Positions 1 through 64,000 of a stretch of DNA of 64,000 nucleotides are shown here, in pieces; positions within the stretch are counted from its first letter, which is position 1, and each line of letters opens with the position of its first letter. A program made the position numbers and the translations under genes. The stretch is from positions 2,604,001-2,668,000 of the forward strand of contig NZ_CP134949.1 in assembly GCF_032116555.1 (NCBI RefSeq), in the 5' to 3' direction. This DNA comes from Halorarum halobium (GTDB lineage Archaea > Halobacteriota > Halobacteria > Halobacteriales > Haloferacaceae). Under the pieces are notes generated by a model. That model made no database searches and was not told where the DNA came from. It saw only the letters and a program-made list of their open reading frames with translations.

Positions 1-1
1 G

Positions 2-532
2 CCGACCGCAGCCACCGTCGCCGGAGCGCTGGTTCGGGCCGACCGCGCGCTCGACGGACTCGTCTTCTCCACCTGTACCGTCGGGAGCACCGACTACACC
101 GACGCCGTGCTCGACTGCGTCGCGTCGCTCGACCGCGAGGACGTCCGGTACGTGCTCGCGGCCGGCATCGCCCCCGCGTGGTTCAACGTGCTCGACCTCC
201 GCCGGGTCCACGAGGCCGTCGACCGGCCGGTCCTCTCGGTCTCGTTCGAGGCGAGTCCCGGGCTCGAGTCGGCGCTGCGCGAGCAGTTCGCGGGCGACGC
301 GCTCGCCCGGCGACTCGAGACGTACCGGCGCCAGCCCGAGCGCGTTCGGGTCGACGGGCTGGACGCCTGGGTCCGCGCCGTGGGAACCGACGCCGACGAG
401 GCGGCCGCGGTCGTCCGCGCGCTGACCCCCCAGAGCGAGCGCCGGCCGGAACCGCTCCGCGTCGCGCGCATCGCGGCACGGGCCGGCCGGTCGCTCCACG
501 CACCCGCGGGGAGTGACGACCGTGGAACCTAA
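2..532 (+). CDS. DUF99 family protein (endonuclease V-like fold), 5'-truncated by the window edge
   Basis: Frame is open from position 2 (…VAGALVRADRALDGLVFSTCTVGSTDYTD…). It carries GIAPAWFNVLD and PEPLRVAR motifs typical of archaeal DUF99. Stop TAA at 530-532. Confidence 0.8.
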   Translation, partial: PTAATVAGALVRADRALDGLVFSTCTVGSTDYTDAVLDCVASLDREDVRYVLAAGIAPAWFNVLDLRRVHEAVDRPVLSVSFEASPGLESALREQFAGDALARRLETYRRQPERVRVDGLDAWVRAVGTDADEAAAVVRALTPQSERRPEPLRVARIAARAGRSLHAPAGSDDRGT

Positions 533-556
533 TTCCCTGCCCGCCCGTCCTCACCC

Positions 557-1153
557 ATGGACCTCGACGACGACCTCCGCGTGACCGGGTGCGAGCGCTG
601 TCCCGCGCTCGTCGACTCGCGCTCGCGGATCGTCAACGGCGTCGGCCCGACGGACGCGGACCTCGTGTTCGTCGGCGAGGCACCGGGGGCGAACGAGGAC
701 GAGCAGGGCGAACCGTTCGTCGGGCGCTCGGGCACGGTGCTCGACGACGCGCTCCGGGACGCCGGTCTCGCGCGCGCCGACGTCCGAATCACGAACTGCG
801 TCCGCTGTCGTCCCCCCGAGAACCGCGACCCGCACCGGGAGGAACTCGACAACTGCCGGGGCTATCTCGCCGAGGAACTCGACCGACTCGACCCCGAACT
901 CGTCGTCACGCTCGGCAAGGTGCCCTCCGAGCACCTGCTGGACCGCTCGGTGGCCGTGACCTCCGAGGCGGGCGAGGTGTTCGACGCCCGCGTGGGAGAG
1001 ACGGCGATCCGGCTGCTGGTGTCGGTCCACCCGGCGGCGACGCTGTACGACCGGAGCCAAGAGGAGACGTTCGAGGAGACGATTCTGCAGGCCGCGGAGC
1101 TGGCCGGCGTCGGGGAGGGCGGGGGCGGACAGTCGCGGCTGGGCGAGTACTGA
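557..1153 (+). CDS. udg: Uracil-DNA glycosylase, family 4 (Fe-S type)
   Basis: CxxCxxL, VGEAPG, GEPFVGRSG, NCVRCRPPENR and HPAA motifs. Confidence 0.93.
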   Translation: MDLDDDLRVTGCERCPALVDSRSRIVNGVGPTDADLVFVGEAPGANEDEQGEPFVGRSGTVLDDALRDAGLARADVRITNCVRCRPPENRDPHREELDNCRGYLAEELDRLDPELVVTLGKVPSEHLLDRSVAVTSEAGEVFDARVGETAIRLLVSVHPAATLYDRSQEETFEETILQAAELAGVGEGGGGQSRLGEY

Positions 1154-1456
1154 GGCGTCTCGTCGGGGGAGGCCGTCGCGGACCTCAAGCGGGAGCGCGG
1201 CGACGTGATCCTCGTGCAGGGGAGCCACGAGCTGATCCAGACGCTGCTCGCAGGGGACCTCGTCGACGAGTTCTGGCTCTGGATTTTCCCCCTGGTCCTG
1301 GGGGACGGAAAGCGACTGTTCGGGGACGGGACGATCCCCGCGGCGCTGGAACTGACGAGCGCGGAGACGTCGAGCACGGGAGTCCAGCTGCTCTGGTTCG
1401 AGCGGGCTGGCGAGATTGAGTTCGGCTCGTTCGCGCCGGACGACGTGGCGGAGTGA
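1154..1456 (+). pseudogene. C-terminal remnant of a RibD/dihydrofolate-reductase-like protein
   Basis: EAVADLKRERG-DVILVQGSHELIQTLLAGDLVDEFWLWIFPLVLGDGKRLF resembles the second half of RibD_C/DHFR-like proteins. The N-terminal half is missing, and the similarity starts upstream of the only start codon (GTG 1205). Confidence 0.65.
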
Positions 1457-1539
1457 GTGGTGGGACGGGCGTGGATTCGTCTAGCGAGCGATTCAGCGTC
1501 TCGCTACGTACAGGTGAAGGACCAACCGTCCAGTCCAAC

Positions 1540-1686
1540 TCACAGGATGAACAGAACTACGAAGACAGCTATCACCACGAGAAGGAAAAGAAGAAACCAG
1601 CGACTCCCGCTTTCATCATCCTTCTGTAGCTGTTCACTTCGGTGTTTGGAGTGAGAGTGCTGTTCATACCCTGTGTCGTCGTTCAT
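1540..1686 (-). CDS. Small (48 aa) protein with a C-terminal transmembrane helix
   Basis: Read by hand: MNDDTGYEQHSHSKHRSEQLQKDDESGSRWFLLFLLVVIAVFVVLFIL*, in an AT-richer patch. Below the ORF-track cutoff. Confidence 0.45.
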   Translation of the reverse strand: MNDDTGYEQHSHSKHRSEQLQKDDESGSRWFLLFLLVVIAVFVVLFIL

Positions 1687-1916
1687 CCTTGTATTATCTT
1701 ATGGATCTGGCGGGATAAAGATAACTTCGCAGGCCGATTCATCGGACGACTCTCCCGAGCCGACCGTAAAATCAACGCCGTGTGACTAGTTCTCCGACGT
1801 TCTCCCACGGAGTGGTCGGGGGTGCGCCGGTGCCGAGTACGGAGTGACGCTGCGAACGTTCCGCGAACCGGTGGCTACTACGGTGTAATCCCTGAAAACG
1901 CCGAAGCGGAACCGCG

Positions 1917-2507
1917 TTACTTCCCGCCGCGGTCGCCGCGCGAGACGGACGGCCGTGTCTTCTCCGCGCCCTTGCCGCGGTTGTTCAGCCCGCGGTTCTT
2001 CGACCCGGCGTTCGTGAGGCCACGGAACGCGCGACCCTTCTGGGAGTCGTCGCAGATCCAGTTCAGGTCGTCGTCCGACTCGATGGCCGGGTGCTCGGGG
2101 TCGACGAGGATCACTTCGAACCACTTCTGGGAGCCGTCCTGGCCCACCGGGTAGGAGGCGAGCGCGCGGAGGTTCGGGTACTTCCGCGAGACGCGCTCCT
2201 CGCCGATGCGCTGGATGGACTTCCGGCGACCGATGCGGTTGACGCCCTGTCGCTTCGAGCGGCGGCCCGCCTTGTGTCGCTGCTTTCGCGCCCCGCCCTT
2301 GCGGACCGAGACGCGGGTCACGACGATGCCCTGCTTGGCCTTGTAGCCGAGTTCGCGCGCCTTGTCCAGCCGCGTCGGCCGGTCGATGCGGACGATGGCG
2401 CCCTCGCGGCGCCAGTCCTGCTTGCGCTGCCACTGCAGTTCCGCGAGCTTTCCGTCGTCCTGGTTCCGCCAGGCTTCCTTGATGTGGGAGTAGAAGCTTC
2501 GTGCCAT
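1917..2507 (-). CDS. rpl15e: 50S ribosomal protein L15e (eL15)
   Basis: RPTRLDKARELGYKAKQG, GRRSKRQG, FEVILVDPEHPAI and RAFRGLT motifs; 196 aa. Confidence 0.97.
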   Translation of the reverse strand: MARSFYSHIKEAWRNQDDGKLAELQWQRKQDWRREGAIVRIDRPTRLDKARELGYKAKQGIVVTRVSVRKGGARKQRHKAGRRSKRQGVNRIGRRKSIQRIGEERVSRKYPNLRALASYPVGQDGSQKWFEVILVDPEHPAIESDDDLNWICDDSQKGRAFRGLTNAGSKNRGLNNRGKGAEKTRPSVSRGDRGGK

Positions 2508-2508
2508 G

Positions 2509-2606
2509 GGTGATCTGCGGGCGCTTGCGATTCAGCCGCGTCGGGGGAGCCCCGAGCGGCCACATTTCGTCCCAGCGTACCGGGTGCCCGCTGGCGGCCC
2601 ATCACC
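2509..2606 (-). ncRNA. Structured 5' leader of rpl15e (probable eL15 ribosomal-protein leader)
   Basis: On the minus strand GGTGAT(GGGC) pairs with (GCCC)GCAGATCACC just before the ATG, enclosing hairpins CCAGCG/CGCTGG and GCCGC-TCGGGG/CCCCGA-GCGGC. A TTAA box lies near 2640. Confidence 0.6.
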
Positions 2607-2667
2607 AGCGAGTTGTTCGTGAGAACAGGGCGGTCGCTGTTAAGGACTTCGAAGCGACGTCGCCGCG

Positions 2668-3072
2668 TCAAGGCGTCTCGGGGCCGTCCGGGCGCCCCGA
2701 GCGGGCGTCCGACTCGTCGGGGTCGATCGACCCGTCCGCATCGGCCGATCCGTCCGGGCCGCTCGATCCATCCACATCGCCCGGTTCGCTCGACTCGCTC
2801 GGCGGGCCCGGCGGCTCGACGACCCCCAGCGCGGGCAGGAGGGCGACCCACCCGGCGAGGACGAGGACGACGCCGACCGCCGCGTAGAAGCCCTGCGAGC
2901 AGCAGTAGTAGCCGCCGCCGAGGCCGCGGAGGACCTCGCGCCCGCCGTACGCGATCGTCACCGTGCCGACCGTGGCCGCGCCGGCGCGGCCCACGACGTC
3001 GGGGCGACGGCCGACGACCCCGGGCGAGAGGAGCGACGCGAGGAGGAACAGCGTTGCGAGGGATCCGTTCAC
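2668..3072 (-). CDS. Hypothetical membrane protein with an acidic low-complexity tail
   Basis: Two to three hydrophobic segments and a D/G/S/P-rich C-terminus. The GTG start is uncertain. Confidence 0.4.
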   Translation of the reverse strand: MNGSLATLFLLASLLSPGVVGRRPDVVGRAGAATVGTVTIAYGGREVLRGLGGGYYCCSQGFYAAVGVVLVLAGWVALLPALGVVEPPGPPSESSEPGDVDGSSGPDGSADADGSIDPDESDARSGRPDGPETP

Positions 3073-3147
3073 GCATGGTCGGACGCCGGGCCGATCCAAA
3101 ACGTTCGTGGTTCGTCGGTCGGAGTCGACGGATCGGGCGGGCGACCG

Positions 3148-4059
3148 TTACGCCCCGTCGAACGCCCGCACGGACTCGAACGTCCCGTCAGAAATCGCCG
3201 CCGCCACGGCGTCGGTTTCCACGTCGGGCGTCTCTCCCGGGTACTTCCGGTGGAAGTAGCCGACGACGTTCTCCACGTCGCGCGCCAGCAGTTCGTCGGC
3301 GTTCTCGTGGTCCGTCCCGACCGACTGTGGCCAGTCGAACACGACGACGCCGTCCTCGCTGACCGCGACGTTGTACTCGCTCATGTCGGCGTGGACGTAG
3401 CCGACCCGGTAGGCGGTCGCCATCTCCCGCAGGACGAGATCGAGGACGCCCACGACCTGCTCGGACCGGAGCTTCGCGTCCGCGAGTTCCGGCCCGGGGA
3501 GCTTCTCCATCACGATGGCGTGGCGGTTGTGGTCCACCGGCCGCGGGACGGAGACGTCCGGGTAGAGGTCCTCCAGCGCGCCGTGCTCGCGCTCTGCGGC
3601 CTTCCGCGCGGTGTACTGCCAGGAGACGTGCTGGTTGTCGGCGGTGTAGTCGCGCCCCTTGCTCACCTCCCGGAAGTTGGTGTACCCCTCGCGGTGGAAC
3701 TTCAGCGCGAACGGCCGGTAGGACTCCACCTCGTACACGTCCGACTCCTTGCCGACGCCCAGCGGCGAGCCGACGCCGAGCACGGTGTCACGCTCGGCGA
3801 ACGTGTGGAGCGCGAGCGCGTCGTACCCACGGAACGTCAGCTGGTATCCCTCGTACTGGATGGTCTTGCGCTGGATGAGCCCGCGGTCCGAACAGCGGTC
3901 GATGCGGTACTCGACCTCCTCCTCGGTGAGGTTCGCGTAGTCGGGGAGCTTCTCCCGGTTCACCCACTCGGAGAAGCGCATGCCCTGCTCGACCCCCGAG
4001 AGGAGATAGAAGTCCTCGGGTTCGAGTTCGGTCATCACCCCCGCGACGTTCTCGACCAT
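3148..4059 (-). CDS. rio2: RIO2-type serine/threonine kinase
   Basis: N-terminal wHTH (GYQLTFRGYDALAL), GVGKESDVY, HADMSEYNV and FDWPQ motifs. Confidence 0.93.
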   Translation of the reverse strand: MVENVAGVMTELEPEDFYLLSGVEQGMRFSEWVNREKLPDYANLTEEEVEYRIDRCSDRGLIQRKTIQYEGYQLTFRGYDALALHTFAERDTVLGVGSPLGVGKESDVYEVESYRPFALKFHREGYTNFREVSKGRDYTADNQHVSWQYTARKAAEREHGALEDLYPDVSVPRPVDHNRHAIVMEKLPGPELADAKLRSEQVVGVLDLVLREMATAYRVGYVHADMSEYNVAVSEDGVVVFDWPQSVGTDHENADELLARDVENVVGYFHRKYPGETPDVETDAVAAAISDGTFESVRAFDGA

Positions 4060-4158
4060 GTTTCGTGGGAGGTTCGGGAGGCGGTAAAAGCGGTCGGTCA
4101 CGATTCCGTGTCGTCTCGGACGTCATTGAGTGGAAGTACAGAGTAGGGTCGGAAGCCA

Positions 4159-4364
4159 GGATGAGAGAGCGACGGCGAGCGGAGCGAGCCGAGTGAACGA
4201 ATCGGCTGGGGAGGCGTGTGGCTGCGGTGGCGGTGCGGTCGGGTGGGACTGGAAGGGGCCGTGGCTCTCGGGGACGGCGCGACCGTCAAGCACCACAGCG
4301 CGAGCGAAGCGAGCGCGAGGAGCGCAGCGGTCGCGCCGTCCCCGAGAGCCATGGGGGCTTCCGA
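4159..4364 (+). repeat. Structured intergenic repeat, copy A
   Basis: GGATGAG…GGCTGGGGAGG…GGGACTGGAAGGGGC, then a 26-bp stem (4260-4285/4328-4353) around AAGCACCACAG…GAGCGCAG, then GGGGCTTCCG. Confidence 0.85.
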
Positions 4365-4491
4365 AGCGTTCCGAACCGAATGAGTGGCTACCCTATTCTA
4401 CGCAGACGGGGACTCCCGCGGTCGTCACCACGGCAGTCGCGGTGCTGACTGAACCAACACCGACGACGAAATCAGACCCGAAGAACCCGGA

Positions 4492-5328
4492 TCATTCCCG
4501 CAGTTCCTTCACGCGCTGGATGTTCCAGGCGAACGACTTCCCGTCCTCGGTCGGCGTCTCCAGCGCCATCGGCACGTCGAGCAGGTCGGGGTGGTTGATG
4601 AACGCGCGCATCCCCTCCTCGCCGATGAGCCCCTCGCCGATGTGGGCGTGCTCGTCCTTGTTCGTCCCGCACTCGTGTTTCGAGTCGTTCAGGTGGACGT
4701 ATTCGAGGTGCTCGAGCCCGACCACGTCGTCCAGTTCGGCGATGGTCTCCTCGACGCTCGCCTCCGTGGAGAGGTCGTAGCCCGCCGCGAACGCGTGGGC
4801 CGTGTCGAGACAGATGTCGAGATCCAGGTCACAGCGGTCGATGATGCCCGCGAGGTGCTCGAACTCGCCGCCGAGCTTCGTGCCCGAGCCGGCGTCGGAC
4901 TCGATGAGCACCGTGACGCCGTCGGGAACGTCGAGTTCCTCGAGCGCCGAGGCCGCGTTGTCCAGACCGCCCTCGACGCCCGCGCCGGTGTGTGCGCCGA
5001 GGTGGACGTTGACGTACGGGACGTCCAACCTGTCGGCGGCGTCGACCTCCTGTTGCATGGAGTCGACCGACTTCTCGCGCAGGTCCTCCTTCGGCGTACA
5101 GAGGTTCACGAGGTACGACGAGTGGATGACCCACGGGCGGACGTCGTTCTCGTCGGCCGTCGCGCGGAAGCGCTCGGCCTCTACGTCCTCGATCTCGCCG
5201 TGGTTCCAGACCTGGGGCGAGTGGGTGAAGATCTGCCCGCAGTTGCCGCCGTCCTCGATCGCCTCGTCGACCGCGTTGGACACGCCGCCGGCGATGGACT
5301 CGTGTGCGCCGATCCGGAGTTCCGTCAT
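4492..5328 (-). CDS. nfo: Endonuclease IV (AP endonuclease family 2)
   Basis: [47 protein letters not shown] and LETP motifs. Confidence 0.95.
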
Positions 5329-5412
5329 GCCTGCGGGTGGTCGGCGGGCCCTCAAAGCCGCTTCGGAAGCGGTGGAGTAGACGCAAAATCGACCGCTCGA
5401 AGCTCGAATCAC

Positions 5413-6255
5413 CTACCGACCGCCGGGAACCCGCCGGACCCAGTCGTCGCTCCGGTACTTCTCGTCGCCGATCTCCTCTGCACGCTCCAGTTCCTCCGCC
5501 GTCCACTCGCCCGGCGACGCGTCGGCCCACTCCGCCAGCGTGTCCTCGAACGCAGTCACGGCTTCCCGGCGCGTCGCGTCGGTCAGTTCCGCGATGCCGG
5601 CGACCCGCTCGGCGAACCGGTCCTCGGTCACCCCCGGGTCGGCGAAGCACGCGAGATGGTCGCCGGGCTTCGACTCGTAGGTCACCGAGCCGTGCTGGAT
5701 GACCGCGTCCTCGCGGCGGTACTGGGCGTTGCCCGAGAGCTTCCGGCCGTCGCCGCCGGCCGAGAGCACGTCGTGTGCCGGGTGGAGCCCCCGGAGGTAG
5801 CACGCCGGGTGGTAGACGGCGTCGCGCTCCTCGCCCGCGTAGTCGGCGTCGACGCCGAGCCGTCGGAAGGCGTCCAGGACGGGTTCACAGAGCAGGCGGT
5901 AGGCGTCCATGAGCGACCCGGGGAGTTCGGCCGCGGGGGCGGTGATGGAGTAGGAGACGTCGCCCGAGCGGTCGTGGTAGATGCCGCCGCCGCCGGTCTG
6001 TCTGCGCGTCACATCCACGTCCGCGTCGGCACAGCGGTCCCAGTCGACCGTCTCCGGGTCCTGGTTGTAGCCGAGCGAGAGGCAGGACGGCTCCCAGCGG
6101 TACACGCGGACCGTCCGCGGTCCGCCGTCGGCCGCCGTCTCGGCCGCGACCTCGTCGAGCGCCATGTTCAGCGGGCCGGGCCGGGCCTCCTCGCGGACGA
6201 GCCGCCAGTCGCGGTCGGCGAGTGGGCCGGCGGAGTCCGCGTCGCCGTCGGTCAT
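5413..6255 (-). CDS. Lipoate-protein ligase A family protein
   Basis: NMALDE, RRQTGGGGIYHD, KLSGNAQ and IQHGS motifs. Confidence 0.9.
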   Translation of the reverse strand: MTDGDADSAGPLADRDWRLVREEARPGPLNMALDEVAAETAADGGPRTVRVYRWEPSCLSLGYNQDPETVDWDRCADADVDVTRRQTGGGGIYHDRSGDVSYSITAPAAELPGSLMDAYRLLCEPVLDAFRRLGVDADYAGEERDAVYHPACYLRGLHPAHDVLSAGGDGRKLSGNAQYRREDAVIQHGSVTYESKPGDHLACFADPGVTEDRFAERVAGIAELTDATRREAVTAFEDTLAEWADASPGEWTAEELERAEEIGDEKYRSDDWVRRVPGGR

Positions 6256-6321
6256 GCCCGGAGATGGGCCGCGCCGGGGCAAAGACCCCTCGGTGTCGCG
6301 GGAGGACCGACTGGGTGCGGT

Positions 6322-6453
6322 GGCGCGCGGCGGCCACCCCTCGTGGGCGGCCAATTCGCGCGAGGGACGAGCATCGCAGGCGAGGGAGCGGAGCGACCGA
6401 GGCTAGAAGCGCAGAGCGTGCCGAGGAGCGTAGCCAGCCGGGGGCTTTCGAGG
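6322..6453 (+). repeat. Structured intergenic repeat, copy B (internally deleted)
   Basis: 5' hairpin plus GCGAGGGACGAG joined directly to the 3' module. 6426-6454 is identical to 49345-49373 and 6380-6401 is identical to 49300-49321. Confidence 0.8.
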
Positions 6454-6636
6454 CGTGCGTCACGACAGCCGAGACAGGACCGAACGCGACACACAGTAGG
6501 CTTTCGAGGCAGTTTGACGGGAAACCGCGAAACCCTCCTCGACCACACGAGAACCCGACCCGACACCGAACGAAAACCGGCCACGAACACAGCACACCCG
6601 GACCTTGATACCGTCTACCACACACGAAGATACGAG

Positions 6637-8178
6637 ATGGCACGCCAGTCCTCCGACGCCGAATCCGGCGGAGAACCCGACCGAGAAGCACCCGAACGGT
6701 ACGAGGCCCTCCTCGACCGATACAGACGGATCGCGTACCTCGAGAGCGGCTCGGGCGTCCTCTACTGGGACCAGCAGGTCACCATGCCCGAGGGCGGTAC
6801 GCCCGCCCGCGGCAAGCAGCTCGCCGCGCTCTCGGCGACGACCCACGAGAAGCTGACGAGCGATGGGATGGCCGAGGCCATCGCCGACGCGGAGGACGCG
6901 GACCTCTCCGAGGCGGAGGCGGCGAACGTCCGCGAGATCCGGCGGCGGCACGACCGCAACCGCTCGGTCCCCGAGTCACTCGTCGAGGAACTCACCGAGC
7001 ACACGTCCAACAGCCAGCGGGTGTGGCAGGAGGCGAAGGCCGAGGACGACTTCGACCGGTTCGCGCCGGCCCTCGAAACGCTCCGGGACCTGCAGGTGCG
7101 ACGGGCCGAGGCCATCGACCCCGACCGGCCGCCCTACGAGGTGATGTACGAGGACGGCGAGCCGTACCTCCCGCTCGACCGGATGGCCGAAATCTTCGAG
7201 GAGCTCAAGGACGCGCTCGTCCCGCTCATCGAGGAGATCCAGGCGGAGGGCGACGACCTGCCCTCGCCGTTCGTCGAGGCCGGCCCGTACGCCGACGAGG
7301 AGCAGCGGGCGCTCTCGGACGCCGTCCTGGACCTGCTCGGCTACCCCGAGGAGCACGGCCGCCTCGACGTCTCGGCGCACCCGTTCACGGCCGGTAACCA
7401 GTACGACGCGCGCATCACGACCCGGTTCAAGCCCGACGACCCGATGGACGCGCTCACGGCGACCGTCCACGAGTTCGGGCACGCGAGCTACGAACTCGGC
7501 CTGCCGACGGAACGGTTCGGCGAACCGCTCGGCGCGTCGCTCTCCAGCGGCGTCCACGAGAGCCAGTCCAGATTCTGGGAGAATCACGTCGGCCGCACGA
7601 AGCCGTTCTGGGAGGGCTTTCTCCCGACCGCGAAGGAGCATCTCGACGGCATCGACGACGTGACGCCCGAGGAGGCGTACGCCGCGGTGAACCGCATCTA
7701 CCCGGAGAACCTGATCCGCGTGGAGGCGGACGAGCTTACCTACCACCTGCACATCATCCTCCGCTGTGAACTCGACCGCGCGTTCGTCGCGGGCGACCTC
7801 GCGGTCGAGGAGCTGCCAGACGCCTGGAACCGGAAGATGGAGGAGTACCTCGACGTGACGCCAGACACCGACGCCGTCGGCGTGCTACAGGACATCCACT
7901 GGTCGAGCCGGTTCGCGGCGTTCCAGGGCTACACCATCGGCTCCGTCCTCGCCGCGCAACTCGACCACGCGATGCGGCGGGACGTCGACGACGTGGACGC
8001 GAAGATCCGCGAGGGGGACCTGAAGCCGCTCCGGGACTGGATGACCGAACACGTCCACTCGCACGGCCGGCGCTACCCGACCGACGAACTGGTCGAGGAG
8101 GCCACCGGCGAGCCGCTGACCGCCGAGTACTTCGTGGACTACGTGGAGGAGAAGTTCGGGGCGCTGTACGGGCTCTGA
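6637..8178 (+). CDS. Carboxypeptidase, M32 family
   Basis: HPF, DARITT, HEFGH (HExxH), HESQS, IRVEADE and QDIHW motifs. ATG at 6637. Confidence 0.95.
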   Translation: MARQSSDAESGGEPDREAPERYEALLDRYRRIAYLESGSGVLYWDQQVTMPEGGTPARGKQLAALSATTHEKLTSDGMAEAIADAEDADLSEAEAANVREIRRRHDRNRSVPESLVEELTEHTSNSQRVWQEAKAEDDFDRFAPALETLRDLQVRRAEAIDPDRPPYEVMYEDGEPYLPLDRMAEIFEELKDALVPLIEEIQAEGDDLPSPFVEAGPYADEEQRALSDAVLDLLGYPEEHGRLDVSAHPFTAGNQYDARITTRFKPDDPMDALTATVHEFGHASYELGLPTERFGEPLGASLSSGVHESQSRFWENHVGRTKPFWEGFLPTAKEHLDGIDDVTPEEAYAAVNRIYPENLIRVEADELTYHLHIILRCELDRAFVAGDLAVEELPDAWNRKMEEYLDVTPDTDAVGVLQDIHWSSRFAAFQGYTIGSVLAAQLDHAMRRDVDDVDAKIREGDLKPLRDWMTEHVHSHGRRYPTDELVEEATGEPLTAEYFVDYVEEKFGALYGL

Positions 8179-8279
8179 ATCGCGTCGGCCCGGCCCCCGG
8201 GTGAAGCGGCGAGTCTCGGCCGGCTTCCACCCACGTCGTCCCCCGGATTTACGGTGGGTCGCGCCGGACGTCGAACCGT

Positions 8280-9764
8280 ATGGGCGGTCATCGGTTCGAC
8301 GTCGCCGTCGTCGGCGGCGGCGTCGCCGGGATGGCGACGGCGGCACGACTACAGTCCGCGGGACGCTCCACCGTCGTCCTGGAACGACACGATCGGGTCG
8401 GCGGGTGTGCCGGCTACTATCGGCGGGACGGGTTTTCCTTCGACGTGGGCGCGACGACGCTCGTGGACTTCAGTCCCGGCGGCGTCGGCGGCCAGCTGCT
8501 CTCGGAGATCGGATTCGAGCCGCCGGAGATCGACGTCCAGGACGCCTACGAACTTCGGTTGCCCGACCGGACGGTCACCCTCTATCACGACCAGGAGCAG
8601 TGGGAACGCGAGCGGCGGCGGGCGTTCGGCGACGACGAGTCCCACCGCCGGTTCTTCCGCTTTCTCGACCGGACGGCCGAGACGCTCTGGGGGCTCACCA
8701 GGCGGGACGTGAAACTGCCGATCCAGGGGGTGGGTGACCTCCTTCGCAACGCCCGGGCGGTCGGGCCGTCGAACGTCGGGCTGGTCAGGTATCTCCGGTG
8801 GACGATGAAGGACGCGCTCGTCAGATACGGCGTGTACGACGACCGCCCGCTTCGAACAGCGATGGCGATGCTCGTCGAGGACACCGTCCACGCCGGCCTC
8901 GAGGAAGCTCCCCTGCTCAACTCGATCCTCGGGGTCACGATCCGGAGCGCGGGCCTCGGGCGGGCGACCGGCGGGATGGACGGCTTCTGGACGGCGTTTA
9001 CGGACCACTACGCCGACATGGGCGGGACCCTGAACGTCGGGGAGGCGGTCACCGAGGTGACCGGCAGTCGCGGGTCGTTCCGCGTCGAAACCGACGACGG
9101 TCGGCACCGGGCGGACCAGGTGGTGAGCGCGGTTCCCACCGAGCTCACCCGGCGGATCGCTCCCTCGGTCGTGGGGGAGCGGCTGGACGAGTACGTCTCG
9201 ACGATGCGCGAGCAGGAAGGCGGCGCGATCGTCGTGTTCCTCGGCGTTCCCGAGGCGGCGGTCGCCGGTCGCGAGCACACGCACCACCAGATCCTGCCGG
9301 AGTACGACGAACCGCTGGGGAACGGCAACAACATGTTCGTCTCCGTGTCGGCGCCGGGGGATACGGTGAGCGCCCCGGAGGGGTACCGGGCGGTGATGCT
9401 CACGACCCACTGTGACGTCGAGCCGTGGCAAGGGCTCGACGAGGCGACCTACGAGCGACGGCGGGCGGCGATCGGGCGGCGACTGGTCCGCGGCGCGCGA
9501 ACCGTCTACCCCGACCTCGGGACCGACCCGGCGGTGTACGAGGTCGGCACGCCGGTCACCTACGAGGCGTTCACGAACCGGCCACGGGGCGCTGTCGGGG
9601 GGTATCGCCAGACGCTCGAGACGGCGAACCAGCGCGCCGTGCCACAGGACGTCGGCGTCGACGGGTTCTATCTTGCGGGGGACACGACCTGGCCGGGGCT
9701 CGGGACGGTCGCGTGCATCAAGGGGAGCGGGATCGCGGCCGACCACGTGCTCGGCCGGCGGTGA
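8280..9764 (+). CDS. Phytoene desaturase-family FAD oxidoreductase (CrtD/CrtH-like)
   Basis: VVGGGVAG Rossmann motif, GGCAGYYRRDGFSFDVGAT, GTPVTYEAFTNRPRGAVGG and LAGDTTWPGLG. Confidence 0.8.
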   Translation: MGGHRFDVAVVGGGVAGMATAARLQSAGRSTVVLERHDRVGGCAGYYRRDGFSFDVGATTLVDFSPGGVGGQLLSEIGFEPPEIDVQDAYELRLPDRTVTLYHDQEQWERERRRAFGDDESHRRFFRFLDRTAETLWGLTRRDVKLPIQGVGDLLRNARAVGPSNVGLVRYLRWTMKDALVRYGVYDDRPLRTAMAMLVEDTVHAGLEEAPLLNSILGVTIRSAGLGRATGGMDGFWTAFTDHYADMGGTLNVGEAVTEVTGSRGSFRVETDDGRHRADQVVSAVPTELTRRIAPSVVGERLDEYVSTMREQEGGAIVVFLGVPEAAVAGREHTHHQILPEYDEPLGNGNNMFVSVSAPGDTVSAPEGYRAVMLTTHCDVEPWQGLDEATYERRRAAIGRRLVRGARTVYPDLGTDPAVYEVGTPVTYEAFTNRPRGAVGGYRQTLETANQRAVPQDVGVDGFYLAGDTTWPGLGTVACIKGSGIAADHVLGRR

Positions 9765-10051
9765 CCAGGACGCGGCACCAAAGGGGTGGAAGACTCGACC
9801 AGCGACGCCCGTGGGCTGGGTGAAGACGGCCCCGGCACACCAGTTCGTCCGAGCGATCGAACGGCTGGATCGGTAACCGGCGGCTGGCAACTGGCCGTGT
9901 CGCCCGCGCCCGTCCCTCCCCGGAGTACCCGTCACTGCCGGCCCACCGAAAACCGCACGAGGGAGCAGATTAACTCCGCGCCGTGCTGCGGTTTTCGACC
10001 GTGTCATACCGCCCCAATACCTATATACTGCCATGTCATAGCGTACCACGT

Positions 10052-10240
10052 ATGGCGTCGGCACCGAGCCCCGACGACGACCTGTTCGATCAGTTCCTGA
10101 GTGCCCGCGGTCACGACTCCGAGCCGACACGATGGGAGGAGTCGTACAACAAGAAACAGTGTCCGGACTGTGGCGGACTCCACGAGGACGACGCGCGGAC
10201 GTGCTCGGTGTGCGGCTGGCGACCCGAGACGCGCCGGTAG
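10052..10240 (+). CDS. Small CPxCG zinc-finger protein (HVO_0416-like)
   Basis: 62 aa with CPDCG…CSVCG. TATA-like CTATATA at 10021-10027 lies about 25-30 nt upstream, consistent with a leaderless transcript. Confidence 0.8.
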   Translation: MASAPSPDDDLFDQFLSARGHDSEPTRWEESYNKKQCPDCGGLHEDDARTCSVCGWRPETRR

Positions 10241-10340
10241 CGGAGCCGCCCCCCGCACGGGCGAATCGCCCGTTTTCCAGCCGATATCCCGGCCAGCGGA
10301 AGCCACGTCGCTTATGGGGGGCCGGGGCCAGTAAGCGGAC

Positions 10341-12197
10341 ATGAGCGACCCCACGGTGACCCGACTGTTCGGCGGTCCGGGCAGCGGGAAGACGACGGCG
10401 CTGCTCGACCGCGTCGAGACCCTCATCGAGGACGAGGGCGCGGAGATCCGGGACATCCTCGTGGTCTCCTACACTCGGGCTGCCGCCGCGGAGATCCGCG
10501 AGCGACTCGCGGAACGACTCGACACGACGCCCCGACACCTCCAGGGCAACGTGAGCACGATGCACGCGAAGGCGTACGAACTGCTGAACCTCTCGCGGGG
10601 CGACGTCGTCTCCGACTCGGACAAGGAGGAGTTCTGCGAGGAGTACGGCGTCGAGTTCGAGGACGAGTACTCGGGCGGCGGCCGGCGGACCGCCCGCTCG
10701 ACGACGCTCGGCAACAAGGTCATCGCCACCTCCCAGTGGCTCCAGCGCACCCACCGCGACGTCGCCGACTGGTACGACGTGCCGTTCCAGTGGGACGTCG
10801 AGGAGGTCCGGCTCCCGCCCGAAATCGACCCGAACGCACAGGAGGGGAACAAGTACACCCCGACGTGGCCCGGCGACGACGACCGGCTGGACGTGCCGAA
10901 CACGATCCGGGCGTGGCGGACCTACAAGGGCGAACACGACCTCACCGGGTTCGCCGACATGCTCGAACGGGTGAAGCAGCGCTCGCTCCTGCCGAACGTC
11001 GACTACCTCGTCATCGACGAGTTCCAGGACATCACGACGCTCCAGTACGAGGTGTACGAGGAGTGGCGGCCACACATGGAGACGGTGCTCATCGCGGGCG
11101 ACGACGACCAGGTCGTCTACGCCTGGCAGGGCGCCGACCCCGACCTGCTGCTCGACACGCACGTCGACCGGGACGAGGTGTTGCCCAACTCCTACCGACT
11201 CCCCTCGGACATCCTGACGGTCGTCAACCGCGAGATCCGCCACATCGAGAAGCGCCAGGAGAAGGACCTCAAACCCCGCAAGGAGGGCGGAACCGTCGAG
11301 GCCATCGAGTCGCCCTCGATGCTCGATCTGGTGCGGAACGTCCGCCACACCGTCCAGCGCACCGACGAGACGATCATGGTGCTGTTCCGGGCGCGCTACC
11401 AGATGTTCCAGTTCATCGACGAGTTCATGGCCGAGGGCATCCCCTTCTCGTGTCTCACCGACCAGCGGATGTGGACCGATCGGCTCACCGACTACGTCCG
11501 CGGCGTCGAGGCGATCGAGAACGACGAGGCGCTCACGGTGCTGCAGGCTCGCCGGCTCGCCGACATCCTCCAGGACTCGGCGTTCGGCTCGAACGAGCGC
11601 GACGAACTGTACGACTTCCTCGACGACGTGGAGGAGACCACCGACGAGGACGACCTCGCGGAGATCCCGCTCTCGCCCGACGACGTCACCGACTTCGTCC
11701 CGTTCATGCCCGACGGCGCGAGCGCGGCCGACATGGCCCGGAAGGTGACCTCCTTTCAGCGCAAGTCCGTGAAGGCGTACTTCCGGGGCGACTACGGGAA
11801 GATGGATCCGAGCCGGGTCCGCCTCGGCACCATCCACTCCGCGAAGGGCCGCGAGGCCGACCACGTGTTCGTCAACACCGACCTGACCGAGAAGGTCGTC
11901 GAGCAGATGGCCGCCCAAGTCCGCCAGGAGGAGATCGAGATCGAGGGCCTCCCGGCCGGCGAGGAGTTCACGAAGACGACGAACCCGGTGCCGATCCTCA
12001 CCGACAACGAGCGCCGCGTGTTCTACGTCGGCATGTCCCGTGCCCGGGAACGGCTGGTCCTCATGGAGAACCTCGTGAACGGCGCGCCGACGCTCCCCAT
12101 CAGCGTCGTGCTCTCGAACGAACTCAAGGACGACCCGCCCGAGGAGCTCGTCGAGGAGGTCATCGCCGAACTCGACGCCCCCGAACCCGAAGCCTGA
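10341..12197 (+). CDS. uvrD: UvrD/Rep-family SF1 DNA helicase
   Basis: GGPGSGKT, SYTRAAA, IDEFQD, GDDDQVVYAWQGA, TIHSAKGRE and RVFYVGMSRARE motifs. Confidence 0.9.
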   Translation: MSDPTVTRLFGGPGSGKTTALLDRVETLIEDEGAEIRDILVVSYTRAAAAEIRERLAERLDTTPRHLQGNVSTMHAKAYELLNLSRGDVVSDSDKEEFCEEYGVEFEDEYSGGGRRTARSTTLGNKVIATSQWLQRTHRDVADWYDVPFQWDVEEVRLPPEIDPNAQEGNKYTPTWPGDDDRLDVPNTIRAWRTYKGEHDLTGFADMLERVKQRSLLPNVDYLVIDEFQDITTLQYEVYEEWRPHMETVLIAGDDDQVVYAWQGADPDLLLDTHVDRDEVLPNSYRLPSDILTVVNREIRHIEKRQEKDLKPRKEGGTVEAIESPSMLDLVRNVRHTVQRTDETIMVLFRARYQMFQFIDEFMAEGIPFSCLTDQRMWTDRLTDYVRGVEAIENDEALTVLQARRLADILQDSAFGSNERDELYDFLDDVEETTDEDDLAEIPLSPDDVTDFVPFMPDGASAADMARKVTSFQRKSVKAYFRGDYGKMDPSRVRLGTIHSAKGREADHVFVNTDLTEKVVEQMAAQVRQEEIEIEGLPAGEEFTKTTNPVPILTDNERRVFYVGMSRARERLVLMENLVNGAPTLPISVVLSNELKDDPPEELVEEVIAELDAPEPEA

Positions 12198-12200
12198 GCC

Positions 12201-13433
12201 GTGCCCGACCGAGACGACCCGGCGGCGTCCGCGGGAACGACCCCGGACGCGCCAGCCCGGACCGCGACCGAGCCGGACGCCGTGGACCCCGACCCGCTCG
12301 GGACGGACTACGAGTTCCTCGCCGCGGAACTCCGCCGGCGCAACGCCGCCGCGTTCGTCCACGTCGGCGACCGCTTCGACGACGACCTGCGCTACCTGAC
12401 GCGCTTTTCCGGTCCGGACCGCGGGTACGCGTTCGTCTTTCGGCGGGGCACCGCGACGCTCTGTCCGCCCGCGCTGTTCGACGAGCAGGCCGGGCGCGAG
12501 TTCCCGGGCGACGCGGTCGAGACCGACCGGCAGGGCGACCCGGCGGGGCTCCGTGCCGCCGGGGTGCTCGACGACGCCGGCGTCGACGCCGGCGAGACCG
12601 TCCTCGTTCCACGGCACGTCCCGCACGACGCCGCCGTCTACCTCGAACAGGCGGGGTACGACATCGAATCGACCGACGCCGTGGCCCGGGACAGGCGGGT
12701 GAAGACCGACCCGGAACTCGACCGACTCCGTCGCGTTCAGGGGACCGCCGCCGGCGGGATGGCCCGAGCGGAGCGAGTGCTGTATGAGGCTGCGGTCGAC
12801 GGGGACGAGGTCGTCTGGAGCGGCGCGCCGCTCACGACCGAACGGCTCCGCCGGGAGGTGAACCGGGTGCTCGCCGCTCACGGCGTCCGCGACGCGGGCA
12901 ACACCGTGGTCGGCTGCGGGCCGACCGCCGCGGACCTCCACTTCACCGGCCACGACGCGATCCGGCCGGGCGAGACGGTGCTGCTCGACGTCTCGCCGCG
13001 CGGCCCGGACGGCTACTACGGCGACCTCACGAGGACGTTCGCGGTCGACCCGGACGGCGGCTGGGAGCGCCGCGCGTACGTCGCGGTCGAGGCGGCGCGA
13101 AACGCCGCGCTCACCGAACTGGAGCACGGCGTGTCCGCCGCGACGGTCCACGAGGAAGCCGCCGCCGAACTGGCGGCCTACGGCTTCCGCGTCGACGACG
13201 CGGAGGTGGGCTTTACCCACTCGACGGGCCACGGCGTCGGCCTCTCGCTGCACGAAGGGCCGTCGCTCCCGGGCGACGAGGAGCTCGAAACGGGGACCGT
13301 CGTGACCATCGAGCCGGGCGTCTACGACCCCGAGCGGGGCGGCGTCAGGCTGGAGGACCTCGCCGTGGTCACCGACCGGGGCTACCGGCTGCTCGGGGAG
13401 TACCCGTTCGGACTGGTCCCGCGGGAACGGTAG
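12201..13433 (+). CDS. M24 metallopeptidase (Xaa-Pro aminopeptidase-like)
   Basis: GYYGDLTRT, HSTGHGVGLSLHE, TIEPGVY and GVRLED motifs. Confidence 0.92.
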   Translation: MPDRDDPAASAGTTPDAPARTATEPDAVDPDPLGTDYEFLAAELRRRNAAAFVHVGDRFDDDLRYLTRFSGPDRGYAFVFRRGTATLCPPALFDEQAGREFPGDAVETDRQGDPAGLRAAGVLDDAGVDAGETVLVPRHVPHDAAVYLEQAGYDIESTDAVARDRRVKTDPELDRLRRVQGTAAGGMARAERVLYEAAVDGDEVVWSGAPLTTERLRREVNRVLAAHGVRDAGNTVVGCGPTAADLHFTGHDAIRPGETVLLDVSPRGPDGYYGDLTRTFAVDPDGGWERRAYVAVEAARNAALTELEHGVSAATVHEEAAAELAAYGFRVDDAEVGFTHSTGHGVGLSLHEGPSLPGDEELETGTVVTIEPGVYDPERGGVRLEDLAVVTDRGYRLLGEYPFGLVPRER

Positions 13434-13495
13434 GAACGGCCCGCCGTCGCGTCAGGGCCGGCTCGCGGGGACGGGAGGCTCCGTCCACGAGAAGC

Positions 13496-13816
13496 TCAGG
13501 CCTCGTCCGCGGCGTCGTCGTCGCTCGCCGCCGCACCGTTCCCGCTCTCGTCGCGGTTCGACCCGTCCTCGCCGTCGCCTCGCCCGTTCTCGCTTCCGAG
13601 GGCGGTGTCGAGGGCTTTCTCGGCCGCCTTGCCCGGAACGTCCCCCGGGGTGGTGAGCCGCTGGGGGAGATACACCATCAGCGCGGCGACGACGAGGAAC
13701 GCCGCACCCACGACGAGGCTGCCGCCGGCCGCCTGCTGGAGCCCGTAGGCGGCGACGGGGATGGCGAAGATCAGGGTCGCCGCGAGGCCGAGCTGGTCGA
13801 GGATGCCGAGTGCCAC
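13496..13816 (-). CDS. Conserved small haloarchaeal membrane protein
   Basis: LGILDQLGLAATLIFAIPVA…PQRLTTPGDVP, with two TM helices and an acidic tail. GTG start. Confidence 0.7.
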   Translation of the reverse strand: MALGILDQLGLAATLIFAIPVAAYGLQQAAGGSLVVGAAFLVVAALMVYLPQRLTTPGDVPGKAAEKALDTALGSENGRGDGEDGSNRDESGNGAAASDDDAADEA

Positions 13817-13900
13817 GGGACGGGGTAGGACCGAGGGCGACAAAACCGGTTCGCCTCGCATCGGCGGCCGGGCACGAGTGGACCATCGGCCACCCGGGAC

Positions 13901-14539
13901 TCACCGCGCCATCGGCTCGGGGAGCTCCTCGGGGTCCTCGATCGAGAGTCCCGTGGTGACGACGAGCCGGAGGCCGCGCGCGACGCTCATGTCCAGTTCG
14001 AGAAGCTGTTCGTCGGGGAGCATCGCAAGCTTCCCGGCGGTCGGGTTCGGACTGTGCGGGAAGAACACGGCGTACAGCTCCTCGTCGGCCCGCTCGCTGA
14101 TCCGGCGCGGCGCGCGGTTCGTCACGAAGCCGACCGCGTACACGCCGTGTCGGGGGTACTCCGCGAGCACGACCCGGTCGAAGCCGTCCCCCGGCGTCCC
14201 GAGCGACTCGCTCACTTGCCGGACGCCGAAGTAGACGGTCCGGACGACCGGCAGGAGGCCGACGCCGCGCTCGAAGCCGCCGAACAGCCGCCGTCCCGCC
14301 TCGTTGGAGGCGACGAAGCCGACGAGCGTGACGGCGAGCGCGAGCGTCACCGCCGCGAGCACGTGCGCAAGCGGCTCGCTCCCGACGTACTCGGCGAGTC
14401 TGGTCGCGCGGATCGGACCGGTGAGCACGGCGGTCAGTCGGTCCACGGCGAAGTCGAGCACGAACAGCGTGATCGCGAGCGGTGCGACGAGCAGGAGCCC
14501 GGCGACGAAACTGGCCCGCAGGCGGGCGAACGGGTTCAT
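13901..14539 (-). CDS. DUF502 family membrane protein
   Basis: FVAGLLLVAPLAIT, PVVRTVY, VLAEYPR and FFPHSPNPTAG motifs. Confidence 0.88.
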   Translation of the reverse strand: MNPFARLRASFVAGLLLVAPLAITLFVLDFAVDRLTAVLTGPIRATRLAEYVGSEPLAHVLAAVTLALAVTLVGFVASNEAGRRLFGGFERGVGLLPVVRTVYFGVRQVSESLGTPGDGFDRVVLAEYPRHGVYAVGFVTNRAPRRISERADEELYAVFFPHSPNPTAGKLAMLPDEQLLELDMSVARGLRLVVTTGLSIEDPEELPEPMAR

Positions 14540-14626
14540 GCGCGCCGGTGGGGAACGGGGGAGCAAAAAGCCACCCGGCGTCACGGAGTCGGAACGCTTT
14601 CCACTTGCGGGACGGAACGAAGAGGC

Positions 14627-15328
14627 ATGTTCACCGGCATCGTCGAGACGACGGGTGCGATCCTCGGCCGGGAGGAGACCGACGACGGCGTCCGCCTCCG
14701 GATCGGCGTCGACGGGTTCGACGACCTCGAACACGGCCAGTCGATCAGCGTGAGCGGCGTCTGTCTCACCGTCGAGGCGTTCGGCGACCTGGAGGAGGGA
14801 CCCGACGGTGGGGACGCCGCGGGCGATGCGGGCGAGCCGGAGGGCGCGGACGGCGGGTCGGCCTGGTTCGAGACGTTCCTCGCGGCGGAGACGGTGGAGA
14901 AGACGTACCTGGGCGCGGTACGCGAGGGCGACCTGGTGAACCTGGAACGCGCGCTCCCGGCGGACGGGCGCTTCGACGGCCACGTCGTCCAGGGCCACGT
15001 CGACACGACGACCCGCGTGACGGGGATCGAGCAGGTCGGCGAGGACTGGCGCTTCGCGTTCGCGCTGCCACCCGAGTACGCGAGCTACGTCGTCGACAAG
15101 GGGTCGGTGACGCTGGACGGCATCTCGCTCACGGTCGCCGAGCGGCGGCCCGACGAGTTCGACGTCGCCGTCATCCCCGCCACCCACGACCTGACGAACC
15201 TCTCGGAGAAGCAGCCGGGCGACCCGGTTCACCTGGAGGTGGACGTGGTCGCGAAGTACGTCGAGAACATGCTGGAGGGGTACGCGGAGTCGACGTCGCC
15301 CGACCTGGACGACCTGACCGCGGAGTAG
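14627..15328 (+). CDS. ribC: Riboflavin synthase (bacterial-type alpha chain)
   Basis: MFTGIVE start, SISVSGVCLTV, VNLERAL, GHVVQGHVD and KGSVTLDGISLTV. Contains an acidic Gly-rich loop insertion. Confidence 0.95.
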   Translation: MFTGIVETTGAILGREETDDGVRLRIGVDGFDDLEHGQSISVSGVCLTVEAFGDLEEGPDGGDAAGDAGEPEGADGGSAWFETFLAAETVEKTYLGAVREGDLVNLERALPADGRFDGHVVQGHVDTTTRVTGIEQVGEDWRFAFALPPEYASYVVDKGSVTLDGISLTVAERRPDEFDVAVIPATHDLTNLSEKQPGDPVHLEVDVVAKYVENMLEGYAESTSPDLDDLTAE

Positions 15329-15365
15329 GTTACTTCCCTGTCGTGTGGACCGGGGGAGTGCGGTC

Positions 15366-15676
15366 GGCGCGTGCCGGCGGGCCTCCGTGCCCGCCGGATG
15401 CGCGCGAGGGATGAGTGAACGGAACGACCGGAGGGAGTGGAGTGAACGAATCGGCTGGGGAGGCGTGTGGGCGTTGCTGTGCGGAGCGGTGGGGGGACTG
15501 AAAGGGGCCGCACCTGTGGGCGACGGCGTGGACCGTCAAGCACCGTGGTTCGAAAATCGGAGATTTTCGTCATCACGAAAGGCGCAAAGCGCCTTTCGAA
15601 CGACAGGAGGGAGGCCGCAGGCCGACCGACGAGAAGCGCAGCGGCCGCACCGAGCCGACAGGTGCGGGGGCTTTCG
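15366..15676 (+). repeat. Structured intergenic repeat, copy C (full length, with an extra double-hairpin insert)
   Basis: 5' hairpin, GCGAGGGATGAG, GAGTGAACGAATCGGCTGGGGAGGCGTGTGG (identical to copy A), GGGACTGAAAGGGGC, stem CCGCACCTGT/ACAGGTGCGG and GGGGCTTTCG. Confidence 0.85.
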
Positions 15677-15826
15677 CGGTCTGCCGTACGGTTTCCACAG
15701 GACCCGTCCGGACGCGGGCCGAGTCTTCTACGGGGGCTTTCGAGGTCCTCGCAACCGAGGGATCCACTACCCTTCCGGATAGGGCTGACTGCGCTGACTG
15801 CTCACCGTCAAAATCGTGGAAGAAGA

Positions 15827-15987
15827 CGCCAGGACGGGGATTTGAACCACGCCGAGACGGTCCTGCTCGCCTCGCTTCGCTCGCCTGCGCGGGCTGCGAC
15901 TCGTCTACTTCAAATCCCTGTCGTTCGGATATTCGTGGGCCGACGGCTCGCTCACTTCGTTCGCTCGCGGTGTCGGCCCGAGAAGTA
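15827..15987 (-). repeat. tRNA-linked cassette: duplicated tRNA-Ser 3' end plus an inverted T-arm copy
   Basis: 15827-15848 matches tRNA 15988-16009 at 21/22 positions. 15909-15922 (TTCAAATCCCTGTC) is an exact inverted copy of part of the T-arm/acceptor. Confidence 0.8.
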
Positions 15988-16068
15988 CGCCAGGACAGGG
16001 ATTTGAACCCTGGATCCCAAGGGGAACACGCTTTCCAGGCGTGCGCCTTACCACTCGGCCATCCTGGC
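15988..16068 (-). tRNA. tRNA-Ser (anticodon GGA)
   Basis: GCCAGGA/TCCTGGC acceptor, anticodon arm CACGC-CTGGAAA-GCGTG, long variable arm, GGTTCAAATCC T-loop. CCA is not encoded. TTAAAA box at about 16095-16100. Confidence 0.95.
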
Positions 16069-16096
16069 TCGCGTCGAAACTACCCGCGTCGCAGTT

Positions 16097-16303
16097 TTAA
16101 GCCTGTCCCTTCCCCGTCAGGCGGTGTTCGACCAGATACGACACCCCGCCGACGACCGCGCCCAGCGCCACGGCGATGCCGAGCATGCCGAGGAACCCGA
16201 CCGGCAGCCGGACCGACGCCAGCACCGCGCCCTGCGCGAGCACGAGGAACGCGAGCGCGCCGACCGCACCCCACAGCAGCGCCGACTTCCGGCGCGGCGT
16301 CAC
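16097..16303 (-). CDS. Small membrane protein
   Basis: 68 aa with two TM helices; overlaps the ridA stop by 4 nt (GTGA coupling). Confidence 0.7.
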   Translation of the reverse strand: MTPRRKSALLWGAVGALAFLVLAQGAVLASVRLPVGFLGMLGIAVALGAVVGGVSYLVEHRLTGKGQA

Positions 16304-16680
16304 GCGAGGTCGACGACCGCCTCGATCTCCACGCCGACGCCCTTCGGGAGCGCGCCGGCCTGGACCGCCGAGCGCGCGGGCGGCTCCTCGTCGAAGTACG
16401 TCGCGTACGTCTCGTTCATCGCCTCGAAGTCGTCGATGTCCGCGAGGAACACCGTCGTCTTCAGCACGTCCGACGCCCCGGCGTCCGCCTCGGCGAGGAC
16501 GGCCATGAGGTTGTCCAGCGCCAGTTCCGTCTGCTCGGCGATGGGGGCCTCGTCCCGGAGTTCGCCGTCGGGCGTCAGGGGAATCTGGCCGGCCGTGAAC
16601 ATGACGTCGCCGTTCGTCGTCGCCTGGCTGTACGCGCCGACCGCGGCCGGCGCTTCGTCGGTGGAGATCACGCGCTTCAT
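16300..16680 (-). CDS. ridA: RidA/Rid family enamine/imine deaminase
   Basis: APAAVGAYSQA, AGQIPL, KTTVFLAD, PARSAV and LPKGVGVEIEAV motifs. Confidence 0.93.
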   Translation of the reverse strand: MKRVISTDEAPAAVGAYSQATTNGDVMFTAGQIPLTPDGELRDEAPIAEQTELALDNLMAVLAEADAGASDVLKTTVFLADIDDFEAMNETYATYFDEEPPARSAVQAGALPKGVGVEIEAVVDLA

Positions 16681-16732
16681 GGTGGAGGCTGGAACCGGAC
16701 GTACCTTAAATCGGCCCCCCTTCGATTCGACC

Positions 16733-17647
16733 ATGCGACTCCGGCGCGCGTCCGCGCTGTTCGTGCTCTCGGCTCTCGTGAGCGTCACGGCGACCGCCCT
16801 CGCGTTCGCCGCCGCCGCGGTGGTCGACCGGGTCCGAACCGGCACCGCCGGAGCCGACGACCGGCGGGTCCCGCTCTCCCCGCTGACGGCGCGCCGGCGG
16901 GTCGGCCGCGACTGGCCCGAGCGGGCGGAGATCACGACCGGCCGGGAGCCGCTCGGCGAGATGGACGACCTCGCGGCGTACGCCCGTCCGGGGTTCGACC
17001 CCGACCGCGTCGCGCCCCTCGTCCGCGCGTTCTACGAACGCACCGCCGAGTTCGACGTGGCGTACGACGTCCGCTGGCACGCGCCGTTCCGGCTCGGCGC
17101 CGCGCTCGCCTCGCCGGTCACGGCCGCGCTCGGACAGCTGAACCTCCCCGGCCGCTCCGCCGAGGGACGGCGACTTCACAGTCGCTTCGCGGAGGTCCGA
17201 CCCGACGTCGACCCACGCGAGGGCGCCCGGGCGTGGGTCCGGACCGACGACGGGGGGACGGCCGTCTTCGTCGCCGTGTACGCGAGCCACGTCCGGGACG
17301 GCGAGCGGTTCGTCAACATCGCGGTGCCGCTCCCACGCTCGAACCTCTCGACGGTCCTGCGGATCGACCACCTCGACGGGGGGACCGCCGGGGAGAACGG
17401 TTCCGAATCGGCGCGGGGAACCGGCGTCCGTCTCCACACCGAGGGCCCGGGCGACCCCGGCCTCTACCTCCGGACGCCCCTCGGTTCCGTCGAACTCCCG
17501 ATGGACCAGACGTTCACCGTCCGCGTCGCCCCCGAGGGGGAGGACGCCGACCTCCTCGCCACCCACGAGATGTGGCTGCTCGGCCGGCAGTTCCTCACCG
17601 TGTGGTATCGACTACACGCGGCCGAACATCCAGTAGAAGAGCCATAG
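16733..17647 (+). CDS. Hypothetical protein (YndJ-like) with an N-terminal hydrophobic anchor
   Basis: ATG 16733 after a TTAAA box. FDPDRVAPLVRAFYERT, GQLNLP, RAWVRT and NIAVPLP resemble YndJ-like proteins. Confidence 0.65.
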   Translation: MRLRRASALFVLSALVSVTATALAFAAAAVVDRVRTGTAGADDRRVPLSPLTARRRVGRDWPERAEITTGREPLGEMDDLAAYARPGFDPDRVAPLVRAFYERTAEFDVAYDVRWHAPFRLGAALASPVTAALGQLNLPGRSAEGRRLHSRFAEVRPDVDPREGARAWVRTDDGGTAVFVAVYASHVRDGERFVNIAVPLPRSNLSTVLRIDHLDGGTAGENGSESARGTGVRLHTEGPGDPGLYLRTPLGSVELPMDQTFTVRVAPEGEDADLLATHEMWLLGRQFLTVWYRLHAAEHPVEEP

Positions 17648-17679
17648 GCGGGTACGGCGACTCGGGCCAGCACGTCGAT

Positions 17680-18891
17680 TCAGGCCAGCACGTCGACCTC
17701 GTAGCCGTGCCCCTCCAGCGACGCGACGATCTCGGCGGCGTGCTCGTCGCCGTGGGCCTCGAGGTCGACCTCGACCTCCGCGGCGTTGACCGCGATGTCC
17801 CGCGAGGTGCGGTCGTGCCGGATGGCGAAGATGTTCGCGTTCGCGTCGGCGATGACCTCGACGAGCCGCTCCAGGGCGCCGGGCCGGTCCTTCAGTTCCG
17901 TCCGGACCTTGAGGTACCGGCCCATCTCGACGAGCCCCCGCAACACGACCGTCGTCAGCGTGTTCATGTCGATGTTGCCCCCCGAGAGGACCGGGACGAT
18001 CGTCTCGTCGTCCTCGTACTCGAACGCGCGTTCGAGGACCGCCGCGAGCGACACGGCCCCGGCGCCCTCGACGAGCGTCTTCGAACGTTCGAGCAGCTTC
18101 GTCACCGCGACGGCGATCTCCTCGTCGCTCACGGTGACGACCTCGTCGACGTGCTCCCGGATGACGGGGAACGTCTTCTCGCCCGTGGCCCGCACGGCGA
18201 TGCCGTCCGCGATGGTGTCGACGCTCGCGAGCTCCTGGCGGCTCCCCTTCCGCAGGGAGTCGGCCGTGGCTGAGGCACCCTCGGCCTGCACGCCGACGAC
18301 CCGCACGTCGTCGAGCGTCCCCTTCACCGCCGTGGCGACCCCCGAGACGAGTCCGCCGCCGCCGATTGGCACGACGACGGTGTCGGCCTCGGGGCACTGC
18401 TCTGCGATCTCCAGGCCGATGGTCCCCTGCCCGGCCATCACCAGCTCGTCGTCGAACGCGTGGACGTACGTGCGGTCCTCGGCGGCCTCGATCTCGTGGG
18501 CGCGGGCGGCCGCCTCGCTGTAGTCGACGCCGTGGAGCACCACGTCGCTGCCGTAGCGACGCGTCGCCGACACCTTCGAGATGGGCGCGTACTTCGGCAT
18601 GACGATGGTCGAGGGGACGCCCGCACGGGTCGCCGCGAGCGCGACGCCCTGGGCGTGGTTCCCGGCGGAGGCGGTGACGACGCCCCGCTCGCGCTCTTCC
18701 GCCGAGAGGGTGCCGATGCGGTTCCGAGCGCCGCGGATCTTGAACGACCCGGTGCGCTGGAACGTCTCCAGCTTGAGGTGGACGGTCGCACCGGTGGCAG
18801 CGGAGAAGGTGTGAGAGTACTCCAGCGGCGTGGTACGGGCGACCTCGTTCACCCGGTCGCGGGCCGCGAGCACGTCCGCTAGCGAGAGCAT
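17680..18891 (-). CDS. ilvA: Threonine ammonia-lyase with C-terminal ACT domain
   Basis: ETFQRTGSFKIRGA, SAGNHAQG, PIGGGGL, VEGAGA, LSGGNID and ACT motif DRPGAL. Confidence 0.95.
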   Translation of the reverse strand: MLSLADVLAARDRVNEVARTTPLEYSHTFSAATGATVHLKLETFQRTGSFKIRGARNRIGTLSAEERERGVVTASAGNHAQGVALAATRAGVPSTIVMPKYAPISKVSATRRYGSDVVLHGVDYSEAAARAHEIEAAEDRTYVHAFDDELVMAGQGTIGLEIAEQCPEADTVVVPIGGGGLVSGVATAVKGTLDDVRVVGVQAEGASATADSLRKGSRQELASVDTIADGIAVRATGEKTFPVIREHVDEVVTVSDEEIAVAVTKLLERSKTLVEGAGAVSLAAVLERAFEYEDDETIVPVLSGGNIDMNTLTTVVLRGLVEMGRYLKVRTELKDRPGALERLVEVIADANANIFAIRHDRTSRDIAVNAAEVEVDLEAHGDEHAAEIVASLEGHGYEVDVLA

Positions 18892-19081
18892 ACCGTGGTT
18901 CGGACGCGTCGCTGGTTAGTCGTTACGTCCGAAGGGGAGGGGGAATGCACGCGTGTGACGTGCAGTTGCTGGAAAGCCCCCCAGGTATAAAAATGTGCGT
19001 CACGCGAAGCGGAAGTAAAATCGCAAGAGGGCGTCGGTTAAATCCGCTCGTATGACGCCCGCACGCCGCCCGTCGCTCGCT

Positions 19082-19576
19082 TCAATCCACCGACGGGCGT
19101 GTGACCCGAATCGGGCGGTCCGCGACGGCGGCTCGCACCCGTTCCGGAAACGGGCCCGTACCGGGCCAGGAGGCCGCCGCGTCGAGCCGGTCGGGGTCGC
19201 CGACGTAGACGGCGGCCTCGCGGTCGCCGCCGGCGGGTGCACCGTCCGCCGGGCCGTCCACGCTCGCTCCGTCCGCCACCAGCGGGACCGACACGCGGAC
19301 GTACAGGCCGTCCTCGACCCGTTCGTACGCGTCGAGGGCGTCGACCTCGTCCGTCCTGAGCAGCCGGCCCGCCACCGCCGGGCCGTCCATCCGTCCGGTG
19401 GCCCCGCCGTCACGGCCGCCGGCGGAATCGGCGCCCTCGGCGGGCGCGAGCGTCGGATACTTCCCGTCGACGACCCGGAGGCCGTCCAGCACCGCCGGCC
19501 CGACGAACACGAACGAGTCGAGCACCTCCCGGACCCGCTCGGGGTTCGTCAGCGTCCCGTACACGAACACGTCCAT
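19082..19576 (-). CDS. Gamma-glutamylcyclotransferase family protein
   Basis: VFVYGTL and LDAYE…Y-R motifs. Confidence 0.85.
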   Translation of the reverse strand: MDVFVYGTLTNPERVREVLDSFVFVGPAVLDGLRVVDGKYPTLAPAEGADSAGGRDGGATGRMDGPAVAGRLLRTDEVDALDAYERVEDGLYVRVSVPLVADGASVDGPADGAPAGGDREAAVYVGDPDRLDAAASWPGTGPFPERVRAAVADRPIRVTRPSVD

Positions 19577-19654
19577 ACCGAGTTCACGTCGGGCCGGAGG
19601 AAGGCGTTTTCCCCCGTCGACCGCGGCCGGTCGCGTCGGCGCCGGCCGTCCGGC

Positions 19655-20491
19655 TCACGCGGGGTCGGGCAGGGACACGTCGGCGATGACGGGCAGGTGA
19701 TCGGACGGGTAGCAGCCGTCGCCGTACGTGTCCGAGCAGGTCCCGTGGTTGATCACGTCCACGCCCGCCGAAACGAACACGTGGTCGATCTTCTTCTCGG
19801 GGACCAGGTCGTTGAAGTCGGTCATGCTGGTCTCCGGGCCGTGGTGAGGGTACCGCGAGATGTGATGCGTGTCGGTCAGCGAGCGTCGGTGGGTCGCGCC
19901 CGCGCCGTCGGTCAGGACGCGGTACGGCTCGCTCGACTCCCGACAGTTGAAGTCGCCCGAGACGACGACGGGGACCGACCCTGACAGCTTGTCGATGCAG
20001 TCGCGGAGCAGCCGGGCGCTCTCGACCCGGGCGCGTTCGCCCCGGTGATCGAAGTGGGTGTTGACGTGGAGGAACTCACCGCCGGTCCGCCGGTCGCGGA
20101 ACCGCGCGTGGCGCACGAGCCGCGGCAGCGCGGCGTCCCAGCCGACGCTTCCCGACTCTCCGGGCGTCTCCGAGAGCCAGAAGGAGCCATCGTCCTCGGG
20201 GGCCAGTCGCTCGCGTCGGTAGCCGATGGGGACGTACTCGCCCGCGGTGCCGCCCTCGGGTCGGCCCGCGACGAGCCAGTCGAACGCCGGCAGCCGCTCC
20301 CGGAGGTCCTCCAGCTGGTCGTGGAGCGCCTCCTGCAGGCCGACGACGTGGGGACGGTGGAACCTGATCCCCGTGGCGATCGGGTCGCGCCGGTTCTCCC
20401 AGCCGTGTTCGCCGCCATCGATGTCGGCGTAGCGAACGTTGTAGCTCATCGCGCGCAACGGCGGCGCGGGCCGGTCGGTCACGCCGGCCAC
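19655..20491 (-). CDS. Endonuclease/exonuclease/phosphatase family protein
   Basis: MSYNVR, GLQE, NTHFDH, GDFN, IDHVF and PSDHLPV motifs. The start may be ATG 20449. Confidence 0.9.
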   Translation of the reverse strand: MAGVTDRPAPPLRAMSYNVRYADIDGGEHGWENRRDPIATGIRFHRPHVVGLQEALHDQLEDLRERLPAFDWLVAGRPEGGTAGEYVPIGYRRERLAPEDDGSFWLSETPGESGSVGWDAALPRLVRHARFRDRRTGGEFLHVNTHFDHRGERARVESARLLRDCIDKLSGSVPVVVSGDFNCRESSEPYRVLTDGAGATHRRSLTDTHHISRYPHHGPETSMTDFNDLVPEKKIDHVFVSAGVDVINHGTCSDTYGDGCYPSDHLPVIADVSLPDPA

Positions 20492-20501
20492 CTCCGGGCG
20501 G

Positions 20502-20786
20502 TCACGAGTACAGCTCCGCCGCGAAGCCGGCCTGGTGGTCCTCGACGAACGCGGCGATCTCCGTCAGGTCGGCCGCCGAGAGGTTCGGGTTGCCGTTCGT
20601 CCCGGCCCTGAACATCGAGAGCCGGCCGGTCAGGTAGCCGCGAACCCAGAGTTCCCCGGCCGTCGTCAGCCGGTCCTCGCTCTCGACGAGTTCCACGTCC
20701 GCCGACCCGTCCCGCATCCCCATCGCGATGCTCGCGGCCAGGTTCTCCGCGATCGCTTCGAGATACGCCCGCTCGTACGCTTCCAT
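20502..20786 (-). CDS. Hypothetical protein
   Basis: Acidic, haloarchaeal codon-style ORF MEAYERAYLEAIAENL…FAAELYS. Confidence 0.6.
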   Translation of the reverse strand: MEAYERAYLEAIAENLAASIAMGMRDGSADVELVESEDRLTTAGELWVRGYLTGRLSMFRAGTNGNPNLSAADLTEIAAFVEDHQAGFAAELYS

Positions 20787-20924
20787 GTTTTCGGGCAGGC
20801 GCTCGCACGCCATGCCGTTGGTGACGGGGTGGCGGCCGCTTTCGGACACGCGTGGTTCCGGTTCCTTCCCCGCGCGACGTTCCCCATTCGGTAGCCTGAA
20901 ACGGGGGCCGACGCAGGGACGTAC

Positions 20925-22316
20925 ATGAACACGGGCCGGCTGGTCGGGGTCTGGAAGCGGGTGCTCTCGCTGTCCTGGCCGGTCATGGCCGAACAGACGT
21001 TCCGCACGGCGATGCGGACGACCGACATCATCGTCACCGCGCAGTTCTCTCCGGCAGCCGTCGTCGCCATCGGCCTCGCGGACCTCTACGCCCGCTTCCC
21101 GCTCCGCATCGGCCTCGGCCTCGGCGGCGGCGCCATCGCGCTCTCCAGCCAAGACACCGGCGCGGCCGCGACCGGGAACCGGGACGAGGCGATCACGCAG
21201 GCGGTCCTGCTCGGACTCGTGCTGGGAATCCCGTTCGTCCTCCTCGGGTTCTTCTTCGGCGAGACCGTCATCGGGCTGCTCGGCGCGGACGCGGACACGG
21301 CCGCGCTCGGCGGGCAGTACCTGGCGATCGTCTTCGCCACCGCGCCCGCGCGCCACGTCTCGCTCATCGCCGCGCGCTCGCTCCAGGGCACCGGCGACAC
21401 GCGCACGCCGATGTACGTCAACGTCGTCGCCAACGGGTTCAACATCGTCGGCTCGGTCGCGCTGGGGCTCGGCTTCGCGCCGCTGGGCATCCCGCGGCTC
21501 GACGTCGTCGGCGTCGGCGTCGCCACCGCGGCCGCGAACGTGTTCACGGCGAGCATGCTGCTGGCGGCGATGGCGACCGACTGGTCCGACGCGAGCCTCG
21601 TGCGCCCCCGGGACCCGGTCATCGCCAGCCAGCTCGTCCGCGTCTCCGCCCCGCGAATCGTCGAGGGGTTCGCGGCGGCGCTCGCGGAGTTCCCGTTCAA
21701 CGCGCTCCTGCTGTCGTTCGGGACGAACGTGAACGCCGGCTTCCAGATCGGTCGGCGGATGTACCAGCAGGTGACCGGCCCGCTCTCGCGGGGCTACCAC
21801 GTCGCCGCGAGCGTCGTCGTCGGGCAGGCGCTCGGCGACGGCGACGACGAGGGCGCACGATACGACGGCTACGCGGTGACGGCGCTCGCGCTCGCGACCA
21901 TCGGCGTCATCGGCCTGGGGCTCGTCGCGCTCGCGCCGCAGTTCGTCCGGGTGTTCACCGACCAGCCGGAGACGGTTCCCTACGCCGTCGCCTTCGCGCG
22001 CGTCTACGGCGCGACCGCCGCGTTCCTGGCGACGTTCAGCGTGCTCTCGGGGGCGCTCCAGGGCGCGAGCGAGACGCGGGTTCCCCTGATCGCCCGTCTC
22101 GTCGGCGTGTTCGGCTTCCTGCTGGGCTTTTCCTTCCTCGCGGGAGTCACGCTCGGGTACGCCGAGGTCGGCGCCTACTGGGGCGTCGGCCTCCAGTACG
22201 TCGCGATGGCGGTGCTGGTGTTCGTCGGGTTCCGCTACACGAACTGGGCCGAGCGCGCCGCGGGGATGATGGCCGAACGCGGGACCGGCGACGGCGAGGT
22301 GACCGACGGGCCCTGA
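20925..22316 (+). CDS. MATE family efflux transporter
   Basis: About 12 TM segments; RTTDII, QGTGDTRTPM and GASETRVP motifs. Confidence 0.92.
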   Translation: MNTGRLVGVWKRVLSLSWPVMAEQTFRTAMRTTDIIVTAQFSPAAVVAIGLADLYARFPLRIGLGLGGGAIALSSQDTGAAATGNRDEAITQAVLLGLVLGIPFVLLGFFFGETVIGLLGADADTAALGGQYLAIVFATAPARHVSLIAARSLQGTGDTRTPMYVNVVANGFNIVGSVALGLGFAPLGIPRLDVVGVGVATAAANVFTASMLLAAMATDWSDASLVRPRDPVIASQLVRVSAPRIVEGFAAALAEFPFNALLLSFGTNVNAGFQIGRRMYQQVTGPLSRGYHVAASVVVGQALGDGDDEGARYDGYAVTALALATIGVIGLGLVALAPQFVRVFTDQPETVPYAVAFARVYGATAAFLATFSVLSGALQGASETRVPLIARLVGVFGFLLGFSFLAGVTLGYAEVGAYWGVGLQYVAMAVLVFVGFRYTNWAERAAGMMAERGTGDGEVTDGP

Positions 22317-22389
22317 CCGCCCAGGGGGACGGCCGCACGGGCGTGTGATGTTTCGGTAGCTACAAGTCCGACCGACGTCCCCGGCAGGT

Positions 22390-23856
22390 ATGTCCCTCCG
22401 CTCCCGAGCGGCGGCCGGCCTCGACGCCGCGCTGCCCGACGGCTGGTACCCGGTCTGGCGGCGCGCGCTCGGGCTTGGAATCCCCGTCACCGCGCGCAAC
22501 GGCGTCGGACAGCTCATGCGGACGACCGACGTCGTCATCTCGGCGGCGCTCTCGCCCGCTGCCGTCGTCGGCCTCGGCATCGCGGACCTGTTCGCCTCGC
22601 TCCCGTTCCGCGCGGCCGGCGGCGTCATCGGCGGGGCGGCGACGCTCACCAGCCAGGACACCGGCGCTGGCGCGACCGGGAACCGCGACGAGGCGTTCAC
22701 GCAGGCCGCCATGCTCGCAGCCCTGCTCACGCTCCCGTTCGCGGTCGTCGGCGTCGGCTTCGGCGCGGAGGTGCTCCGGCTCGTCGGAGCCGACGCCGAG
22801 TCCGCACGCCGCGGGGCCGAGTACCTCCTGCTCGTCTCCCTCCCGATGCCGCTGGGCGCGTTCGCCGCGGTGTCGAGCGCGACGCTGGAGGCGACCGGCG
22901 ACACCCGCACGCCGACGTACGTCTCCGTGCCGGCGTCGGCTGGCAACGCCGCCGCCTCGCTCGTGTTCGGGCTCGGCCTGCTGGGCGCGCCCCGCCTCGG
23001 CATCGTCGGCATCGGCGCGGCCTCGCTCGTGGCCATGACGGCCCGCTCGCTCGTGCTGGTCGGCTACACCCACCTGCGCGGCCCGGTCGACTTCGTCGCG
23101 CCGCGTGACCTCACGATCGCCCGACAGCTCGTCACGATCGCGGCCCCACAGAGCGCCGCTGGCCTCGTCACCGCGGTCGCGGTCTTCCCGTTCAACACGC
23201 TCGTGCTCCAGTTCGGGACCGCCGCGAACGCGGGCTACCAGCTCGCCTGGCGGGTGTACACGCAGGTGCTCGGTCCGATCGGCAGCGGCGTCGGCCGCGG
23301 CGCGAGCATCGTCGTCGGCCAGCGGCTCGGCGAGCAGGCCGCCACGGCTGCGGAAGCGGACGGCACGGCGTCGGATCGTGCCGACGGCGACGACGCGGCG
23401 ACGTCGGCGAGCCGAGCGGCGACGGCGCTGGTCGTGCTCGGCGGCGCGATCGCGCTCGTGTTCGGCGGCGGCGTGGCGCTCGCGGCGGCGCCCATCGCGC
23501 GACTGCTCGCGGCGGAGCCGGCCGTCGCCTCGGCGGCGGTCCCGTTCGTCACGGTGCTGGGGCTCGCGGGCGTGCTCGGCATCACGAACGTCGTCGCCTC
23601 GGCGTCGCTGGACGCCGGCGGCGAGACGCGGATCCCGCTGGCCTCGCGGGTGGTCGGGATGTTCGGCGGCTACGTCGGCGTCTCGTGGGGGCTCTACGAG
23701 TTCGCGGGCTGGGGAATCGAGGCGGCCTACGTCGGCCAGTTCGTCTGTTACGTCCTCATGCTCGCGGTGACCGCGTGGGGGCTCGTCCGGACGGACTGGG
23801 TCGGGCGGGCGACGCGGCTGCTCGACGAGCGCGGGAGCGTCGGCTCGGACGGGTGA
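22390..23856 (+). CDS. MATE family efflux transporter (tandem paralogue)
   Basis: RTTDVV, SQDTGAGATGNRDEA, ATGDTRTP and GGETRIP motifs. Confidence 0.9.
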   Translation: MSLRSRAAAGLDAALPDGWYPVWRRALGLGIPVTARNGVGQLMRTTDVVISAALSPAAVVGLGIADLFASLPFRAAGGVIGGAATLTSQDTGAGATGNRDEAFTQAAMLAALLTLPFAVVGVGFGAEVLRLVGADAESARRGAEYLLLVSLPMPLGAFAAVSSATLEATGDTRTPTYVSVPASAGNAAASLVFGLGLLGAPRLGIVGIGAASLVAMTARSLVLVGYTHLRGPVDFVAPRDLTIARQLVTIAAPQSAAGLVTAVAVFPFNTLVLQFGTAANAGYQLAWRVYTQVLGPIGSGVGRGASIVVGQRLGEQAATAAEADGTASDRADGDDAATSASRAATALVVLGGAIALVFGGGVALAAAPIARLLAAEPAVASAAVPFVTVLGLAGVLGITNVVASASLDAGGETRIPLASRVVGMFGGYVGVSWGLYEFAGWGIEAAYVGQFVCYVLMLAVTAWGLVRTDWVGRATRLLDERGSVGSDG

Positions 23857-23904
23857 TCGGTCGAAAGAAGTTCGGATCGGGCCTGCGGGTCGATGCCGCC
23901 CGGT

Positions 23905-24150
23905 TCAGCGACGGCCCAGGAGTTCGCGGCCGAGCAGGCCGACGGCGATGCCGGCGACGAACGCGCGGCCGGCGTCACGGCGGCGACGGGCGGCGTACTC
24001 CTCGGGGAAGCTCTCCGCCAGGATGTCGAACAGGCGGTCCCCCATCTCGTGTCGGAGCTGCTCGCCGCGCTGGCCGGCCTCGGAGCGGGCCTTCGCGCGG
24101 ACTCGGTCGGCGTACTCACGGCGCTGCTCGGGAGGTATTGTGAACTCCAT
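23905..24150 (-). CDS. Hypothetical protein with a C-terminal TM helix
   Basis: MEFTIPPEQRR…FPEEYAARRRRDAGRAFVAGIAVGLL. Confidence 0.6.
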   Translation of the reverse strand: MEFTIPPEQRREYADRVRAKARSEAGQRGEQLRHEMGDRLFDILAESFPEEYAARRRRDAGRAFVAGIAVGLLGRELLGRR

Positions 24151-24260
24151 ACGCACACATCGACCGCAAAACGGATAACCCCGTCGGCAGCAGTGTTAGC
24201 ACGTCCACTACCGGAAAACGAACGATACTGAACTGGTAACAGCCTCCGTCTTCGTGCGGC

Positions 24261-25397
24261 TTACCGCTCGTCGATCGGGACCCAGTCGGCGTCCTCCTCG
24301 CCGACGTACCGGGCGCGGGGCCGGATGAGCCGGTTGTCCTCGTACTGTTCGAGCACGTGGGCGATCCAGCCGCCGACGCGGCTGACCGCGAAGATCGGGG
24401 TGTACACGTCGATGGGGATGCCCATCTGGTAGTACGTCGACGCCGAGTAGAAGTCGACGTTGGGCGCGATCCCCTTCTCCTCCATCATGTACGCCTCGAT
24501 GGCCGTGGACATCTCGTACCACTTCGTGTCGCCGGCGGCCTCGCCCAGTTCCTCCGAGCGCTCGCTGAGGATCCTCGCCCGCGGGTCCTTCACGTCGTAG
24601 ACGCGGTGGCCGAAGCCGGCGACGCGGCGACCTTCATCGAGGGCCTCCTCGACCCAGTCGACCGGGTCCTGGCCGGCCTCGTCGACCTCCTTCAGCATCC
24701 GCATCACGTTGGCGTTCGCGCCGCCGTGGAGGCTCCCCGAGAGGGTGCCGACCGCGGAGGTGACCGCCGAGTGCAGGTCCGCGAGCGTCGAGGAGGTCAC
24801 CATCGCGGAGAACGTCGAGGCGTTCAGGCCGTGGTCGGCGTGCAGCACGAGCGCCTGATCGAACACGTCCGCGAGCACGTCGTCGGGCTCCTCGTCGTTC
24901 AGCATGTAGAGGAAGTTCGCGGCGTGGTCGAGGTCCTCGCGCGGCTCGACGGGCTCGTCGCCGTTCCGGATGCGGGCGAACGCGGCGAGCGCGGTCGGCA
25001 TCTTCGCCGTGATCCGTCGGCCCTTGCGGGCGTTCGCCTCGCGTTCGGTCGGGTCGGCGTCCACGTCGGAGTCGTGGGCCGACAGCGAGGAGGTGACGGT
25101 CCGCAGCGCGGCCATCGGCTCCTCGTCCGCCTCGGCGAGCTGGCGGACCGTCGCCAGCGTGTCCGCGGAGATGCCGCGCTCGGCGGCCATCGCGTCGGAG
25201 AACTCGGCCAGTTCGTCGGCCGTCGGCAGTTCGCCGTGCCAGAGGAGATAGAGCGTCTCCTCGAAGGAGGCGTGCTCGGCCAGGTCCTCGATGGCGTACC
25301 CCCGGTAGACGAGTTTCCCCTCGCCCCCGTCGATGAAGCTCAGACCGGACTCGGCGACCAGCACGCCCTCCAGTCCTCGCTTGAGTTCGTCGGACAT
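24261..25397 (-). CDS. citZ: Citrate synthase
   Basis: GLEGV, HADHGLNASTF, GSLHGGAN, GFGHRVY, DPRA and PNVDFY motifs. Confidence 0.97.
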   Translation of the reverse strand: MSDELKRGLEGVLVAESGLSFIDGGEGKLVYRGYAIEDLAEHASFEETLYLLWHGELPTADELAEFSDAMAAERGISADTLATVRQLAEADEEPMAALRTVTSSLSAHDSDVDADPTEREANARKGRRITAKMPTALAAFARIRNGDEPVEPREDLDHAANFLYMLNDEEPDDVLADVFDQALVLHADHGLNASTFSAMVTSSTLADLHSAVTSAVGTLSGSLHGGANANVMRMLKEVDEAGQDPVDWVEEALDEGRRVAGFGHRVYDVKDPRARILSERSEELGEAAGDTKWYEMSTAIEAYMMEEKGIAPNVDFYSASTYYQMGIPIDVYTPIFAVSRVGGWIAHVLEQYEDNRLIRPRARYVGEEDADWVPIDER

Positions 25398-25516
25398 GCT
25401 TCGAGGTTCCGAGTGGCGGCCGAAAAGCGTTATCTTTCAGGAGGGTTTCCTCCCCGAACGATCCCGCGGGTTCGCTGTAACGGGAGCGGTCGTGGTCCCG
25501 GTTGCGGGGGAGCCGA

Positions 25517-26539
25517 TTACGCGGTCGTCTCCGAGCGTCCGTCGCCGAAGCCGTGCGCGTCCTCGCGGGCCGACAGCAGCTCCTGGTAGCGGTTCCGGAT
25601 GGTGACCTCGCTCATGTCCGTGACCTCGCTGACCCGCTTCTGGGTCAGGTCGGCGTTCGTGAGCAGGCCGGCCGCGTAGATTGCCGCGGCGGCGAGCCCG
25701 ACGGGCGACTTGCCCGAGTGGACGTTCGCCCGCTTTGCCGTCTCCAGCAGTTCGCGCGCCTCGCGCTCCGTCTCGTCGCTCACGCCCAGGTCCGAGGCGA
25801 ACCGCGGGAGGTACTCGGCCGGGTCCGCCGGCTCGATCTCCAGGCTGAGCTCCCGGACCGTGTAGCGGTAGGCGCGCTCGAACGTCTCCTCGTCGACCCG
25901 CGAGACGCGCGCCACCTCGTCGATCGAGCGCGGGACGTTCGCCATCCGCGCCGCGGCGTGGAGGCTGGCCGTGGCGATCCCCTCGATCGAGCGCCCGGGC
26001 AGCATGTCCTTCTCCAGCGCCTGCCGGTAGATGACCGACGCCGTCTCGCGGACGTTCTCGGGCAGGCCGAGCGCGCTGGCCATCCGCTCGATCTCGCCCA
26101 GCGCCTGCTTGAGGTTCCGCTCCTGGTGGTCCGTGGTCCGGAACCGCTCGTTCCACGTGCGGAGCCGCGACATGCGGCGGCGCTGGTTGTTCGAGAGCTG
26201 GTTGCCGTATGCGTCCTTGTCCTGCCAGCCGATGTTCGTCGAGAGCCCCTTGTCGTGCATCATGTTCGTCGTCGGGGCACCCACGCGGCTCTTCTCGTCC
26301 TTCTCGGCCGAGTCGAACGCACGCCACTCGGGCCCGCGGTCGATCTCGTCCTCCTCGACCACCAGCCCACAGTCTCGACACACGGTCTCGCCCCGCGCCT
26401 CGTCGACCTCGAGGTTGCCGCCGCACTCGGGACACGCGTGCTGCTCTTCGTGGGTCGACGTTCGCTCGTCGTCCGTGGTTTCCACGTCGTCGGTGCTGTA
26501 CTCCGTCTCGCTGTGCTGGAACTGTCGTACGTTGCTCAT
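25517..26539 (-). CDS. tfb: Transcription initiation factor IIB
   Basis: CPECG…CRDCG Zn ribbon, IDRGPEWRAF, HDKGLST, ERNL, GRSIE, GKSPVG and EVTIRNRY motifs. Confidence 0.96.
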   Translation of the reverse strand: MSNVRQFQHSETEYSTDDVETTDDERTSTHEEQHACPECGGNLEVDEARGETVCRDCGLVVEEDEIDRGPEWRAFDSAEKDEKSRVGAPTTNMMHDKGLSTNIGWQDKDAYGNQLSNNQRRRMSRLRTWNERFRTTDHQERNLKQALGEIERMASALGLPENVRETASVIYRQALEKDMLPGRSIEGIATASLHAAARMANVPRSIDEVARVSRVDEETFERAYRYTVRELSLEIEPADPAEYLPRFASDLGVSDETEREARELLETAKRANVHSGKSPVGLAAAAIYAAGLLTNADLTQKRVSEVTDMSEVTIRNRYQELLSAREDAHGFGDGRSETTA

Positions 26540-26611
26540 TGGGAGGGTGGGAGGCCTGGCGTTCACCGGCACGCCCGGGTAGGTACTTCACTTCGAGTTA
26601 GCGGGCCAAAG

Positions 26612-26626
26612 CTTAAAAACCTTTCG
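26612..26626 (-). promoter_or_regulatory. BRE + TATA box of tfb
   Basis: Minus strand reads CGAAAG-G-TTTTTAAG, about 75 nt upstream of the ATG. Confidence 0.7.
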
Positions 26627-26777
26627 CGAAATCCGCGTGGACGATTCTCACGGTACACGACCGTAGCCCCCGGAGAACCGGATTTTCGATCGTGATACTG
26701 ATCGCCGTCCTGGGTTCGGCGATCGTCGGGCGAGGAGTGCCGACGCCGTGGGGGGCGTGCCCGCCGGCGACCGCCGG

Positions 26778-27989
26778 TCATCGGGAGGGCGGTTCGGGGC
26801 GCTCGGCGAGCGTCACGGTCACCTCCGTCCGCTCGCCGTCGCGGATCACCGTCAGCGTGACCGTGTCCCCCGGTCGGGCTTCGGTCAGGAGGTACTGGGA
26901 GAGGTCCTCCGTCGAGTCGACAGCCCGGCCGTCGATGCCGACGACGACATCGCCCCCGACCGGCACCCTCGTGCCGTCGACGACGGCGAACCCGGTCGTC
27001 CCCCGGAGAGTGCCCGCCGCGGGCCCGCCCTGGGCGGTCTCGTGGACGTACACGCCGTCGGTCGCGTTCAGCCCGGTCGCGCTCACGAGCCCCGGCGTCA
27101 CGGGCGCGGTCGTCACGCCGAGGTAGGCGTGATCGTACTCGCCCGTCCGGACGAGGGCGGGGACGACCTGCTCGACGAGCGTCGCGGAGACCGCGAAGCC
27201 GATGTTGTCGGCCCGTGCCGCGGGAATCCCGGCGGTGTTGACGCCGACGACGGTGCCGTCACAGGTCACGAGCGGCCCGCCGCTGTTGCCGGGGTTGATC
27301 GGCGCGTCGGTCTGGATGACGTTCGGGACGGCCCCGGCCCGCGTCGTCGGGAGCGTCCGGTTGACGCCGCTCACGATGCCGTGGGTGATCGACTCGTCGA
27401 GTCCGAGCGGGTTGCCGATCGCGGCGACCTTGCGGCCCGGGTCCGGCGGCGACGACGCCACCGGAAGCGCCCGCGCGGAGTCGGGCGTCCGGGTCACGCG
27501 AACCACCGCGAGGTCAGCAAGCCGGTCGCGGCCGACGACCTCGCCGCGTCGCGACTCCTCGGTCGCGAACTGGACGATGACCGAACTCGCGTCGCCGACG
27601 ACGTGCGCGTTCGTGACGACGTAGCTCGTGTCGTTCGTCCCCGAGACCCGGTAGACGAAGCCCGAGCCCTGGCCGGCGTTCGTCCGCACCCCGACCACCG
27701 ACGTGATGACCCCGTCGTAGAGCGCGGCGTAGTCGCAGGTCGCGGTCCCGGCTCTCCCGTTCGACTGCGCGAGGCCGGGTGCCGTCGATGGTTCGGACGC
27801 GGACGCCCGCGGCGCCGATGGCAGTGCCGAGGACCCGAACCCGGCGGCCGACGGCCCGGACCCGGCGGCCGAGGATGTGGACGGTGTCGACGACGACGAC
27901 GGCGGTGCTGACGACGCGACTCCGCTCACGCCGACGACGGCGCTCGCGAGCACGAGGACGGTCACGAGGAGCACGCGACTGGGGCGCAT
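26778..27989 (-). CDS. HtrA-like trypsin serine protease with PDZ domain, secreted
   Basis: Signal peptide, S/P-rich linker, GSGFV, VTNAHVV, DLAV, IQTDAPINPGNSGGPL and a PDZ domain. Confidence 0.93.
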   Translation of the reverse strand: MRPSRVLLVTVLVLASAVVGVSGVASSAPPSSSSTPSTSSAAGSGPSAAGFGSSALPSAPRASASEPSTAPGLAQSNGRAGTATCDYAALYDGVITSVVGVRTNAGQGSGFVYRVSGTNDTSYVVTNAHVVGDASSVIVQFATEESRRGEVVGRDRLADLAVVRVTRTPDSARALPVASSPPDPGRKVAAIGNPLGLDESITHGIVSGVNRTLPTTRAGAVPNVIQTDAPINPGNSGGPLVTCDGTVVGVNTAGIPAARADNIGFAVSATLVEQVVPALVRTGEYDHAYLGVTTAPVTPGLVSATGLNATDGVYVHETAQGGPAAGTLRGTTGFAVVDGTRVPVGGDVVVGIDGRAVDSTEDLSQYLLTEARPGDTVTLTVIRDGERTEVTVTLAERPEPPSR

Positions 27990-28131
27990 CTCCGCGGGAC
28001 TTGGACACGGACGACAAAGGCAGAACTGGCCGACTGGCGTCCGGAAGGCGACGACCGCTGACGGCGTCGGGTGCAGTTGGTTCGACGGGACGGCCGACGC
28101 CGCGGGCGCGCCGGCTGGAGATCGAGGCGGG

Positions 28132-28566
28132 TTACGGGGCGTCCTCCGGCGAGGCGACGCCCCACGCGCCGCCGTCCTCGCCGCCGCCGGTCTTGAACGT
28201 CCCGCGCGCGTCGGCGACGTGGGTGCCGTCCACGTCCTCGATGCGGACGTCGGCGGTGGCGACCGAGCGGCCGTCGCGGACGACCTCCGCCTCGGCCCGG
28301 AGGTCCGTCGTCGCTGGCGCGAGGTAGTCGATGCGCATGTCGACGGTCGGCGTCGGCTTGTGGTGCAGCGAGATGACCGACGCCCCGCCGACGGTGTCGG
28401 CCAGCGCGTACGTGATACCGCCGTGGGCGATCTCCCGTCCCGGCACCGAGGAGTGCTCCTCCCGCAGCGGGAGTTCGGCCTCGGCGTAGCCGTCCGTCGC
28501 CTCCACGACTTCGATGCCGAGCAGGTCCGCGAACGGCATCCCGTTCAGCAGGTCGGCGACGCTCAC
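28132..28566 (-). CDS. PaaI family thioesterase
   Basis: PFADLLG, AHGGITYALAD and TVDMRIDYLAP motifs. Confidence 0.88.
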   Translation of the reverse strand: MSVADLLNGMPFADLLGIEVVEATDGYAEAELPLREEHSSVPGREIAHGGITYALADTVGGASVISLHHKPTPTVDMRIDYLAPATTDLRAEAEVVRDGRSVATADVRIEDVDGTHVADARGTFKTGGGEDGGAWGVASPEDAP

Positions 28567-28606
28567 GCCGCGCTCACCCCGAGCCTCCGCCCGCGACCGC
28601 GTGCGT

Positions 28607-29443
28607 TCACGCCTCGCCCCCGATCCCGCAGCCGCCGGCGTACTCGACGCCCTCGATGGTGTCGATGGGGTCCTCGCCACACACCGGACAGTCCGGGTCC
28701 CGCCGGTAGGGGACCGTCTCGAACGTCATCCCGGCCGCGTCGAAAAAGAGGAGCCTGCCCGCCAGCACCTCGGCGTCCGCGAGCGCGCCGCTGCCCTGGA
28801 GCAGGAGCTTCACGGCCTCGGTCGCCTGGAGGCAGCCCACGGTGCCGGGGAGCATCCCGAGCACCCCGGTCGTCGCGCAGTCGGGCACCTCGCCGGGTTC
28901 GGGTGCCTCCGGGAACAGACAGCGGTAGCACGGGCCCTCGGGGACGAGCGTCGTCACCTGCCCCTCGAACTTGTAGATCGCGCCGTGGGCGACGGGCGTC
29001 CCGTCGAGGCGGGCGACGTCGTTGAGGAGGTAGCGCGTGGCGAAGTTGTCCGAGGCGTCGACCACGACGTCGTAGTCGGCGACGAGGTCGGCCGCGTTCC
29101 CCGGGTCGACGCGCGTCTCGTGGGTCTCCACGTCGACGTCCGGGTTCAGATCCGCGACGTACTCGGCGGCCGACTCGGCCTTCGGTCGCCCGACGTCGGC
29201 GTCCGCGTGGACGATCTGGCGCTGGAGGTTCGAGCGCTCGACCGCGTCGTCGTCGGCGATGCCCAGCCGTCCGACGCCGGCGGCAGCGAGATACTGGACG
29301 GCGGGCGAGCCCAGGCCGCCGGCTCCGACGACGAGCACGGAGCCGTCGAGCAGCGCCGCCTGCCCCTCGGGACCCACCTCCTCGAGGATGATGTGCCGCG
29401 AGTACCGGTCGAGCCCGGTGGCATCGAGTGCGAGTCCGCTCAT
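28607..29443 (-). CDS. ubaA: SAMP-activating E1-like enzyme (MoeB/ThiF family)
   Basis: RYSRHI, VVGAGGLG, SNLQRQ, SDNFATRY, CYRCLFP, catalytic C in PDCATTGV, and CPVC. Confidence 0.9.
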   Translation of the reverse strand: MSGLALDATGLDRYSRHIILEEVGPEGQAALLDGSVLVVGAGGLGSPAVQYLAAAGVGRLGIADDDAVERSNLQRQIVHADADVGRPKAESAAEYVADLNPDVDVETHETRVDPGNAADLVADYDVVVDASDNFATRYLLNDVARLDGTPVAHGAIYKFEGQVTTLVPEGPCYRCLFPEAPEPGEVPDCATTGVLGMLPGTVGCLQATEAVKLLLQGSGALADAEVLAGRLLFFDAAGMTFETVPYRRDPDCPVCGEDPIDTIEGVEYAGGCGIGGEA

Positions 29444-29578
29444 GGGCCGCCCTACCCGTTCGGGGGACATAAGCGCCCTGCCGGCGGCAGCCAGGGTCGA
29501 CCCCGGCGGCCCGGAAACGGTTTCCCCGTCGGTTCCCGTTCTCGGGGGCTTATGGCCCGGGCGGCCCTGCAGACGGGT

Positions 29579-30589
29579 ATGGCCGACAACCGCAGGTTCC
29601 ACCTGGCGACGCGCCCCGAGGGAACGCCCGACAGCGACACGTTCGACCTCCGGGAGGTCGACCGCCCGGAGCCCGCCCCCGGCGAGGCGCTCGTCCGCGT
29701 GCTGTACCTCTCGGTCGACCCGTACATGCGCGACCGGATGCGCGCCGGGGAGTCGTACGCCCAGCCCTGGGAGGTCGGGGGGCCGCTGTACGGCGGTGCC
29801 GTCGCGGAGGTCGTCGAGTCCAACGGCGCCGGGTTCGAGCCCGGCGCGACCGTCGTCGGGAACCTGCCGTGGGCCGAGTACGCGAGCGCCGACGGCTCGG
29901 ATCTCACGCCGGTCGACACCGGCGACCTGCCCGTCTCGACCGCGCTCGGCGTGCTCGGGATGCCGGGGCGGACGGCCTACTTCGGCGTCCGCGAGGTCGT
30001 CGAGCCGAAGGCCGACGACACGATGGTCGTCTCCGGCGCGGCGGGCGCGGTCGGCTCGGTGGCCGGACAGCTCGGCGGGTTGCAGGGCGCGGACGTGATC
30101 GGCGTCGCGGGCAGCGACGAGAAGGTCGAGTGGCTCACGGGGGACCTCGGCTTCACCGCCGGCATCAACTACGAGACCGAGGACGTCCGCGAGCGGCTCG
30201 GCGAGCTCGCGGACGGCGTGGACGCCTACTACGACAACGTCGGCGGTCCGGTGACCGACGCCGTCTGGTCGCACCTGAACGTCGACGCCCGGGTCGGGAT
30301 CTGCGGACAGATCGCGCTGTACAACGACGAGGAGATCCCGACGGGACCGCGGAAGCTCGGGAAACTCATCGAGACGCGGGCCCGCGTGGAGGGCCTGCTC
30401 GTCCGGGACTTCGCGCCCCGGTTCCGCGAGGCGACCGCACACCTGGGCGAACTGGTCGCCCGGGGCGACCTGGGGTACCGGGAGACGGTGACCGAGGGCA
30501 TCGAGAACGCGCCCGACGCGTTCCTCGGGCTGTTCGACGGTGAGAACGTCGGGAAGCAGGTCGTGAAGGTCGCCGAGACGTCCGAATAG
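29579..30589 (+). CDS. NADP-dependent oxidoreductase (MDR, prostaglandin reductase/CurA-like)
   Basis: LSVDPYMR, GMPGRTAYFG, SGAAGAVGS, YYDNVGG and GENVGKQVV motifs. Confidence 0.92.
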   Translation: MADNRRFHLATRPEGTPDSDTFDLREVDRPEPAPGEALVRVLYLSVDPYMRDRMRAGESYAQPWEVGGPLYGGAVAEVVESNGAGFEPGATVVGNLPWAEYASADGSDLTPVDTGDLPVSTALGVLGMPGRTAYFGVREVVEPKADDTMVVSGAAGAVGSVAGQLGGLQGADVIGVAGSDEKVEWLTGDLGFTAGINYETEDVRERLGELADGVDAYYDNVGGPVTDAVWSHLNVDARVGICGQIALYNDEEIPTGPRKLGKLIETRARVEGLLVRDFAPRFREATAHLGELVARGDLGYRETVTEGIENAPDAFLGLFDGENVGKQVVKVAETSE

Positions 30590-30674
30590 GGTTCGGTTCG
30601 GACCGTTCGGTCACGATCCGTACTGCCGCCGACAGCACCGCCTCGGACGCCCCCGCGGCTCAGGCTCCACCCTG

Positions 30675-30793
30675 GCGGACTCACGAAGGGCGAACGCGCT
30701 CCGCGAACCCCGACCCCGTAAGCACCGCAGGCGAGCGGAGCGAGCCGAGGCGCGCAGCGCGAGTCGCGAGAGCGGAGCGCGTGAGGGCTTCGT
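30675..30793 (+). repeat. Structured intergenic repeat, copy D (diverged 3' module)
   Basis: GGACTC-ACGAAG…CTTCGT closing stem, ACGCGCTCCGC/GCGGAGCGCGT arms and a central AAGCACCGCAG…GCGCAG. Confidence 0.7.
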
Positions 30794-30885
30794 TGCACCC
30801 TCGTCGAATCTCGTAACGCCGCCGACGCGATTCATCCGACCCCCTTTTCACCCACGCACCCCGACGAAAACCAGACCCGACCCCA

Positions 30886-31683
30886 ATGCGTCGATTCACC
30901 CCGGAGTACCTCGACCGGACGCGCCGCGGGATGTGGGAGTCCCGCGACGCGCTCGCGGGCCTCGAACTCGACTCCCGGAGCCGCATCCTCGACGTCGGCT
31001 GCGGGACGGGTCAGCTCACCCGGGTGCTCGCGGCGGAGTCGCCCGGCGCGACCGTCGTCGGCGCGGACGCGGACGCCGACCTCCTCCGGGTCGCGCGGGA
31101 GGAAACCGACCCGGCGTACTGTGCCGCCGACGCACACCGGCTGCCGTTCCCCGACGACTCGTTCGACCTGGTCGTCTGCCAGGCGCTGTTGATCAACCTG
31201 CCCGAGCCCGTCGCGGCGGTCCGGGAGTTCGCGCGCGTCTCCTCGGAGCTCGTCGCGGCGGTCGAGCCGGACAACGCCGACGTCAGCGTCGCCTCGACGG
31301 TGGACTCGGAAGCCGACCTGGAAGCACGCGTCCGCTCGGCGTACATCGCGGGCGTCGACACGGACGTCGCGCTCGGCGAGCGCGTGCGTCAGGGGTTCCT
31401 CGATGCCGGCCTGTCGGGGCTGCGGACGCGCCGCTATCACCACGAGAAGCGCGTCGAACCGCCCTACTCGGAGGCCGACCTGGAGAGCGCGCGGCTGAAG
31501 GCGAGCGGCGGGGGACTCTCGATCCACGAGTCCGAACTCACGAGCGAACTGTCGCCCGACGCGTACGAGGAACTGCGTCGGGAGTGGCGTCGGATGGGCC
31601 GTGAGGTCGTCGAGCAGATGAGCGAGGGAACGTACGAACGCGTGGAGGTCGTCCCGTTCGACGTGACCGTCGGGCGGGTCTGA
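30886..31683 (+). CDS. Class I SAM-dependent methyltransferase
   Basis: ILDVGCGTG and LPFPDDSFDLV motifs. Confidence 0.9.
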   Translation: MRRFTPEYLDRTRRGMWESRDALAGLELDSRSRILDVGCGTGQLTRVLAAESPGATVVGADADADLLRVAREETDPAYCAADAHRLPFPDDSFDLVVCQALLINLPEPVAAVREFARVSSELVAAVEPDNADVSVASTVDSEADLEARVRSAYIAGVDTDVALGERVRQGFLDAGLSGLRTRRYHHEKRVEPPYSEADLESARLKASGGGLSIHESELTSELSPDAYEELRREWRRMGREVVEQMSEGTYERVEVVPFDVTVGRV

Positions 31684-31718
31684 GCGGAAAGCCCGTCCAG
31701 TCGCCCGTCGGAACTGCT

Positions 31719-32363
31719 TCAGACCACGTCGCCGCGCACCGTCGGCCCCTCCTGGCCGTCGCGATACGTGCGGACGGCGTCGGCCGCTTCCGACGCCTTC
31801 GGCTCCTCGACGCCGAGCATCTCCAGCGCGCCCGACAGCGTCGGGAACGGGAGCTCCCCGCCGCGGAGCTTCTCCATCGTCTCCTCGGCCCGCGTCCCGT
31901 CGGCCCACAGTTGAACGCCGCGCGGGTCCAGGATCTGGGCGTAGTCCTCGCGGGCGAGCGCCCCCTTCAGCCGCTGTGTGACGTTCCGGTCGAACGGCGC
32001 GTTACACACCTCGAGGTGGACTGGTTCCTCCTCGGGCAGCAGTTGTGCGGCGAGACACTTCTCGGGCGCCGCGTGGCCGTTTTCGTTCGCGCGGAGGTGC
32101 TCGGGGAACGCTCTCGCCCACTCGGCCGAGACCGACTTCCCGACGCCCTTCACGCCGTGGGACGTCTCGAACTCCGACTCCGCGTCCGCGTCCCCGCGCA
32201 TGTGGAGGTCCTTCGTCACGTACACGTCGAGGCGTTCGACCGGGTCGAGCCCCAGCGCGACGTCGCCGTACACCCACACCTCGCGGACGGGCACCGGCAT
32301 CGGGTCGGACTCGACCGCGTCGACGATGGCGTCGACGCGGTCGAGCGCGGCGGCGCGATCCAT
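31719..32363 (-). CDS. Conserved haloarchaeal protein with a degenerate nucleotidyltransferase-like motif
   Basis: ATG 32363; VREVWVYGDVALG…LDVYV; acidic composition. Confidence 0.7.
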   Translation of the reverse strand: MDRAAALDRVDAIVDAVESDPMPVPVREVWVYGDVALGLDPVERLDVYVTKDLHMRGDADAESEFETSHGVKGVGKSVSAEWARAFPEHLRANENGHAAPEKCLAAQLLPEEEPVHLEVCNAPFDRNVTQRLKGALAREDYAQILDPRGVQLWADGTRAEETMEKLRGGELPFPTLSGALEMLGVEEPKASEAADAVRTYRDGQEGPTVRGDVV

Positions 32364-32481
32364 GGCAGGTGCTGGGCGTCCCGGCTGTAAGCGTCTTACG
32401 TCACGCGCCGGCGGGGGATCCACCTCGGTACGAGCCGTCGGCGTCCGTCCCCGACGGTGGAGGCCCGGCTGTCGCCGGCCC

Positions 32482-32946
32482 TCACTCGTCCCGGCGGACG
32501 TACAGCGTCTTCTCGACCTCGGCGTGGATCTCCCCCTCGGCGTCGACCAGTTCCACGTCGTACACGCGGTCGCAGGACTCGCCGGGCGCGAGCGACCGTT
32601 CGATCTCGCGGACCTCCTCCTCGGGGACGTGGAACTCGGCGAACAGCGTCGACCGGCCGGGCCGGCGGAACCTGATCTCGGCCGCCATGTCCCAGACCGT
32701 GAAGTCCCCGTCGAGGCGTCTCCTGAGGAGCGCCATGTACACCGGGTCGACGACCCCGTACATGCTCCCACCGAAGGTGGTCCCCACGACGTTCTTCGTC
32801 CGCCAGTTCAGCGGGAGCTTCACGCGTGCGTACGAGAAGTCGGGAGAGAGGTCGGTCACCGTCCCGCCGGTCATCCAGAACGCGGGGAAGTAGGAGAACC
32901 CCAGACGATAGAGGAACGCGCGGACCGCGGCGATCGAGGGAGTCAT
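32482..32946 (-). CDS. Hotdog-fold thioesterase (DUF4442/YiiD-like)
   Basis: KNVVGTTFGGSMY, DPVYM and VWDMAAEIRFRRPG motifs. Confidence 0.85.
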   Translation of the reverse strand: MTPSIAAVRAFLYRLGFSYFPAFWMTGGTVTDLSPDFSYARVKLPLNWRTKNVVGTTFGGSMYGVVDPVYMALLRRRLDGDFTVWDMAAEIRFRRPGRSTLFAEFHVPEEEVREIERSLAPGESCDRVYDVELVDAEGEIHAEVEKTLYVRRDE

Positions 32947-33202
32947 ACCCGTCGGTCCGAACGCGATACTATCAGGCTGTCCGTTTCCCGGTCCGAGCGC
33001 AACGGCTGTTCGAGCGGCGCGCGTCGTCCATGCTGGCGTACAGGCGGTCCCGCTCGCGGCGAGTCGGCGCGCCGTCGGACCGCGCAACCGTGGTCCGACG
33101 CGCCGCGTGACTCAGGTCACGGGGGAGCATGGTCCCGCTCTCCCACTTGAACGCTCGCGTCGGACGAAACCGGTATCCCCGCGCGGTCGGTAGCGTCCGG
33201 CA

Positions 33203-34168
33203 ATGAACTGCGACAAGTGCGGCCGGGAGGCGGTCCACCACGCCGCCTACTCCGGGGCTCACCTCTGTGGCGAGCACCTCCGGGAGTCGGTCGAGACGCG
33301 GGTGCGCCGCCGGGTCCGGGAGGACGACCTGCTCCCGGACGACGCGACGCCCGAGGACCCCGAGCGCTGGGTCATCGGCCTCTCGGGGGGGAAGGACAGC
33401 GTCGTCCTCACGCGGATTCTGGACGAGACGTTCGCGCGGGACCCCCGCGTCGAGATGCTCGCGCTCTCGATTCACGAGGGCATCGAGGGGTACCGTGACG
33501 AGTCGCTCGCGGCCTGCGAGGAACTTGCTGACGACCTCGACATGCGCCACGAGACGGTGACCTACGAGGAGGAACTCGGCGTCAGGATGGACGACGTGGT
33601 CGAGGACGACCCGGAGGACATGGCAGCCTGCGCGTACTGTGGCGTGTTCCGGCGCGACCTGCTGGAGGAGTACGCCGCGGAGTTCGAGGCAGACAAACTG
33701 CTCACCGGCCACAACCTCGACGACGAGGCCCAGACGGCGCTGATGAACGTCCTGGAGGGCGACGTCGCACAGGTGGCGAAACACTTCGACGCGAGCCTGG
33801 GTGCGTTCCCCGACCGCCGAGAGTCGAAGCACTTCGTCCCGCGAGCGAAGCCGCTGCGGGACGTCCCCGAGAAGGAGGTCGCGCTGTACGCACACGTCCG
33901 GGACCTGCCCGCCCACATCACCGAGTGTCCCCACGCCAGCGAGGCGTATCGCGGGGAGATCCAGCAGTTGCTCCTGAAACTGGAGGAGAACCACCCCGGA
34001 ACGCGCCACTCCATCATGGCCGGCTACGAGGAGCTGGCCGGCATCGTCGCCGAGGAGTACCGGGGCGAGGGATCGACCGACCTCTCCGAGTGTGAACGCT
34101 GCGGCTCCTCGACGGCGCGCGACGTCTGCCGGAAGTGCCGGCTCATCGAATCCGTCGAGGCCGTGTAA
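33203..34168 (+). CDS. ncsA: tRNA 2-thiolation protein NcsA (TtuA/Ctu1 family)
   Basis: CDKC…LCGEH, SGGKDS PP-loop, CAYCGVFRR, GHNLDD, CP and C-terminal CERC…CRKC. Convergent with ftsZ2. Confidence 0.93.
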   Translation: MNCDKCGREAVHHAAYSGAHLCGEHLRESVETRVRRRVREDDLLPDDATPEDPERWVIGLSGGKDSVVLTRILDETFARDPRVEMLALSIHEGIEGYRDESLAACEELADDLDMRHETVTYEEELGVRMDDVVEDDPEDMAACAYCGVFRRDLLEEYAAEFEADKLLTGHNLDDEAQTALMNVLEGDVAQVAKHFDASLGAFPDRRESKHFVPRAKPLRDVPEKEVALYAHVRDLPAHITECPHASEAYRGEIQQLLLKLEENHPGTRHSIMAGYEELAGIVAEEYRGEGSTDLSECERCGSSTARDVCRKCRLIESVEAV

Positions 34169-34383
34169 GACGGAGAAATCGACCGGCCCCGGTCGGTGAG
34201 CGAGGAATCGAGCGGCGGGCGCGGTCGATGTTTGCATCGCTCGTCGAACGCTTCCCCGAACGGCGATCCGTCCCGAAACGGGACGCATCGCACGCAAAAG
34301 CCGCGGGGTGGGGCGACACGTCGTCGCCCCGGGATCGGGCCGGAACCAGGGTGTAAACGGGTATTCGACGGCGGGACGTCCCC

Positions 34384-35574
34384 TCAGCGGATGACGTCGA
34401 GGCCGTTGTTCTGTTCGGTCTTCTCGCGGCCGCCGTCGGACTGCCAGGCGGCCTGCGAGCTATTGTGGTTGGCCTTCGCGTCAACCTCGAGGTCGGAGCC
34501 CTGCTGGCCCTCGATGCTCTGACGGGACTTGTCGGCCTGTTTCTGCGTGCTCGGGCCCAGGACCTGCGCGCTCTGCACGCCGGTCATGATGGCCATCACG
34601 CGGACCTTCCCCTTGTACTCGTCCTGGATGCGCGCGCCCCAGATGACGTTGGCGCTCGCCTCCAGTCGCTCGGTGATGTTGTCGGCGATCCCCTCGGCCT
34701 CCTTCAGCGTGAGGTCGGGGCCGCCCGTGATGTGGACCAGGCCGCCGCTCGCGCCGCGGTAGTCGACGTCGAGCAGTGGGTGGTTCATCGCGTCGTTGAC
34801 GACCTCCTGGGTCTTGTTCTTGTCCTGCGTCTCGCCGACGAGCATCACCGCGACGCCGCCCTGGTTCATGATGGTGGACATGTCCGCGTAGTCCAGGTTG
34901 ATGAGCGAGGGCTGGGTGATAGTCTCGGAGATACCCTTGACGGTCTCGGCGATGATCTGATCCATCACCGAGAACGCCTTGCCGATCGGGAGGTTCGGCA
35001 CGTAGTCCAGCAGGCGGTTGTTGTCGAGGACGATGATCGAGTCGGCCTCGTTACGGAGTTCCTCGAGGCCCTCCTCGGCCTTCACGGTGCGGGCGCGCTC
35101 GACGTTGAACGGCGTCGACACCATGCCGACGACGATGGCGCCCTGCTCCTTCGCGATCTTCGAGACGACCGGCGCCGCGCCGGTACCCGTCCCGCCGCCC
35201 ATCCCGGCGGTGACGAACACGAGGTCGGCGTCGCCGAGGACCTCCTTGATCGTCCCCTGGGCCATCTCGGTCGCGCGCGACCCCATGCTGGGGTCGCCGC
35301 CGGCGCCGAGCCCCTGCGTGAGCGACTTGCCGACGAGGATCTTCGTGTCGGCCTCGATCATCTTGAGGTGCTGCTTGTCGGTGTTGATGGCGACGGTTTC
35401 GGCGCCCTCGACGCCGATGTTGTACAGCCGGTTGATGGTGTTGTTGCCCGCGCCGCCCGCGCCGACGATGACGATTCGGGGCTCCCCGAAGTCGTCCTCG
35501 TCGTCGCCGACCTCGGACATCTGACGCTTCTCGGCCTCCGCGTTCTCGAGGGCGTCCTGAACGATGTCCTGCAT
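34384..35574 (-). CDS. ftsZ2: Cell division protein FtsZ2
   Basis: [24 protein letters not shown] and INLDYAD motifs; directly downstream of the RHH gene cdrS. Confidence 0.96.
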
Positions 35575-35576
35575 CG

Positions 35577-35768
35577 TTACACCTTCGCCCAGCTGCGCTT
35601 GCTCCGTTCACGACGGGTGCGCTCGCCGGAGCCCTCGGTCTGCTCGTTGAGCATGTCGCGGACCGCCGAGCGAATCGCCTCGCTGCGATTCGGGAACTCG
35701 CCAGTCTCGACCAACTGTTCGACCTCCTCGATCTGCTGTTTGGGTATCCGTAGTGTCACACGCTCCAT
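35577..35768 (-). CDS. cdrS: Ribbon-helix-helix regulator CdrS
   Basis: [37 protein letters not shown]…WAKV, 2 nt upstream of ftsZ2. Confidence 0.93.
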
Positions 35769-35783
35769 TGTTACATTCCCCCG

Positions 35784-35954
35784 GTAAGACGGCGAGCACG
35801 CGTCCGCGTGCTTCGAGTCCCGAGCCGCTCGGCGTGTCGTCCGCCCGGCGTCAGCGGCTCGTAAGACGATCCGTCTTACGCAGCCGTAATCACAGACGGA
35901 TGTATTATAAATGTACCGGGGATGTAAGACGTTCTGCCCGTTGGACGTAAGACG
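35784..35954. promoter_or_regulatory. cdrS-ftsZ2 promoter with an array of GTAAGACG sites
   Basis: GTAAGACG at 35784, 35861, 35924 and 35947, inverted at 35872. Perfect palindrome CGTAAGACG-ATC-CGTCTTACG at 35860-35880. TATA (TTTATAA, minus strand) at 35905-35911. Confidence 0.75.
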
Positions 35955-36499
35955 AACGTCCGCCGTCCTCCGGTGTTCGAGGGGGGCCGATCCCGGTTCG
36001 AGGCCGAAGTTCGTCATACGATCGGCCGGGGTCGGCCCGACCTCGCGTGCTCGCCGTGCCGGCCGGAGAGCCGGGCAGACGCGTGTATGACGGGGCCACG
36101 CCGACCGCCGTTGTGGATCCCGGACGCCGCATCGACGGGTCGTCCGCCCACGTGTCAGGAGTGCGTACTCACAGCCCCTATTAAAAGCTGTCCCCGACTG
36201 TGGTACGAGGGCCCCGCGTCGGCAACGTCGGAGCGCGTGAACCCGTGACGTGTCCGCGATCGGGAGACGCCATCGAGCGATAACCGCAGACGGAGTAAGG
36301 TGAGCGGAGAAGGGCGGTGTGAACTGCGACTGGTCGAGAACGTCCGTGTAGTCTCGTCATTTTTGAGCGTTTACGCACACGCGCGCCACGCGTGATGAAG
36401 AAAGGAAACGAGCGAGCCGTCGCCCCGCCGGGACGCTGGATACCCGGGGAGCCTCGCCGCCGTCGTGGGAGTCTTTGAAGTCGCGGCCGAGCGGTCGGT

Positions 36500-37486
36500 A
36501 TGGATCGACGAACCCTCGGCGAGGTCGGCCCCGTAACCGAGATCGGACTCGGCACCTGGAACATCGGCGGCGACTGGGGCGACGTGTCGGACGAGGCGGG
36601 GCGCGAGGCCGTCAGGACGGCCCTCGACGCCGGCGTGGACTTCCTCGACACCGCCGACGTGTACGGCGACGGCAGCAGCGAGCGCCACGTCGCGGCCGTG
36701 CTCGACGAGCGTGACGCCCACGACGAGGTGACGGTGGCGACGAAGGCCGGCCGACGGCTCGACCCACACACCGCCGAGGGCTACGACGCGGGGAACCTCG
36801 AACGGTTCGTCGACCGGTCGCGGGAGAACCTGAACGAGGACACCCTGGACCTGCTCCAGCTCCACTGCCCGCCGACGGAGACGTACTACAGGCCGGAGAC
36901 GTTCGACGCGCTGGCGGACCTGCAGGAGGAGGGCAAGATCGCCCACTACGGCGTCAGCGTGGAGAAAGTCGAGGAGGCGCTGAAGGCCATCGAGTACCCC
37001 GGCGTCGAGACCGTCCAGCTCGTCTTCAATCCCCTCCGCCAGCGTGCTGCCGGGTTATTCTTCGAGGAGGCCAAGCGCCGCGACGTCGGCGTCATCGTCC
37101 GCGTCCCGCTCGCGTCAGGGCTCCTGACCGGCACCATCGACCGCGACGCGACGTTCCCGGAGAACGACCACCGGAACTTCAACCGCGAGGGCGACGCGTT
37201 CGACGTCGGGGAGACGTTCGCCGGCGTCCCGCTCGAGGCCGGCGTCGACGCCGTCGAGGCGCTCGAACCGCACGTTCCCGAGGACCTGACGCTCGCGGCG
37301 TTCACGCTCCGCTGGATCCTCGACCACGACGCCGTCTCGACGGTCATTCCCGGCTCGACCTCGCCCGAGCACATCCGGGGGAACGTCGCCGCGAGCGGGG
37401 CCGACCCGCTCCCGTATCGCCTCCACGGCCTGACGCGGGACGTGTACGACGAGCACGTCGCCGACCACGTCCACCACCGCTGGTGA
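36500..37486 (+). CDS. Aldo/keto reductase
   Basis: IGLGTW, FLDTADVYG, VATK, LDLLQLH, GVS and VIPG motifs. Confidence 0.93.
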   Translation: MDRRTLGEVGPVTEIGLGTWNIGGDWGDVSDEAGREAVRTALDAGVDFLDTADVYGDGSSERHVAAVLDERDAHDEVTVATKAGRRLDPHTAEGYDAGNLERFVDRSRENLNEDTLDLLQLHCPPTETYYRPETFDALADLQEEGKIAHYGVSVEKVEEALKAIEYPGVETVQLVFNPLRQRAAGLFFEEAKRRDVGVIVRVPLASGLLTGTIDRDATFPENDHRNFNREGDAFDVGETFAGVPLEAGVDAVEALEPHVPEDLTLAAFTLRWILDHDAVSTVIPGSTSPEHIRGNVAASGADPLPYRLHGLTRDVYDEHVADHVHHRW

Positions 37487-37555
37487 CGCCGTTCGACCGT
37501 CGAGGGACGCCCGGCAGCCATTGAGGGACGACCGGCAACCAGCGAGGAACGACGG

Positions 37556-38287
37556 TCACCCGTCGAGGAACTCCCGCGAGGCGGCCCGGCAGTCCTCGTC
37601 CGAGAGCACCGTGGCGAACGACTCGTGGACGCGCTCGCGTTCGTCGGCCGACGCCACGCTCGCCGCGGCCGCGCGCTTCGCAGTCCTCGTCGCGGTCGCG
37701 GGCGTCTCCGCGATCGACGTTACGAACCGCCCGACAGTCTCCCGGAGGCCGTCCGCCGACACGACGCGGTTCACCAGCCCCCAGTCGTGGGCCCGCTCGG
37801 CGTCGATGGGCTCGCCCGTCAGCGCGAGTTCCATCAGCCGCTTCTTGCCGACCGTGGCCGCGATCCGTTCGACGGCGTACGGCGGGTACGCCCCGATCGT
37901 CGTCTCGGGCAGCGCGAACGTGGCGTCCTCGACGGCGACCGCGAGGTCGCTCGCCGCGACGAGTTCACAGCCGCCGCCGTACGCGAGCCCGTTCACGGCC
38001 GCGACGACCGGCACGTCGAGCCGTTCGATGCCGAACAGCACGTCGAACAGCGCGTCCGTCAGGTCCGCCACCTCCGCGTCGGTCTCGGCGGCCGCCAGCG
38101 CCGCGATGTCGTCGCCCGCACAGAACGCGTCGCCGACGCCGGTGACGACGACCACCCGGGCCTCCCCCGCCGCGCGGTCGAGCAGTCGGGCGAACTCCCG
38201 CCAGTCCGCCACCGCGAGGGCGTTCCGCTTCTCCGGGCGATCGATGGTGATCCACGCGGCCTCGCCGGACAGGTCGTACCTGAGCAT
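37556..38287 (-). CDS. Enoyl-CoA hydratase/isomerase family protein
   Basis: DRPEKRNAL, FCAGDD, AVNGLAYGGGCEL and FALPE motifs. Confidence 0.92.
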   Translation of the reverse strand: MLRYDLSGEAAWITIDRPEKRNALAVADWREFARLLDRAAGEARVVVVTGVGDAFCAGDDIAALAAAETDAEVADLTDALFDVLFGIERLDVPVVAAVNGLAYGGGCELVAASDLAVAVEDATFALPETTIGAYPPYAVERIAATVGKKRLMELALTGEPIDAERAHDWGLVNRVVSADGLRETVGRFVTSIAETPATATRTAKRAAAASVASADERERVHESFATVLSDEDCRAASREFLDG

Positions 38288-38433
38288 GGGCCATGCTCGG
38301 ACGGGAATCACAAAGGCGGTTCGGCGCCGGGAGAAGATCGCCCGACGGCGCGACGGTTCGGAACGAGCGTGTTCGACGGCTCCGACGGATCCGTGCCGGA
38401 GGTGAACCCGGTCGCCGCCGGGACGGCCGTTCG

Positions 38434-39447
38434 TCAGCGCGGCGCGCCACAGCGCGGGCACATCGGCGGGCCGGTTTCCGGCAGCGCCAGCCCGCAGTGG
38501 GGACACTCGCCCTCCGTGGTCGGTGCGACGATCGCGTCGACGGCCTCGCCGGTCGTGCGTCGCACGCCGTCGATCGATCCGATCCCGTCCGGCGGATCGT
38601 CGGATGCGGTCCCGTTCCGAACCGAGTCGAGCGCGAACCGGGCCCGATCGCCGACGAACTCCTCCTCGTCGTCGGAGAGCGCCGCCAGCGCGGACTCCGG
38701 CAGCGGTGGGCCGTCGGTCACGTCCCGACCGAGCAGGCCGAGCGCCTCGGCCGCTCGCCCTCGAACGTGGGCGGTCCCGTCGTCGAGTCGTCCCGCGAGC
38801 GCCTCCGTGGCGCCCGTGAGCCGCTCCGGATACGCACTCCCGACGGCGACGAGCGCCGTGGCGAGGTGATAGCGGACCAGTTCCTCCCCGTCGTCGAGGT
38901 GGTCGGCGAGCGTCGAGACCTGGTGGCGAAGCCGTCCCGGGTCGCCCAGGGCGACGTGTTCGAGCGCCTTCGCCAGTTTCTCCCGGACCTCCGGCTCGTC
39001 GAACGAGAGGCCGACACGGAGGTCGGCGAGGATCTCCGGCGAGCACACCGCCTCCGGGAACTCCAGCGCGACGTAGCCGAGCACCTCGGCCGAGCGGGCC
39101 CTGACGTAGTAGAACTCGTCCTCGTCGGCGAGCCGATCCGCGACCGGGCCGACGGTCGAAACGACCGCCCCCGGTTCCGACTCCGCGACGGTCACCAGCA
39201 GCTTCGCGGCCGCCAGCCTGACGGCCCGGTCGTCGTCGCTCAGAAACGGGGAGAGCCCGGAGACGACGCCGTCGAACGCGGCAGCGCGGTCCGCGGCGAG
39301 GTCTCGAAGCGCACGCAGGGCGCGTTTTCGGTCCTCGGTTGCGGCCGTCTCGAACTGTCGCAGGGACGCCGCCGCGGCCTCACGTCGGCCGTCGGCGAGG
39401 AGGGTGACGAGATGGTCGGGCGAGCGCGATCGACTGGGGTCGTCCAT
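38434..39447 (-). CDS. HEAT-repeat protein with a C-terminal zinc ribbon
   Basis: Repeated L-D-x3-VR-x2-AA-x-AL helices; C-terminal CPHCG…CPRCG. Confidence 0.8.
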   Translation of the reverse strand: MDDPSRSRSPDHLVTLLADGRREAAAASLRQFETAATEDRKRALRALRDLAADRAAAFDGVVSGLSPFLSDDDRAVRLAAAKLLVTVAESEPGAVVSTVGPVADRLADEDEFYYVRARSAEVLGYVALEFPEAVCSPEILADLRVGLSFDEPEVREKLAKALEHVALGDPGRLRHQVSTLADHLDDGEELVRYHLATALVAVGSAYPERLTGATEALAGRLDDGTAHVRGRAAEALGLLGRDVTDGPPLPESALAALSDDEEEFVGDRARFALDSVRNGTASDDPPDGIGSIDGVRRTTGEAVDAIVAPTTEGECPHCGLALPETGPPMCPRCGAPR

Positions 39448-39540
39448 CCGTTATCAACGGTCCGACGGTCGCGTCACGCCTTTAATATTCGGCCGGTCAC
39501 CGCCGCGTAACGCGGACGTCGCACGGCTTCCCGTCGCGGG

Positions 39541-40293
39541 TCAGCGACCGATGGTTCCCCGCCGGGTGACGGGCGCGTCGGGGTCGATCAGGAACGCGAG
39601 GACGGTGGCGTCCTCACCGGCGGCGAGAGTCGGGTCGGACTCACCGACGAGCAGGCCGCTCTCGGTCGTCCCGAAGCGCGTGCCGGCGACCTCGACCGCG
39701 CCGTCGAACACGTAGAAGTACGTGTCCCGGCCCGCGATGGACGGCAGGTCAACGCTCGACCCGGCGTCGAGGCGGAGGTCGTAGAGGTCGACCTCGTTGC
39801 GGACGAAAAGCGGCGCGTCGGCGCCTTCGGGGCCGAACAGATGACGCCACTCGCCCTCGACTGGGGTGTCGATGGGCTCGTGCTGGATGTTCGGCTCCAG
39901 CCCGAGGCTGTGGGGGCGGACGAACAGCTGGAGCATCCGCAGGGGCGGGTCGCCCGCGCGGGTGAACTCCTCGTGCCGGAACGTCGTTCCCGCGTTCATC
40001 ACCATCAGGTGATCGGCGTCGGTGACGAGGTCGTTCCCCTCCCCGTCGCCGTGGCGCATCACGCCGGCCGGCACCCACGAGATGATCTCCTCGTCCCGGT
40101 GGGGATGCATCCCGATGTGGGTGTCCGGGTCCATGAACGACTCGACGACGGTCGCAAGCGGACCGTACCCGTGGTCCTCGTGGTCGGGGAGAGCGCGGCC
40201 GGGGAAGTTGAAGTGAGTCCGGAACGGCCCCTGGTTCCGGGAGACGTCGGTGCGCTCGGCCTTGTAGAGCTTCGGTTCGGAACTGACCGTCAC
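39541..40293 (-). CDS. Pirin family protein
   Basis: MHPHRDEEIISW, HGDGEGN, MNAGT-FRHEE and LQLF motifs. GTG start is approximate. Confidence 0.88.
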   Translation of the reverse strand: MTVSSEPKLYKAERTDVSRNQGPFRTHFNFPGRALPDHEDHGYGPLATVVESFMDPDTHIGMHPHRDEEIISWVPAGVMRHGDGEGNDLVTDADHLMVMNAGTTFRHEEFTRAGDPPLRMLQLFVRPHSLGLEPNIQHEPIDTPVEGEWRHLFGPEGADAPLFVRNEVDLYDLRLDAGSSVDLPSIAGRDTYFYVFDGAVEVAGTRFGTTESGLLVGESDPTLAAGEDATVLAFLIDPDAPVTRRGTIGR

Positions 40294-40521
40294 TGTGTTC
40301 CCGTCTACGGGCTCGAACCCATATATTCTCCCGGAGACACCGACGAAAGCTGGTGTCGTTCGTGTCACCCGCCCGTTCCTGAGTCGCCGGTCCGTCACCC
40401 TCCCCCCGTGCGAGAGCAATTTGATATCGCGTTATTTGATTTATTTGGGCGTTTGCCGTCGGCTACGGGACCGCCCGCCGGTTCCCCGAACCTTATGCCG
40501 CGACGGGCGATATCGACCGCT

Positions 40522-41703
40522 ATGGCGACGAAACTCCCCGAATCCGAGTTCGACGCCCGGCTCGCGCAGGTGCGCGGCCGGCTCGCGGACACGGACGCCG
40601 ACGCGGCGACGTGGTTCGGCGCGACGGGCATCGAGTATCTCACCGGCTTCCACCACATCCAGACCGAGCGACCCGTCGTACTCGCCGTGACTGACGAGCG
40701 CGTGGAGATCACGGTCCCGCGGCTGGAGGTCGAGCGCGTGGAGCCGAACCCCCGCATCGACGCCGTCCACCACTACTTCGATTACCCCGGCGGCGCGCCG
40801 ATCGAAGTAGCCGTCGAGATGCTGGAGGGGCTCGGCGTCGAGGCCGTCGTCTCCGACGCCGACGGCGCGCCCGGCGTGATGGGGTATGAGGGCCCCGCCC
40901 TCTCGGAGTTCGTCGACGTCGAGTCCCAGTCCTGGACGAGCCGGATGCGCTGGGAGAAGACCGACGCCGAGGTCGATCTCATCCGCGAGTCCGCCAAGTG
41001 GGCGAACCTCGGCCACCGCTACCTGGCGGAGTACACCGAGGTCGGCGCGCACCCGGCGACGGTCAGCCAGCGCGCCTCGACCGAAGCCTCCCGCGCGATG
41101 CTCGACACGCTCGGGGACCGGTACTCGGTCCGGGTCCGCGGCAGCGGCCCGGTCCACGCGGGCTACATCTCCGGGCGGGAGACCGCCCTCCCGCACGGCC
41201 ACACCCCCAACGAGACGCTCTCGGAGGGGGACGTGCTCGTCACGGGCGCGTCGGCGAACGTCGACGGCTACCACTCCGAGCTCGAGCGGACGATGTTCGT
41301 CGGCGACTACACCGACGAGCAGGAGCACTACTTCGAGCTCATGCTCGAAGCACAGACCATCGCCATCGAGGCGCTTGGCCCGGGCGTCCCGATCAGCGAC
41401 GTCGACCAGACGGTCTGGAACTACTTCGAGGAGCAGGGCGTCACGGACCTCGCCCAGCACCACGTCGGCCACAACATCGGGCTCGGCGGCCACGAACCGC
41501 CGTACATCGACCGCGGCTGGGGCGAGTACGAACACGTCGACGACGGCGAGGCGCTGATGGCTCCCGGTCAGGTGTACACCATCGAGCCCGGGATCTACAC
41601 GGAGGACGCCGGGTACCGCCACTCGGACACCATCGCCGTCACCGAGTCGGGCACCGAGTGGCTCACCTACTTCCCGCGCGACATCGACTCGAACGTCGTC
41701 TGA
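40522..41703 (+). CDS. M24 metallopeptidase-family protein
   Basis: LPHG, GYHSELERT, HHVGHNIG, TIEPGIY and GYRHSDT motifs. Confidence 0.88.
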   Translation: MATKLPESEFDARLAQVRGRLADTDADAATWFGATGIEYLTGFHHIQTERPVVLAVTDERVEITVPRLEVERVEPNPRIDAVHHYFDYPGGAPIEVAVEMLEGLGVEAVVSDADGAPGVMGYEGPALSEFVDVESQSWTSRMRWEKTDAEVDLIRESAKWANLGHRYLAEYTEVGAHPATVSQRASTEASRAMLDTLGDRYSVRVRGSGPVHAGYISGRETALPHGHTPNETLSEGDVLVTGASANVDGYHSELERTMFVGDYTDEQEHYFELMLEAQTIAIEALGPGVPISDVDQTVWNYFEEQGVTDLAQHHVGHNIGLGGHEPPYIDRGWGEYEHVDDGEALMAPGQVYTIEPGIYTEDAGYRHSDTIAVTESGTEWLTYFPRDIDSNVV

Positions 41704-41770
41704 CTCGGCGCCCCCGTCGCCTCCGATTCCCGGTGCCTTCTTGCCATCGGCCGACGGACACCCCACACCC

Positions 41771-42406
41771 GTGGCAACGTCCTTCGCCCCGTTCGGAACC
41801 CTCGTCGACGCCGACCTCCCGGACGACCCGGCTACCGTGGTTGGCCGCGAACTCCTCGACCGCGGCGTCGCCCTCCCGGACGACTGGGACGCCGCCTACC
41901 GGGAGCGCCACGTCGACGCGCCCGACGACGCCGAGGTCCCACTTCCCGCACACGTGAGCGCCGCGCTCGCGTCCCGCGACGTCGACGCGCCGGGAAACGC
42001 CGCTCGGCGGGCCGTCGTCGCCGCGTTCGACCCGGCGGTCGAGACCCGCGCGGGCGCGGTCGAGGCCGTCGAGGCGGCCGCCGAACGCGGTCCCGTCGGG
42101 TTGCTGGCCGACTGCGCGGTTCCCGAACTCGTCGGTCGAACGCTCGTCCGTTCGGACCTCTCCCGGACCGACTTCGACGCCGTCGTCACCAGCGTCGCCT
42201 GTGGGTGGCGGAAACCCGACCGACGGGCGTTCGAGGCGCTCGCCCATCGACTCGACGCCCCGGCGGGCGCGCTGACCCACGTCGGTGCCGACTCCGAGAC
42301 GGACGGCGGTATCGTCGACGCCGGCGGCGAGTTCCGGGACGTGAACGAACGGTCGCTACCGGCGCTCGCGGCGACGTGGCGGGACGACGCCCGTGGTCGA
42401 CCCTGA
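41771..42406 (+). CDS. HAD-superfamily-like protein lacking catalytic aspartates
   Basis: Motif I is SFAPFGTL, plus FDAVVTS…GWRKPD and HVGADSETDGG. Confidence 0.75.
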   Translation: MATSFAPFGTLVDADLPDDPATVVGRELLDRGVALPDDWDAAYRERHVDAPDDAEVPLPAHVSAALASRDVDAPGNAARRAVVAAFDPAVETRAGAVEAVEAAAERGPVGLLADCAVPELVGRTLVRSDLSRTDFDAVVTSVACGWRKPDRRAFEALAHRLDAPAGALTHVGADSETDGGIVDAGGEFRDVNERSLPALAATWRDDARGRP

Positions 42407-42913
42407 TCGGACGACCGAACCCTCCGGATTGCCAGTTCCGGACGAAACCCCGGGACGCGAGGACGAATCGGAGCGGTAGCTACTGACGGAATTCGTCGCG
42501 CCCTCGATCGATGGCCGAGCGCCGTGCGTCCCGATAGGGACACCTCCGTGGCACGTCCCGAGGCGAATCCCGAACTGTGCCGGCTGGGGAAGACACCGGA
42601 CGGTCCGTCGGGTCCGATCGCTACGGTCGACGACTGTGTTGTCGGGTTTTCTCGGACGTCCGTGAGATGATCAAACCACCAGATTGGAGCATGAATCGGA
42701 GCTATCGGCCCGCCGTCTCACTCGACCTGTACCGATCGCAACCGACGCCTGATCGGTGGCCGTCGGGGCGGCCCGGTACGGGGGTTCCGATCGCAAGACT
42801 GCGGTCCGAATCGGAGAACTCGCTCCCGGGAACTGACCCGAACCGGCAGCGGCACTCACGTCGATTGCCCACCGGACGCAACGGCAGCGCGTGCTCGCCG
42901 TCCGACTCCCGGT

Positions 42914-44836
42914 TCAGGCTCCGGTGAGGAAAAAGAGGATGACCGAGACGGCGAGCGAGGAGACGATGACCGCGAGCGCGAGCGCGCCGCCCATCGAGAC
43001 GGCGGCGTTCGCGTGGCTGGCGAGCGTCTCGGTCCGGTCGTTGCCGAACACCGTGACCTCGGCGCGCTCGGTCGCCATGCCGACTTCCGCGGGTTCGAGG
43101 TCCTCCGTGGCCGCCCCGACGAGGTCCCGGACGGCGGCCTCGAGTTCGGCCTCGTCGATGGCCGCGCCGACCTGGTTGTCCGCCTCGACGGTGTTGACGA
43201 TGTGGGTGTCGGTCGTCATCACCTCCGCCTCGTCGACGAAGTCGGCGACGAGTCCGTCGACCAGTGCGTCGCGCAGGCCCGGTTCCATGTTGTTGCCGTC
43301 GACGAGCACGTACGCCGTCGTGTGGCCGTCGCCGTCGTCGCCGACCTCCGTCACCATCACGCGGATGCCGAGCGGGCCGATGCCGTCCTCGGGCACCCAG
43401 TCGGTCTCGTCCCAGGCGGTGCCGACGCGGAGCTTCCCGCGGGGGGCGTTCGCGAGGTGGTCGGCCGCGTCACGCGCGGCGCCCATCAGGTCGAACGAGC
43501 GGCGCGACCCCGGCGTGACGTGGCCGAGGTCCGGCCCGTCGAGCCCGTTGTTCGAGTTGTGCGCGTCGACGAGCAGCACGTCGCGGAGGCCGCCCGCCCG
43601 GGCCTCCGAGGCGGCCGAGAGGCCGACGGCGTACTCCACGTCGTCGGCAAAGCCCGGCGCGAACGAGGAGACGAGCAGCGCGTCGCCGCCGAACGACTGC
43701 CCGAGCACGGTCGCCTCGCCGGCGTCGACGCGGACGCCACGGGTCGCCGACGCCGAGTAGTCCAGTCGGTCGTACGCCCGCGCGGCGGCGTCGACGACGG
43801 ACTCGACCTCGCGTTCGGTGACGAGGTTGAAGTCGTGCCCGGCGGTCGCGTGGGGCGGGAACGCCAGCCCGTCCGCGTGGTCCGCGACGCGGACCGGGAG
43901 GTTCCCGCCGCCGATCTCGCCCATCGGGCCCGGATGGATCATCGGGAGCACCCAGCGGGCCTTCTCCTCGCCCGCGGGGGTCCGGACCGCCATGACCGTC
44001 ACCGGGACGACCGCTTCCTCGCCGAGTTGCTCGAAGAAGTTCTCCAGTTCGCGGCTCCCCTCGGCGATGTGACCGATGAAGCCGCCGACGAAATCGAGCA
44101 CCGAGATGCCGAGCGAGTTGCGCCACGGCCGGTCGACGATGTAGAGGAACCCCCAGACTGCGAGCCCGTACAGCGCGCACGTGAGTCCAAGCAGGAGGAA
44201 GTGGTCGGGGGTGATCGACGACAGCTCCGCGGGTGCCTGCTCGGGCCGGGCGAGGTACGGCTGGAGGAGCGCGTCGAACAGCGGGCCGCCGATTTCGAGG
44301 TACAGCAGCGTCCCGCTGTAGATGAACAGTAGCACCGCGGCAGTCCCGGTCTGGATGCTCGCGGGGACGGCCGCGACGAGGAGCCGCGACCCGGAGACGG
44401 CCGCGATGACCAGCAGCCGGAGCGCGAACACGGACGCCAGCGAGACGATCAGCACGTCGAAGACGAACCGCTGGCCGAGCGGCGTGAGGTAGGCGATCGT
44501 CGCGGCGGCGGTGAGCATCGCGACGATGACGAGCTCACAGACCAGCGCGAGCAGCGACGACCGGTTGTGCGTGAACCGGCCGCCGACGCGGTGGTCGACC
44601 CACGTCGTGGCGAAGCTGGCGACGACGGTCGGCACGCCGATGAAGAAGATGCCCTCCCAGGCGTCGCGCCCGACGAAGAGCACCCCGCGCCAGGTGCCGA
44701 GGGGGTCGGGTCGCTCGAACGCTCCGATGCCGGCGACCGCGGCGAGGAAGATGGCGAACGCGACGCTCGTCGACCACGACGGCGCGCGGAAGATGAACCG
44801 CGAGAGGCTCGCCAGGTTGCTCTGCGAGGTCGTCAT
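42914..44836 (-). CDS. DUF2070 family membrane protein
   Basis: N-terminal multi-TM region; IHPGP, HATAGHDFN, DAHN, DGNN and TTDTH motifs. Confidence 0.9.
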   Translation of the reverse strand: MTTSQSNLASLSRFIFRAPSWSTSVAFAIFLAAVAGIGAFERPDPLGTWRGVLFVGRDAWEGIFFIGVPTVVASFATTWVDHRVGGRFTHNRSSLLALVCELVIVAMLTAAATIAYLTPLGQRFVFDVLIVSLASVFALRLLVIAAVSGSRLLVAAVPASIQTGTAAVLLFIYSGTLLYLEIGGPLFDALLQPYLARPEQAPAELSSITPDHFLLLGLTCALYGLAVWGFLYIVDRPWRNSLGISVLDFVGGFIGHIAEGSRELENFFEQLGEEAVVPVTVMAVRTPAGEEKARWVLPMIHPGPMGEIGGGNLPVRVADHADGLAFPPHATAGHDFNLVTEREVESVVDAAARAYDRLDYSASATRGVRVDAGEATVLGQSFGGDALLVSSFAPGFADDVEYAVGLSAASEARAGGLRDVLLVDAHNSNNGLDGPDLGHVTPGSRRSFDLMGAARDAADHLANAPRGKLRVGTAWDETDWVPEDGIGPLGIRVMVTEVGDDGDGHTTAYVLVDGNNMEPGLRDALVDGLVADFVDEAEVMTTDTHIVNTVEADNQVGAAIDEAELEAAVRDLVGAATEDLEPAEVGMATERAEVTVFGNDRTETLASHANAAVSMGGALALAVIVSSLAVSVILFFLTGA

Positions 44837-45031
44837 GCGTTTCCTGAGGTGGACCGAGGACGGCGGTCGCTAAAAAGGGCTGTTCTTCTAGTATGTGTTC
44901 GATCGGTTGGCAGTCGGATGAGAGGGGTGCTTCGGGGCGGTCGCAGGGGAAAGCACGGGGACCTCATGCCCCTGCGGCTATCAACTCCGTTCGTGTCGGG
45001 ACGATAGGTCTGGAAACCGCACAGCATACCG

Positions 45032-45319
45032 CGAAAGCCCCCGCGGCTCTCGACTCGGTGCGGCCGCTGCGCTCGTTCGGCTGCGGTGCTTGTCGGTCCG
45101 CGCCTGCGTCGATAGCCGCGGCCCCTTCCAGTCCCACCCACCGTACCGCACGGCACGGCGCCTTCCCCTCCCCAGCCTCCTGCGCTCCTCGGCCTTCGCG
45201 GGACTCGCTTTGCTCGACCCGCGTGCTCTCGTTCGCTCCTGCGTCGCTCACGAGAGCTTCGGCCTGCGGTGCTCGTCCCTCGCACGAGCGGTCGCGCCGG
45301 CGCGCGACCGCCACGTGCC
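45032..45319 (-). repeat. Structured intergenic repeat, copy E (full length, minus strand)
   Basis: Minus strand: GCGAGGGACGAGCACCGCAG…GGCTGGGGAGG…GGGACTGGAAGGGGC-CGCGGCT…AAGCACCGCAG…AGCCGCG-GGGGCTTTCG. Confidence 0.85.
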
Positions 45320-45384
45320 ACGTGGCTGATTCCCGTCGCGACGCACCTGGAATCGGACCGCCGTGCTCGCCCGAGTCACTGGCA

Positions 45385-45504
45385 GGGTGGGAATGGAAGG
45401 GGCCGCGGCTCTCGGGGAACCCCGGACCCGTAAGCACCGCAGCGACCGCAGGGAGCGAGGAGCGCAGCGCGGTCCGCGGGAGCCGAGAGCCGCGGGGGCT
45501 TCCG
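45385..45504 (+). repeat. Structured intergenic repeat, copy F (3' module only)
   Basis: GGGAATGGAAGGGG-CCGCGGCTCTCGG…AAGCACCGCAG…GAGCGCAG…CCGAGAGCCGCGG-GGGCTTCCG. Confidence 0.8.
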
Positions 45505-45599
45505 CGGTCGTCACCACGAGCCACCAAGCGACTGTCCCGTTACAACCACAACTTCCTCAAAACCCTCACCGAACCAAATTCTATATCGCGAAAAACGAT

Positions 45600-46154
45600 T
45601 TACCGGCAGATCTCGACGAAGTTCTCGAAGACCTCCTGTCCCCGTTCCGTATGCGAGACTTCGGGGTGCCACTGGACGCCGTAGAGGTCACGCGCCACGT
45701 CGCTCATCGCTTCGACGCCACAGACGTCGCTCTCGGCGGTCACGGTGAACCCGTCGGGTACCTGCTTCACTTCGTCGGCGTGGCTCGCCCAGGTTCGAGT
45801 CTCGGGAGCGAGCGATCCGATCAGGGGGTCCTCGTCGTCGGAGATGGTCACGTCGACGTCGGCGTAGCCGCCGTACTCGCCGCCGCCGACGGTGCCGCCG
45901 AGCAGCTCGGCGATGGCCTGGTGGCCGAGACAGACGCCGAGCACCGGCAGGTCCATCTCAAGGTACTCCGCGGTGCGGCCGATGCGGTCCATGCTCGGTC
46001 CGCCCGAGAGAACGAGGCCGTCCGCGTCGATGTCGGCGGGAGGGGTGTCGTTGTCCACGACGTCGGTGTCGACGCCGGCGTCCCGGAGGGCACGACCTTC
46101 CAGGTGGGTGAACTGGCCGTGGTTGTCGATGACCACGATGCGCGGTGCGCTCAT
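45600..46154 (-). CDS. guaAa: GMP synthase subunit A (glutamine amidotransferase)
   Basis: IDNHGQFTH, LSGGP, GVCLGHQ, SHADEV and GVQWHPEV motifs. Confidence 0.95.
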   Translation of the reverse strand: MSAPRIVVIDNHGQFTHLEGRALRDAGVDTDVVDNDTPPADIDADGLVLSGGPSMDRIGRTAEYLEMDLPVLGVCLGHQAIAELLGGTVGGGEYGGYADVDVTISDDEDPLIGSLAPETRTWASHADEVKQVPDGFTVTAESDVCGVEAMSDVARDLYGVQWHPEVSHTERGQEVFENFVEICR

Positions 46155-46230
46155 GTCGGCTGTAGCGGCGACGCGGTGAAAAGCCGTCCGCTTCGCGCGA
46201 CCGGCGATCGACAGTTCGGCCGGGTCGAAA

Positions 46231-46803
46231 TCAGCCCCCGTCCTGTCGTTCCCGGGCGGTCGAGAAGCCGAACTCGCCCATCTCGGTGCCGCGCCGCGAC
46301 TCCCGTTCGGCGATCGCCTCCGGGTCCGGGTTCGCGTCGTCGTCCACCCGGGCGAACCCGTTGTGGACCTTGGCGTGACACCAGCGACAGAGGCCCACCG
46401 TGATCTCGTGGGTCGGCTCGCCCTCCGTGTCGTCCGTCACGCCGATGTCGTCCTCCCCGCCCGCACCCCCGGGAGATCCGGCCCCGGCGTAGGAGAGGTG
46501 GTGCTCCTCGACGAGCGGTCTGGCCGCGTCGTGGGCCATCCGGACCTCCTCCAGCCCGCACCGCGCACAGGCCTTCCCGTCGGTCGTCGACCGGTAGTGT
46601 GAGCAGTCGGTCCAGTCCGCCTCCTCGTCGCCGGCGACACAGTCGTAGCCCGCGGCCCGGCGCTCGGCCGCGAACGCCGGGTCGTTCCCGGCGTGATCGA
46701 GCGCGTACCGACACCGACCGTCGCCCGTGAGGTGATCACAGCGACCGGCGTGCTCGTACGGGTCGTCCACGCCGACCGGCGTCCCGTCCGGCGTCTCCTC
46801 CAT
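46231..46803 (-). CDS. Cys/His-rich protein with an HNH-like zinc-binding motif
   Basis: CDHL…CRYA…C…C, then CARCG…EEHHLSY…LCRWCHAKVH. Confidence 0.75.
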   Translation of the reverse strand: MEETPDGTPVGVDDPYEHAGRCDHLTGDGRCRYALDHAGNDPAFAAERRAAGYDCVAGDEEADWTDCSHYRSTTDGKACARCGLEEVRMAHDAARPLVEEHHLSYAGAGSPGGAGGEDDIGVTDDTEGEPTHEITVGLCRWCHAKVHNGFARVDDDANPDPEAIAERESRRGTEMGEFGFSTARERQDGG

Positions 46804-46967
46804 ACGTGGGCTGGCGCGTCCTGCCTGTTAAGCCCTTCTCGTCGGTGCTGAGCCGGGACCGGGTCCGTGGCACGTCGCGGATCGACGGAGATCGTGTAGT
46901 CCATTCCGCTATAGAGAATACCCGCCAGGGCGGAACGGTGAAGTCGGAGGCGGCGGAGGGAATCGGC

Positions 46968-47351
46968 GTGCAAGTCGTCCACCATCCCGCCGACGCCACC
47001 GGCGTCGCGAGTACGGCCGACGACGCGACGGCAGGGCGCGTCCTGGCCGCCGACGCGGAGACGGCGGACTCGTTTCTCGCGCAGGCGCGGGGGCTGATGT
47101 TCCGCCGGTCGGTTCCCGAGGGCTACGCGCTCGTCTTCCCGTTCGAGGAGGTCGGGTCGCGCGATCTCCACATGGTGTTCGTGCCGTTCGCCATCGACGC
47201 GCTCTGGCTGGTGGACGGCGAGGTGCGGGAGCGGAAACGCCTCCGCCCCTGGCTCGGCATCGGCGTCGGCGAGGCCGACACCGTCATCGAGCTGCCGGCG
47301 GGCGCGGCCGACGGCGTCGAGGCGGGCGACCGGATCGAACTGCGGGAGTGA
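46968..47351 (+). CDS. DUF192 family protein
   Basis: ADSFLAQARGLMFR, LHMVFVPFAID and VIELPAG motifs. Confidence 0.88.
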   Translation: MQVVHHPADATGVASTADDATAGRVLAADAETADSFLAQARGLMFRRSVPEGYALVFPFEEVGSRDLHMVFVPFAIDALWLVDGEVRERKRLRPWLGIGVGEADTVIELPAGAADGVEAGDRIELRE

Positions 47352-47495
47352 GATCGAGTGTGGGGAGGGATCGACCCCGAGAGGGAAGCAGTCGTCGAGC
47401 GCGAGCCGCAATTCTTGCGCGCCCGACAGTCGGACCTGTCCGGTCGGTCCGGTTTATGCACCCATGGGCTCGAGGGTGGAGCGAGCATATGACTC

Positions 47496-49067
47496 GTGAC
47501 CGCTTTATTCGGGTGCGAACCCACTAACTCCTCACTCCCCCGATCGATCGACGTAACGTTCCTCGACACGACGCTGCGCGACGGCGAGCAGATGCCGGGC
47601 GTCTCCCTGTCGGCCGACGAGAAGGCAGCCATCGCGCGCGACCTCGACGCCGCCGGCGTCGACATCGTGGAGGCCGGCTCCGCGTGTACCAGCGCGAGCG
47701 AGCGAGAGACGATCCGCCGCGTGGCGGGGCTGGGGCTCGATGCGACCGTCACCAGCTTCGCGCGCGGCGTGCGCGCGGACGTGGACCACGCGCTGGACTG
47801 TGACGTCGACGGCGTGAACCTCGTCGTCCCGGCCAGCGACCGCCACGTCGAGACGAAGGTGGGCTCCTCGCACGAGGACGTGCTGGCCCGCACCGTCGAA
47901 CTCGTCGAGTACGCCCGCGATCACGGGCTCTGGGTCGAGGTGCTCGGCGAGGACGGCTCCCGGGCCGACCTCGACTTCCTCGACCGGCTCTCGGCGGTGG
48001 CGATGGAGGCCGGGGCGGACCGGGTCTGCTACTGTGACACCGTCGGCGCGGCCTCGCCCGAGCGGACGGCGGAGGTCGTCTCGACGCTCGCGGCCCACGG
48101 CCCCGTCTCGGTCCACACCCACGACGACCTGGGACTGGCAAACGCGAACGTGCTGGCCGGGTTGAACGCCGGTGCCGACCTCGTGCACGCCACGGTCAAC
48201 GGCGTCGGCGAGCGCGCCGGCAACGTCGCGCTGGAGGAAGTCGCCGTCGCGCTGGAGCGCTGCTACGGCGTCGAGACGCTGGATCTCGCGGAGCTGTACC
48301 GGCTCGCCCGCCGGGTCGCGGACGCCACCGGCGTCCCGCTCGGAGCGAACAAGGCCGTCGTCGGCGACAACGCGTTCGCCCACGAGAGCGGCATCCACAC
48401 CGACGGGACGCTGAAGGACGGCCGGATGTACGAGCCGTACCCGCCCGAGACGGTCGGGCGCGAGCGCCGCCTCGTCCTCGGAAAACACGCCGGACGCGCC
48501 GGCGTGAAGGCGGCCCTCTCCGAGCAGGGGTTCGACCCCGACGGGGAGGAACTGGACGACATCGTCGCGCGCGTGAAGGACCTCGGCGATCGGGGCAAGC
48601 GCGTCACCGACGCCGATCTCGCCGCCGTCGCCGGGGACGTCCTCGGCCGCGAGCGCGACCGGCGCGTCGAACTGCTGTCGCTCTCGGCGACGAGCGGCGC
48701 GGACGTGCCGACCGCGAGCGTGCGGCTCCTGGTCGAAGACGAGGAGCGGACGGCAGCAGGCACGGGCAGCGGCCCGGTCGACGCCGCGGTGGAGGCGGTC
48801 CGCTCGGCGCTGGGGCCCGACGCGAACGCCTCGCTGGAGTCGTACCACGTCGACGCCGTGACGGGCGGCACCGACGCGGTCGTCGCCGTCGAGGTGACGA
48901 TGCGCCGGGGCGACCGGACGGCCACGGTGTCCGCCGCGGACGCGGACATCACCCGCGCGAGCGTCGAGGCCGCCGTGGACGCGCTCGACCGCCTGCTGGC
49001 CGCGGAGGCGGACGCGGCCGAGGAGTCGCCGAACGTCGACCCCGACGAGGAAGTCCGGGCTGAGTGA
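47496..49067 (+). CDS. (R)-citramalate synthase / 2-isopropylmalate synthase family
   Basis: DTTLRDGEQ, CDTVG, HTHDDLG, NGVGERAGN, HESGIH, GKHAG and regulatory-domain GSGPVDA. GTG start. Confidence 0.9.
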   Translation: MTALFGCEPTNSSLPRSIDVTFLDTTLRDGEQMPGVSLSADEKAAIARDLDAAGVDIVEAGSACTSASERETIRRVAGLGLDATVTSFARGVRADVDHALDCDVDGVNLVVPASDRHVETKVGSSHEDVLARTVELVEYARDHGLWVEVLGEDGSRADLDFLDRLSAVAMEAGADRVCYCDTVGAASPERTAEVVSTLAAHGPVSVHTHDDLGLANANVLAGLNAGADLVHATVNGVGERAGNVALEEVAVALERCYGVETLDLAELYRLARRVADATGVPLGANKAVVGDNAFAHESGIHTDGTLKDGRMYEPYPPETVGRERRLVLGKHAGRAGVKAALSEQGFDPDGEELDDIVARVKDLGDRGKRVTDADLAAVAGDVLGRERDRRVELLSLSATSGADVPTASVRLLVEDEERTAAGTGSGPVDAAVEAVRSALGPDANASLESYHVDAVTGGTDAVVAVEVTMRRGDRTATVSAADADITRASVEAAVDALDRLLAAEADAAEESPNVDPDEEVRAE

Positions 49068-49107
49068 TCGGGAACCGGCCGGGAAACGTGCCGGGAGCCA
49101 GCCGGCC

Positions 49108-49372
49108 GGCGCGCGTGACGCGAACCCCCTCGTGGGGTGAGTCGACGCGCGCGAGGGACGAGCACCGCAGGGTGCGCGACCGCAGGAAGCGCACGCGAGG
49201 AGCACAGGAGGCTGGGGAGGACGAGGTGCGGTGCCGTACGGTGGGTGGGACTGAAAGGGGCCGGCTGGCTACGCGACGGCGGACGAGACAAGCACTGCAG
49301 CGAGGGAGCGGAGCGACCGAGCGAAGCGCGCAGCGAGGCCCCCCGAGCGTAGCCAGCCGGGGGCTTTCGAGG
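49108..49372 (+). repeat. Structured intergenic repeat, copy G (full length)
   Basis: 5' hairpin, GCGAGGGACGAGCACCGCAG, GGCTGGGGAGG, GGGACTGAAAGGGG, perfect 14-bp stem 49261-49274/49347-49360 and GGGCTTTCGAGG. Confidence 0.85.
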
Positions 49373-49472
49373 CCGTCGTCTCAGAAAGTCACCTTCCCTG
49401 CACGTCTGGCCAGTCGATCGGTTCTCACTGCGGCCCGTACACATATCTCCCCCCACCCCGTTGCCCCGCTCG

Positions 49473-49820
49473 ATGCGAACCCCGCGCCGCCGGACCCTCG
49501 CCGCCGCCCTCCTCGCCGGCAAGGGACTCGACGCCGTCTCGACGGTCGTCGTCCTCGCGCTGTCCGACTCCGTGCGGGAGTCGGTGCCCCTGTCGCGGGC
49601 GCTGATGGCGGCGTTCGGCCCCGTCGGCGGGATGGCGATCCTCACCGTCCTGACGATGGTCGTCGTGGGGCTGCTCGCGGAGTCGGGCGTGGTCATCGAC
49701 CGCATGACCGAGGGCGGGACGCCCGAGTGGTACGTTCCGGGGCTTCGGGCGACGGTGTATCTCGGCTGTGCGGGCTGGTTCGGGCTCGTCGGCCTCTGGA
49801 ACCTCTCGCACCTGCTGTGA
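49473..49820 (+). CDS. Hypothetical membrane protein
   Basis: Three TM segments; KGLDAVST…ESVPL…GLWN pattern. Confidence 0.65.
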   Translation: MRTPRRRTLAAALLAGKGLDAVSTVVVLALSDSVRESVPLSRALMAAFGPVGGMAILTVLTMVVVGLLAESGVVIDRMTEGGTPEWYVPGLRATVYLGCAGWFGLVGLWNLSHLL

Positions 49821-49890
49821 GACGACCGGCGACCCGAGCGAACTCGCCGCCGGCCACAGGTTCAAGCCGCCCGTCGCCCAACCACGCGCC

Positions 49891-50391
49891 ATGATCCGCT
49901 CCTTCGACGGCGTGGCCCCCGAGGTCGCCGAGTCGGCGTACGTGGACGAGGCGGCGGTGCTCATCGGCGACGTCGTCGTCGAGGCCGGGGCGAGCGTCTG
50001 GCCGAACACGACGCTCCGCGGGGACCACGGCCGAATCGTCGTCGGCGAACGGGCGAACGTCCAGGACAACGCGGTCCTGCACGAGGACGCCGTGCTGGAG
50101 CCGGACGCGACGGTGGGTCACTGCGGCATCGTCCACGCCGCGACGGTGGGGGAGGGCGCGCTCGTCGGCATGAACGCCGTCGTCCTCGACGACGCGACCG
50201 TCGGCGAGGAGGCCATCGTCGCCGCCGGGTCGGTCGTGACTGCGGGGACCGAGGTGCCGCCGCGGACGCTCGTCACAGGCGCGCCCGCCGAACCGAAGAC
50301 GGACCCCGACGCGGGAACGGCCCGAGCGCCGGCCGAGCACTACGCGGAACTGGGCGAGCGCTACGACGACCTGACCGAACGCGTCGACTGA
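49891..50391 (+). CDS. Gamma carbonic anhydrase family protein
   Basis: IGDV, LRGD, NVQDNAVLH, TVGH and VH motifs with hexapeptide repeats. Confidence 0.92.
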   Translation: MIRSFDGVAPEVAESAYVDEAAVLIGDVVVEAGASVWPNTTLRGDHGRIVVGERANVQDNAVLHEDAVLEPDATVGHCGIVHAATVGEGALVGMNAVVLDDATVGEEAIVAAGSVVTAGTEVPPRTLVTGAPAEPKTDPDAGTARAPAEHYAELGERYDDLTERVD

Positions 50392-50602
50392 CCCACTGCG
50401 ATCGACTGATCCGGGCGCACGGGCCGACCCGCGAGCACCGGCCGATTCCAGCGCGCCGGCTGATCCGGCCGGGTTGGCTGATCCGGCCGGGCCGCCGCAC
50501 GAAACGCGGCGTCGCCGACGACGCCGGCGTTCGAGCCGTTACCGCGGGGATTCGTCGTCGGGAGTTTGGATTTTTAAATAGCAGGACGCGCTACGCCCGG
50601 TC

Positions 50603-50917
50603 GTGTACCTGGTGGAGGTGAAGCCGTCGGCCCGGAAGGCCAACGGCGCGGTCGGCGGGGTCGTCAACCGCGACGGCATCCGGCACGGCTTCGAGAGCCG
50701 CGCCGCCGCGGAGGCCTGGGCCAGCGGCCTCTCCGAGTCGGGCAACCGGCCGGTGTGGATCCGGAGCGCCCACCCCACCGACCGCAGCGACGTCGACGGC
50801 TACCTCGTGAGCCGCCAGCGGCAGTTGCTCGACCTCGACGGCGCGTACGACAAGCGCCGCCGTCGCCTCCGAAACGGATCGAGCGAGCGGCGAACGCTCG
50901 CCAGGTTCGAGTTCTGA
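50603..50917 (+). CDS. Hypothetical protein
   Basis: TTTTTAAATA at 50571-50580, about 25-30 nt upstream of the GTG start; plausible globular sequence. Confidence 0.6.
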   Translation: MYLVEVKPSARKANGAVGGVVNRDGIRHGFESRAAAEAWASGLSESGNRPVWIRSAHPTDRSDVDGYLVSRQRQLLDLDGAYDKRRRRLRNGSSERRTLARFEF

Positions 50918-50966
50918 ATGGCCGTGTTCCGGGCGGCCGTGCCGATGATTCACCCACGACCGGGCC

Positions 50967-51494
50967 TCACTCGGAGCCGTCCAGAACGCGCCCGTGTGCG
51001 TCGATCTCGCCGTTCCGGATGCGGGTGCTGCTGATCCGGGTACCGTCCTCGGCGATGACGAACGGCGAGACGTGGATCTCGAGGGGGCCAAGCCCGTCCG
51101 CCACGCGTCGCTCGTTGAGTTCGTGTGCGCGACGCTGGGCTTTCGCCTCGGGGGAGACGACGAGCGCGTCGACGTCCTCGCGGGTCGCCGCAGGGCCGTG
51201 GGTGTCCGCCAGCTCGATGATCTCGTAGGAGGCGGTGTAGGCGGCGCTCAGGTGGTCGAGTTCGGTGTCGAGGCTCTCGCGACGGCCGGAGAACGGGCCG
51301 AGGAGCTCGGCGTGGGCCGGATCGCTCCGCGTCCGCTTCGCCAGCGCGGTCGAGGTGAGGCCGACGACGACGTGACCGTCCCCCTCGCCGTCGTGGCTCG
51401 CGGTCTGGAACGCCCGCTGCAGGAGGGCGCGGTGACCGTGGTGGATCGGTGTGAACGTCCCGCCGAGGATCGCTGTGCGTTCGGTTCGGGTCAC
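50967..51494 (-). CDS. coaD: Phosphopantetheine adenylyltransferase (archaeal type)
   Basis: LGGTFTPIHHGH (HxGH), VGLTS, GPA, LVVSPE and RISSTRIR motifs. Confidence 0.88.
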   Translation of the reverse strand: MTRTERTAILGGTFTPIHHGHRALLQRAFQTASHDGEGDGHVVVGLTSTALAKRTRSDPAHAELLGPFSGRRESLDTELDHLSAAYTASYEIIELADTHGPAATREDVDALVVSPEAKAQRRAHELNERRVADGLGPLEIHVSPFVIAEDGTRISSTRIRNGEIDAHGRVLDGSE

Positions 51495-51761
51495 GTTCCC
51501 ACTGTCGCGGCCCGCCCCCGTATACGTACAGGGACGGTCGGTGATGATCTCGAACCGCGAGCGGGTCACGGGAGGGGGAACGGGGTCAGAGGTGGGCAGG
51601 GAGCCACGGGTGGGAAACCTGACGGCCATCTCCCGTACACCAGTCGGCAACGGTTCCACGCCCACGGACATGTCTCCGGAAGTGAAATCACCGGCGTCTG
51701 AACCGTACTCCGCAGGATTTGGTAACCAAACGTTGATGGTGGGACGCTCGTCTGGTCCGCC

Positions 51762-52340
51762 GTGTCCCGGGCCGGACGCCCGCCGCTCGCGCGCCTCGGC
51801 GCGCTCGCGGTCGGGCTCGCGGTGCTCTGCTCCGCGGTGACCGTGGGCTATCCGGTCGTCGCCGCACAGTCGGAACTCCCGAACGTTGACCAGCTCAGGA
51901 ACCCCGCCGCGGCGGACAACCCGTGGGAGCAGTCGACCGTCTCGGTGTACGTCGGCCACGACGAGTCGGCCGACGCCGCGGACGTCGGGTTCGCCGACCG
52001 GGAACTCGACCACTGGGAGGCGCACGCGAGCGAATACGCCGGGAGCAACGTCTCCTTCGAGCGCGTCGAGGACCGCGAGTCTGCCGACCTGGTCGTCCTG
52101 TTCCGTGAGGAGGTGAACTGTGGCCCCCAGCGCTTCGCCGTGGGCTGTGCGAAGCGCGAGACCGTCGAGCGGACGGGGACGGTCACGACCGCGACGATCA
52201 CCGTCCGGACCGGCTACGACGACCGGGTGATCAGGCGGACGCTCCGCCACGAGATGGGCCACGTGTTCGGCCTCGACCACGAGGACCGCGACGAGTTCCC
52301 GTTCATGAAGGGCACCGTTCGTGTCGGCTCCGGGGAGTAG
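51762..52340 (+). CDS. Secreted zincin metalloprotease (matrixin-like)
   Basis: Signal peptide, HEMGHVFGLDH (HExxHxxGxxH) and a Met-turn. Confidence 0.8.
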   Translation: MSRAGRPPLARLGALAVGLAVLCSAVTVGYPVVAAQSELPNVDQLRNPAAADNPWEQSTVSVYVGHDESADAADVGFADRELDHWEAHASEYAGSNVSFERVEDRESADLVVLFREEVNCGPQRFAVGCAKRETVERTGTVTTATITVRTGYDDRVIRRTLRHEMGHVFGLDHEDRDEFPFMKGTVRVGSGE

Positions 52341-52411
52341 ATTCGACGTCGTCGCCGGCGAGGAGAGTCGGTCGAGACGTGTCGCTCGCGGTGCCGCGTC
52401 GCCGTCAGAAG

Positions 52412-52496
52412 CGCCGAGGGGGAGATTTGAACTCCCGAGTCCGAATGGACAGCAGATTTCGAATCTGCCGCCTTGGCCAGGCTAGGCTACCTCGGC
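52412..52496 (-). tRNA. tRNA-Ser (anticodon CGA)
   Basis: GCCGAGG/CCTCGGC acceptor, GCAGA-TTCGAAA-TCTGC anticodon arm, long variable arm and GTTCAAATC T-loop. No intron. Confidence 0.95.
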
Positions 52497-52610
52497 TCGT
52501 TCGTTCGAAGACGGGACAGCGTTTAATCGGTTTCGGTTCCCGAACTCGGGTCCCGCCACGCGCCGTCGGGAACCCGGGGAGTTATTCGTCGCGGCGTGCC
52601 CACACCCCGC

Positions 52611-53573
<963 letters not shown>

Positions 53574-53724
53574 GGACGCGGTGAAATCGGGAGCAGTCGT
53601 CGGGTCGTCCGAACCAGTGGCTGCGTTCGGGGTCACGGCACCGCCATCGCCCCAGCGGACGCGAGTGTTTCCGCCGGCCCCCGATTCCACCACATCCCCG
53701 AAGGGATCGACGGAAACCCGGAGC

Positions 53725-54219
53725 CTACCGCACGGCGCTCGCGAGCACCACCGCGCCGAACAGGAGGAACACGAGCGCGACCATCGGCTGCCCGCCCGAG
53801 GCCGCGCTGTAGACGCCAAAGGCGACGGCGGCCGCGACCGTCCCGACCGCGAGGCTCGCTGCGGTGTGGACCGCGACGTTCCTGGTCACGTCCGTCTCGC
53901 GGCCGAGTTGCTCGCCGAGGCCGATCGCGTGCTCGCCGACGTCCCAGGCGACCGCCGCCGCGACCGCGCCGACGAGCGACGTGCCGACGGTGGCACCGCC
54001 GACCGCGTTCCCGACGAGGACGGCGACGGCGATTGCGACGGCACCAGCGCCCAGCACGCGCCGGGAGGCGGCGAGCGAACCGGCCGCGACGAGCACGACG
54101 CCGACCGCCGCGACCCCCGCGCCGATCGGCGAGGCGAGCGCGAGCGCGGCCGCCCCGACGAGCGCGGCGACGACGGCACCCCAGACGCCGGCCGCGGGCG
54201 GTCGCCGTGTGACCGTCAC
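53725..54219 (-). CDS. Membrane protein of the MoxR/DUF58 cluster
   Basis: Multi-TM, WDVGEHAIGLGEQLGR motif; GTGA overlap with the DUF58 stop. Confidence 0.75.
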   Translation of the reverse strand: MTVTRRPPAAGVWGAVVAALVGAAALALASPIGAGVAAVGVVLVAAGSLAASRRVLGAGAVAIAVAVLVGNAVGGATVGTSLVGAVAAAVAWDVGEHAIGLGEQLGRETDVTRNVAVHTAASLAVGTVAAAVAFGVYSAASGGQPMVALVFLLFGAVVLASAVR

Positions 54220-55511
54220 CGCGACCACCGCGCCGCCGCGCGTTCGAGTTCGGTCGCCAGCGACTCGTCGCCCCAGTCCAGCACGCGGATGCCGGCCCGG
54301 CGGAGCTCCGAGAGCCGGTTCCCCCGTTCGATCCGCGCGAACGTGCGCCCCGGCGTGTCGTCGGCGGTCGGGTCCGGGCTGACGACCGTCACCGCGTGAC
54401 CGTACGCGTCGAGGCGGCGCGCGACCGTCACCGCGTAGTCGTCGGCCACCGGCGAGCAGAAGATGACCTGCGCGTCGGCGGGGAGGCGCCGTCGGAACCG
54501 GCGGAGCCACGTCGTCGGGAGGAAGCGCTCGGTCGGCGGCGTCGGCGCGAGCGACGGGTGCGTCCCGAGCAGGTCACGCGCCTTCGTGGCGTGGTCGGCC
54601 CCGCTGCCGGGCGGCAGCCAGCACTCGCCGGGGGCGAACGCGGCGACGCCGACGCGGTCGCCGCTGTCGAGCAGCGCCGAGCAGGCCTGCGTCGCCGCGT
54701 CGACGCCGCGCTCGACGGCGTTCTCGGCCTCGGGGTCGGGCGCGAGATACGAGCCCTCGCGGGCGTCGATACAGAGCACGACCGTCGCCGCGCGCTCCTC
54801 GCGGAACTGGAGCGTCGAGAGCTCACCCGTCCGCGCGTAGCGTGCCCAGTTCACCCGTTTTGCCGGGTCGCCGTGGCGGTACTCCCGGGTCGAGTGGAAC
54901 TCCAGGCCCGCGCCGCCGACGTCGGTGGCGACGCGCCCGGCGTACTGGGTCGTCAGCCCGCGGAGCGGGAGCGACGCGCTCGCCTCGAGTTCCGGCGCAC
55001 AGCGCATCGTCGTCTCGACGGTCGCGCGCTCGTCGTGCTCGCGGGACCCGCTCGGGTTGCGCGTGATGACGTGGATCGGCTCCCACTCGTGGGCGCCCCT
55101 GACCGCAGTCACCGTGTATCGGAGCGTCGCCGCCTTGCCGGGCCGGAGCGCGGTGCCGAGCCGTGCGGACTCCTCGACCGCGAGCGCCGGCGGGACGCCG
55201 TCGACGAGCCTGAGGTCCGGCACGACGCCATCGCCCGCGTTCCGGACGCGGAGCGTCACCGTCACCTCCTCGCCCGGGTCGGGCGTCGTCGTCGAGAGTT
55301 CGCGGGTGAACTCGAGCGCCGGCTCGGGTGCCGAGTCGGCCCGCGCGTAGGCGGCGAAGGTCACCCCGACGGCGCCGGCGACGACGAGCGGCGGGCTCTG
55401 CAACAGCGCGCCGAGCCCGATGGGGACCAGCGCGAGCGCCGCCATCCCGGCCCAGCGCCCCGTCGGAACGATGCCGCTCGGATCGAGCTGTTCGGGCAGC
55501 GTCGACGTCAT
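54216..55511 (-). CDS. DUF58 family protein (vWA-like)
   Basis: GLEFHSTREYRHGDPAKRVNW and GDRVG motifs; N-terminal TM pair. Confidence 0.92.
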   Translation of the reverse strand: MTSTLPEQLDPSGIVPTGRWAGMAALALVPIGLGALLQSPPLVVAGAVGVTFAAYARADSAPEPALEFTRELSTTTPDPGEEVTVTLRVRNAGDGVVPDLRLVDGVPPALAVEESARLGTALRPGKAATLRYTVTAVRGAHEWEPIHVITRNPSGSREHDERATVETTMRCAPELEASASLPLRGLTTQYAGRVATDVGGAGLEFHSTREYRHGDPAKRVNWARYARTGELSTLQFREERAATVVLCIDAREGSYLAPDPEAENAVERGVDAATQACSALLDSGDRVGVAAFAPGECWLPPGSGADHATKARDLLGTHPSLAPTPPTERFLPTTWLRRFRRRLPADAQVIFCSPVADDYAVTVARRLDAYGHAVTVVSPDPTADDTPGRTFARIERGNRLSELRRAGIRVLDWGDESLATELERAAARWSR

Positions 55512-56185
55512 CGGTTCGACCTCCCCATTTCGCCCTCGGGGACGACCCGCCGTAGCCGCCTGCCGACGGCGCGGACCAGCCCGCGGACGTCGCCCGACTC
55601 GGGCGGCTCGGGCGGCTCACGCCGGTCCGGTTCGACCGATCCGGTCCGTGCGTCAGCCAGCGCCTCGACGGTCCGCCTGGCCGCGAAGGTGAACTCGACG
55701 TCGGAGCCGAGGACCCGCCTGATCCGGACGGACGGCGGCGGCGAGACGTCCGAGCCGAGGAACCACGCCGCGACCGGGTCGTCGGTCCAGGTCCCCCCCT
55801 CGACGGCGGCGGCCACGCTCGCCTCGTCGTAGTCGCCGCGGGCCCGGAGGGTCTCGCGGGTGACCCGCCGGAACCGGTCGTGGAGTTCGCGGCGTCGCTT
55901 GATGCTTCCGACCGAGAGCCCGTCCGCGCCGGCGAGGTGCTCGTCGATCTCCCTCCCCGGGGACGGGACCTCGTAGCGGTCCTCCACGTCGGCGGTCTCG
56001 GTCGCCCGGTCGTCCACGTCGCGCGCAGCGCTCGCGTAGCGGAGCCCCTGCACGAGCGCGAACGCCCCCACGCCCGTCACGAACAGGTAACTCATGGAGC
56101 CGAACGGGGCCGCGAGCCCGCGCTGGAGGACGACCGTGAACCCGAAGACGACCGCGACCAGTCCGAGGGCGGCGCTCCGCCTCAT
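55508..56185 (-). CDS. Membrane protein of the MoxR/DUF58 cluster
   Basis: Two N-terminal TM helices, GTWTDDPVAAWFL; ATGA overlaps on both sides. Confidence 0.8.
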   Translation of the reverse strand: MRRSAALGLVAVVFGFTVVLQRGLAAPFGSMSYLFVTGVGAFALVQGLRYASAARDVDDRATETADVEDRYEVPSPGREIDEHLAGADGLSVGSIKRRRELHDRFRRVTRETLRARGDYDEASVAAAVEGGTWTDDPVAAWFLGSDVSPPPSVRIRRVLGSDVEFTFAARRTVEALADARTGSVEPDRREPPEPPESGDVRGLVRAVGRRLRRVVPEGEMGRSNR

Positions 56186-57213
56186 CGGTCCGACCCGTCG
56201 CCGGACTCGTCCGTCCCCGTTGTGGTGCCGGCGCCGTCGGTCGCCCCACCGGCCCGGTCCGCGGGGTCACTGGTCCCGTCCGCGTACGTCCCCTCGATCC
56301 GTCGGAAGGCCGCGATGGCACGCTCCTCGCGCTCGGCAGTCGGATCCGCCCCGCCGTAGCGGACCGCCTCAAACACGTCGGTCAGCTCCGCCACGTCCGC
56401 CCGGTCCATCCCCGCATCGACGGCCGCGTCCGCGAACTCGGCCGGCGTGCTCGCCCGCGGGTTCTCGACGTCGAGCAGGGCGGTCATCTCGCTCCACGCG
56501 CGGTACACCTCGTTGCCGAGCACGGCATCTGCCTCCAGCCGATCGGCGGCCTCGCCCGCGAGGGCACCCAGTGCCGCCCGCCGGTCGGCCGGGGGGAGGT
56601 CGGGCTCCTCCTCGGCGGGTTCGCGCTCGTCGTCGCCCGTCGAGACGAACAGCAGCGCGAGGCTCCCCAGCAGCGCGAGCACGATGAGGACGCCCACGAG
56701 CGTCGTCGGCGTCGAGAGCGCGTCGCCCGCCGCGTTCATCCCCGACGACCCGCCGCCGGCCCCCAACCCGCTCGCGTTGACCGTTCTTCGCGTCGCGGAG
56801 AGCGCCAGCTGGGTCGGCGACCGGGTACAGGAAACGAGCGCGAGATAGACGACGCCGAACGGGAAGCAGGCGGCGGCGACGAACAGCGCGCTCAGCCCCG
56901 GCGCCCCGGTGGTGCGGTACACCGCGAGGAAGAACAGGCCGACTGCGGCGAGCAGGGTCAGCTGGACGAGCGGCCGGGTGAGAAATTCGACGCAGACGGT
57001 GACGCCGAGCTCCGCCCCGGCCGACTCGCCGCCGAAGTCGATGCCGCCGGCCGGCCGCCCCCCGAACCCTTCCTCCTCGGACGCCGAGCCCGCGCCGAAG
57101 CCGCCGCTGTTGCTCGTCGACGTCGCGGAGTCGAGCGTCGCGGCCGCCGCCCCGAGCGCGAGGACGGCGAGGGCCGCGAGGAGGGCCGTGGCGGCGGTCC
57201 GTCTGTCAACCAC
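56182..57213 (-). CDS. DUF4129 domain membrane protein
   Basis: NEVYRAW…TPAEFA…LTDVFEAVRYG motif; GTG start. Confidence 0.85.
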   Translation of the reverse strand: MVDRRTAATALLAALAVLALGAAAATLDSATSTSNSGGFGAGSASEEEGFGGRPAGGIDFGGESAGAELGVTVCVEFLTRPLVQLTLLAAVGLFFLAVYRTTGAPGLSALFVAAACFPFGVVYLALVSCTRSPTQLALSATRRTVNASGLGAGGGSSGMNAAGDALSTPTTLVGVLIVLALLGSLALLFVSTGDDEREPAEEEPDLPPADRRAALGALAGEAADRLEADAVLGNEVYRAWSEMTALLDVENPRASTPAEFADAAVDAGMDRADVAELTDVFEAVRYGGADPTAEREERAIAAFRRIEGTYADGTSDPADRAGGATDGAGTTTGTDESGDGSDR

Positions 57214-57398
57214 GTTGCTCGGTATCACGGGGCGGGCGGTAAATAGCCGACGGAAGTCACCCGACGGCGTCCACACGCGCGGGTCGATTTTCGGCTCCCG
57301 GCCCGCCGAGGAGGGGACCGCCGGGGAGGCCGTCCGCGATCGGACCTGCGACGATGGGAACCTCGACGAGCGGCCGGCCGGGAACCCGGACGGAAGCG

Positions 57399-59159
57399 CT
57401 ACGACGAGAACGGCGAGTCGGCGCCCTCCGGCTCCTCGCCGGGCAGCGTGATGACGTTGCCGCGACCGACGTTGATCTTGGTCACCTGCCCGGCGTCGTC
57501 CATGCGCGAGAGCACCCGGCTCACCTTCGATTTCGACCAGCCGGTCTCGTCCACGAGCGCCGACTGCCTGACGCGCCCGCCGTTCCGCCGCAGCACCGCC
57601 AGCACCGCGTCCTCGTTGCTCAACATCTCCAGCGGGACCTCGGCGGGTCCGTCCTCGGGAGGCGCGTCCCGCGGGTCGCCACCGCCCGACGGGTCGCTCG
57701 CGCTCCCCTCCGTCCCGCCGCCGATCGCGTCGCCGACTCGCGTCCTGAGTTCGTCGATCCGGGCCCGGACGGTGGGCCAGAGCGCCGCGATCCAGCCGGC
57801 GACCCGCGACTCGGCGGCCGCGTCCCGGACCCGGCCCGGGACGTGCGGGAGCCAGCGCTCCCGGGTCGCCCAGAGCGCGCCACCCAGGACGGCCGCGAGG
57901 AACGGGACGCCCAGCAGCACGGGAAGCAGGGGGAGTTGGGGCGGGGCGTCGACCTCGTTCCCGTCGCCGACGCCGTCGCCGTCCGAGTCGGCGTTCGTCG
58001 GGTCCGTGTCGTACCGGTTCACTTCCAGTCCGTCGCTCAGCCCGTCCCCGTCGGTGTCGGCCCGGTTGGGGTTCGTCTCGTGGGTGTTCACCTCGACGCC
58101 GTCCGTGAGGCCGTCGCCGTCCGTGTCGGCGGTCGTCGGGTCCGTCCCGTACTCGCTCACCTCCACCCCGTCCGAGAGGCCGTCGTCGTCGGAGTCGGCG
58201 GTCGTCGGGTCCGTGTCGTACGTGTGGACCTCCAGCGCGTCCGAGAGGCCGTCGTCGTCGGTGTCGGCCGCCGTCGGGTTCGTCTCGTGCTGGCGCACCT
58301 CCGCGGCGTCCGAGAGGCCGTCGCCGTCCGTGTCGGGGTCGCGGGGGTCCGTCTCGTGGGTGTTTACCTCGAGCGCGTCGTTCAGGCCGTCGCCGTCCGA
58401 GTCCGCACGGTTGGGGTCCGTGCCGAACTCGGTCACCTCCACCGCGTCGTCGAGCCCGTCGCCGTCCGTGTCGGCGCGGGTCGGGTCCGTCTCGTGGGTG
58501 TTCACCTCGACGCCGTCGTTCAGGCCGTCGCCGTCCGTGTCGGCGCGGGTCGGGTCGGTCCCGAACGTGTCGAGTTCGAGCCCGTCGACGAGTCCGTCCT
58601 CGTCCGTGTCCGGATCGGTGAAGTTCGTCCCGCCGCCGACCTCCCGCTGGTTCGAGGCGCCGTCGGCGTCGGCGTCGGCGCTCTTCTCGATGACCGAGAC
58701 GTTGTGGGTCTCGCGCGCGGCCTCCTCGCGCGTGAGCGTGTCCGCGGTGACGACGATGCTCACCGTCTGTTCGCCCCGGAACGCCTCGGGCCAGCCGTCG
58801 AACGAGAACGTCAGTTCCTGCGTGCTGTTGCCCGAGAGGACGACCTCCTGACAGTCGAGGTCGCTCGCCGACCGGTCGTCGGCCGGCTCCGACCTGACAC
58901 AGACCTCGTAGTGGCCGTCGCCCTCGCTCCCGGTCGTCTCCAGCGTCACGTTCACCGTCGTCACCTCGTCGGCCCAGACGAACTGCGTGTCCCCCCGCGT
59001 GGCGAACACGTCCGCCTGGCCGAACCCGCTCTCGGCGATGGTGACCTGGCCGGCCTCCTGGGCCGAGACCCCGGCGACCGGCGCGAGGAGCGCCACGAGC
59101 AGCACGGCCGCTACGAGGACGGCTCGGACGGTCTCGCGGCTCGGTCGAGTGCTGAACAC
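57399..59159 (-). CDS. Membrane-anchored HTH protein with extracellular DxDxDG (TSP3-like) calcium-binding repeats
   Basis: Signal peptide, Ig-like region, ten 23-aa T(D/N)PxxADxDGDGLxDxxEV repeats, TM (LLPVLLGVPFLAAVLGGALW) and C-terminal wHTH (VRQSALVDETGWSKSKVSRVLSRM). Confidence 0.85.
   Translation of the reverse strand: MFSTRPSRETVRAVLVAAVLLVALLAPVAGVSAQEAGQVTIAESGFGQADVFATRGDTQFVWADEVTTVNVTLETTGSEGDGHYEVCVRSEPADDRSASDLDCQEVVLSGNSTQELTFSFDGWPEAFRGEQTVSIVVTADTLTREEAARETHNVSVIEKSADADADGASNQREVGGGTNFTDPDTDEDGLVDGLELDTFGTDPTRADTDGDGLNDGVEVNTHETDPTRADTDGDGLDDAVEVTEFGTDPNRADSDGDGLNDALEVNTHETDPRDPDTDGDGLSDAAEVRQHETNPTAADTDDDGLSDALEVHTYDTDPTTADSDDDGLSDGVEVSEYGTDPTTADTDGDGLTDGVEVNTHETNPNRADTDGDGLSDGLEVNRYDTDPTNADSDGDGVGDGNEVDAPPQLPLLPVLLGVPFLAAVLGGALWATRERWLPHVPGRVRDAAAESRVAGWIAALWPTVRARIDELRTRVGDAIGGGTEGSASDPSGGGDPRDAPPEDGPAEVPLEMLSNEDAVLAVLRRNGGRVRQSALVDETGWSKSKVSRVLSRMDDAGQVTKINVGRGNVITLPGEEPEGADSPFSS
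57951..58628 (-). repeat. Intragenic tandem repeat, about 10 x 69 bp
   Basis: Encodes the 23-aa DxDxDG repeats. Confidence 0.9.
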
Positions 59160-59445
59160 GGGCTGGACTCCTGGTTCGTACAGCCGTTTCCGTTCTGGGA
59201 CTTAACCCTTTCGCGCCGCGGTTGCGACTGTTGCAACTGATGAAACAGTCCGAAACGGTACCATAATTTACCAGAAATATTACCGTCCAGCACCGCGTTC
59301 TAAAGTGAAACGGTCAGTTTCGATATATTTCTTCGTTGGAGGGCTGGTGGGTCGACGGCGGCGTCCCCCCGAACGCCGCCGGAACCCACCGCGGGAACCG
59401 GGCCACGTCAGCTCAGTGGGTGCCCTTCGCTCGCACGTCGCCCCG

Positions 59446-60048
59446 TCAGCGACGCTTGATCACGGTCGCCCCGTCGGCGTCGACGCGCACGACTGCGTCC
59501 ATCAGCGACGCGAAGGTGTCGACGGTCATCTCGTCGTGTGCCTCCGGCGTGAGATGGTAGTGGGCGAACGCGTCCGCGGCCGCGAGGCGGTTCGCCATCG
59601 CGTTGCAGAACCGGTAGCCACGCTGTCTGTCGACGTACTGGAGCAGGGCCGTGAGCGACGGGACACAGCAGTCGATCTGCCCGTCCGTCTCCCCCGCACG
59701 GTCGAGCAGCTTGTCGATGGCGACCCCCACGTCCGTGAGGTTCGCGGGCGAGGAGACCGACTCGACGGTCACTCGGTCGGTCTCGTCCACGAGCGCGACC
59801 CCCTGCGGGGTCGCGTCCACGACGTAGCAGTCCCGGCGCTCGTCCCCGTGGGTCTCCAGCATCCGCACGTCCGCACCCGTGAACGCGACGAACAGCAGCG
59901 GGCCGTCCGTCGAGAGTTCGGGTCGATGGCGTTCGAACGCGGAAGAGCCGTGCGGGTCCCCCAGGACGAGCACGTTCCCCGCGTCCGCGATACCGGGCGG
60001 ACGCGAGCCGTTCTCGCGTACCGCCGACGGGCGCGACGTTCCTGACAT
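59446..60048 (-). CDS. Haloarchaeal RecA/KaiC-fold-like protein without a Walker A motif (DUF7504-like)
   Basis: NVLVLG, VSSPANLTDVGVAI, SLTALLQY, AHYHL and FASLMDAVV motifs. Confidence 0.7.
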   Translation of the reverse strand: MSGTSRPSAVRENGSRPPGIADAGNVLVLGDPHGSSAFERHRPELSTDGPLLFVAFTGADVRMLETHGDERRDCYVVDATPQGVALVDETDRVTVESVSSPANLTDVGVAIDKLLDRAGETDGQIDCCVPSLTALLQYVDRQRGYRFCNAMANRLAAADAFAHYHLTPEAHDEMTVDTFASLMDAVVRVDADGATVIKRR

Positions 60049-60492
60049 GGCGTTTTTCGCCAGGGCGAGACCTACCTAAAAGCCGGATACCCGTCCTGAT
60101 GAGTTTCCGTACACGGCAGCCACAGTTTCATTCTGTTTCAAATTCTCGGAAACGATTCGTCGGCACCCTCGAGCGGAACCGCCGCAACGATACGGAACGA
60201 AGCCGCGCGAGCGGTCGAAACAGTCCACCGCAGTCTTTCGGTTTCGCGTGAAATCCGCCGGTGCGATTCGCGCGCAGTTCGGTGGCCCGTCGCCACGGCC
60301 GGGGCGTCATCGACGGCAAACGGCCGTCGAACCGCTCGACCCAGTTCTCCGACGCGTTCCTCCGGCGGGACGAGCCACGCCCGACGCGACCGTCACCCGC
60401 GGCGCCGGGGTTCCGGACCGGCGTCGGGCGCGCGGGAATCGGAGCCGCCGGTCCGTTCGTCGGGCGGTCGGTCCGCTCGGGTCCTCCCCGGA

Positions 60493-61701
60493 TCAGTTCC
60501 GCCAGAGCGGTCCGAGGAGCGGCGAGTCGTCCTCGGCCGTCTCGGTCACGCTCGTCTCGTTTCCGACCGTCTCGTTGTCGGCGGTGTCGGTGCCGACCGT
60601 CTCGGTTCCGTTCTCGGTACCGACCGTCTCGTTCTCGGCGGTCTCGGTGCCGACGGTTTCGTCGTCGGCGGGTTCGTCGTCGGAGACCGCTTCCTCGTCG
60701 GTGGCCGTCTCGGTGCCGTTCGTGTCGTCGGCATCGGTCTCCGTACCGACGGTCTCGTTCGCGTCGGTCTCGTTGCCGACCGTCTCGTCGTCGGTCTCGT
60801 TGGCGTCTGCGTCGTCGCCCGCCTCGTCGGCGAGCGTCACCGGCGCGGACACCGTGATCGCTTCACCGTCCTCGGTGTACGGGCCGTCCTCGGTCCCGTT
60901 CGTGGAGACGAAGTCGTAGGTCATCTCGCCCGACGGTTCGGCGGTCTCGTTCCCGTCGGTCTCGTTCTCGTCGGTTCCGTCGTCACCGACTTCGGTCGCG
61001 TTGTCGGCCATCGCGCCGCTCGTCTCCATGTGAGGCATCGCGATGAGGAGCTGACTCTCGGTCAGTTCGCTCTCGGTGAAGTTCGCGCCGGGGACGTCGT
61101 CGTACAGGGTCACCGTGACGTTGTCGTGGTAGCCCGGTTCGAGGTACTCGGACACCCCGACGACGCTGCCGATCGCGTCGCCCTCGAGCAGCGTGGCGTC
61201 GTGGATGGTCACGTAGCCGCCCTCGGGGAGGAACGCCGAGTCGACGACCACTTCGGTCCCGTTCGTCTCGTGGGCCGCGAAGCTCACGTCGGCCTCGGTG
61301 GTCACCTCGAGGGTGGCGAACATGCTACTGTTCGCGGTCGTGACCCCGTGGATGTAGTCGCCGGTGTCGAAGCCGCCCGTGTCGTACGTCATGCTCACCG
61401 TCGTCGACTCGTTCGCCGCGAGCGTCACGGACTGGCGGACGACCACGTCCCGGTCGTTCCCGGCCAGCCTGAACGCGACGTCCTCGGTCACCTCCTCGTC
61501 GGTCGGGTTCGTGATCGTCGCGTTCACGTCGACGCTGGCGTTCGGCGTCACCGACGGCGTCGCCTCCAGCGACTCCACGACGAGGCCGGACGCCTCCGTG
61601 CCGTCCTCCTGTGCCCCCGCGGTCCAGGCCACGGCGGGCGTCAGCACCGACACGACGACCAGCGCCGCGACGAGCGATACGACTGTGTTCCGCACTGTCA
61701 T
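60493..61701 (-). CDS. Secreted acidic surface glycoprotein (CARDB-like + DUF7282-like domain + T/E/D-rich repeats)
   Basis: Signal peptide, LPEGGYVTIHD…VVGVSEYL…AMPH…DGPY; 19 N-x-S/T sequons counted by hand. Confidence 0.85.
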   Translation of the reverse strand: MTVRNTVVSLVAALVVVSVLTPAVAWTAGAQEDGTEASGLVVESLEATPSVTPNASVDVNATITNPTDEEVTEDVAFRLAGNDRDVVVRQSVTLAANESTTVSMTYDTGGFDTGDYIHGVTTANSSMFATLEVTTEADVSFAAHETNGTEVVVDSAFLPEGGYVTIHDATLLEGDAIGSVVGVSEYLEPGYHDNVTVTLYDDVPGANFTESELTESQLLIAMPHMETSGAMADNATEVGDDGTDENETDGNETAEPSGEMTYDFVSTNGTEDGPYTEDGEAITVSAPVTLADEAGDDADANETDDETVGNETDANETVGTETDADDTNGTETATDEEAVSDDEPADDETVGTETAENETVGTENGTETVGTDTADNETVGNETSVTETAEDDSPLLGPLWRN

Positions 61702-62018
61702 TTCAATGCCTCCATCGCGGCACGTCCTGACGCTTGCTGACGGGATAAACCCCTGAAACCGTTAAGCCTCGAAAGGTATCCTTACGGTTCAGTAAGCACG
61801 ATTACGGCACTTCAGCAATTGAGAGTTAGTCGACATCGAGCGAGCGAACAGGCCGACCTTTCGCGCGGCCCGAACCCGGATGGCCGACCGTACTCGGTCG
61901 CCGGCGTCGGGGTTCCGGGCGCCGTGGGTTCGCCACCGGCCGCGACACGTTCGTCCCGGCGCGGGTCGAGAATCACCCGACTGAAGAAGGGTCGGCCGGA
62001 TTCGGTTCGGTCGAGGAG

Positions 62019-63512
62019 TCACGGAGCGACCGTCAGCAGGAACAGCCCGGCGAAGAGGGCCGCCGAGCCGAGCAGCAGCGCCGCGAGCAGCCGCGGGTCG
62101 ACGCCGAGCCGGCGACCCGCCCGCCGCGTCCGCTCGCGCGAGCGCTTCAGCGCCCGCCGAACGGCGAACCTGACGCGAAAGACGCCGTAGCGAAGCCGCC
62201 AGATGACCGACTCGACGCCGTAGGCGACGAGGTGGCTCGCCTCCAGGACGATGTTGTCCTCCGGCTCGCGGTTCCGCCGTCGACGGCGACGCTTGCGTGC
62301 GATCTCGCGGTGTGCGCTGGCCCGGCTGGACCGCCTCGACCCGCCGGCCGTCGAGGAGGCGCTCGCGGTCGTCGACCCGGATCCGAGACTCGACCCGCCA
62401 CCGGAGCCGCCGTTCGTCCCGCTGCCGCCCGTCATCGCGCCGCTGTCGGCCGTGCTCGACCGCGGTCTGGTGTCCGTCTCGCCGGCGCCGCCGGCGCCGT
62501 CGCCGGCGGCCGACCCGCCGTCCGCGTCGCCCGCATCGTCGCCATCAGCGTCGGCGTCCCCGTCCTCCGTGATTCGAACCCCGTCCGGGGACGCGGTCTG
62601 GGTGCCGGAGTCGCCGCCGGAGCCGTTCGAGGTGGAGTCGTCCACCTCCGCCGAGGGGTCGACCATCTGGAGTTCGGCCTCCAGGTCGGCGCTGATCGTC
62701 CGGAAGTCGGGGCGCTCGACGTCCTCCAGCCCCGGCGTCGCGCCGGCGTCAAACGTCTTCTTCCGGCGGAACTGGACCCGGTTGACCTCCTCGTCCCAGT
62801 CGGTGACGAGGATCGCCTCGCCGTCGTTCAGCTCCTCGACCATTCCCGCGTACTCGTCGTCGAGGAAGCGCCCGACGACCTTCGTGTCGTTCTCCCAGGT
62901 GAGCCGGTGCCAGACGAGCCAGTCACACTGGGTGATGAAGTCCTTGTCGACGGCCGCGGGCCGCTGGGACATCCCACAGAGACCGAGCCCGCGCTTCCGA
63001 CCGCGCTTTGCCACCTGGAGCAGGATCTCGCCCACCTCGTCGAGCCCGCCCGACTCGGGGAGGTACTCGTGACACTCCTCGACGAGCAGCATGAACGGCT
63101 TCTTCGCCTTCTTCTCCCTGACGAACAGCGTCTTGACGACGCCGTGGATCAGGTCACGGGCCTCGTCCACGTCGAGATACTCCGAGACGTCGAGGATGAC
63201 CGGGACGTTCTCTTCGAGCGCGAGCGTGGCGATGCGCTGGGCGTGGGTGGGCGACACCTGCACGTCACAGAGGTCGCCCGCGCCGACGTGGAGCATCTCG
63301 TAGCGCTCCTTCAGCCCGTAGTACTCGCCGTCGGTGTCGATGATGAGCAGCGGGAGGTCGAGTTCGAGCAGCTCCTCGGCGATGACGCTCGCCGTGTTAG
63401 ACTTGCCGCTCCCGGACTTGCCGGTCACGAACCCGCGGCCGGTGAGGAGTTCGATGACGGGCAGGGTGGTGCCATCATCGGAGATCCTGATCTCGTCCGG
63501 GATGCCTGACAT
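62019..63512 (-). CDS. HerA/FtsK-superfamily ATPase (DUF87-like) with a C-terminal TM anchor
   Basis: GKSGSGKS, IIDTDGEY, LLVEECH, RGRKRG and SQRP motifs; S/G/D linker, Arg-rich segment and terminal TM. Confidence 0.88.
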   Translation of the reverse strand: MSGIPDEIRISDDGTTLPVIELLTGRGFVTGKSGSGKSNTASVIAEELLELDLPLLIIDTDGEYYGLKERYEMLHVGAGDLCDVQVSPTHAQRIATLALEENVPVILDVSEYLDVDEARDLIHGVVKTLFVREKKAKKPFMLLVEECHEYLPESGGLDEVGEILLQVAKRGRKRGLGLCGMSQRPAAVDKDFITQCDWLVWHRLTWENDTKVVGRFLDDEYAGMVEELNDGEAILVTDWDEEVNRVQFRRKKTFDAGATPGLEDVERPDFRTISADLEAELQMVDPSAEVDDSTSNGSGGDSGTQTASPDGVRITEDGDADADGDDAGDADGGSAAGDGAGGAGETDTRPRSSTADSGAMTGGSGTNGGSGGGSSLGSGSTTASASSTAGGSRRSSRASAHREIARKRRRRRRNREPEDNIVLEASHLVAYGVESVIWRLRYGVFRVRFAVRRALKRSRERTRRAGRRLGVDPRLLAALLLGSAALFAGLFLLTVAP

Positions 63513-63685
63513 CGTTCACACCCACGTGCGCGAGGGGCCGCCATATGCCTTCTGTCGTGAGCCGGGCGCTACCGTCCCGTGACCCGGGCGCCGTGGCGTC
63601 GGACGCCCGCGGCTGATGTCCGGCCGCTGTCACCGGCGCGGGAGCCGTCGGTACCTTTTTCGCCCCCAGACGGCTGTGCTCGCAC

Positions 63686-64000
63686 ATGTCTTCCAGCAGC
63701 TGGTTCGAGGGCCAGCTCAAGCAGATCGTCCTGCTGGTCGCGGTTTCGACGGTCGTGCTGACCGCCGACTTCGTCGGCCTGCTGTCGCTGTTGACCGGAC
63801 GGGCGACGGAAATCGGCACCGGCATCGGCGGGCGCTTCCCGGCCTACGTGCTCGTGATGGCGGTCGCGTTCGTCGTCACCATCGTCGGGCTGGCACGGTT
63901 CGACACGGACGGGCGGACGGTGCTCTCGGCGGCGACGGGCGTGGGCCTCCTGACGCTAGTCACGGGCGCGCTGGCCGGCGAGGGCGTCGTGTACGCCATC
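63686..64000 (+). CDS. Multi-pass membrane protein, 3'-truncated by the window edge
   Basis: ATG 63686: MSSSSWFEGQLKQIVLLVAVSTVVL…; open to the end of the window with at least three TM segments. Confidence 0.7.
   Translation, partial: MSSSSWFEGQLKQIVLLVAVSTVVLTADFVGLLSLLTGRATEIGTGIGGRFPAYVLVMAVAFVVTIVGLARFDTDGRTVLSAATGVGLLTLVTGALAGEGVVYAI

Follow-up and report, generated by a model that had tools for sequence, protein, structure and literature searches.

The window, a stretch of 64 kb from the genome of Halorarum halobium, contains seven copies of an intergenic repeat, A to G. The first-pass annotation had described these copies as sharing an ordered scaffold of motifs, and all seven were recovered at the coordinates given there with the motifs in that order. 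The limits assigned to them also hold, except that copies continue further, into degenerate tail units of 56–57 nt and, for copy D, to a start near 30591. The features are as follows.

4159..4364 (+): copy A, truncated left module and core hairpin (R)
4365..4420 (+): copy A, degenerate tail unit with approximate end
4492..6255 (−): two inverted housekeeping genes (AP endonuclease family 2, lipoate ligase)
6320..6453 (+): copy B, a chimera at the inversion junction that joins a type-1 left module to the 3' half of a core
6454..6512 (+): copy B, tail unit with approximate end
15359..15678 (+): copy C, type-2 left module and core
15546..15603 (+): sub-module S1, a nested double hairpin inserted in copy C
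15679..15745 (+): tail unit of copy C, terminating in a second end motif
30591..30793 (+): copy D, of the plasmid-leader type
44965..45029 (−): copy E, degenerate tail unit with approximate end
45030..45327 (−): copy E, type-1 left module and core; left arm of a head-to-head pair with F
45381..45506 (+): copy F, consisting of a core alone; right arm of the head-to-head pair with E
49108..49372 (+): copy G, full type-1 copy

The gene pair at 4492..6255 is inverted with respect to both congeners, with breakpoints in or at copies A and B. Copy D is the best dispersed match of a model built from plasmid leaders only (E 1.6e-12) and lies at a synteny break relative to both congeners, and the site of copy G is filled in G152, with different stems, and absent in G151. 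The long stems are complementary as previously described; that of copy A, formerly given as 26 bp, has 27 consecutive pairs including one G.T pair and is the sole fully paired stem among 57 cores.

Extent of the family and fold of the core

A genome-wide scan identified 172 units at 137 sites in H. halobium, with 0 matches in the reversed genome. None of the 172 overlaps a gene call by more than half (simple gene caller), in agreement with the earlier description of the copies as intergenic and non-coding. The earlier estimate that the genome could hold hundreds of copies supposed the density of the window throughout; with 137 sites, the window is ~3-fold denser than the genome average. Sites are not clustered (28 within 5 kb vs 25 expected), and the units taken together show no bias toward any intergenic type and no replichore-scale strand bias (p 0.11). 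The proposed scan of other Halobacteria found the core motif in 75 of 151 genomes of the class; copy number ranges from 0 to 174 per genome, with many genomes holding 100–170 copies, and the sequence variants are lineage-specific. The repeat is a class-wide haloarchaeal intergenic element. It has no Rfam match at gathering score, and searches of the literature accessible in open form listed no description of the repeat or of the ssb leader discussed below; it appears to be a so far undescribed REP-like element of archaea.

The core hairpin of ~120 nt covaries strongly (92% paired, against 71% after shuffling). Covariation of the closing helix, as first reported for copies in the window, extends to 43 of 43 full-length cores (34 GAAAG/CTTTC, 9 GGAAG/CTTCC). 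In the 29.3 kb of element sequence, cGNAg triloops occur 165 times on the G/A-rich strand and 9 times on the opposite strand, with all four bases represented at N, compared to 51 and 61 over 313 kb of intergenic DNA elsewhere and 34 in 146 kb of shuffled sequence; tandem GA counts are 224 on the G/A-rich strand and 2 on the opposite one. The triloops number 69 vs 2 between strands in 132 cores taken from further genomes, and the internal loops, a G/G bubble, the strand-specific GNA loops and tandem GA are retained across genera. RNA-type loops are not enriched in the elements (GNRA 7, UUCG 0). The available text of PMC13037366 describes GNA mini-hairpins as far more stable as DNA than as RNA and places them in ssiA, the G4 origin and the N4 promoters. 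Because DNA-type loops are enriched and GNRA loops are not, the fold points to ssDNA rather than RNA, and to a G/A-rich strand whose sequence is tuned for folding as ssDNA. The suggestion of a structured ssDNA selected for its fold is therefore supported by the strand bias of the triloops and the covariation. The structured RNA offered with it, here taken as a non-coding RNA or UTR element, is highly improbable judging from loop composition: strong covariation, tolerance of G.T pairs on one strand and, in 12 of 22 copies of genus g2, a TTATAA-like word at most 30 nt from the 5' end would suit an RNA, but the ~30-fold enrichment is in DNA-type triloops, no Rfam family matches and orientation is independent of the flanking genes.

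Pairing, remodelling and mobility

Sites in H. halobium include 30 head-to-head pairs, 1 tail-to-tail pair and 103 singles, and pairs having two left modules combine type 1 with type 2 in 7 of 7 cases. Sub-module S1 sits inside elements in 16 of 17 copies, in both orientations. The first-pass annotation had no account of the head-to-head pairs, the tails, the nested sub-modules or the ssb-leader link. Copies lose, invert or acquire internal hairpins: the inner hairpin has been lost at short direct repeats in 12 of 74 cores, is inverted in 2 of 26 in G152, and orthologous copies can bear unrelated stems (identity 0.48). Copies also lie at rearrangement breakpoints, the window inversion included, and intergenic regions bearing an element are rearranged between congeners more often than those without (16/32 vs 23/92, p 0.014), so the repeat may shape gene order. 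Hairpin loss and inversion, the unrelated stems and the one perfected stem of copy A would all be expected if the chromosomal copies were functionless and lacked a dedicated enzyme, with palindrome repair, slippage and gene conversion giving covariation and turnover. Template switching alone, however, would erase the loops and the bubble, which are conserved across genera along with the strand-specific GNA loops and tandem GA, and just 1 of 57 stems is perfected; this explanation is improbable.

The claim of a non-autonomous mobile element stands in part. Copy number varies from 0 to 174 and at 11 of 18 orthologous element-bearing sites just one of the two congeners has the element, but several of the empty sites retain the outer scaffold and resemble deletions, and the filled/empty alignments listed, whose flanks are ~86% identical and give low resolution, contain no clean insertion junction and no target duplication. 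Terminal inverted repeats had been reported as lacking; the ends in H. halobium are indeed fuzzy, but complete head-to-head pairs have inverted outer ends. A MITE was rejected on the fuzzy ends and the lack of target duplication in those low-resolution alignments. The check proposed earlier for a linked nuclease, transposase or reverse transcriptase gene found no cognate enzyme in the genomes searched. With a search whose control was positive in 6 of 14, Y1_Tnp (PF01797) was not found in seven high-copy genomes, G000 (99.9% complete), G009, G012, G014, G019, G035 and G032; it is present in motif-free G018 and G086 and bears no relation to repeat copy number. A retron or other retroelement was rejected as reverse transcriptase PF00078 was not found in G000, IS110 with 0 of 5 genomes, TnpB as its one match lies 4.3 kb from the nearest site, and a MOBP-like relaxase as none was found with the query used. 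An integron attC was rejected too: 0 of 9 tyrosine recombinase matches adjoin a site, and the break of the window inversion lies at another place in the element than the basal helix, where attC crosses over. The repeat may resemble a haloarchaeal rolling-circle nick site. The DUF1424 Rep was rejected, being present in 29 of 151 genomes without relation to copy number, and the sole case adjacent to a repeat (G045) is a pleolipovirus-like provirus at a neighbouring tRNA. A Y2_Tnp search gave no match, its controls being equally silent. Among viruses, IMG/VR gave 77 single-motif matches, chance-like among those listed, and 0 for two composite patterns; INPHARED gave 0. Four DNA metagenomes (small shares) gave only mixed-species noise.

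The closest likeness is to REP/REPIN/BIME elements with RAYT, which in the available text of PMC3116915 are likewise intergenic and of high copy number, with inverted doublets, imperfect hairpins, lineage-specific sequence and an ssDNA logic. By analogy, a single-copy nuclease that escaped the Pfam models could cut out the pair and reinsert it as ssDNA, the plasmid copy described below being one conserved insertion or binding site; the ~100–170 copies, lineage-specific variants and ssDNA signature fit. This is nonetheless unlikely. No RAYT/Y1 was found in the seven high-copy genomes, and neither Y1_Tnp nor DUF1424 follows the repeat. Doublets are no better conserved than singles (median bit score 55 vs 49, p 0.21), the ends are fuzzy, only 6 of 990 core pairs reach at least 90% identity, and no gene except ssb recurs as a neighbour among 551 ORFs. 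The haloarchaeal repeat differs further in units of 120–300 nt, against 20–40 nt in REP (PMC3116915), in stems that vary freely between copies, in its homology to a plasmid leader and in its archaeal host.

Homology to the leader of plasmid ssb genes

A core model trained on H. halobium copies placed the core upstream of an RPA-like ssb gene in 22 of 30 conjugative plasmid or ICE loci and downstream in 0 of 30, these loci being the closest homologues of one query, mutually kin and including one from H. halobium itself. The upstream core is always on the ssb template strand, 450–650 nt from the start codon, with 18 starting at 454–559 nt. The model from plasmid leaders alone gave 37 matches in H. 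halobium, 34 of them at known sites, and 0 in the reversed genome. Both ssb homologues of H. halobium carry the core in their leader, as do ssb genes on named plasmids of Halobacterium salinarum, Haloarcula marismortui and Halorubrum salinarum, and it is present in G029 and G005 though these have 0 chromosomal motif matches. Sequence comparison shows the core to share homology with the distal end of the non-coding leader conserved at plasmid/ICE ssb; its position upstream of these genes is new in this analysis. The left module model matched 0 of 30 leaders, GNA triloops are scarce in the leaders (6 vs 2 in 11.6 kb) and both leader strands fold about equally. Descent from chromosome to plasmid, or in both directions, could also account for the homology.

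The plasmid element has the arrangement VirB4-VirD4-primase ... leader-RPA-TFB. Its primase is putatively AEP-like, as suggested by its NCBI label, by a Pfam match below cut-off and by a look-alike in the Atlas (for the G000 protein, the look-alike only); a PDB sequence search with the primase domain returned nothing meaningful. As with ssi sites, an ssDNA hairpin is found on an element encoding a primase, here a putative one. ssiA/ssiB of RSF1010 with RepB', and the G4 origin, likewise show GNA mini-hairpins, an AEP-like primase and SSB on one element, and paired opposed sites (PMC13037366, PMC4234260, in the text available); the likeness drawn here is one of features, and these sites, unlike the haloarchaeal repeat, are not dispersed chromosomal repeats in the parts of those sources available. 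In Sulfolobus plasmid pRN1, the available text of PMC4234260 describes an origin stem-loop of ~100 nt by an archaeal primase gene, with structure conserved rather than sequence; it differs in order and plasmid type, is single-copy and is not ssb-linked.

The fold signature, the homology, the pairing rule and the remodelling are established here. Our tentative reading of them, held at somewhat less than even confidence, is that the core in the plasmid/ICE ssb leader acts as a signal for single-strand initiation (primase recognition) and has become dispersed over chromosomes as a REP-like repeat. During conjugative transfer or replication, the ssb template strand would become single-stranded and fold; both the GNA mini-hairpins and the long core stem, interrupted by the G/G bubble, would withstand coating by SSB, and the folded core would be available to the AEP-like primase of the element, much as ssiA is to RepB'. 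Leader fragments would have entered chromosomes, with copy D as a possible intermediate, and in some lineages been amplified as singles and asymmetric head-to-head pairs. Recombination and template switching from arm to arm in polyploid cells, and not a cut-and-paste transposase, probably drove the spread; these reactions would account for stems that change yet stay paired, and would also yield inner-hairpin loss or inversion, nested inserts, tandem tails and breakpoints. Repeat copy number is not matched by presence of the ssb element, which was not found in G045, G014, G011 and G056 and is present in G001 and G018.

The position of the core on the template strand upstream of ssb also recalls Frpo1/Frpo2 of F, where a long structured non-coding region, Frpo2 in the case of ssb, precedes ssb on a conjugative element (PMC9849209, in the text available). 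A single-stranded promoter of this kind could serve early expression of ssb and of the element-encoded TFB that follows it, leaving the chromosomal copies as relics or portable regulatory units. It is doubtful, however, given a core 450–650 nt from the start codon, the lack of preference of chromosomal copies for gene starts and the lack of a TATA-like signal at element ends in H. halobium; the haloarchaeal leader also differs from Frpo in its archaeal transcription machinery, and no reconstituted promoter boxes were identified.

The sharp end of leader conservation after the closing helix, the long hairpin followed by direct repeats, the conjugation genes close by and a nuclease-like motif at the VirD4 C-terminus (by eye only; Atlas without match) would suit an oriT or relaxase-binding hairpin, with the chromosomal copies as oriT mimics moved by resident relaxases. 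Against this, the core stays with ssb across differing relaxase arrangements and whichever way it faces the transfer genes, including an element with a separate MOBP-like relaxase (motifs read by eye); sequence past the boundary is still alignable among close elements, and high-copy genomes often lack the ssb element, making an oriT role improbable too.

If the primase-signal reading is followed further, the head-to-head type-1/type-2 pair might be a selfish, protein-free mini-origin, in which two opposed plasmid-captured primase signals start local synthesis in polyploid chromosomes, over-replicate, spread by recombination and host a second tier of hairpin-targeting mini-elements. This extension is quite unlikely; were it true, it would describe a mobile element spreading by priming and not by cutting, which might also be where origin-independent initiation and genome shuffling in haloarchaea come from. 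Through the homology itself, a repeat carried by about half of the sampled Halobacteria has a relative that can be traced and given a plausible role: the plasmid ssb leader, which the model species Halobacterium salinarum also has on a plasmid. The homology bears on which ssDNA signals haloarchaeal conjugative elements use and on the origin of palindromic repeats lacking a transposase.

The PATEs and SMRs of Haloquadratum walsbyi are likewise haloarchaeal, transposase-free and palindromic with heterogeneous ends (PMC3119063, in the text available). PATEs share ends with IS605 elements (PMC3119063), whereas the repeat models match 0 of 30 Y1-transposase loci; with no relation to Y1 presence, a PATE or IS200-IS605 derivative was rejected. 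SMR-A enters palindromes of other elements without target duplication (PMC3119063), and S1, compared with it by description only, is similarly short, has inverted ends and inserts in palindromes without target duplication.

Architecture, distribution and covariation

All seven copies described in the window by the first-pass annotation were recovered with their motifs at the sequence level, and the genes adjoining them are housekeeping genes. A search of the host genome (3.68 Mb, three contigs) with profiles of left modules (33 sequences) and right modules (45) identified 172 units (168 on contig C1, three on C3 and one on C2), of which 0/172 lay mostly within a gene call, and the reversed genome returned no units in the same search. 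Merged, the units give 137 sites, of which 103 are single, 30 are head-to-head, one is tail-to-tail and three are of other kinds. A full unit opens at its 5' end with a hairpin and motif A; a variable hairpin and motif B come next, and a G-rich linker leads to the core hairpin R. The core has a closing helix of five pairs, then a 3x3 G/G bubble and a ~14-pair stem, and beyond these internal loops, motif D and a terminal hairpin. R may be followed by a few degenerate tail units, whose period is 56–57 nt in 13 of 21 measured cases. In this genome element ends are fuzzy and left modules come in two types, type 1 being joined to type 2 in 7/7 pairs holding two left modules; copies in family f4 usually consist of two cores facing each other, ~31 nt apart. 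In genus g2 (L081, L084-L107) a TTATAA-like word sits close to each end, in 12 and in 15 of the 22 copies, against 2 of 792 background bins; some of these copies have perfect tandem tails.

The exact core motif occurs in 75 of 151 class genomes (controls zero) and, with one mismatch, 0 to 174 times per genome (controls 0–6), with sharp differences inside genera (1 to 174 in g2; 2–5 versus 84 in g31). A GTDB scan gave at least 122 loci, haloarchaeal in 80 of 80 titles among the matches listed, and virus sequence searches yielded no convincing viral copies. The Rfam comparison suggested earlier found no match on the element, and no description of the repeat appears in literature listings and abstract openings or in passages of PMC3733652, PMC3372372 and PMC13107129.

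The 57 filled cores of the host genome carry 39 different 13-nt arms, and in 48 of the cores 11 or more of the 12 pairs form. The closing helix covaries as originally claimed (43/43 cores in this genome), and in genus g2 the closing helix takes a third, likewise covarying form (12 plus 2 cases). Covariation was also evident in an alignment of 45 cores (40 hand-picked for standard length from the 80 titled GTDB loci, and five window copies), where paired cells reached 92.1% versus 70.6% shuffled (0/500) and the score was 0.506 versus 0.143 shuffled and ≤0.095 in slid controls, the structure having been taken from this very alignment, in which the search pattern had fixed the closing helix.

Strand bias of the loop motifs

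Within element copies of the host genome (29.3 kb), C-G-closed GNA triloops number 165 on the G/A-rich strand and nine on the opposite strand, as against 51 and 61 in 313 kb of other intergenic DNA; tandem GA is similarly skewed (224 versus 2). The same bias is seen in other genomes (69 versus 2 in 132 cores; 38 versus 6 in 19 g2 copies). Passages of PMC13037366 describe GNA mini-hairpins as much more stable in the DNA form than in the RNA form, and as found at primase and ssDNA-promoter sites. RNA-type loops in these elements amount to seven GNRA and no UUCG. The loop types point to ssDNA, and a structured RNA is very improbable.

Relation to a plasmid ssb leader

Clustering of 551 neighbouring ORFs revealed one recurrent mobile-element gene near the copies, encoding an OB-fold RPA-like protein, probably of the Rfa5/Rfa6 and HVO_A0019 class as judged from size and location (passages of PMC5924565). 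The gene is present in 84 of 151 class genomes and 208 PLSDB records. Among the best 30 loci the core lies upstream of this ssb gene, on the template strand, in 22 and downstream in none, and it makes up the distal, sharply bounded end of a conserved 550–780-nt non-coding leader (L332, G000:C2:77557-78209; L333-L361) that has no Rfam match. A model of 15 plasmid leaders, with the host's own plasmid copy left out, gave 37 matches in the host genome, 34 at known sites (two being leaders themselves), and the top dispersed match was window copy D (30591–30793). A proximal leader model gave only four matches, indicating that only the distal part of the leader has spread. The H. salinarum plasmid leader contains inserted hairpins resembling those in chromosomal copies. 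This conserved structured leader merits study in its own right.

We tentatively favour the reading that a plasmid single-strand priming signal has turned into a dispersed repeat. Counting against so simple a story, the plasmid leader has few GNA loops and a folding energy without strand preference, and copy number is not tracked by ssb presence across the 151 genomes. An Frpo-like promoter is distinctly unlikely. The favoured reading and its rivals are not fully mutually exclusive.

Besides VirB4 and VirD4, the ssb-bearing elements encode a primase or a look-alike of one, often with TFB 3' of ssb. Two loci hold VirD4 or a VirD4-like protein:

L330:7754-11407, VirD4-like protein (1217 aa) whose C-terminus shows, by eye, a PD..EVE..K-like motif
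L322:2166-5601, genus g28, integrated element in which a MobC-like gene stands with a short HUH relaxase-like gene and VirD4, apparently unannotated

From its C-terminal motif, the L330 protein is possibly a fused nuclease or relaxase. That the repeat mimics an oriT is distinctly unlikely.

The repeat fails tests for MITE, PATE, attC and retron, and as a REP/REPIN it fails both the RAYT and doublet-conservation tests. In behaviour the repeat is similar to REP/REPIN/BIME sequences (passages of PMC3116915); none of the enzyme families tested in the genomes tracks it, and a REPIN-like element with an as yet unrecognised nuclease is unlikely.

Turnover, nested modules and neighbouring features

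Copies A and B flank a block of two genes that is inverted with respect to both congeners, with junctions within elements, and copy D lies at a synteny break versus both. Against 1.44 Mb of congener G152, 16 of 32 element-bearing and 23 of 92 element-free long intergenic regions were rearranged (89 missing-partner cases left aside; p 0.014, or 0.06 once insertions were counted), a count possibly confounded by the greater length of element-bearing regions. The empty orthologous sites expected of a mobile element were found in part: among 302 conserved adjacencies the element was in both genomes at seven, in the host only at seven and in G152 only at four, but some 'empty' sites kept the outer scaffold and had lost the inner hairpin, and no clean insertion junction was seen in this comparison. 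The inner part of the core is flipped in 2 of 26 G152 cores, and one orthologous core pair is 48% identical (paralogue median 72%). Scaffold-only sites, inner inversions and diverged orthologous cores are signatures of arm-to-arm switching and of exchange among copies; that neutral palindrome turnover is the whole explanation is improbable.

S1, a double hairpin of 58–75 nt, is inserted without duplication in either orientation; 16 of 17 copies sit within elements, and it is present in other genera too. Its features match those described for SMR-A in passages of PMC3119063. A further module adjoins a tRNA gene:

Window 15825–15987, minus strand, tail module behind tRNA-Ser(GGA), with two GNA hairpins, an inverted T-loop copy and a second tRNA 3'-end copy

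Its inner motif is also an insert in five elements, and of the 18 intergenic GNA/GA hairpins that the host genome has outside elements, ~7 trail tRNAs. A pleolipovirus-like provirus lies at a tRNA immediately 3' of an element copy in another class genome (L424, G045:C1:1643300-1654000), and an integrase with a DUF1424 Rep remnant (L425, G000:C1:2304600-2312000) is probably an integrated virus or plasmid. The window also holds an eL15-Euryarchaeota leader (Rfam; 2524–2584, minus strand) and a gene with internal tandem repeats of ~69 nt period, seen as self-matches (57399–59105, minus strand).
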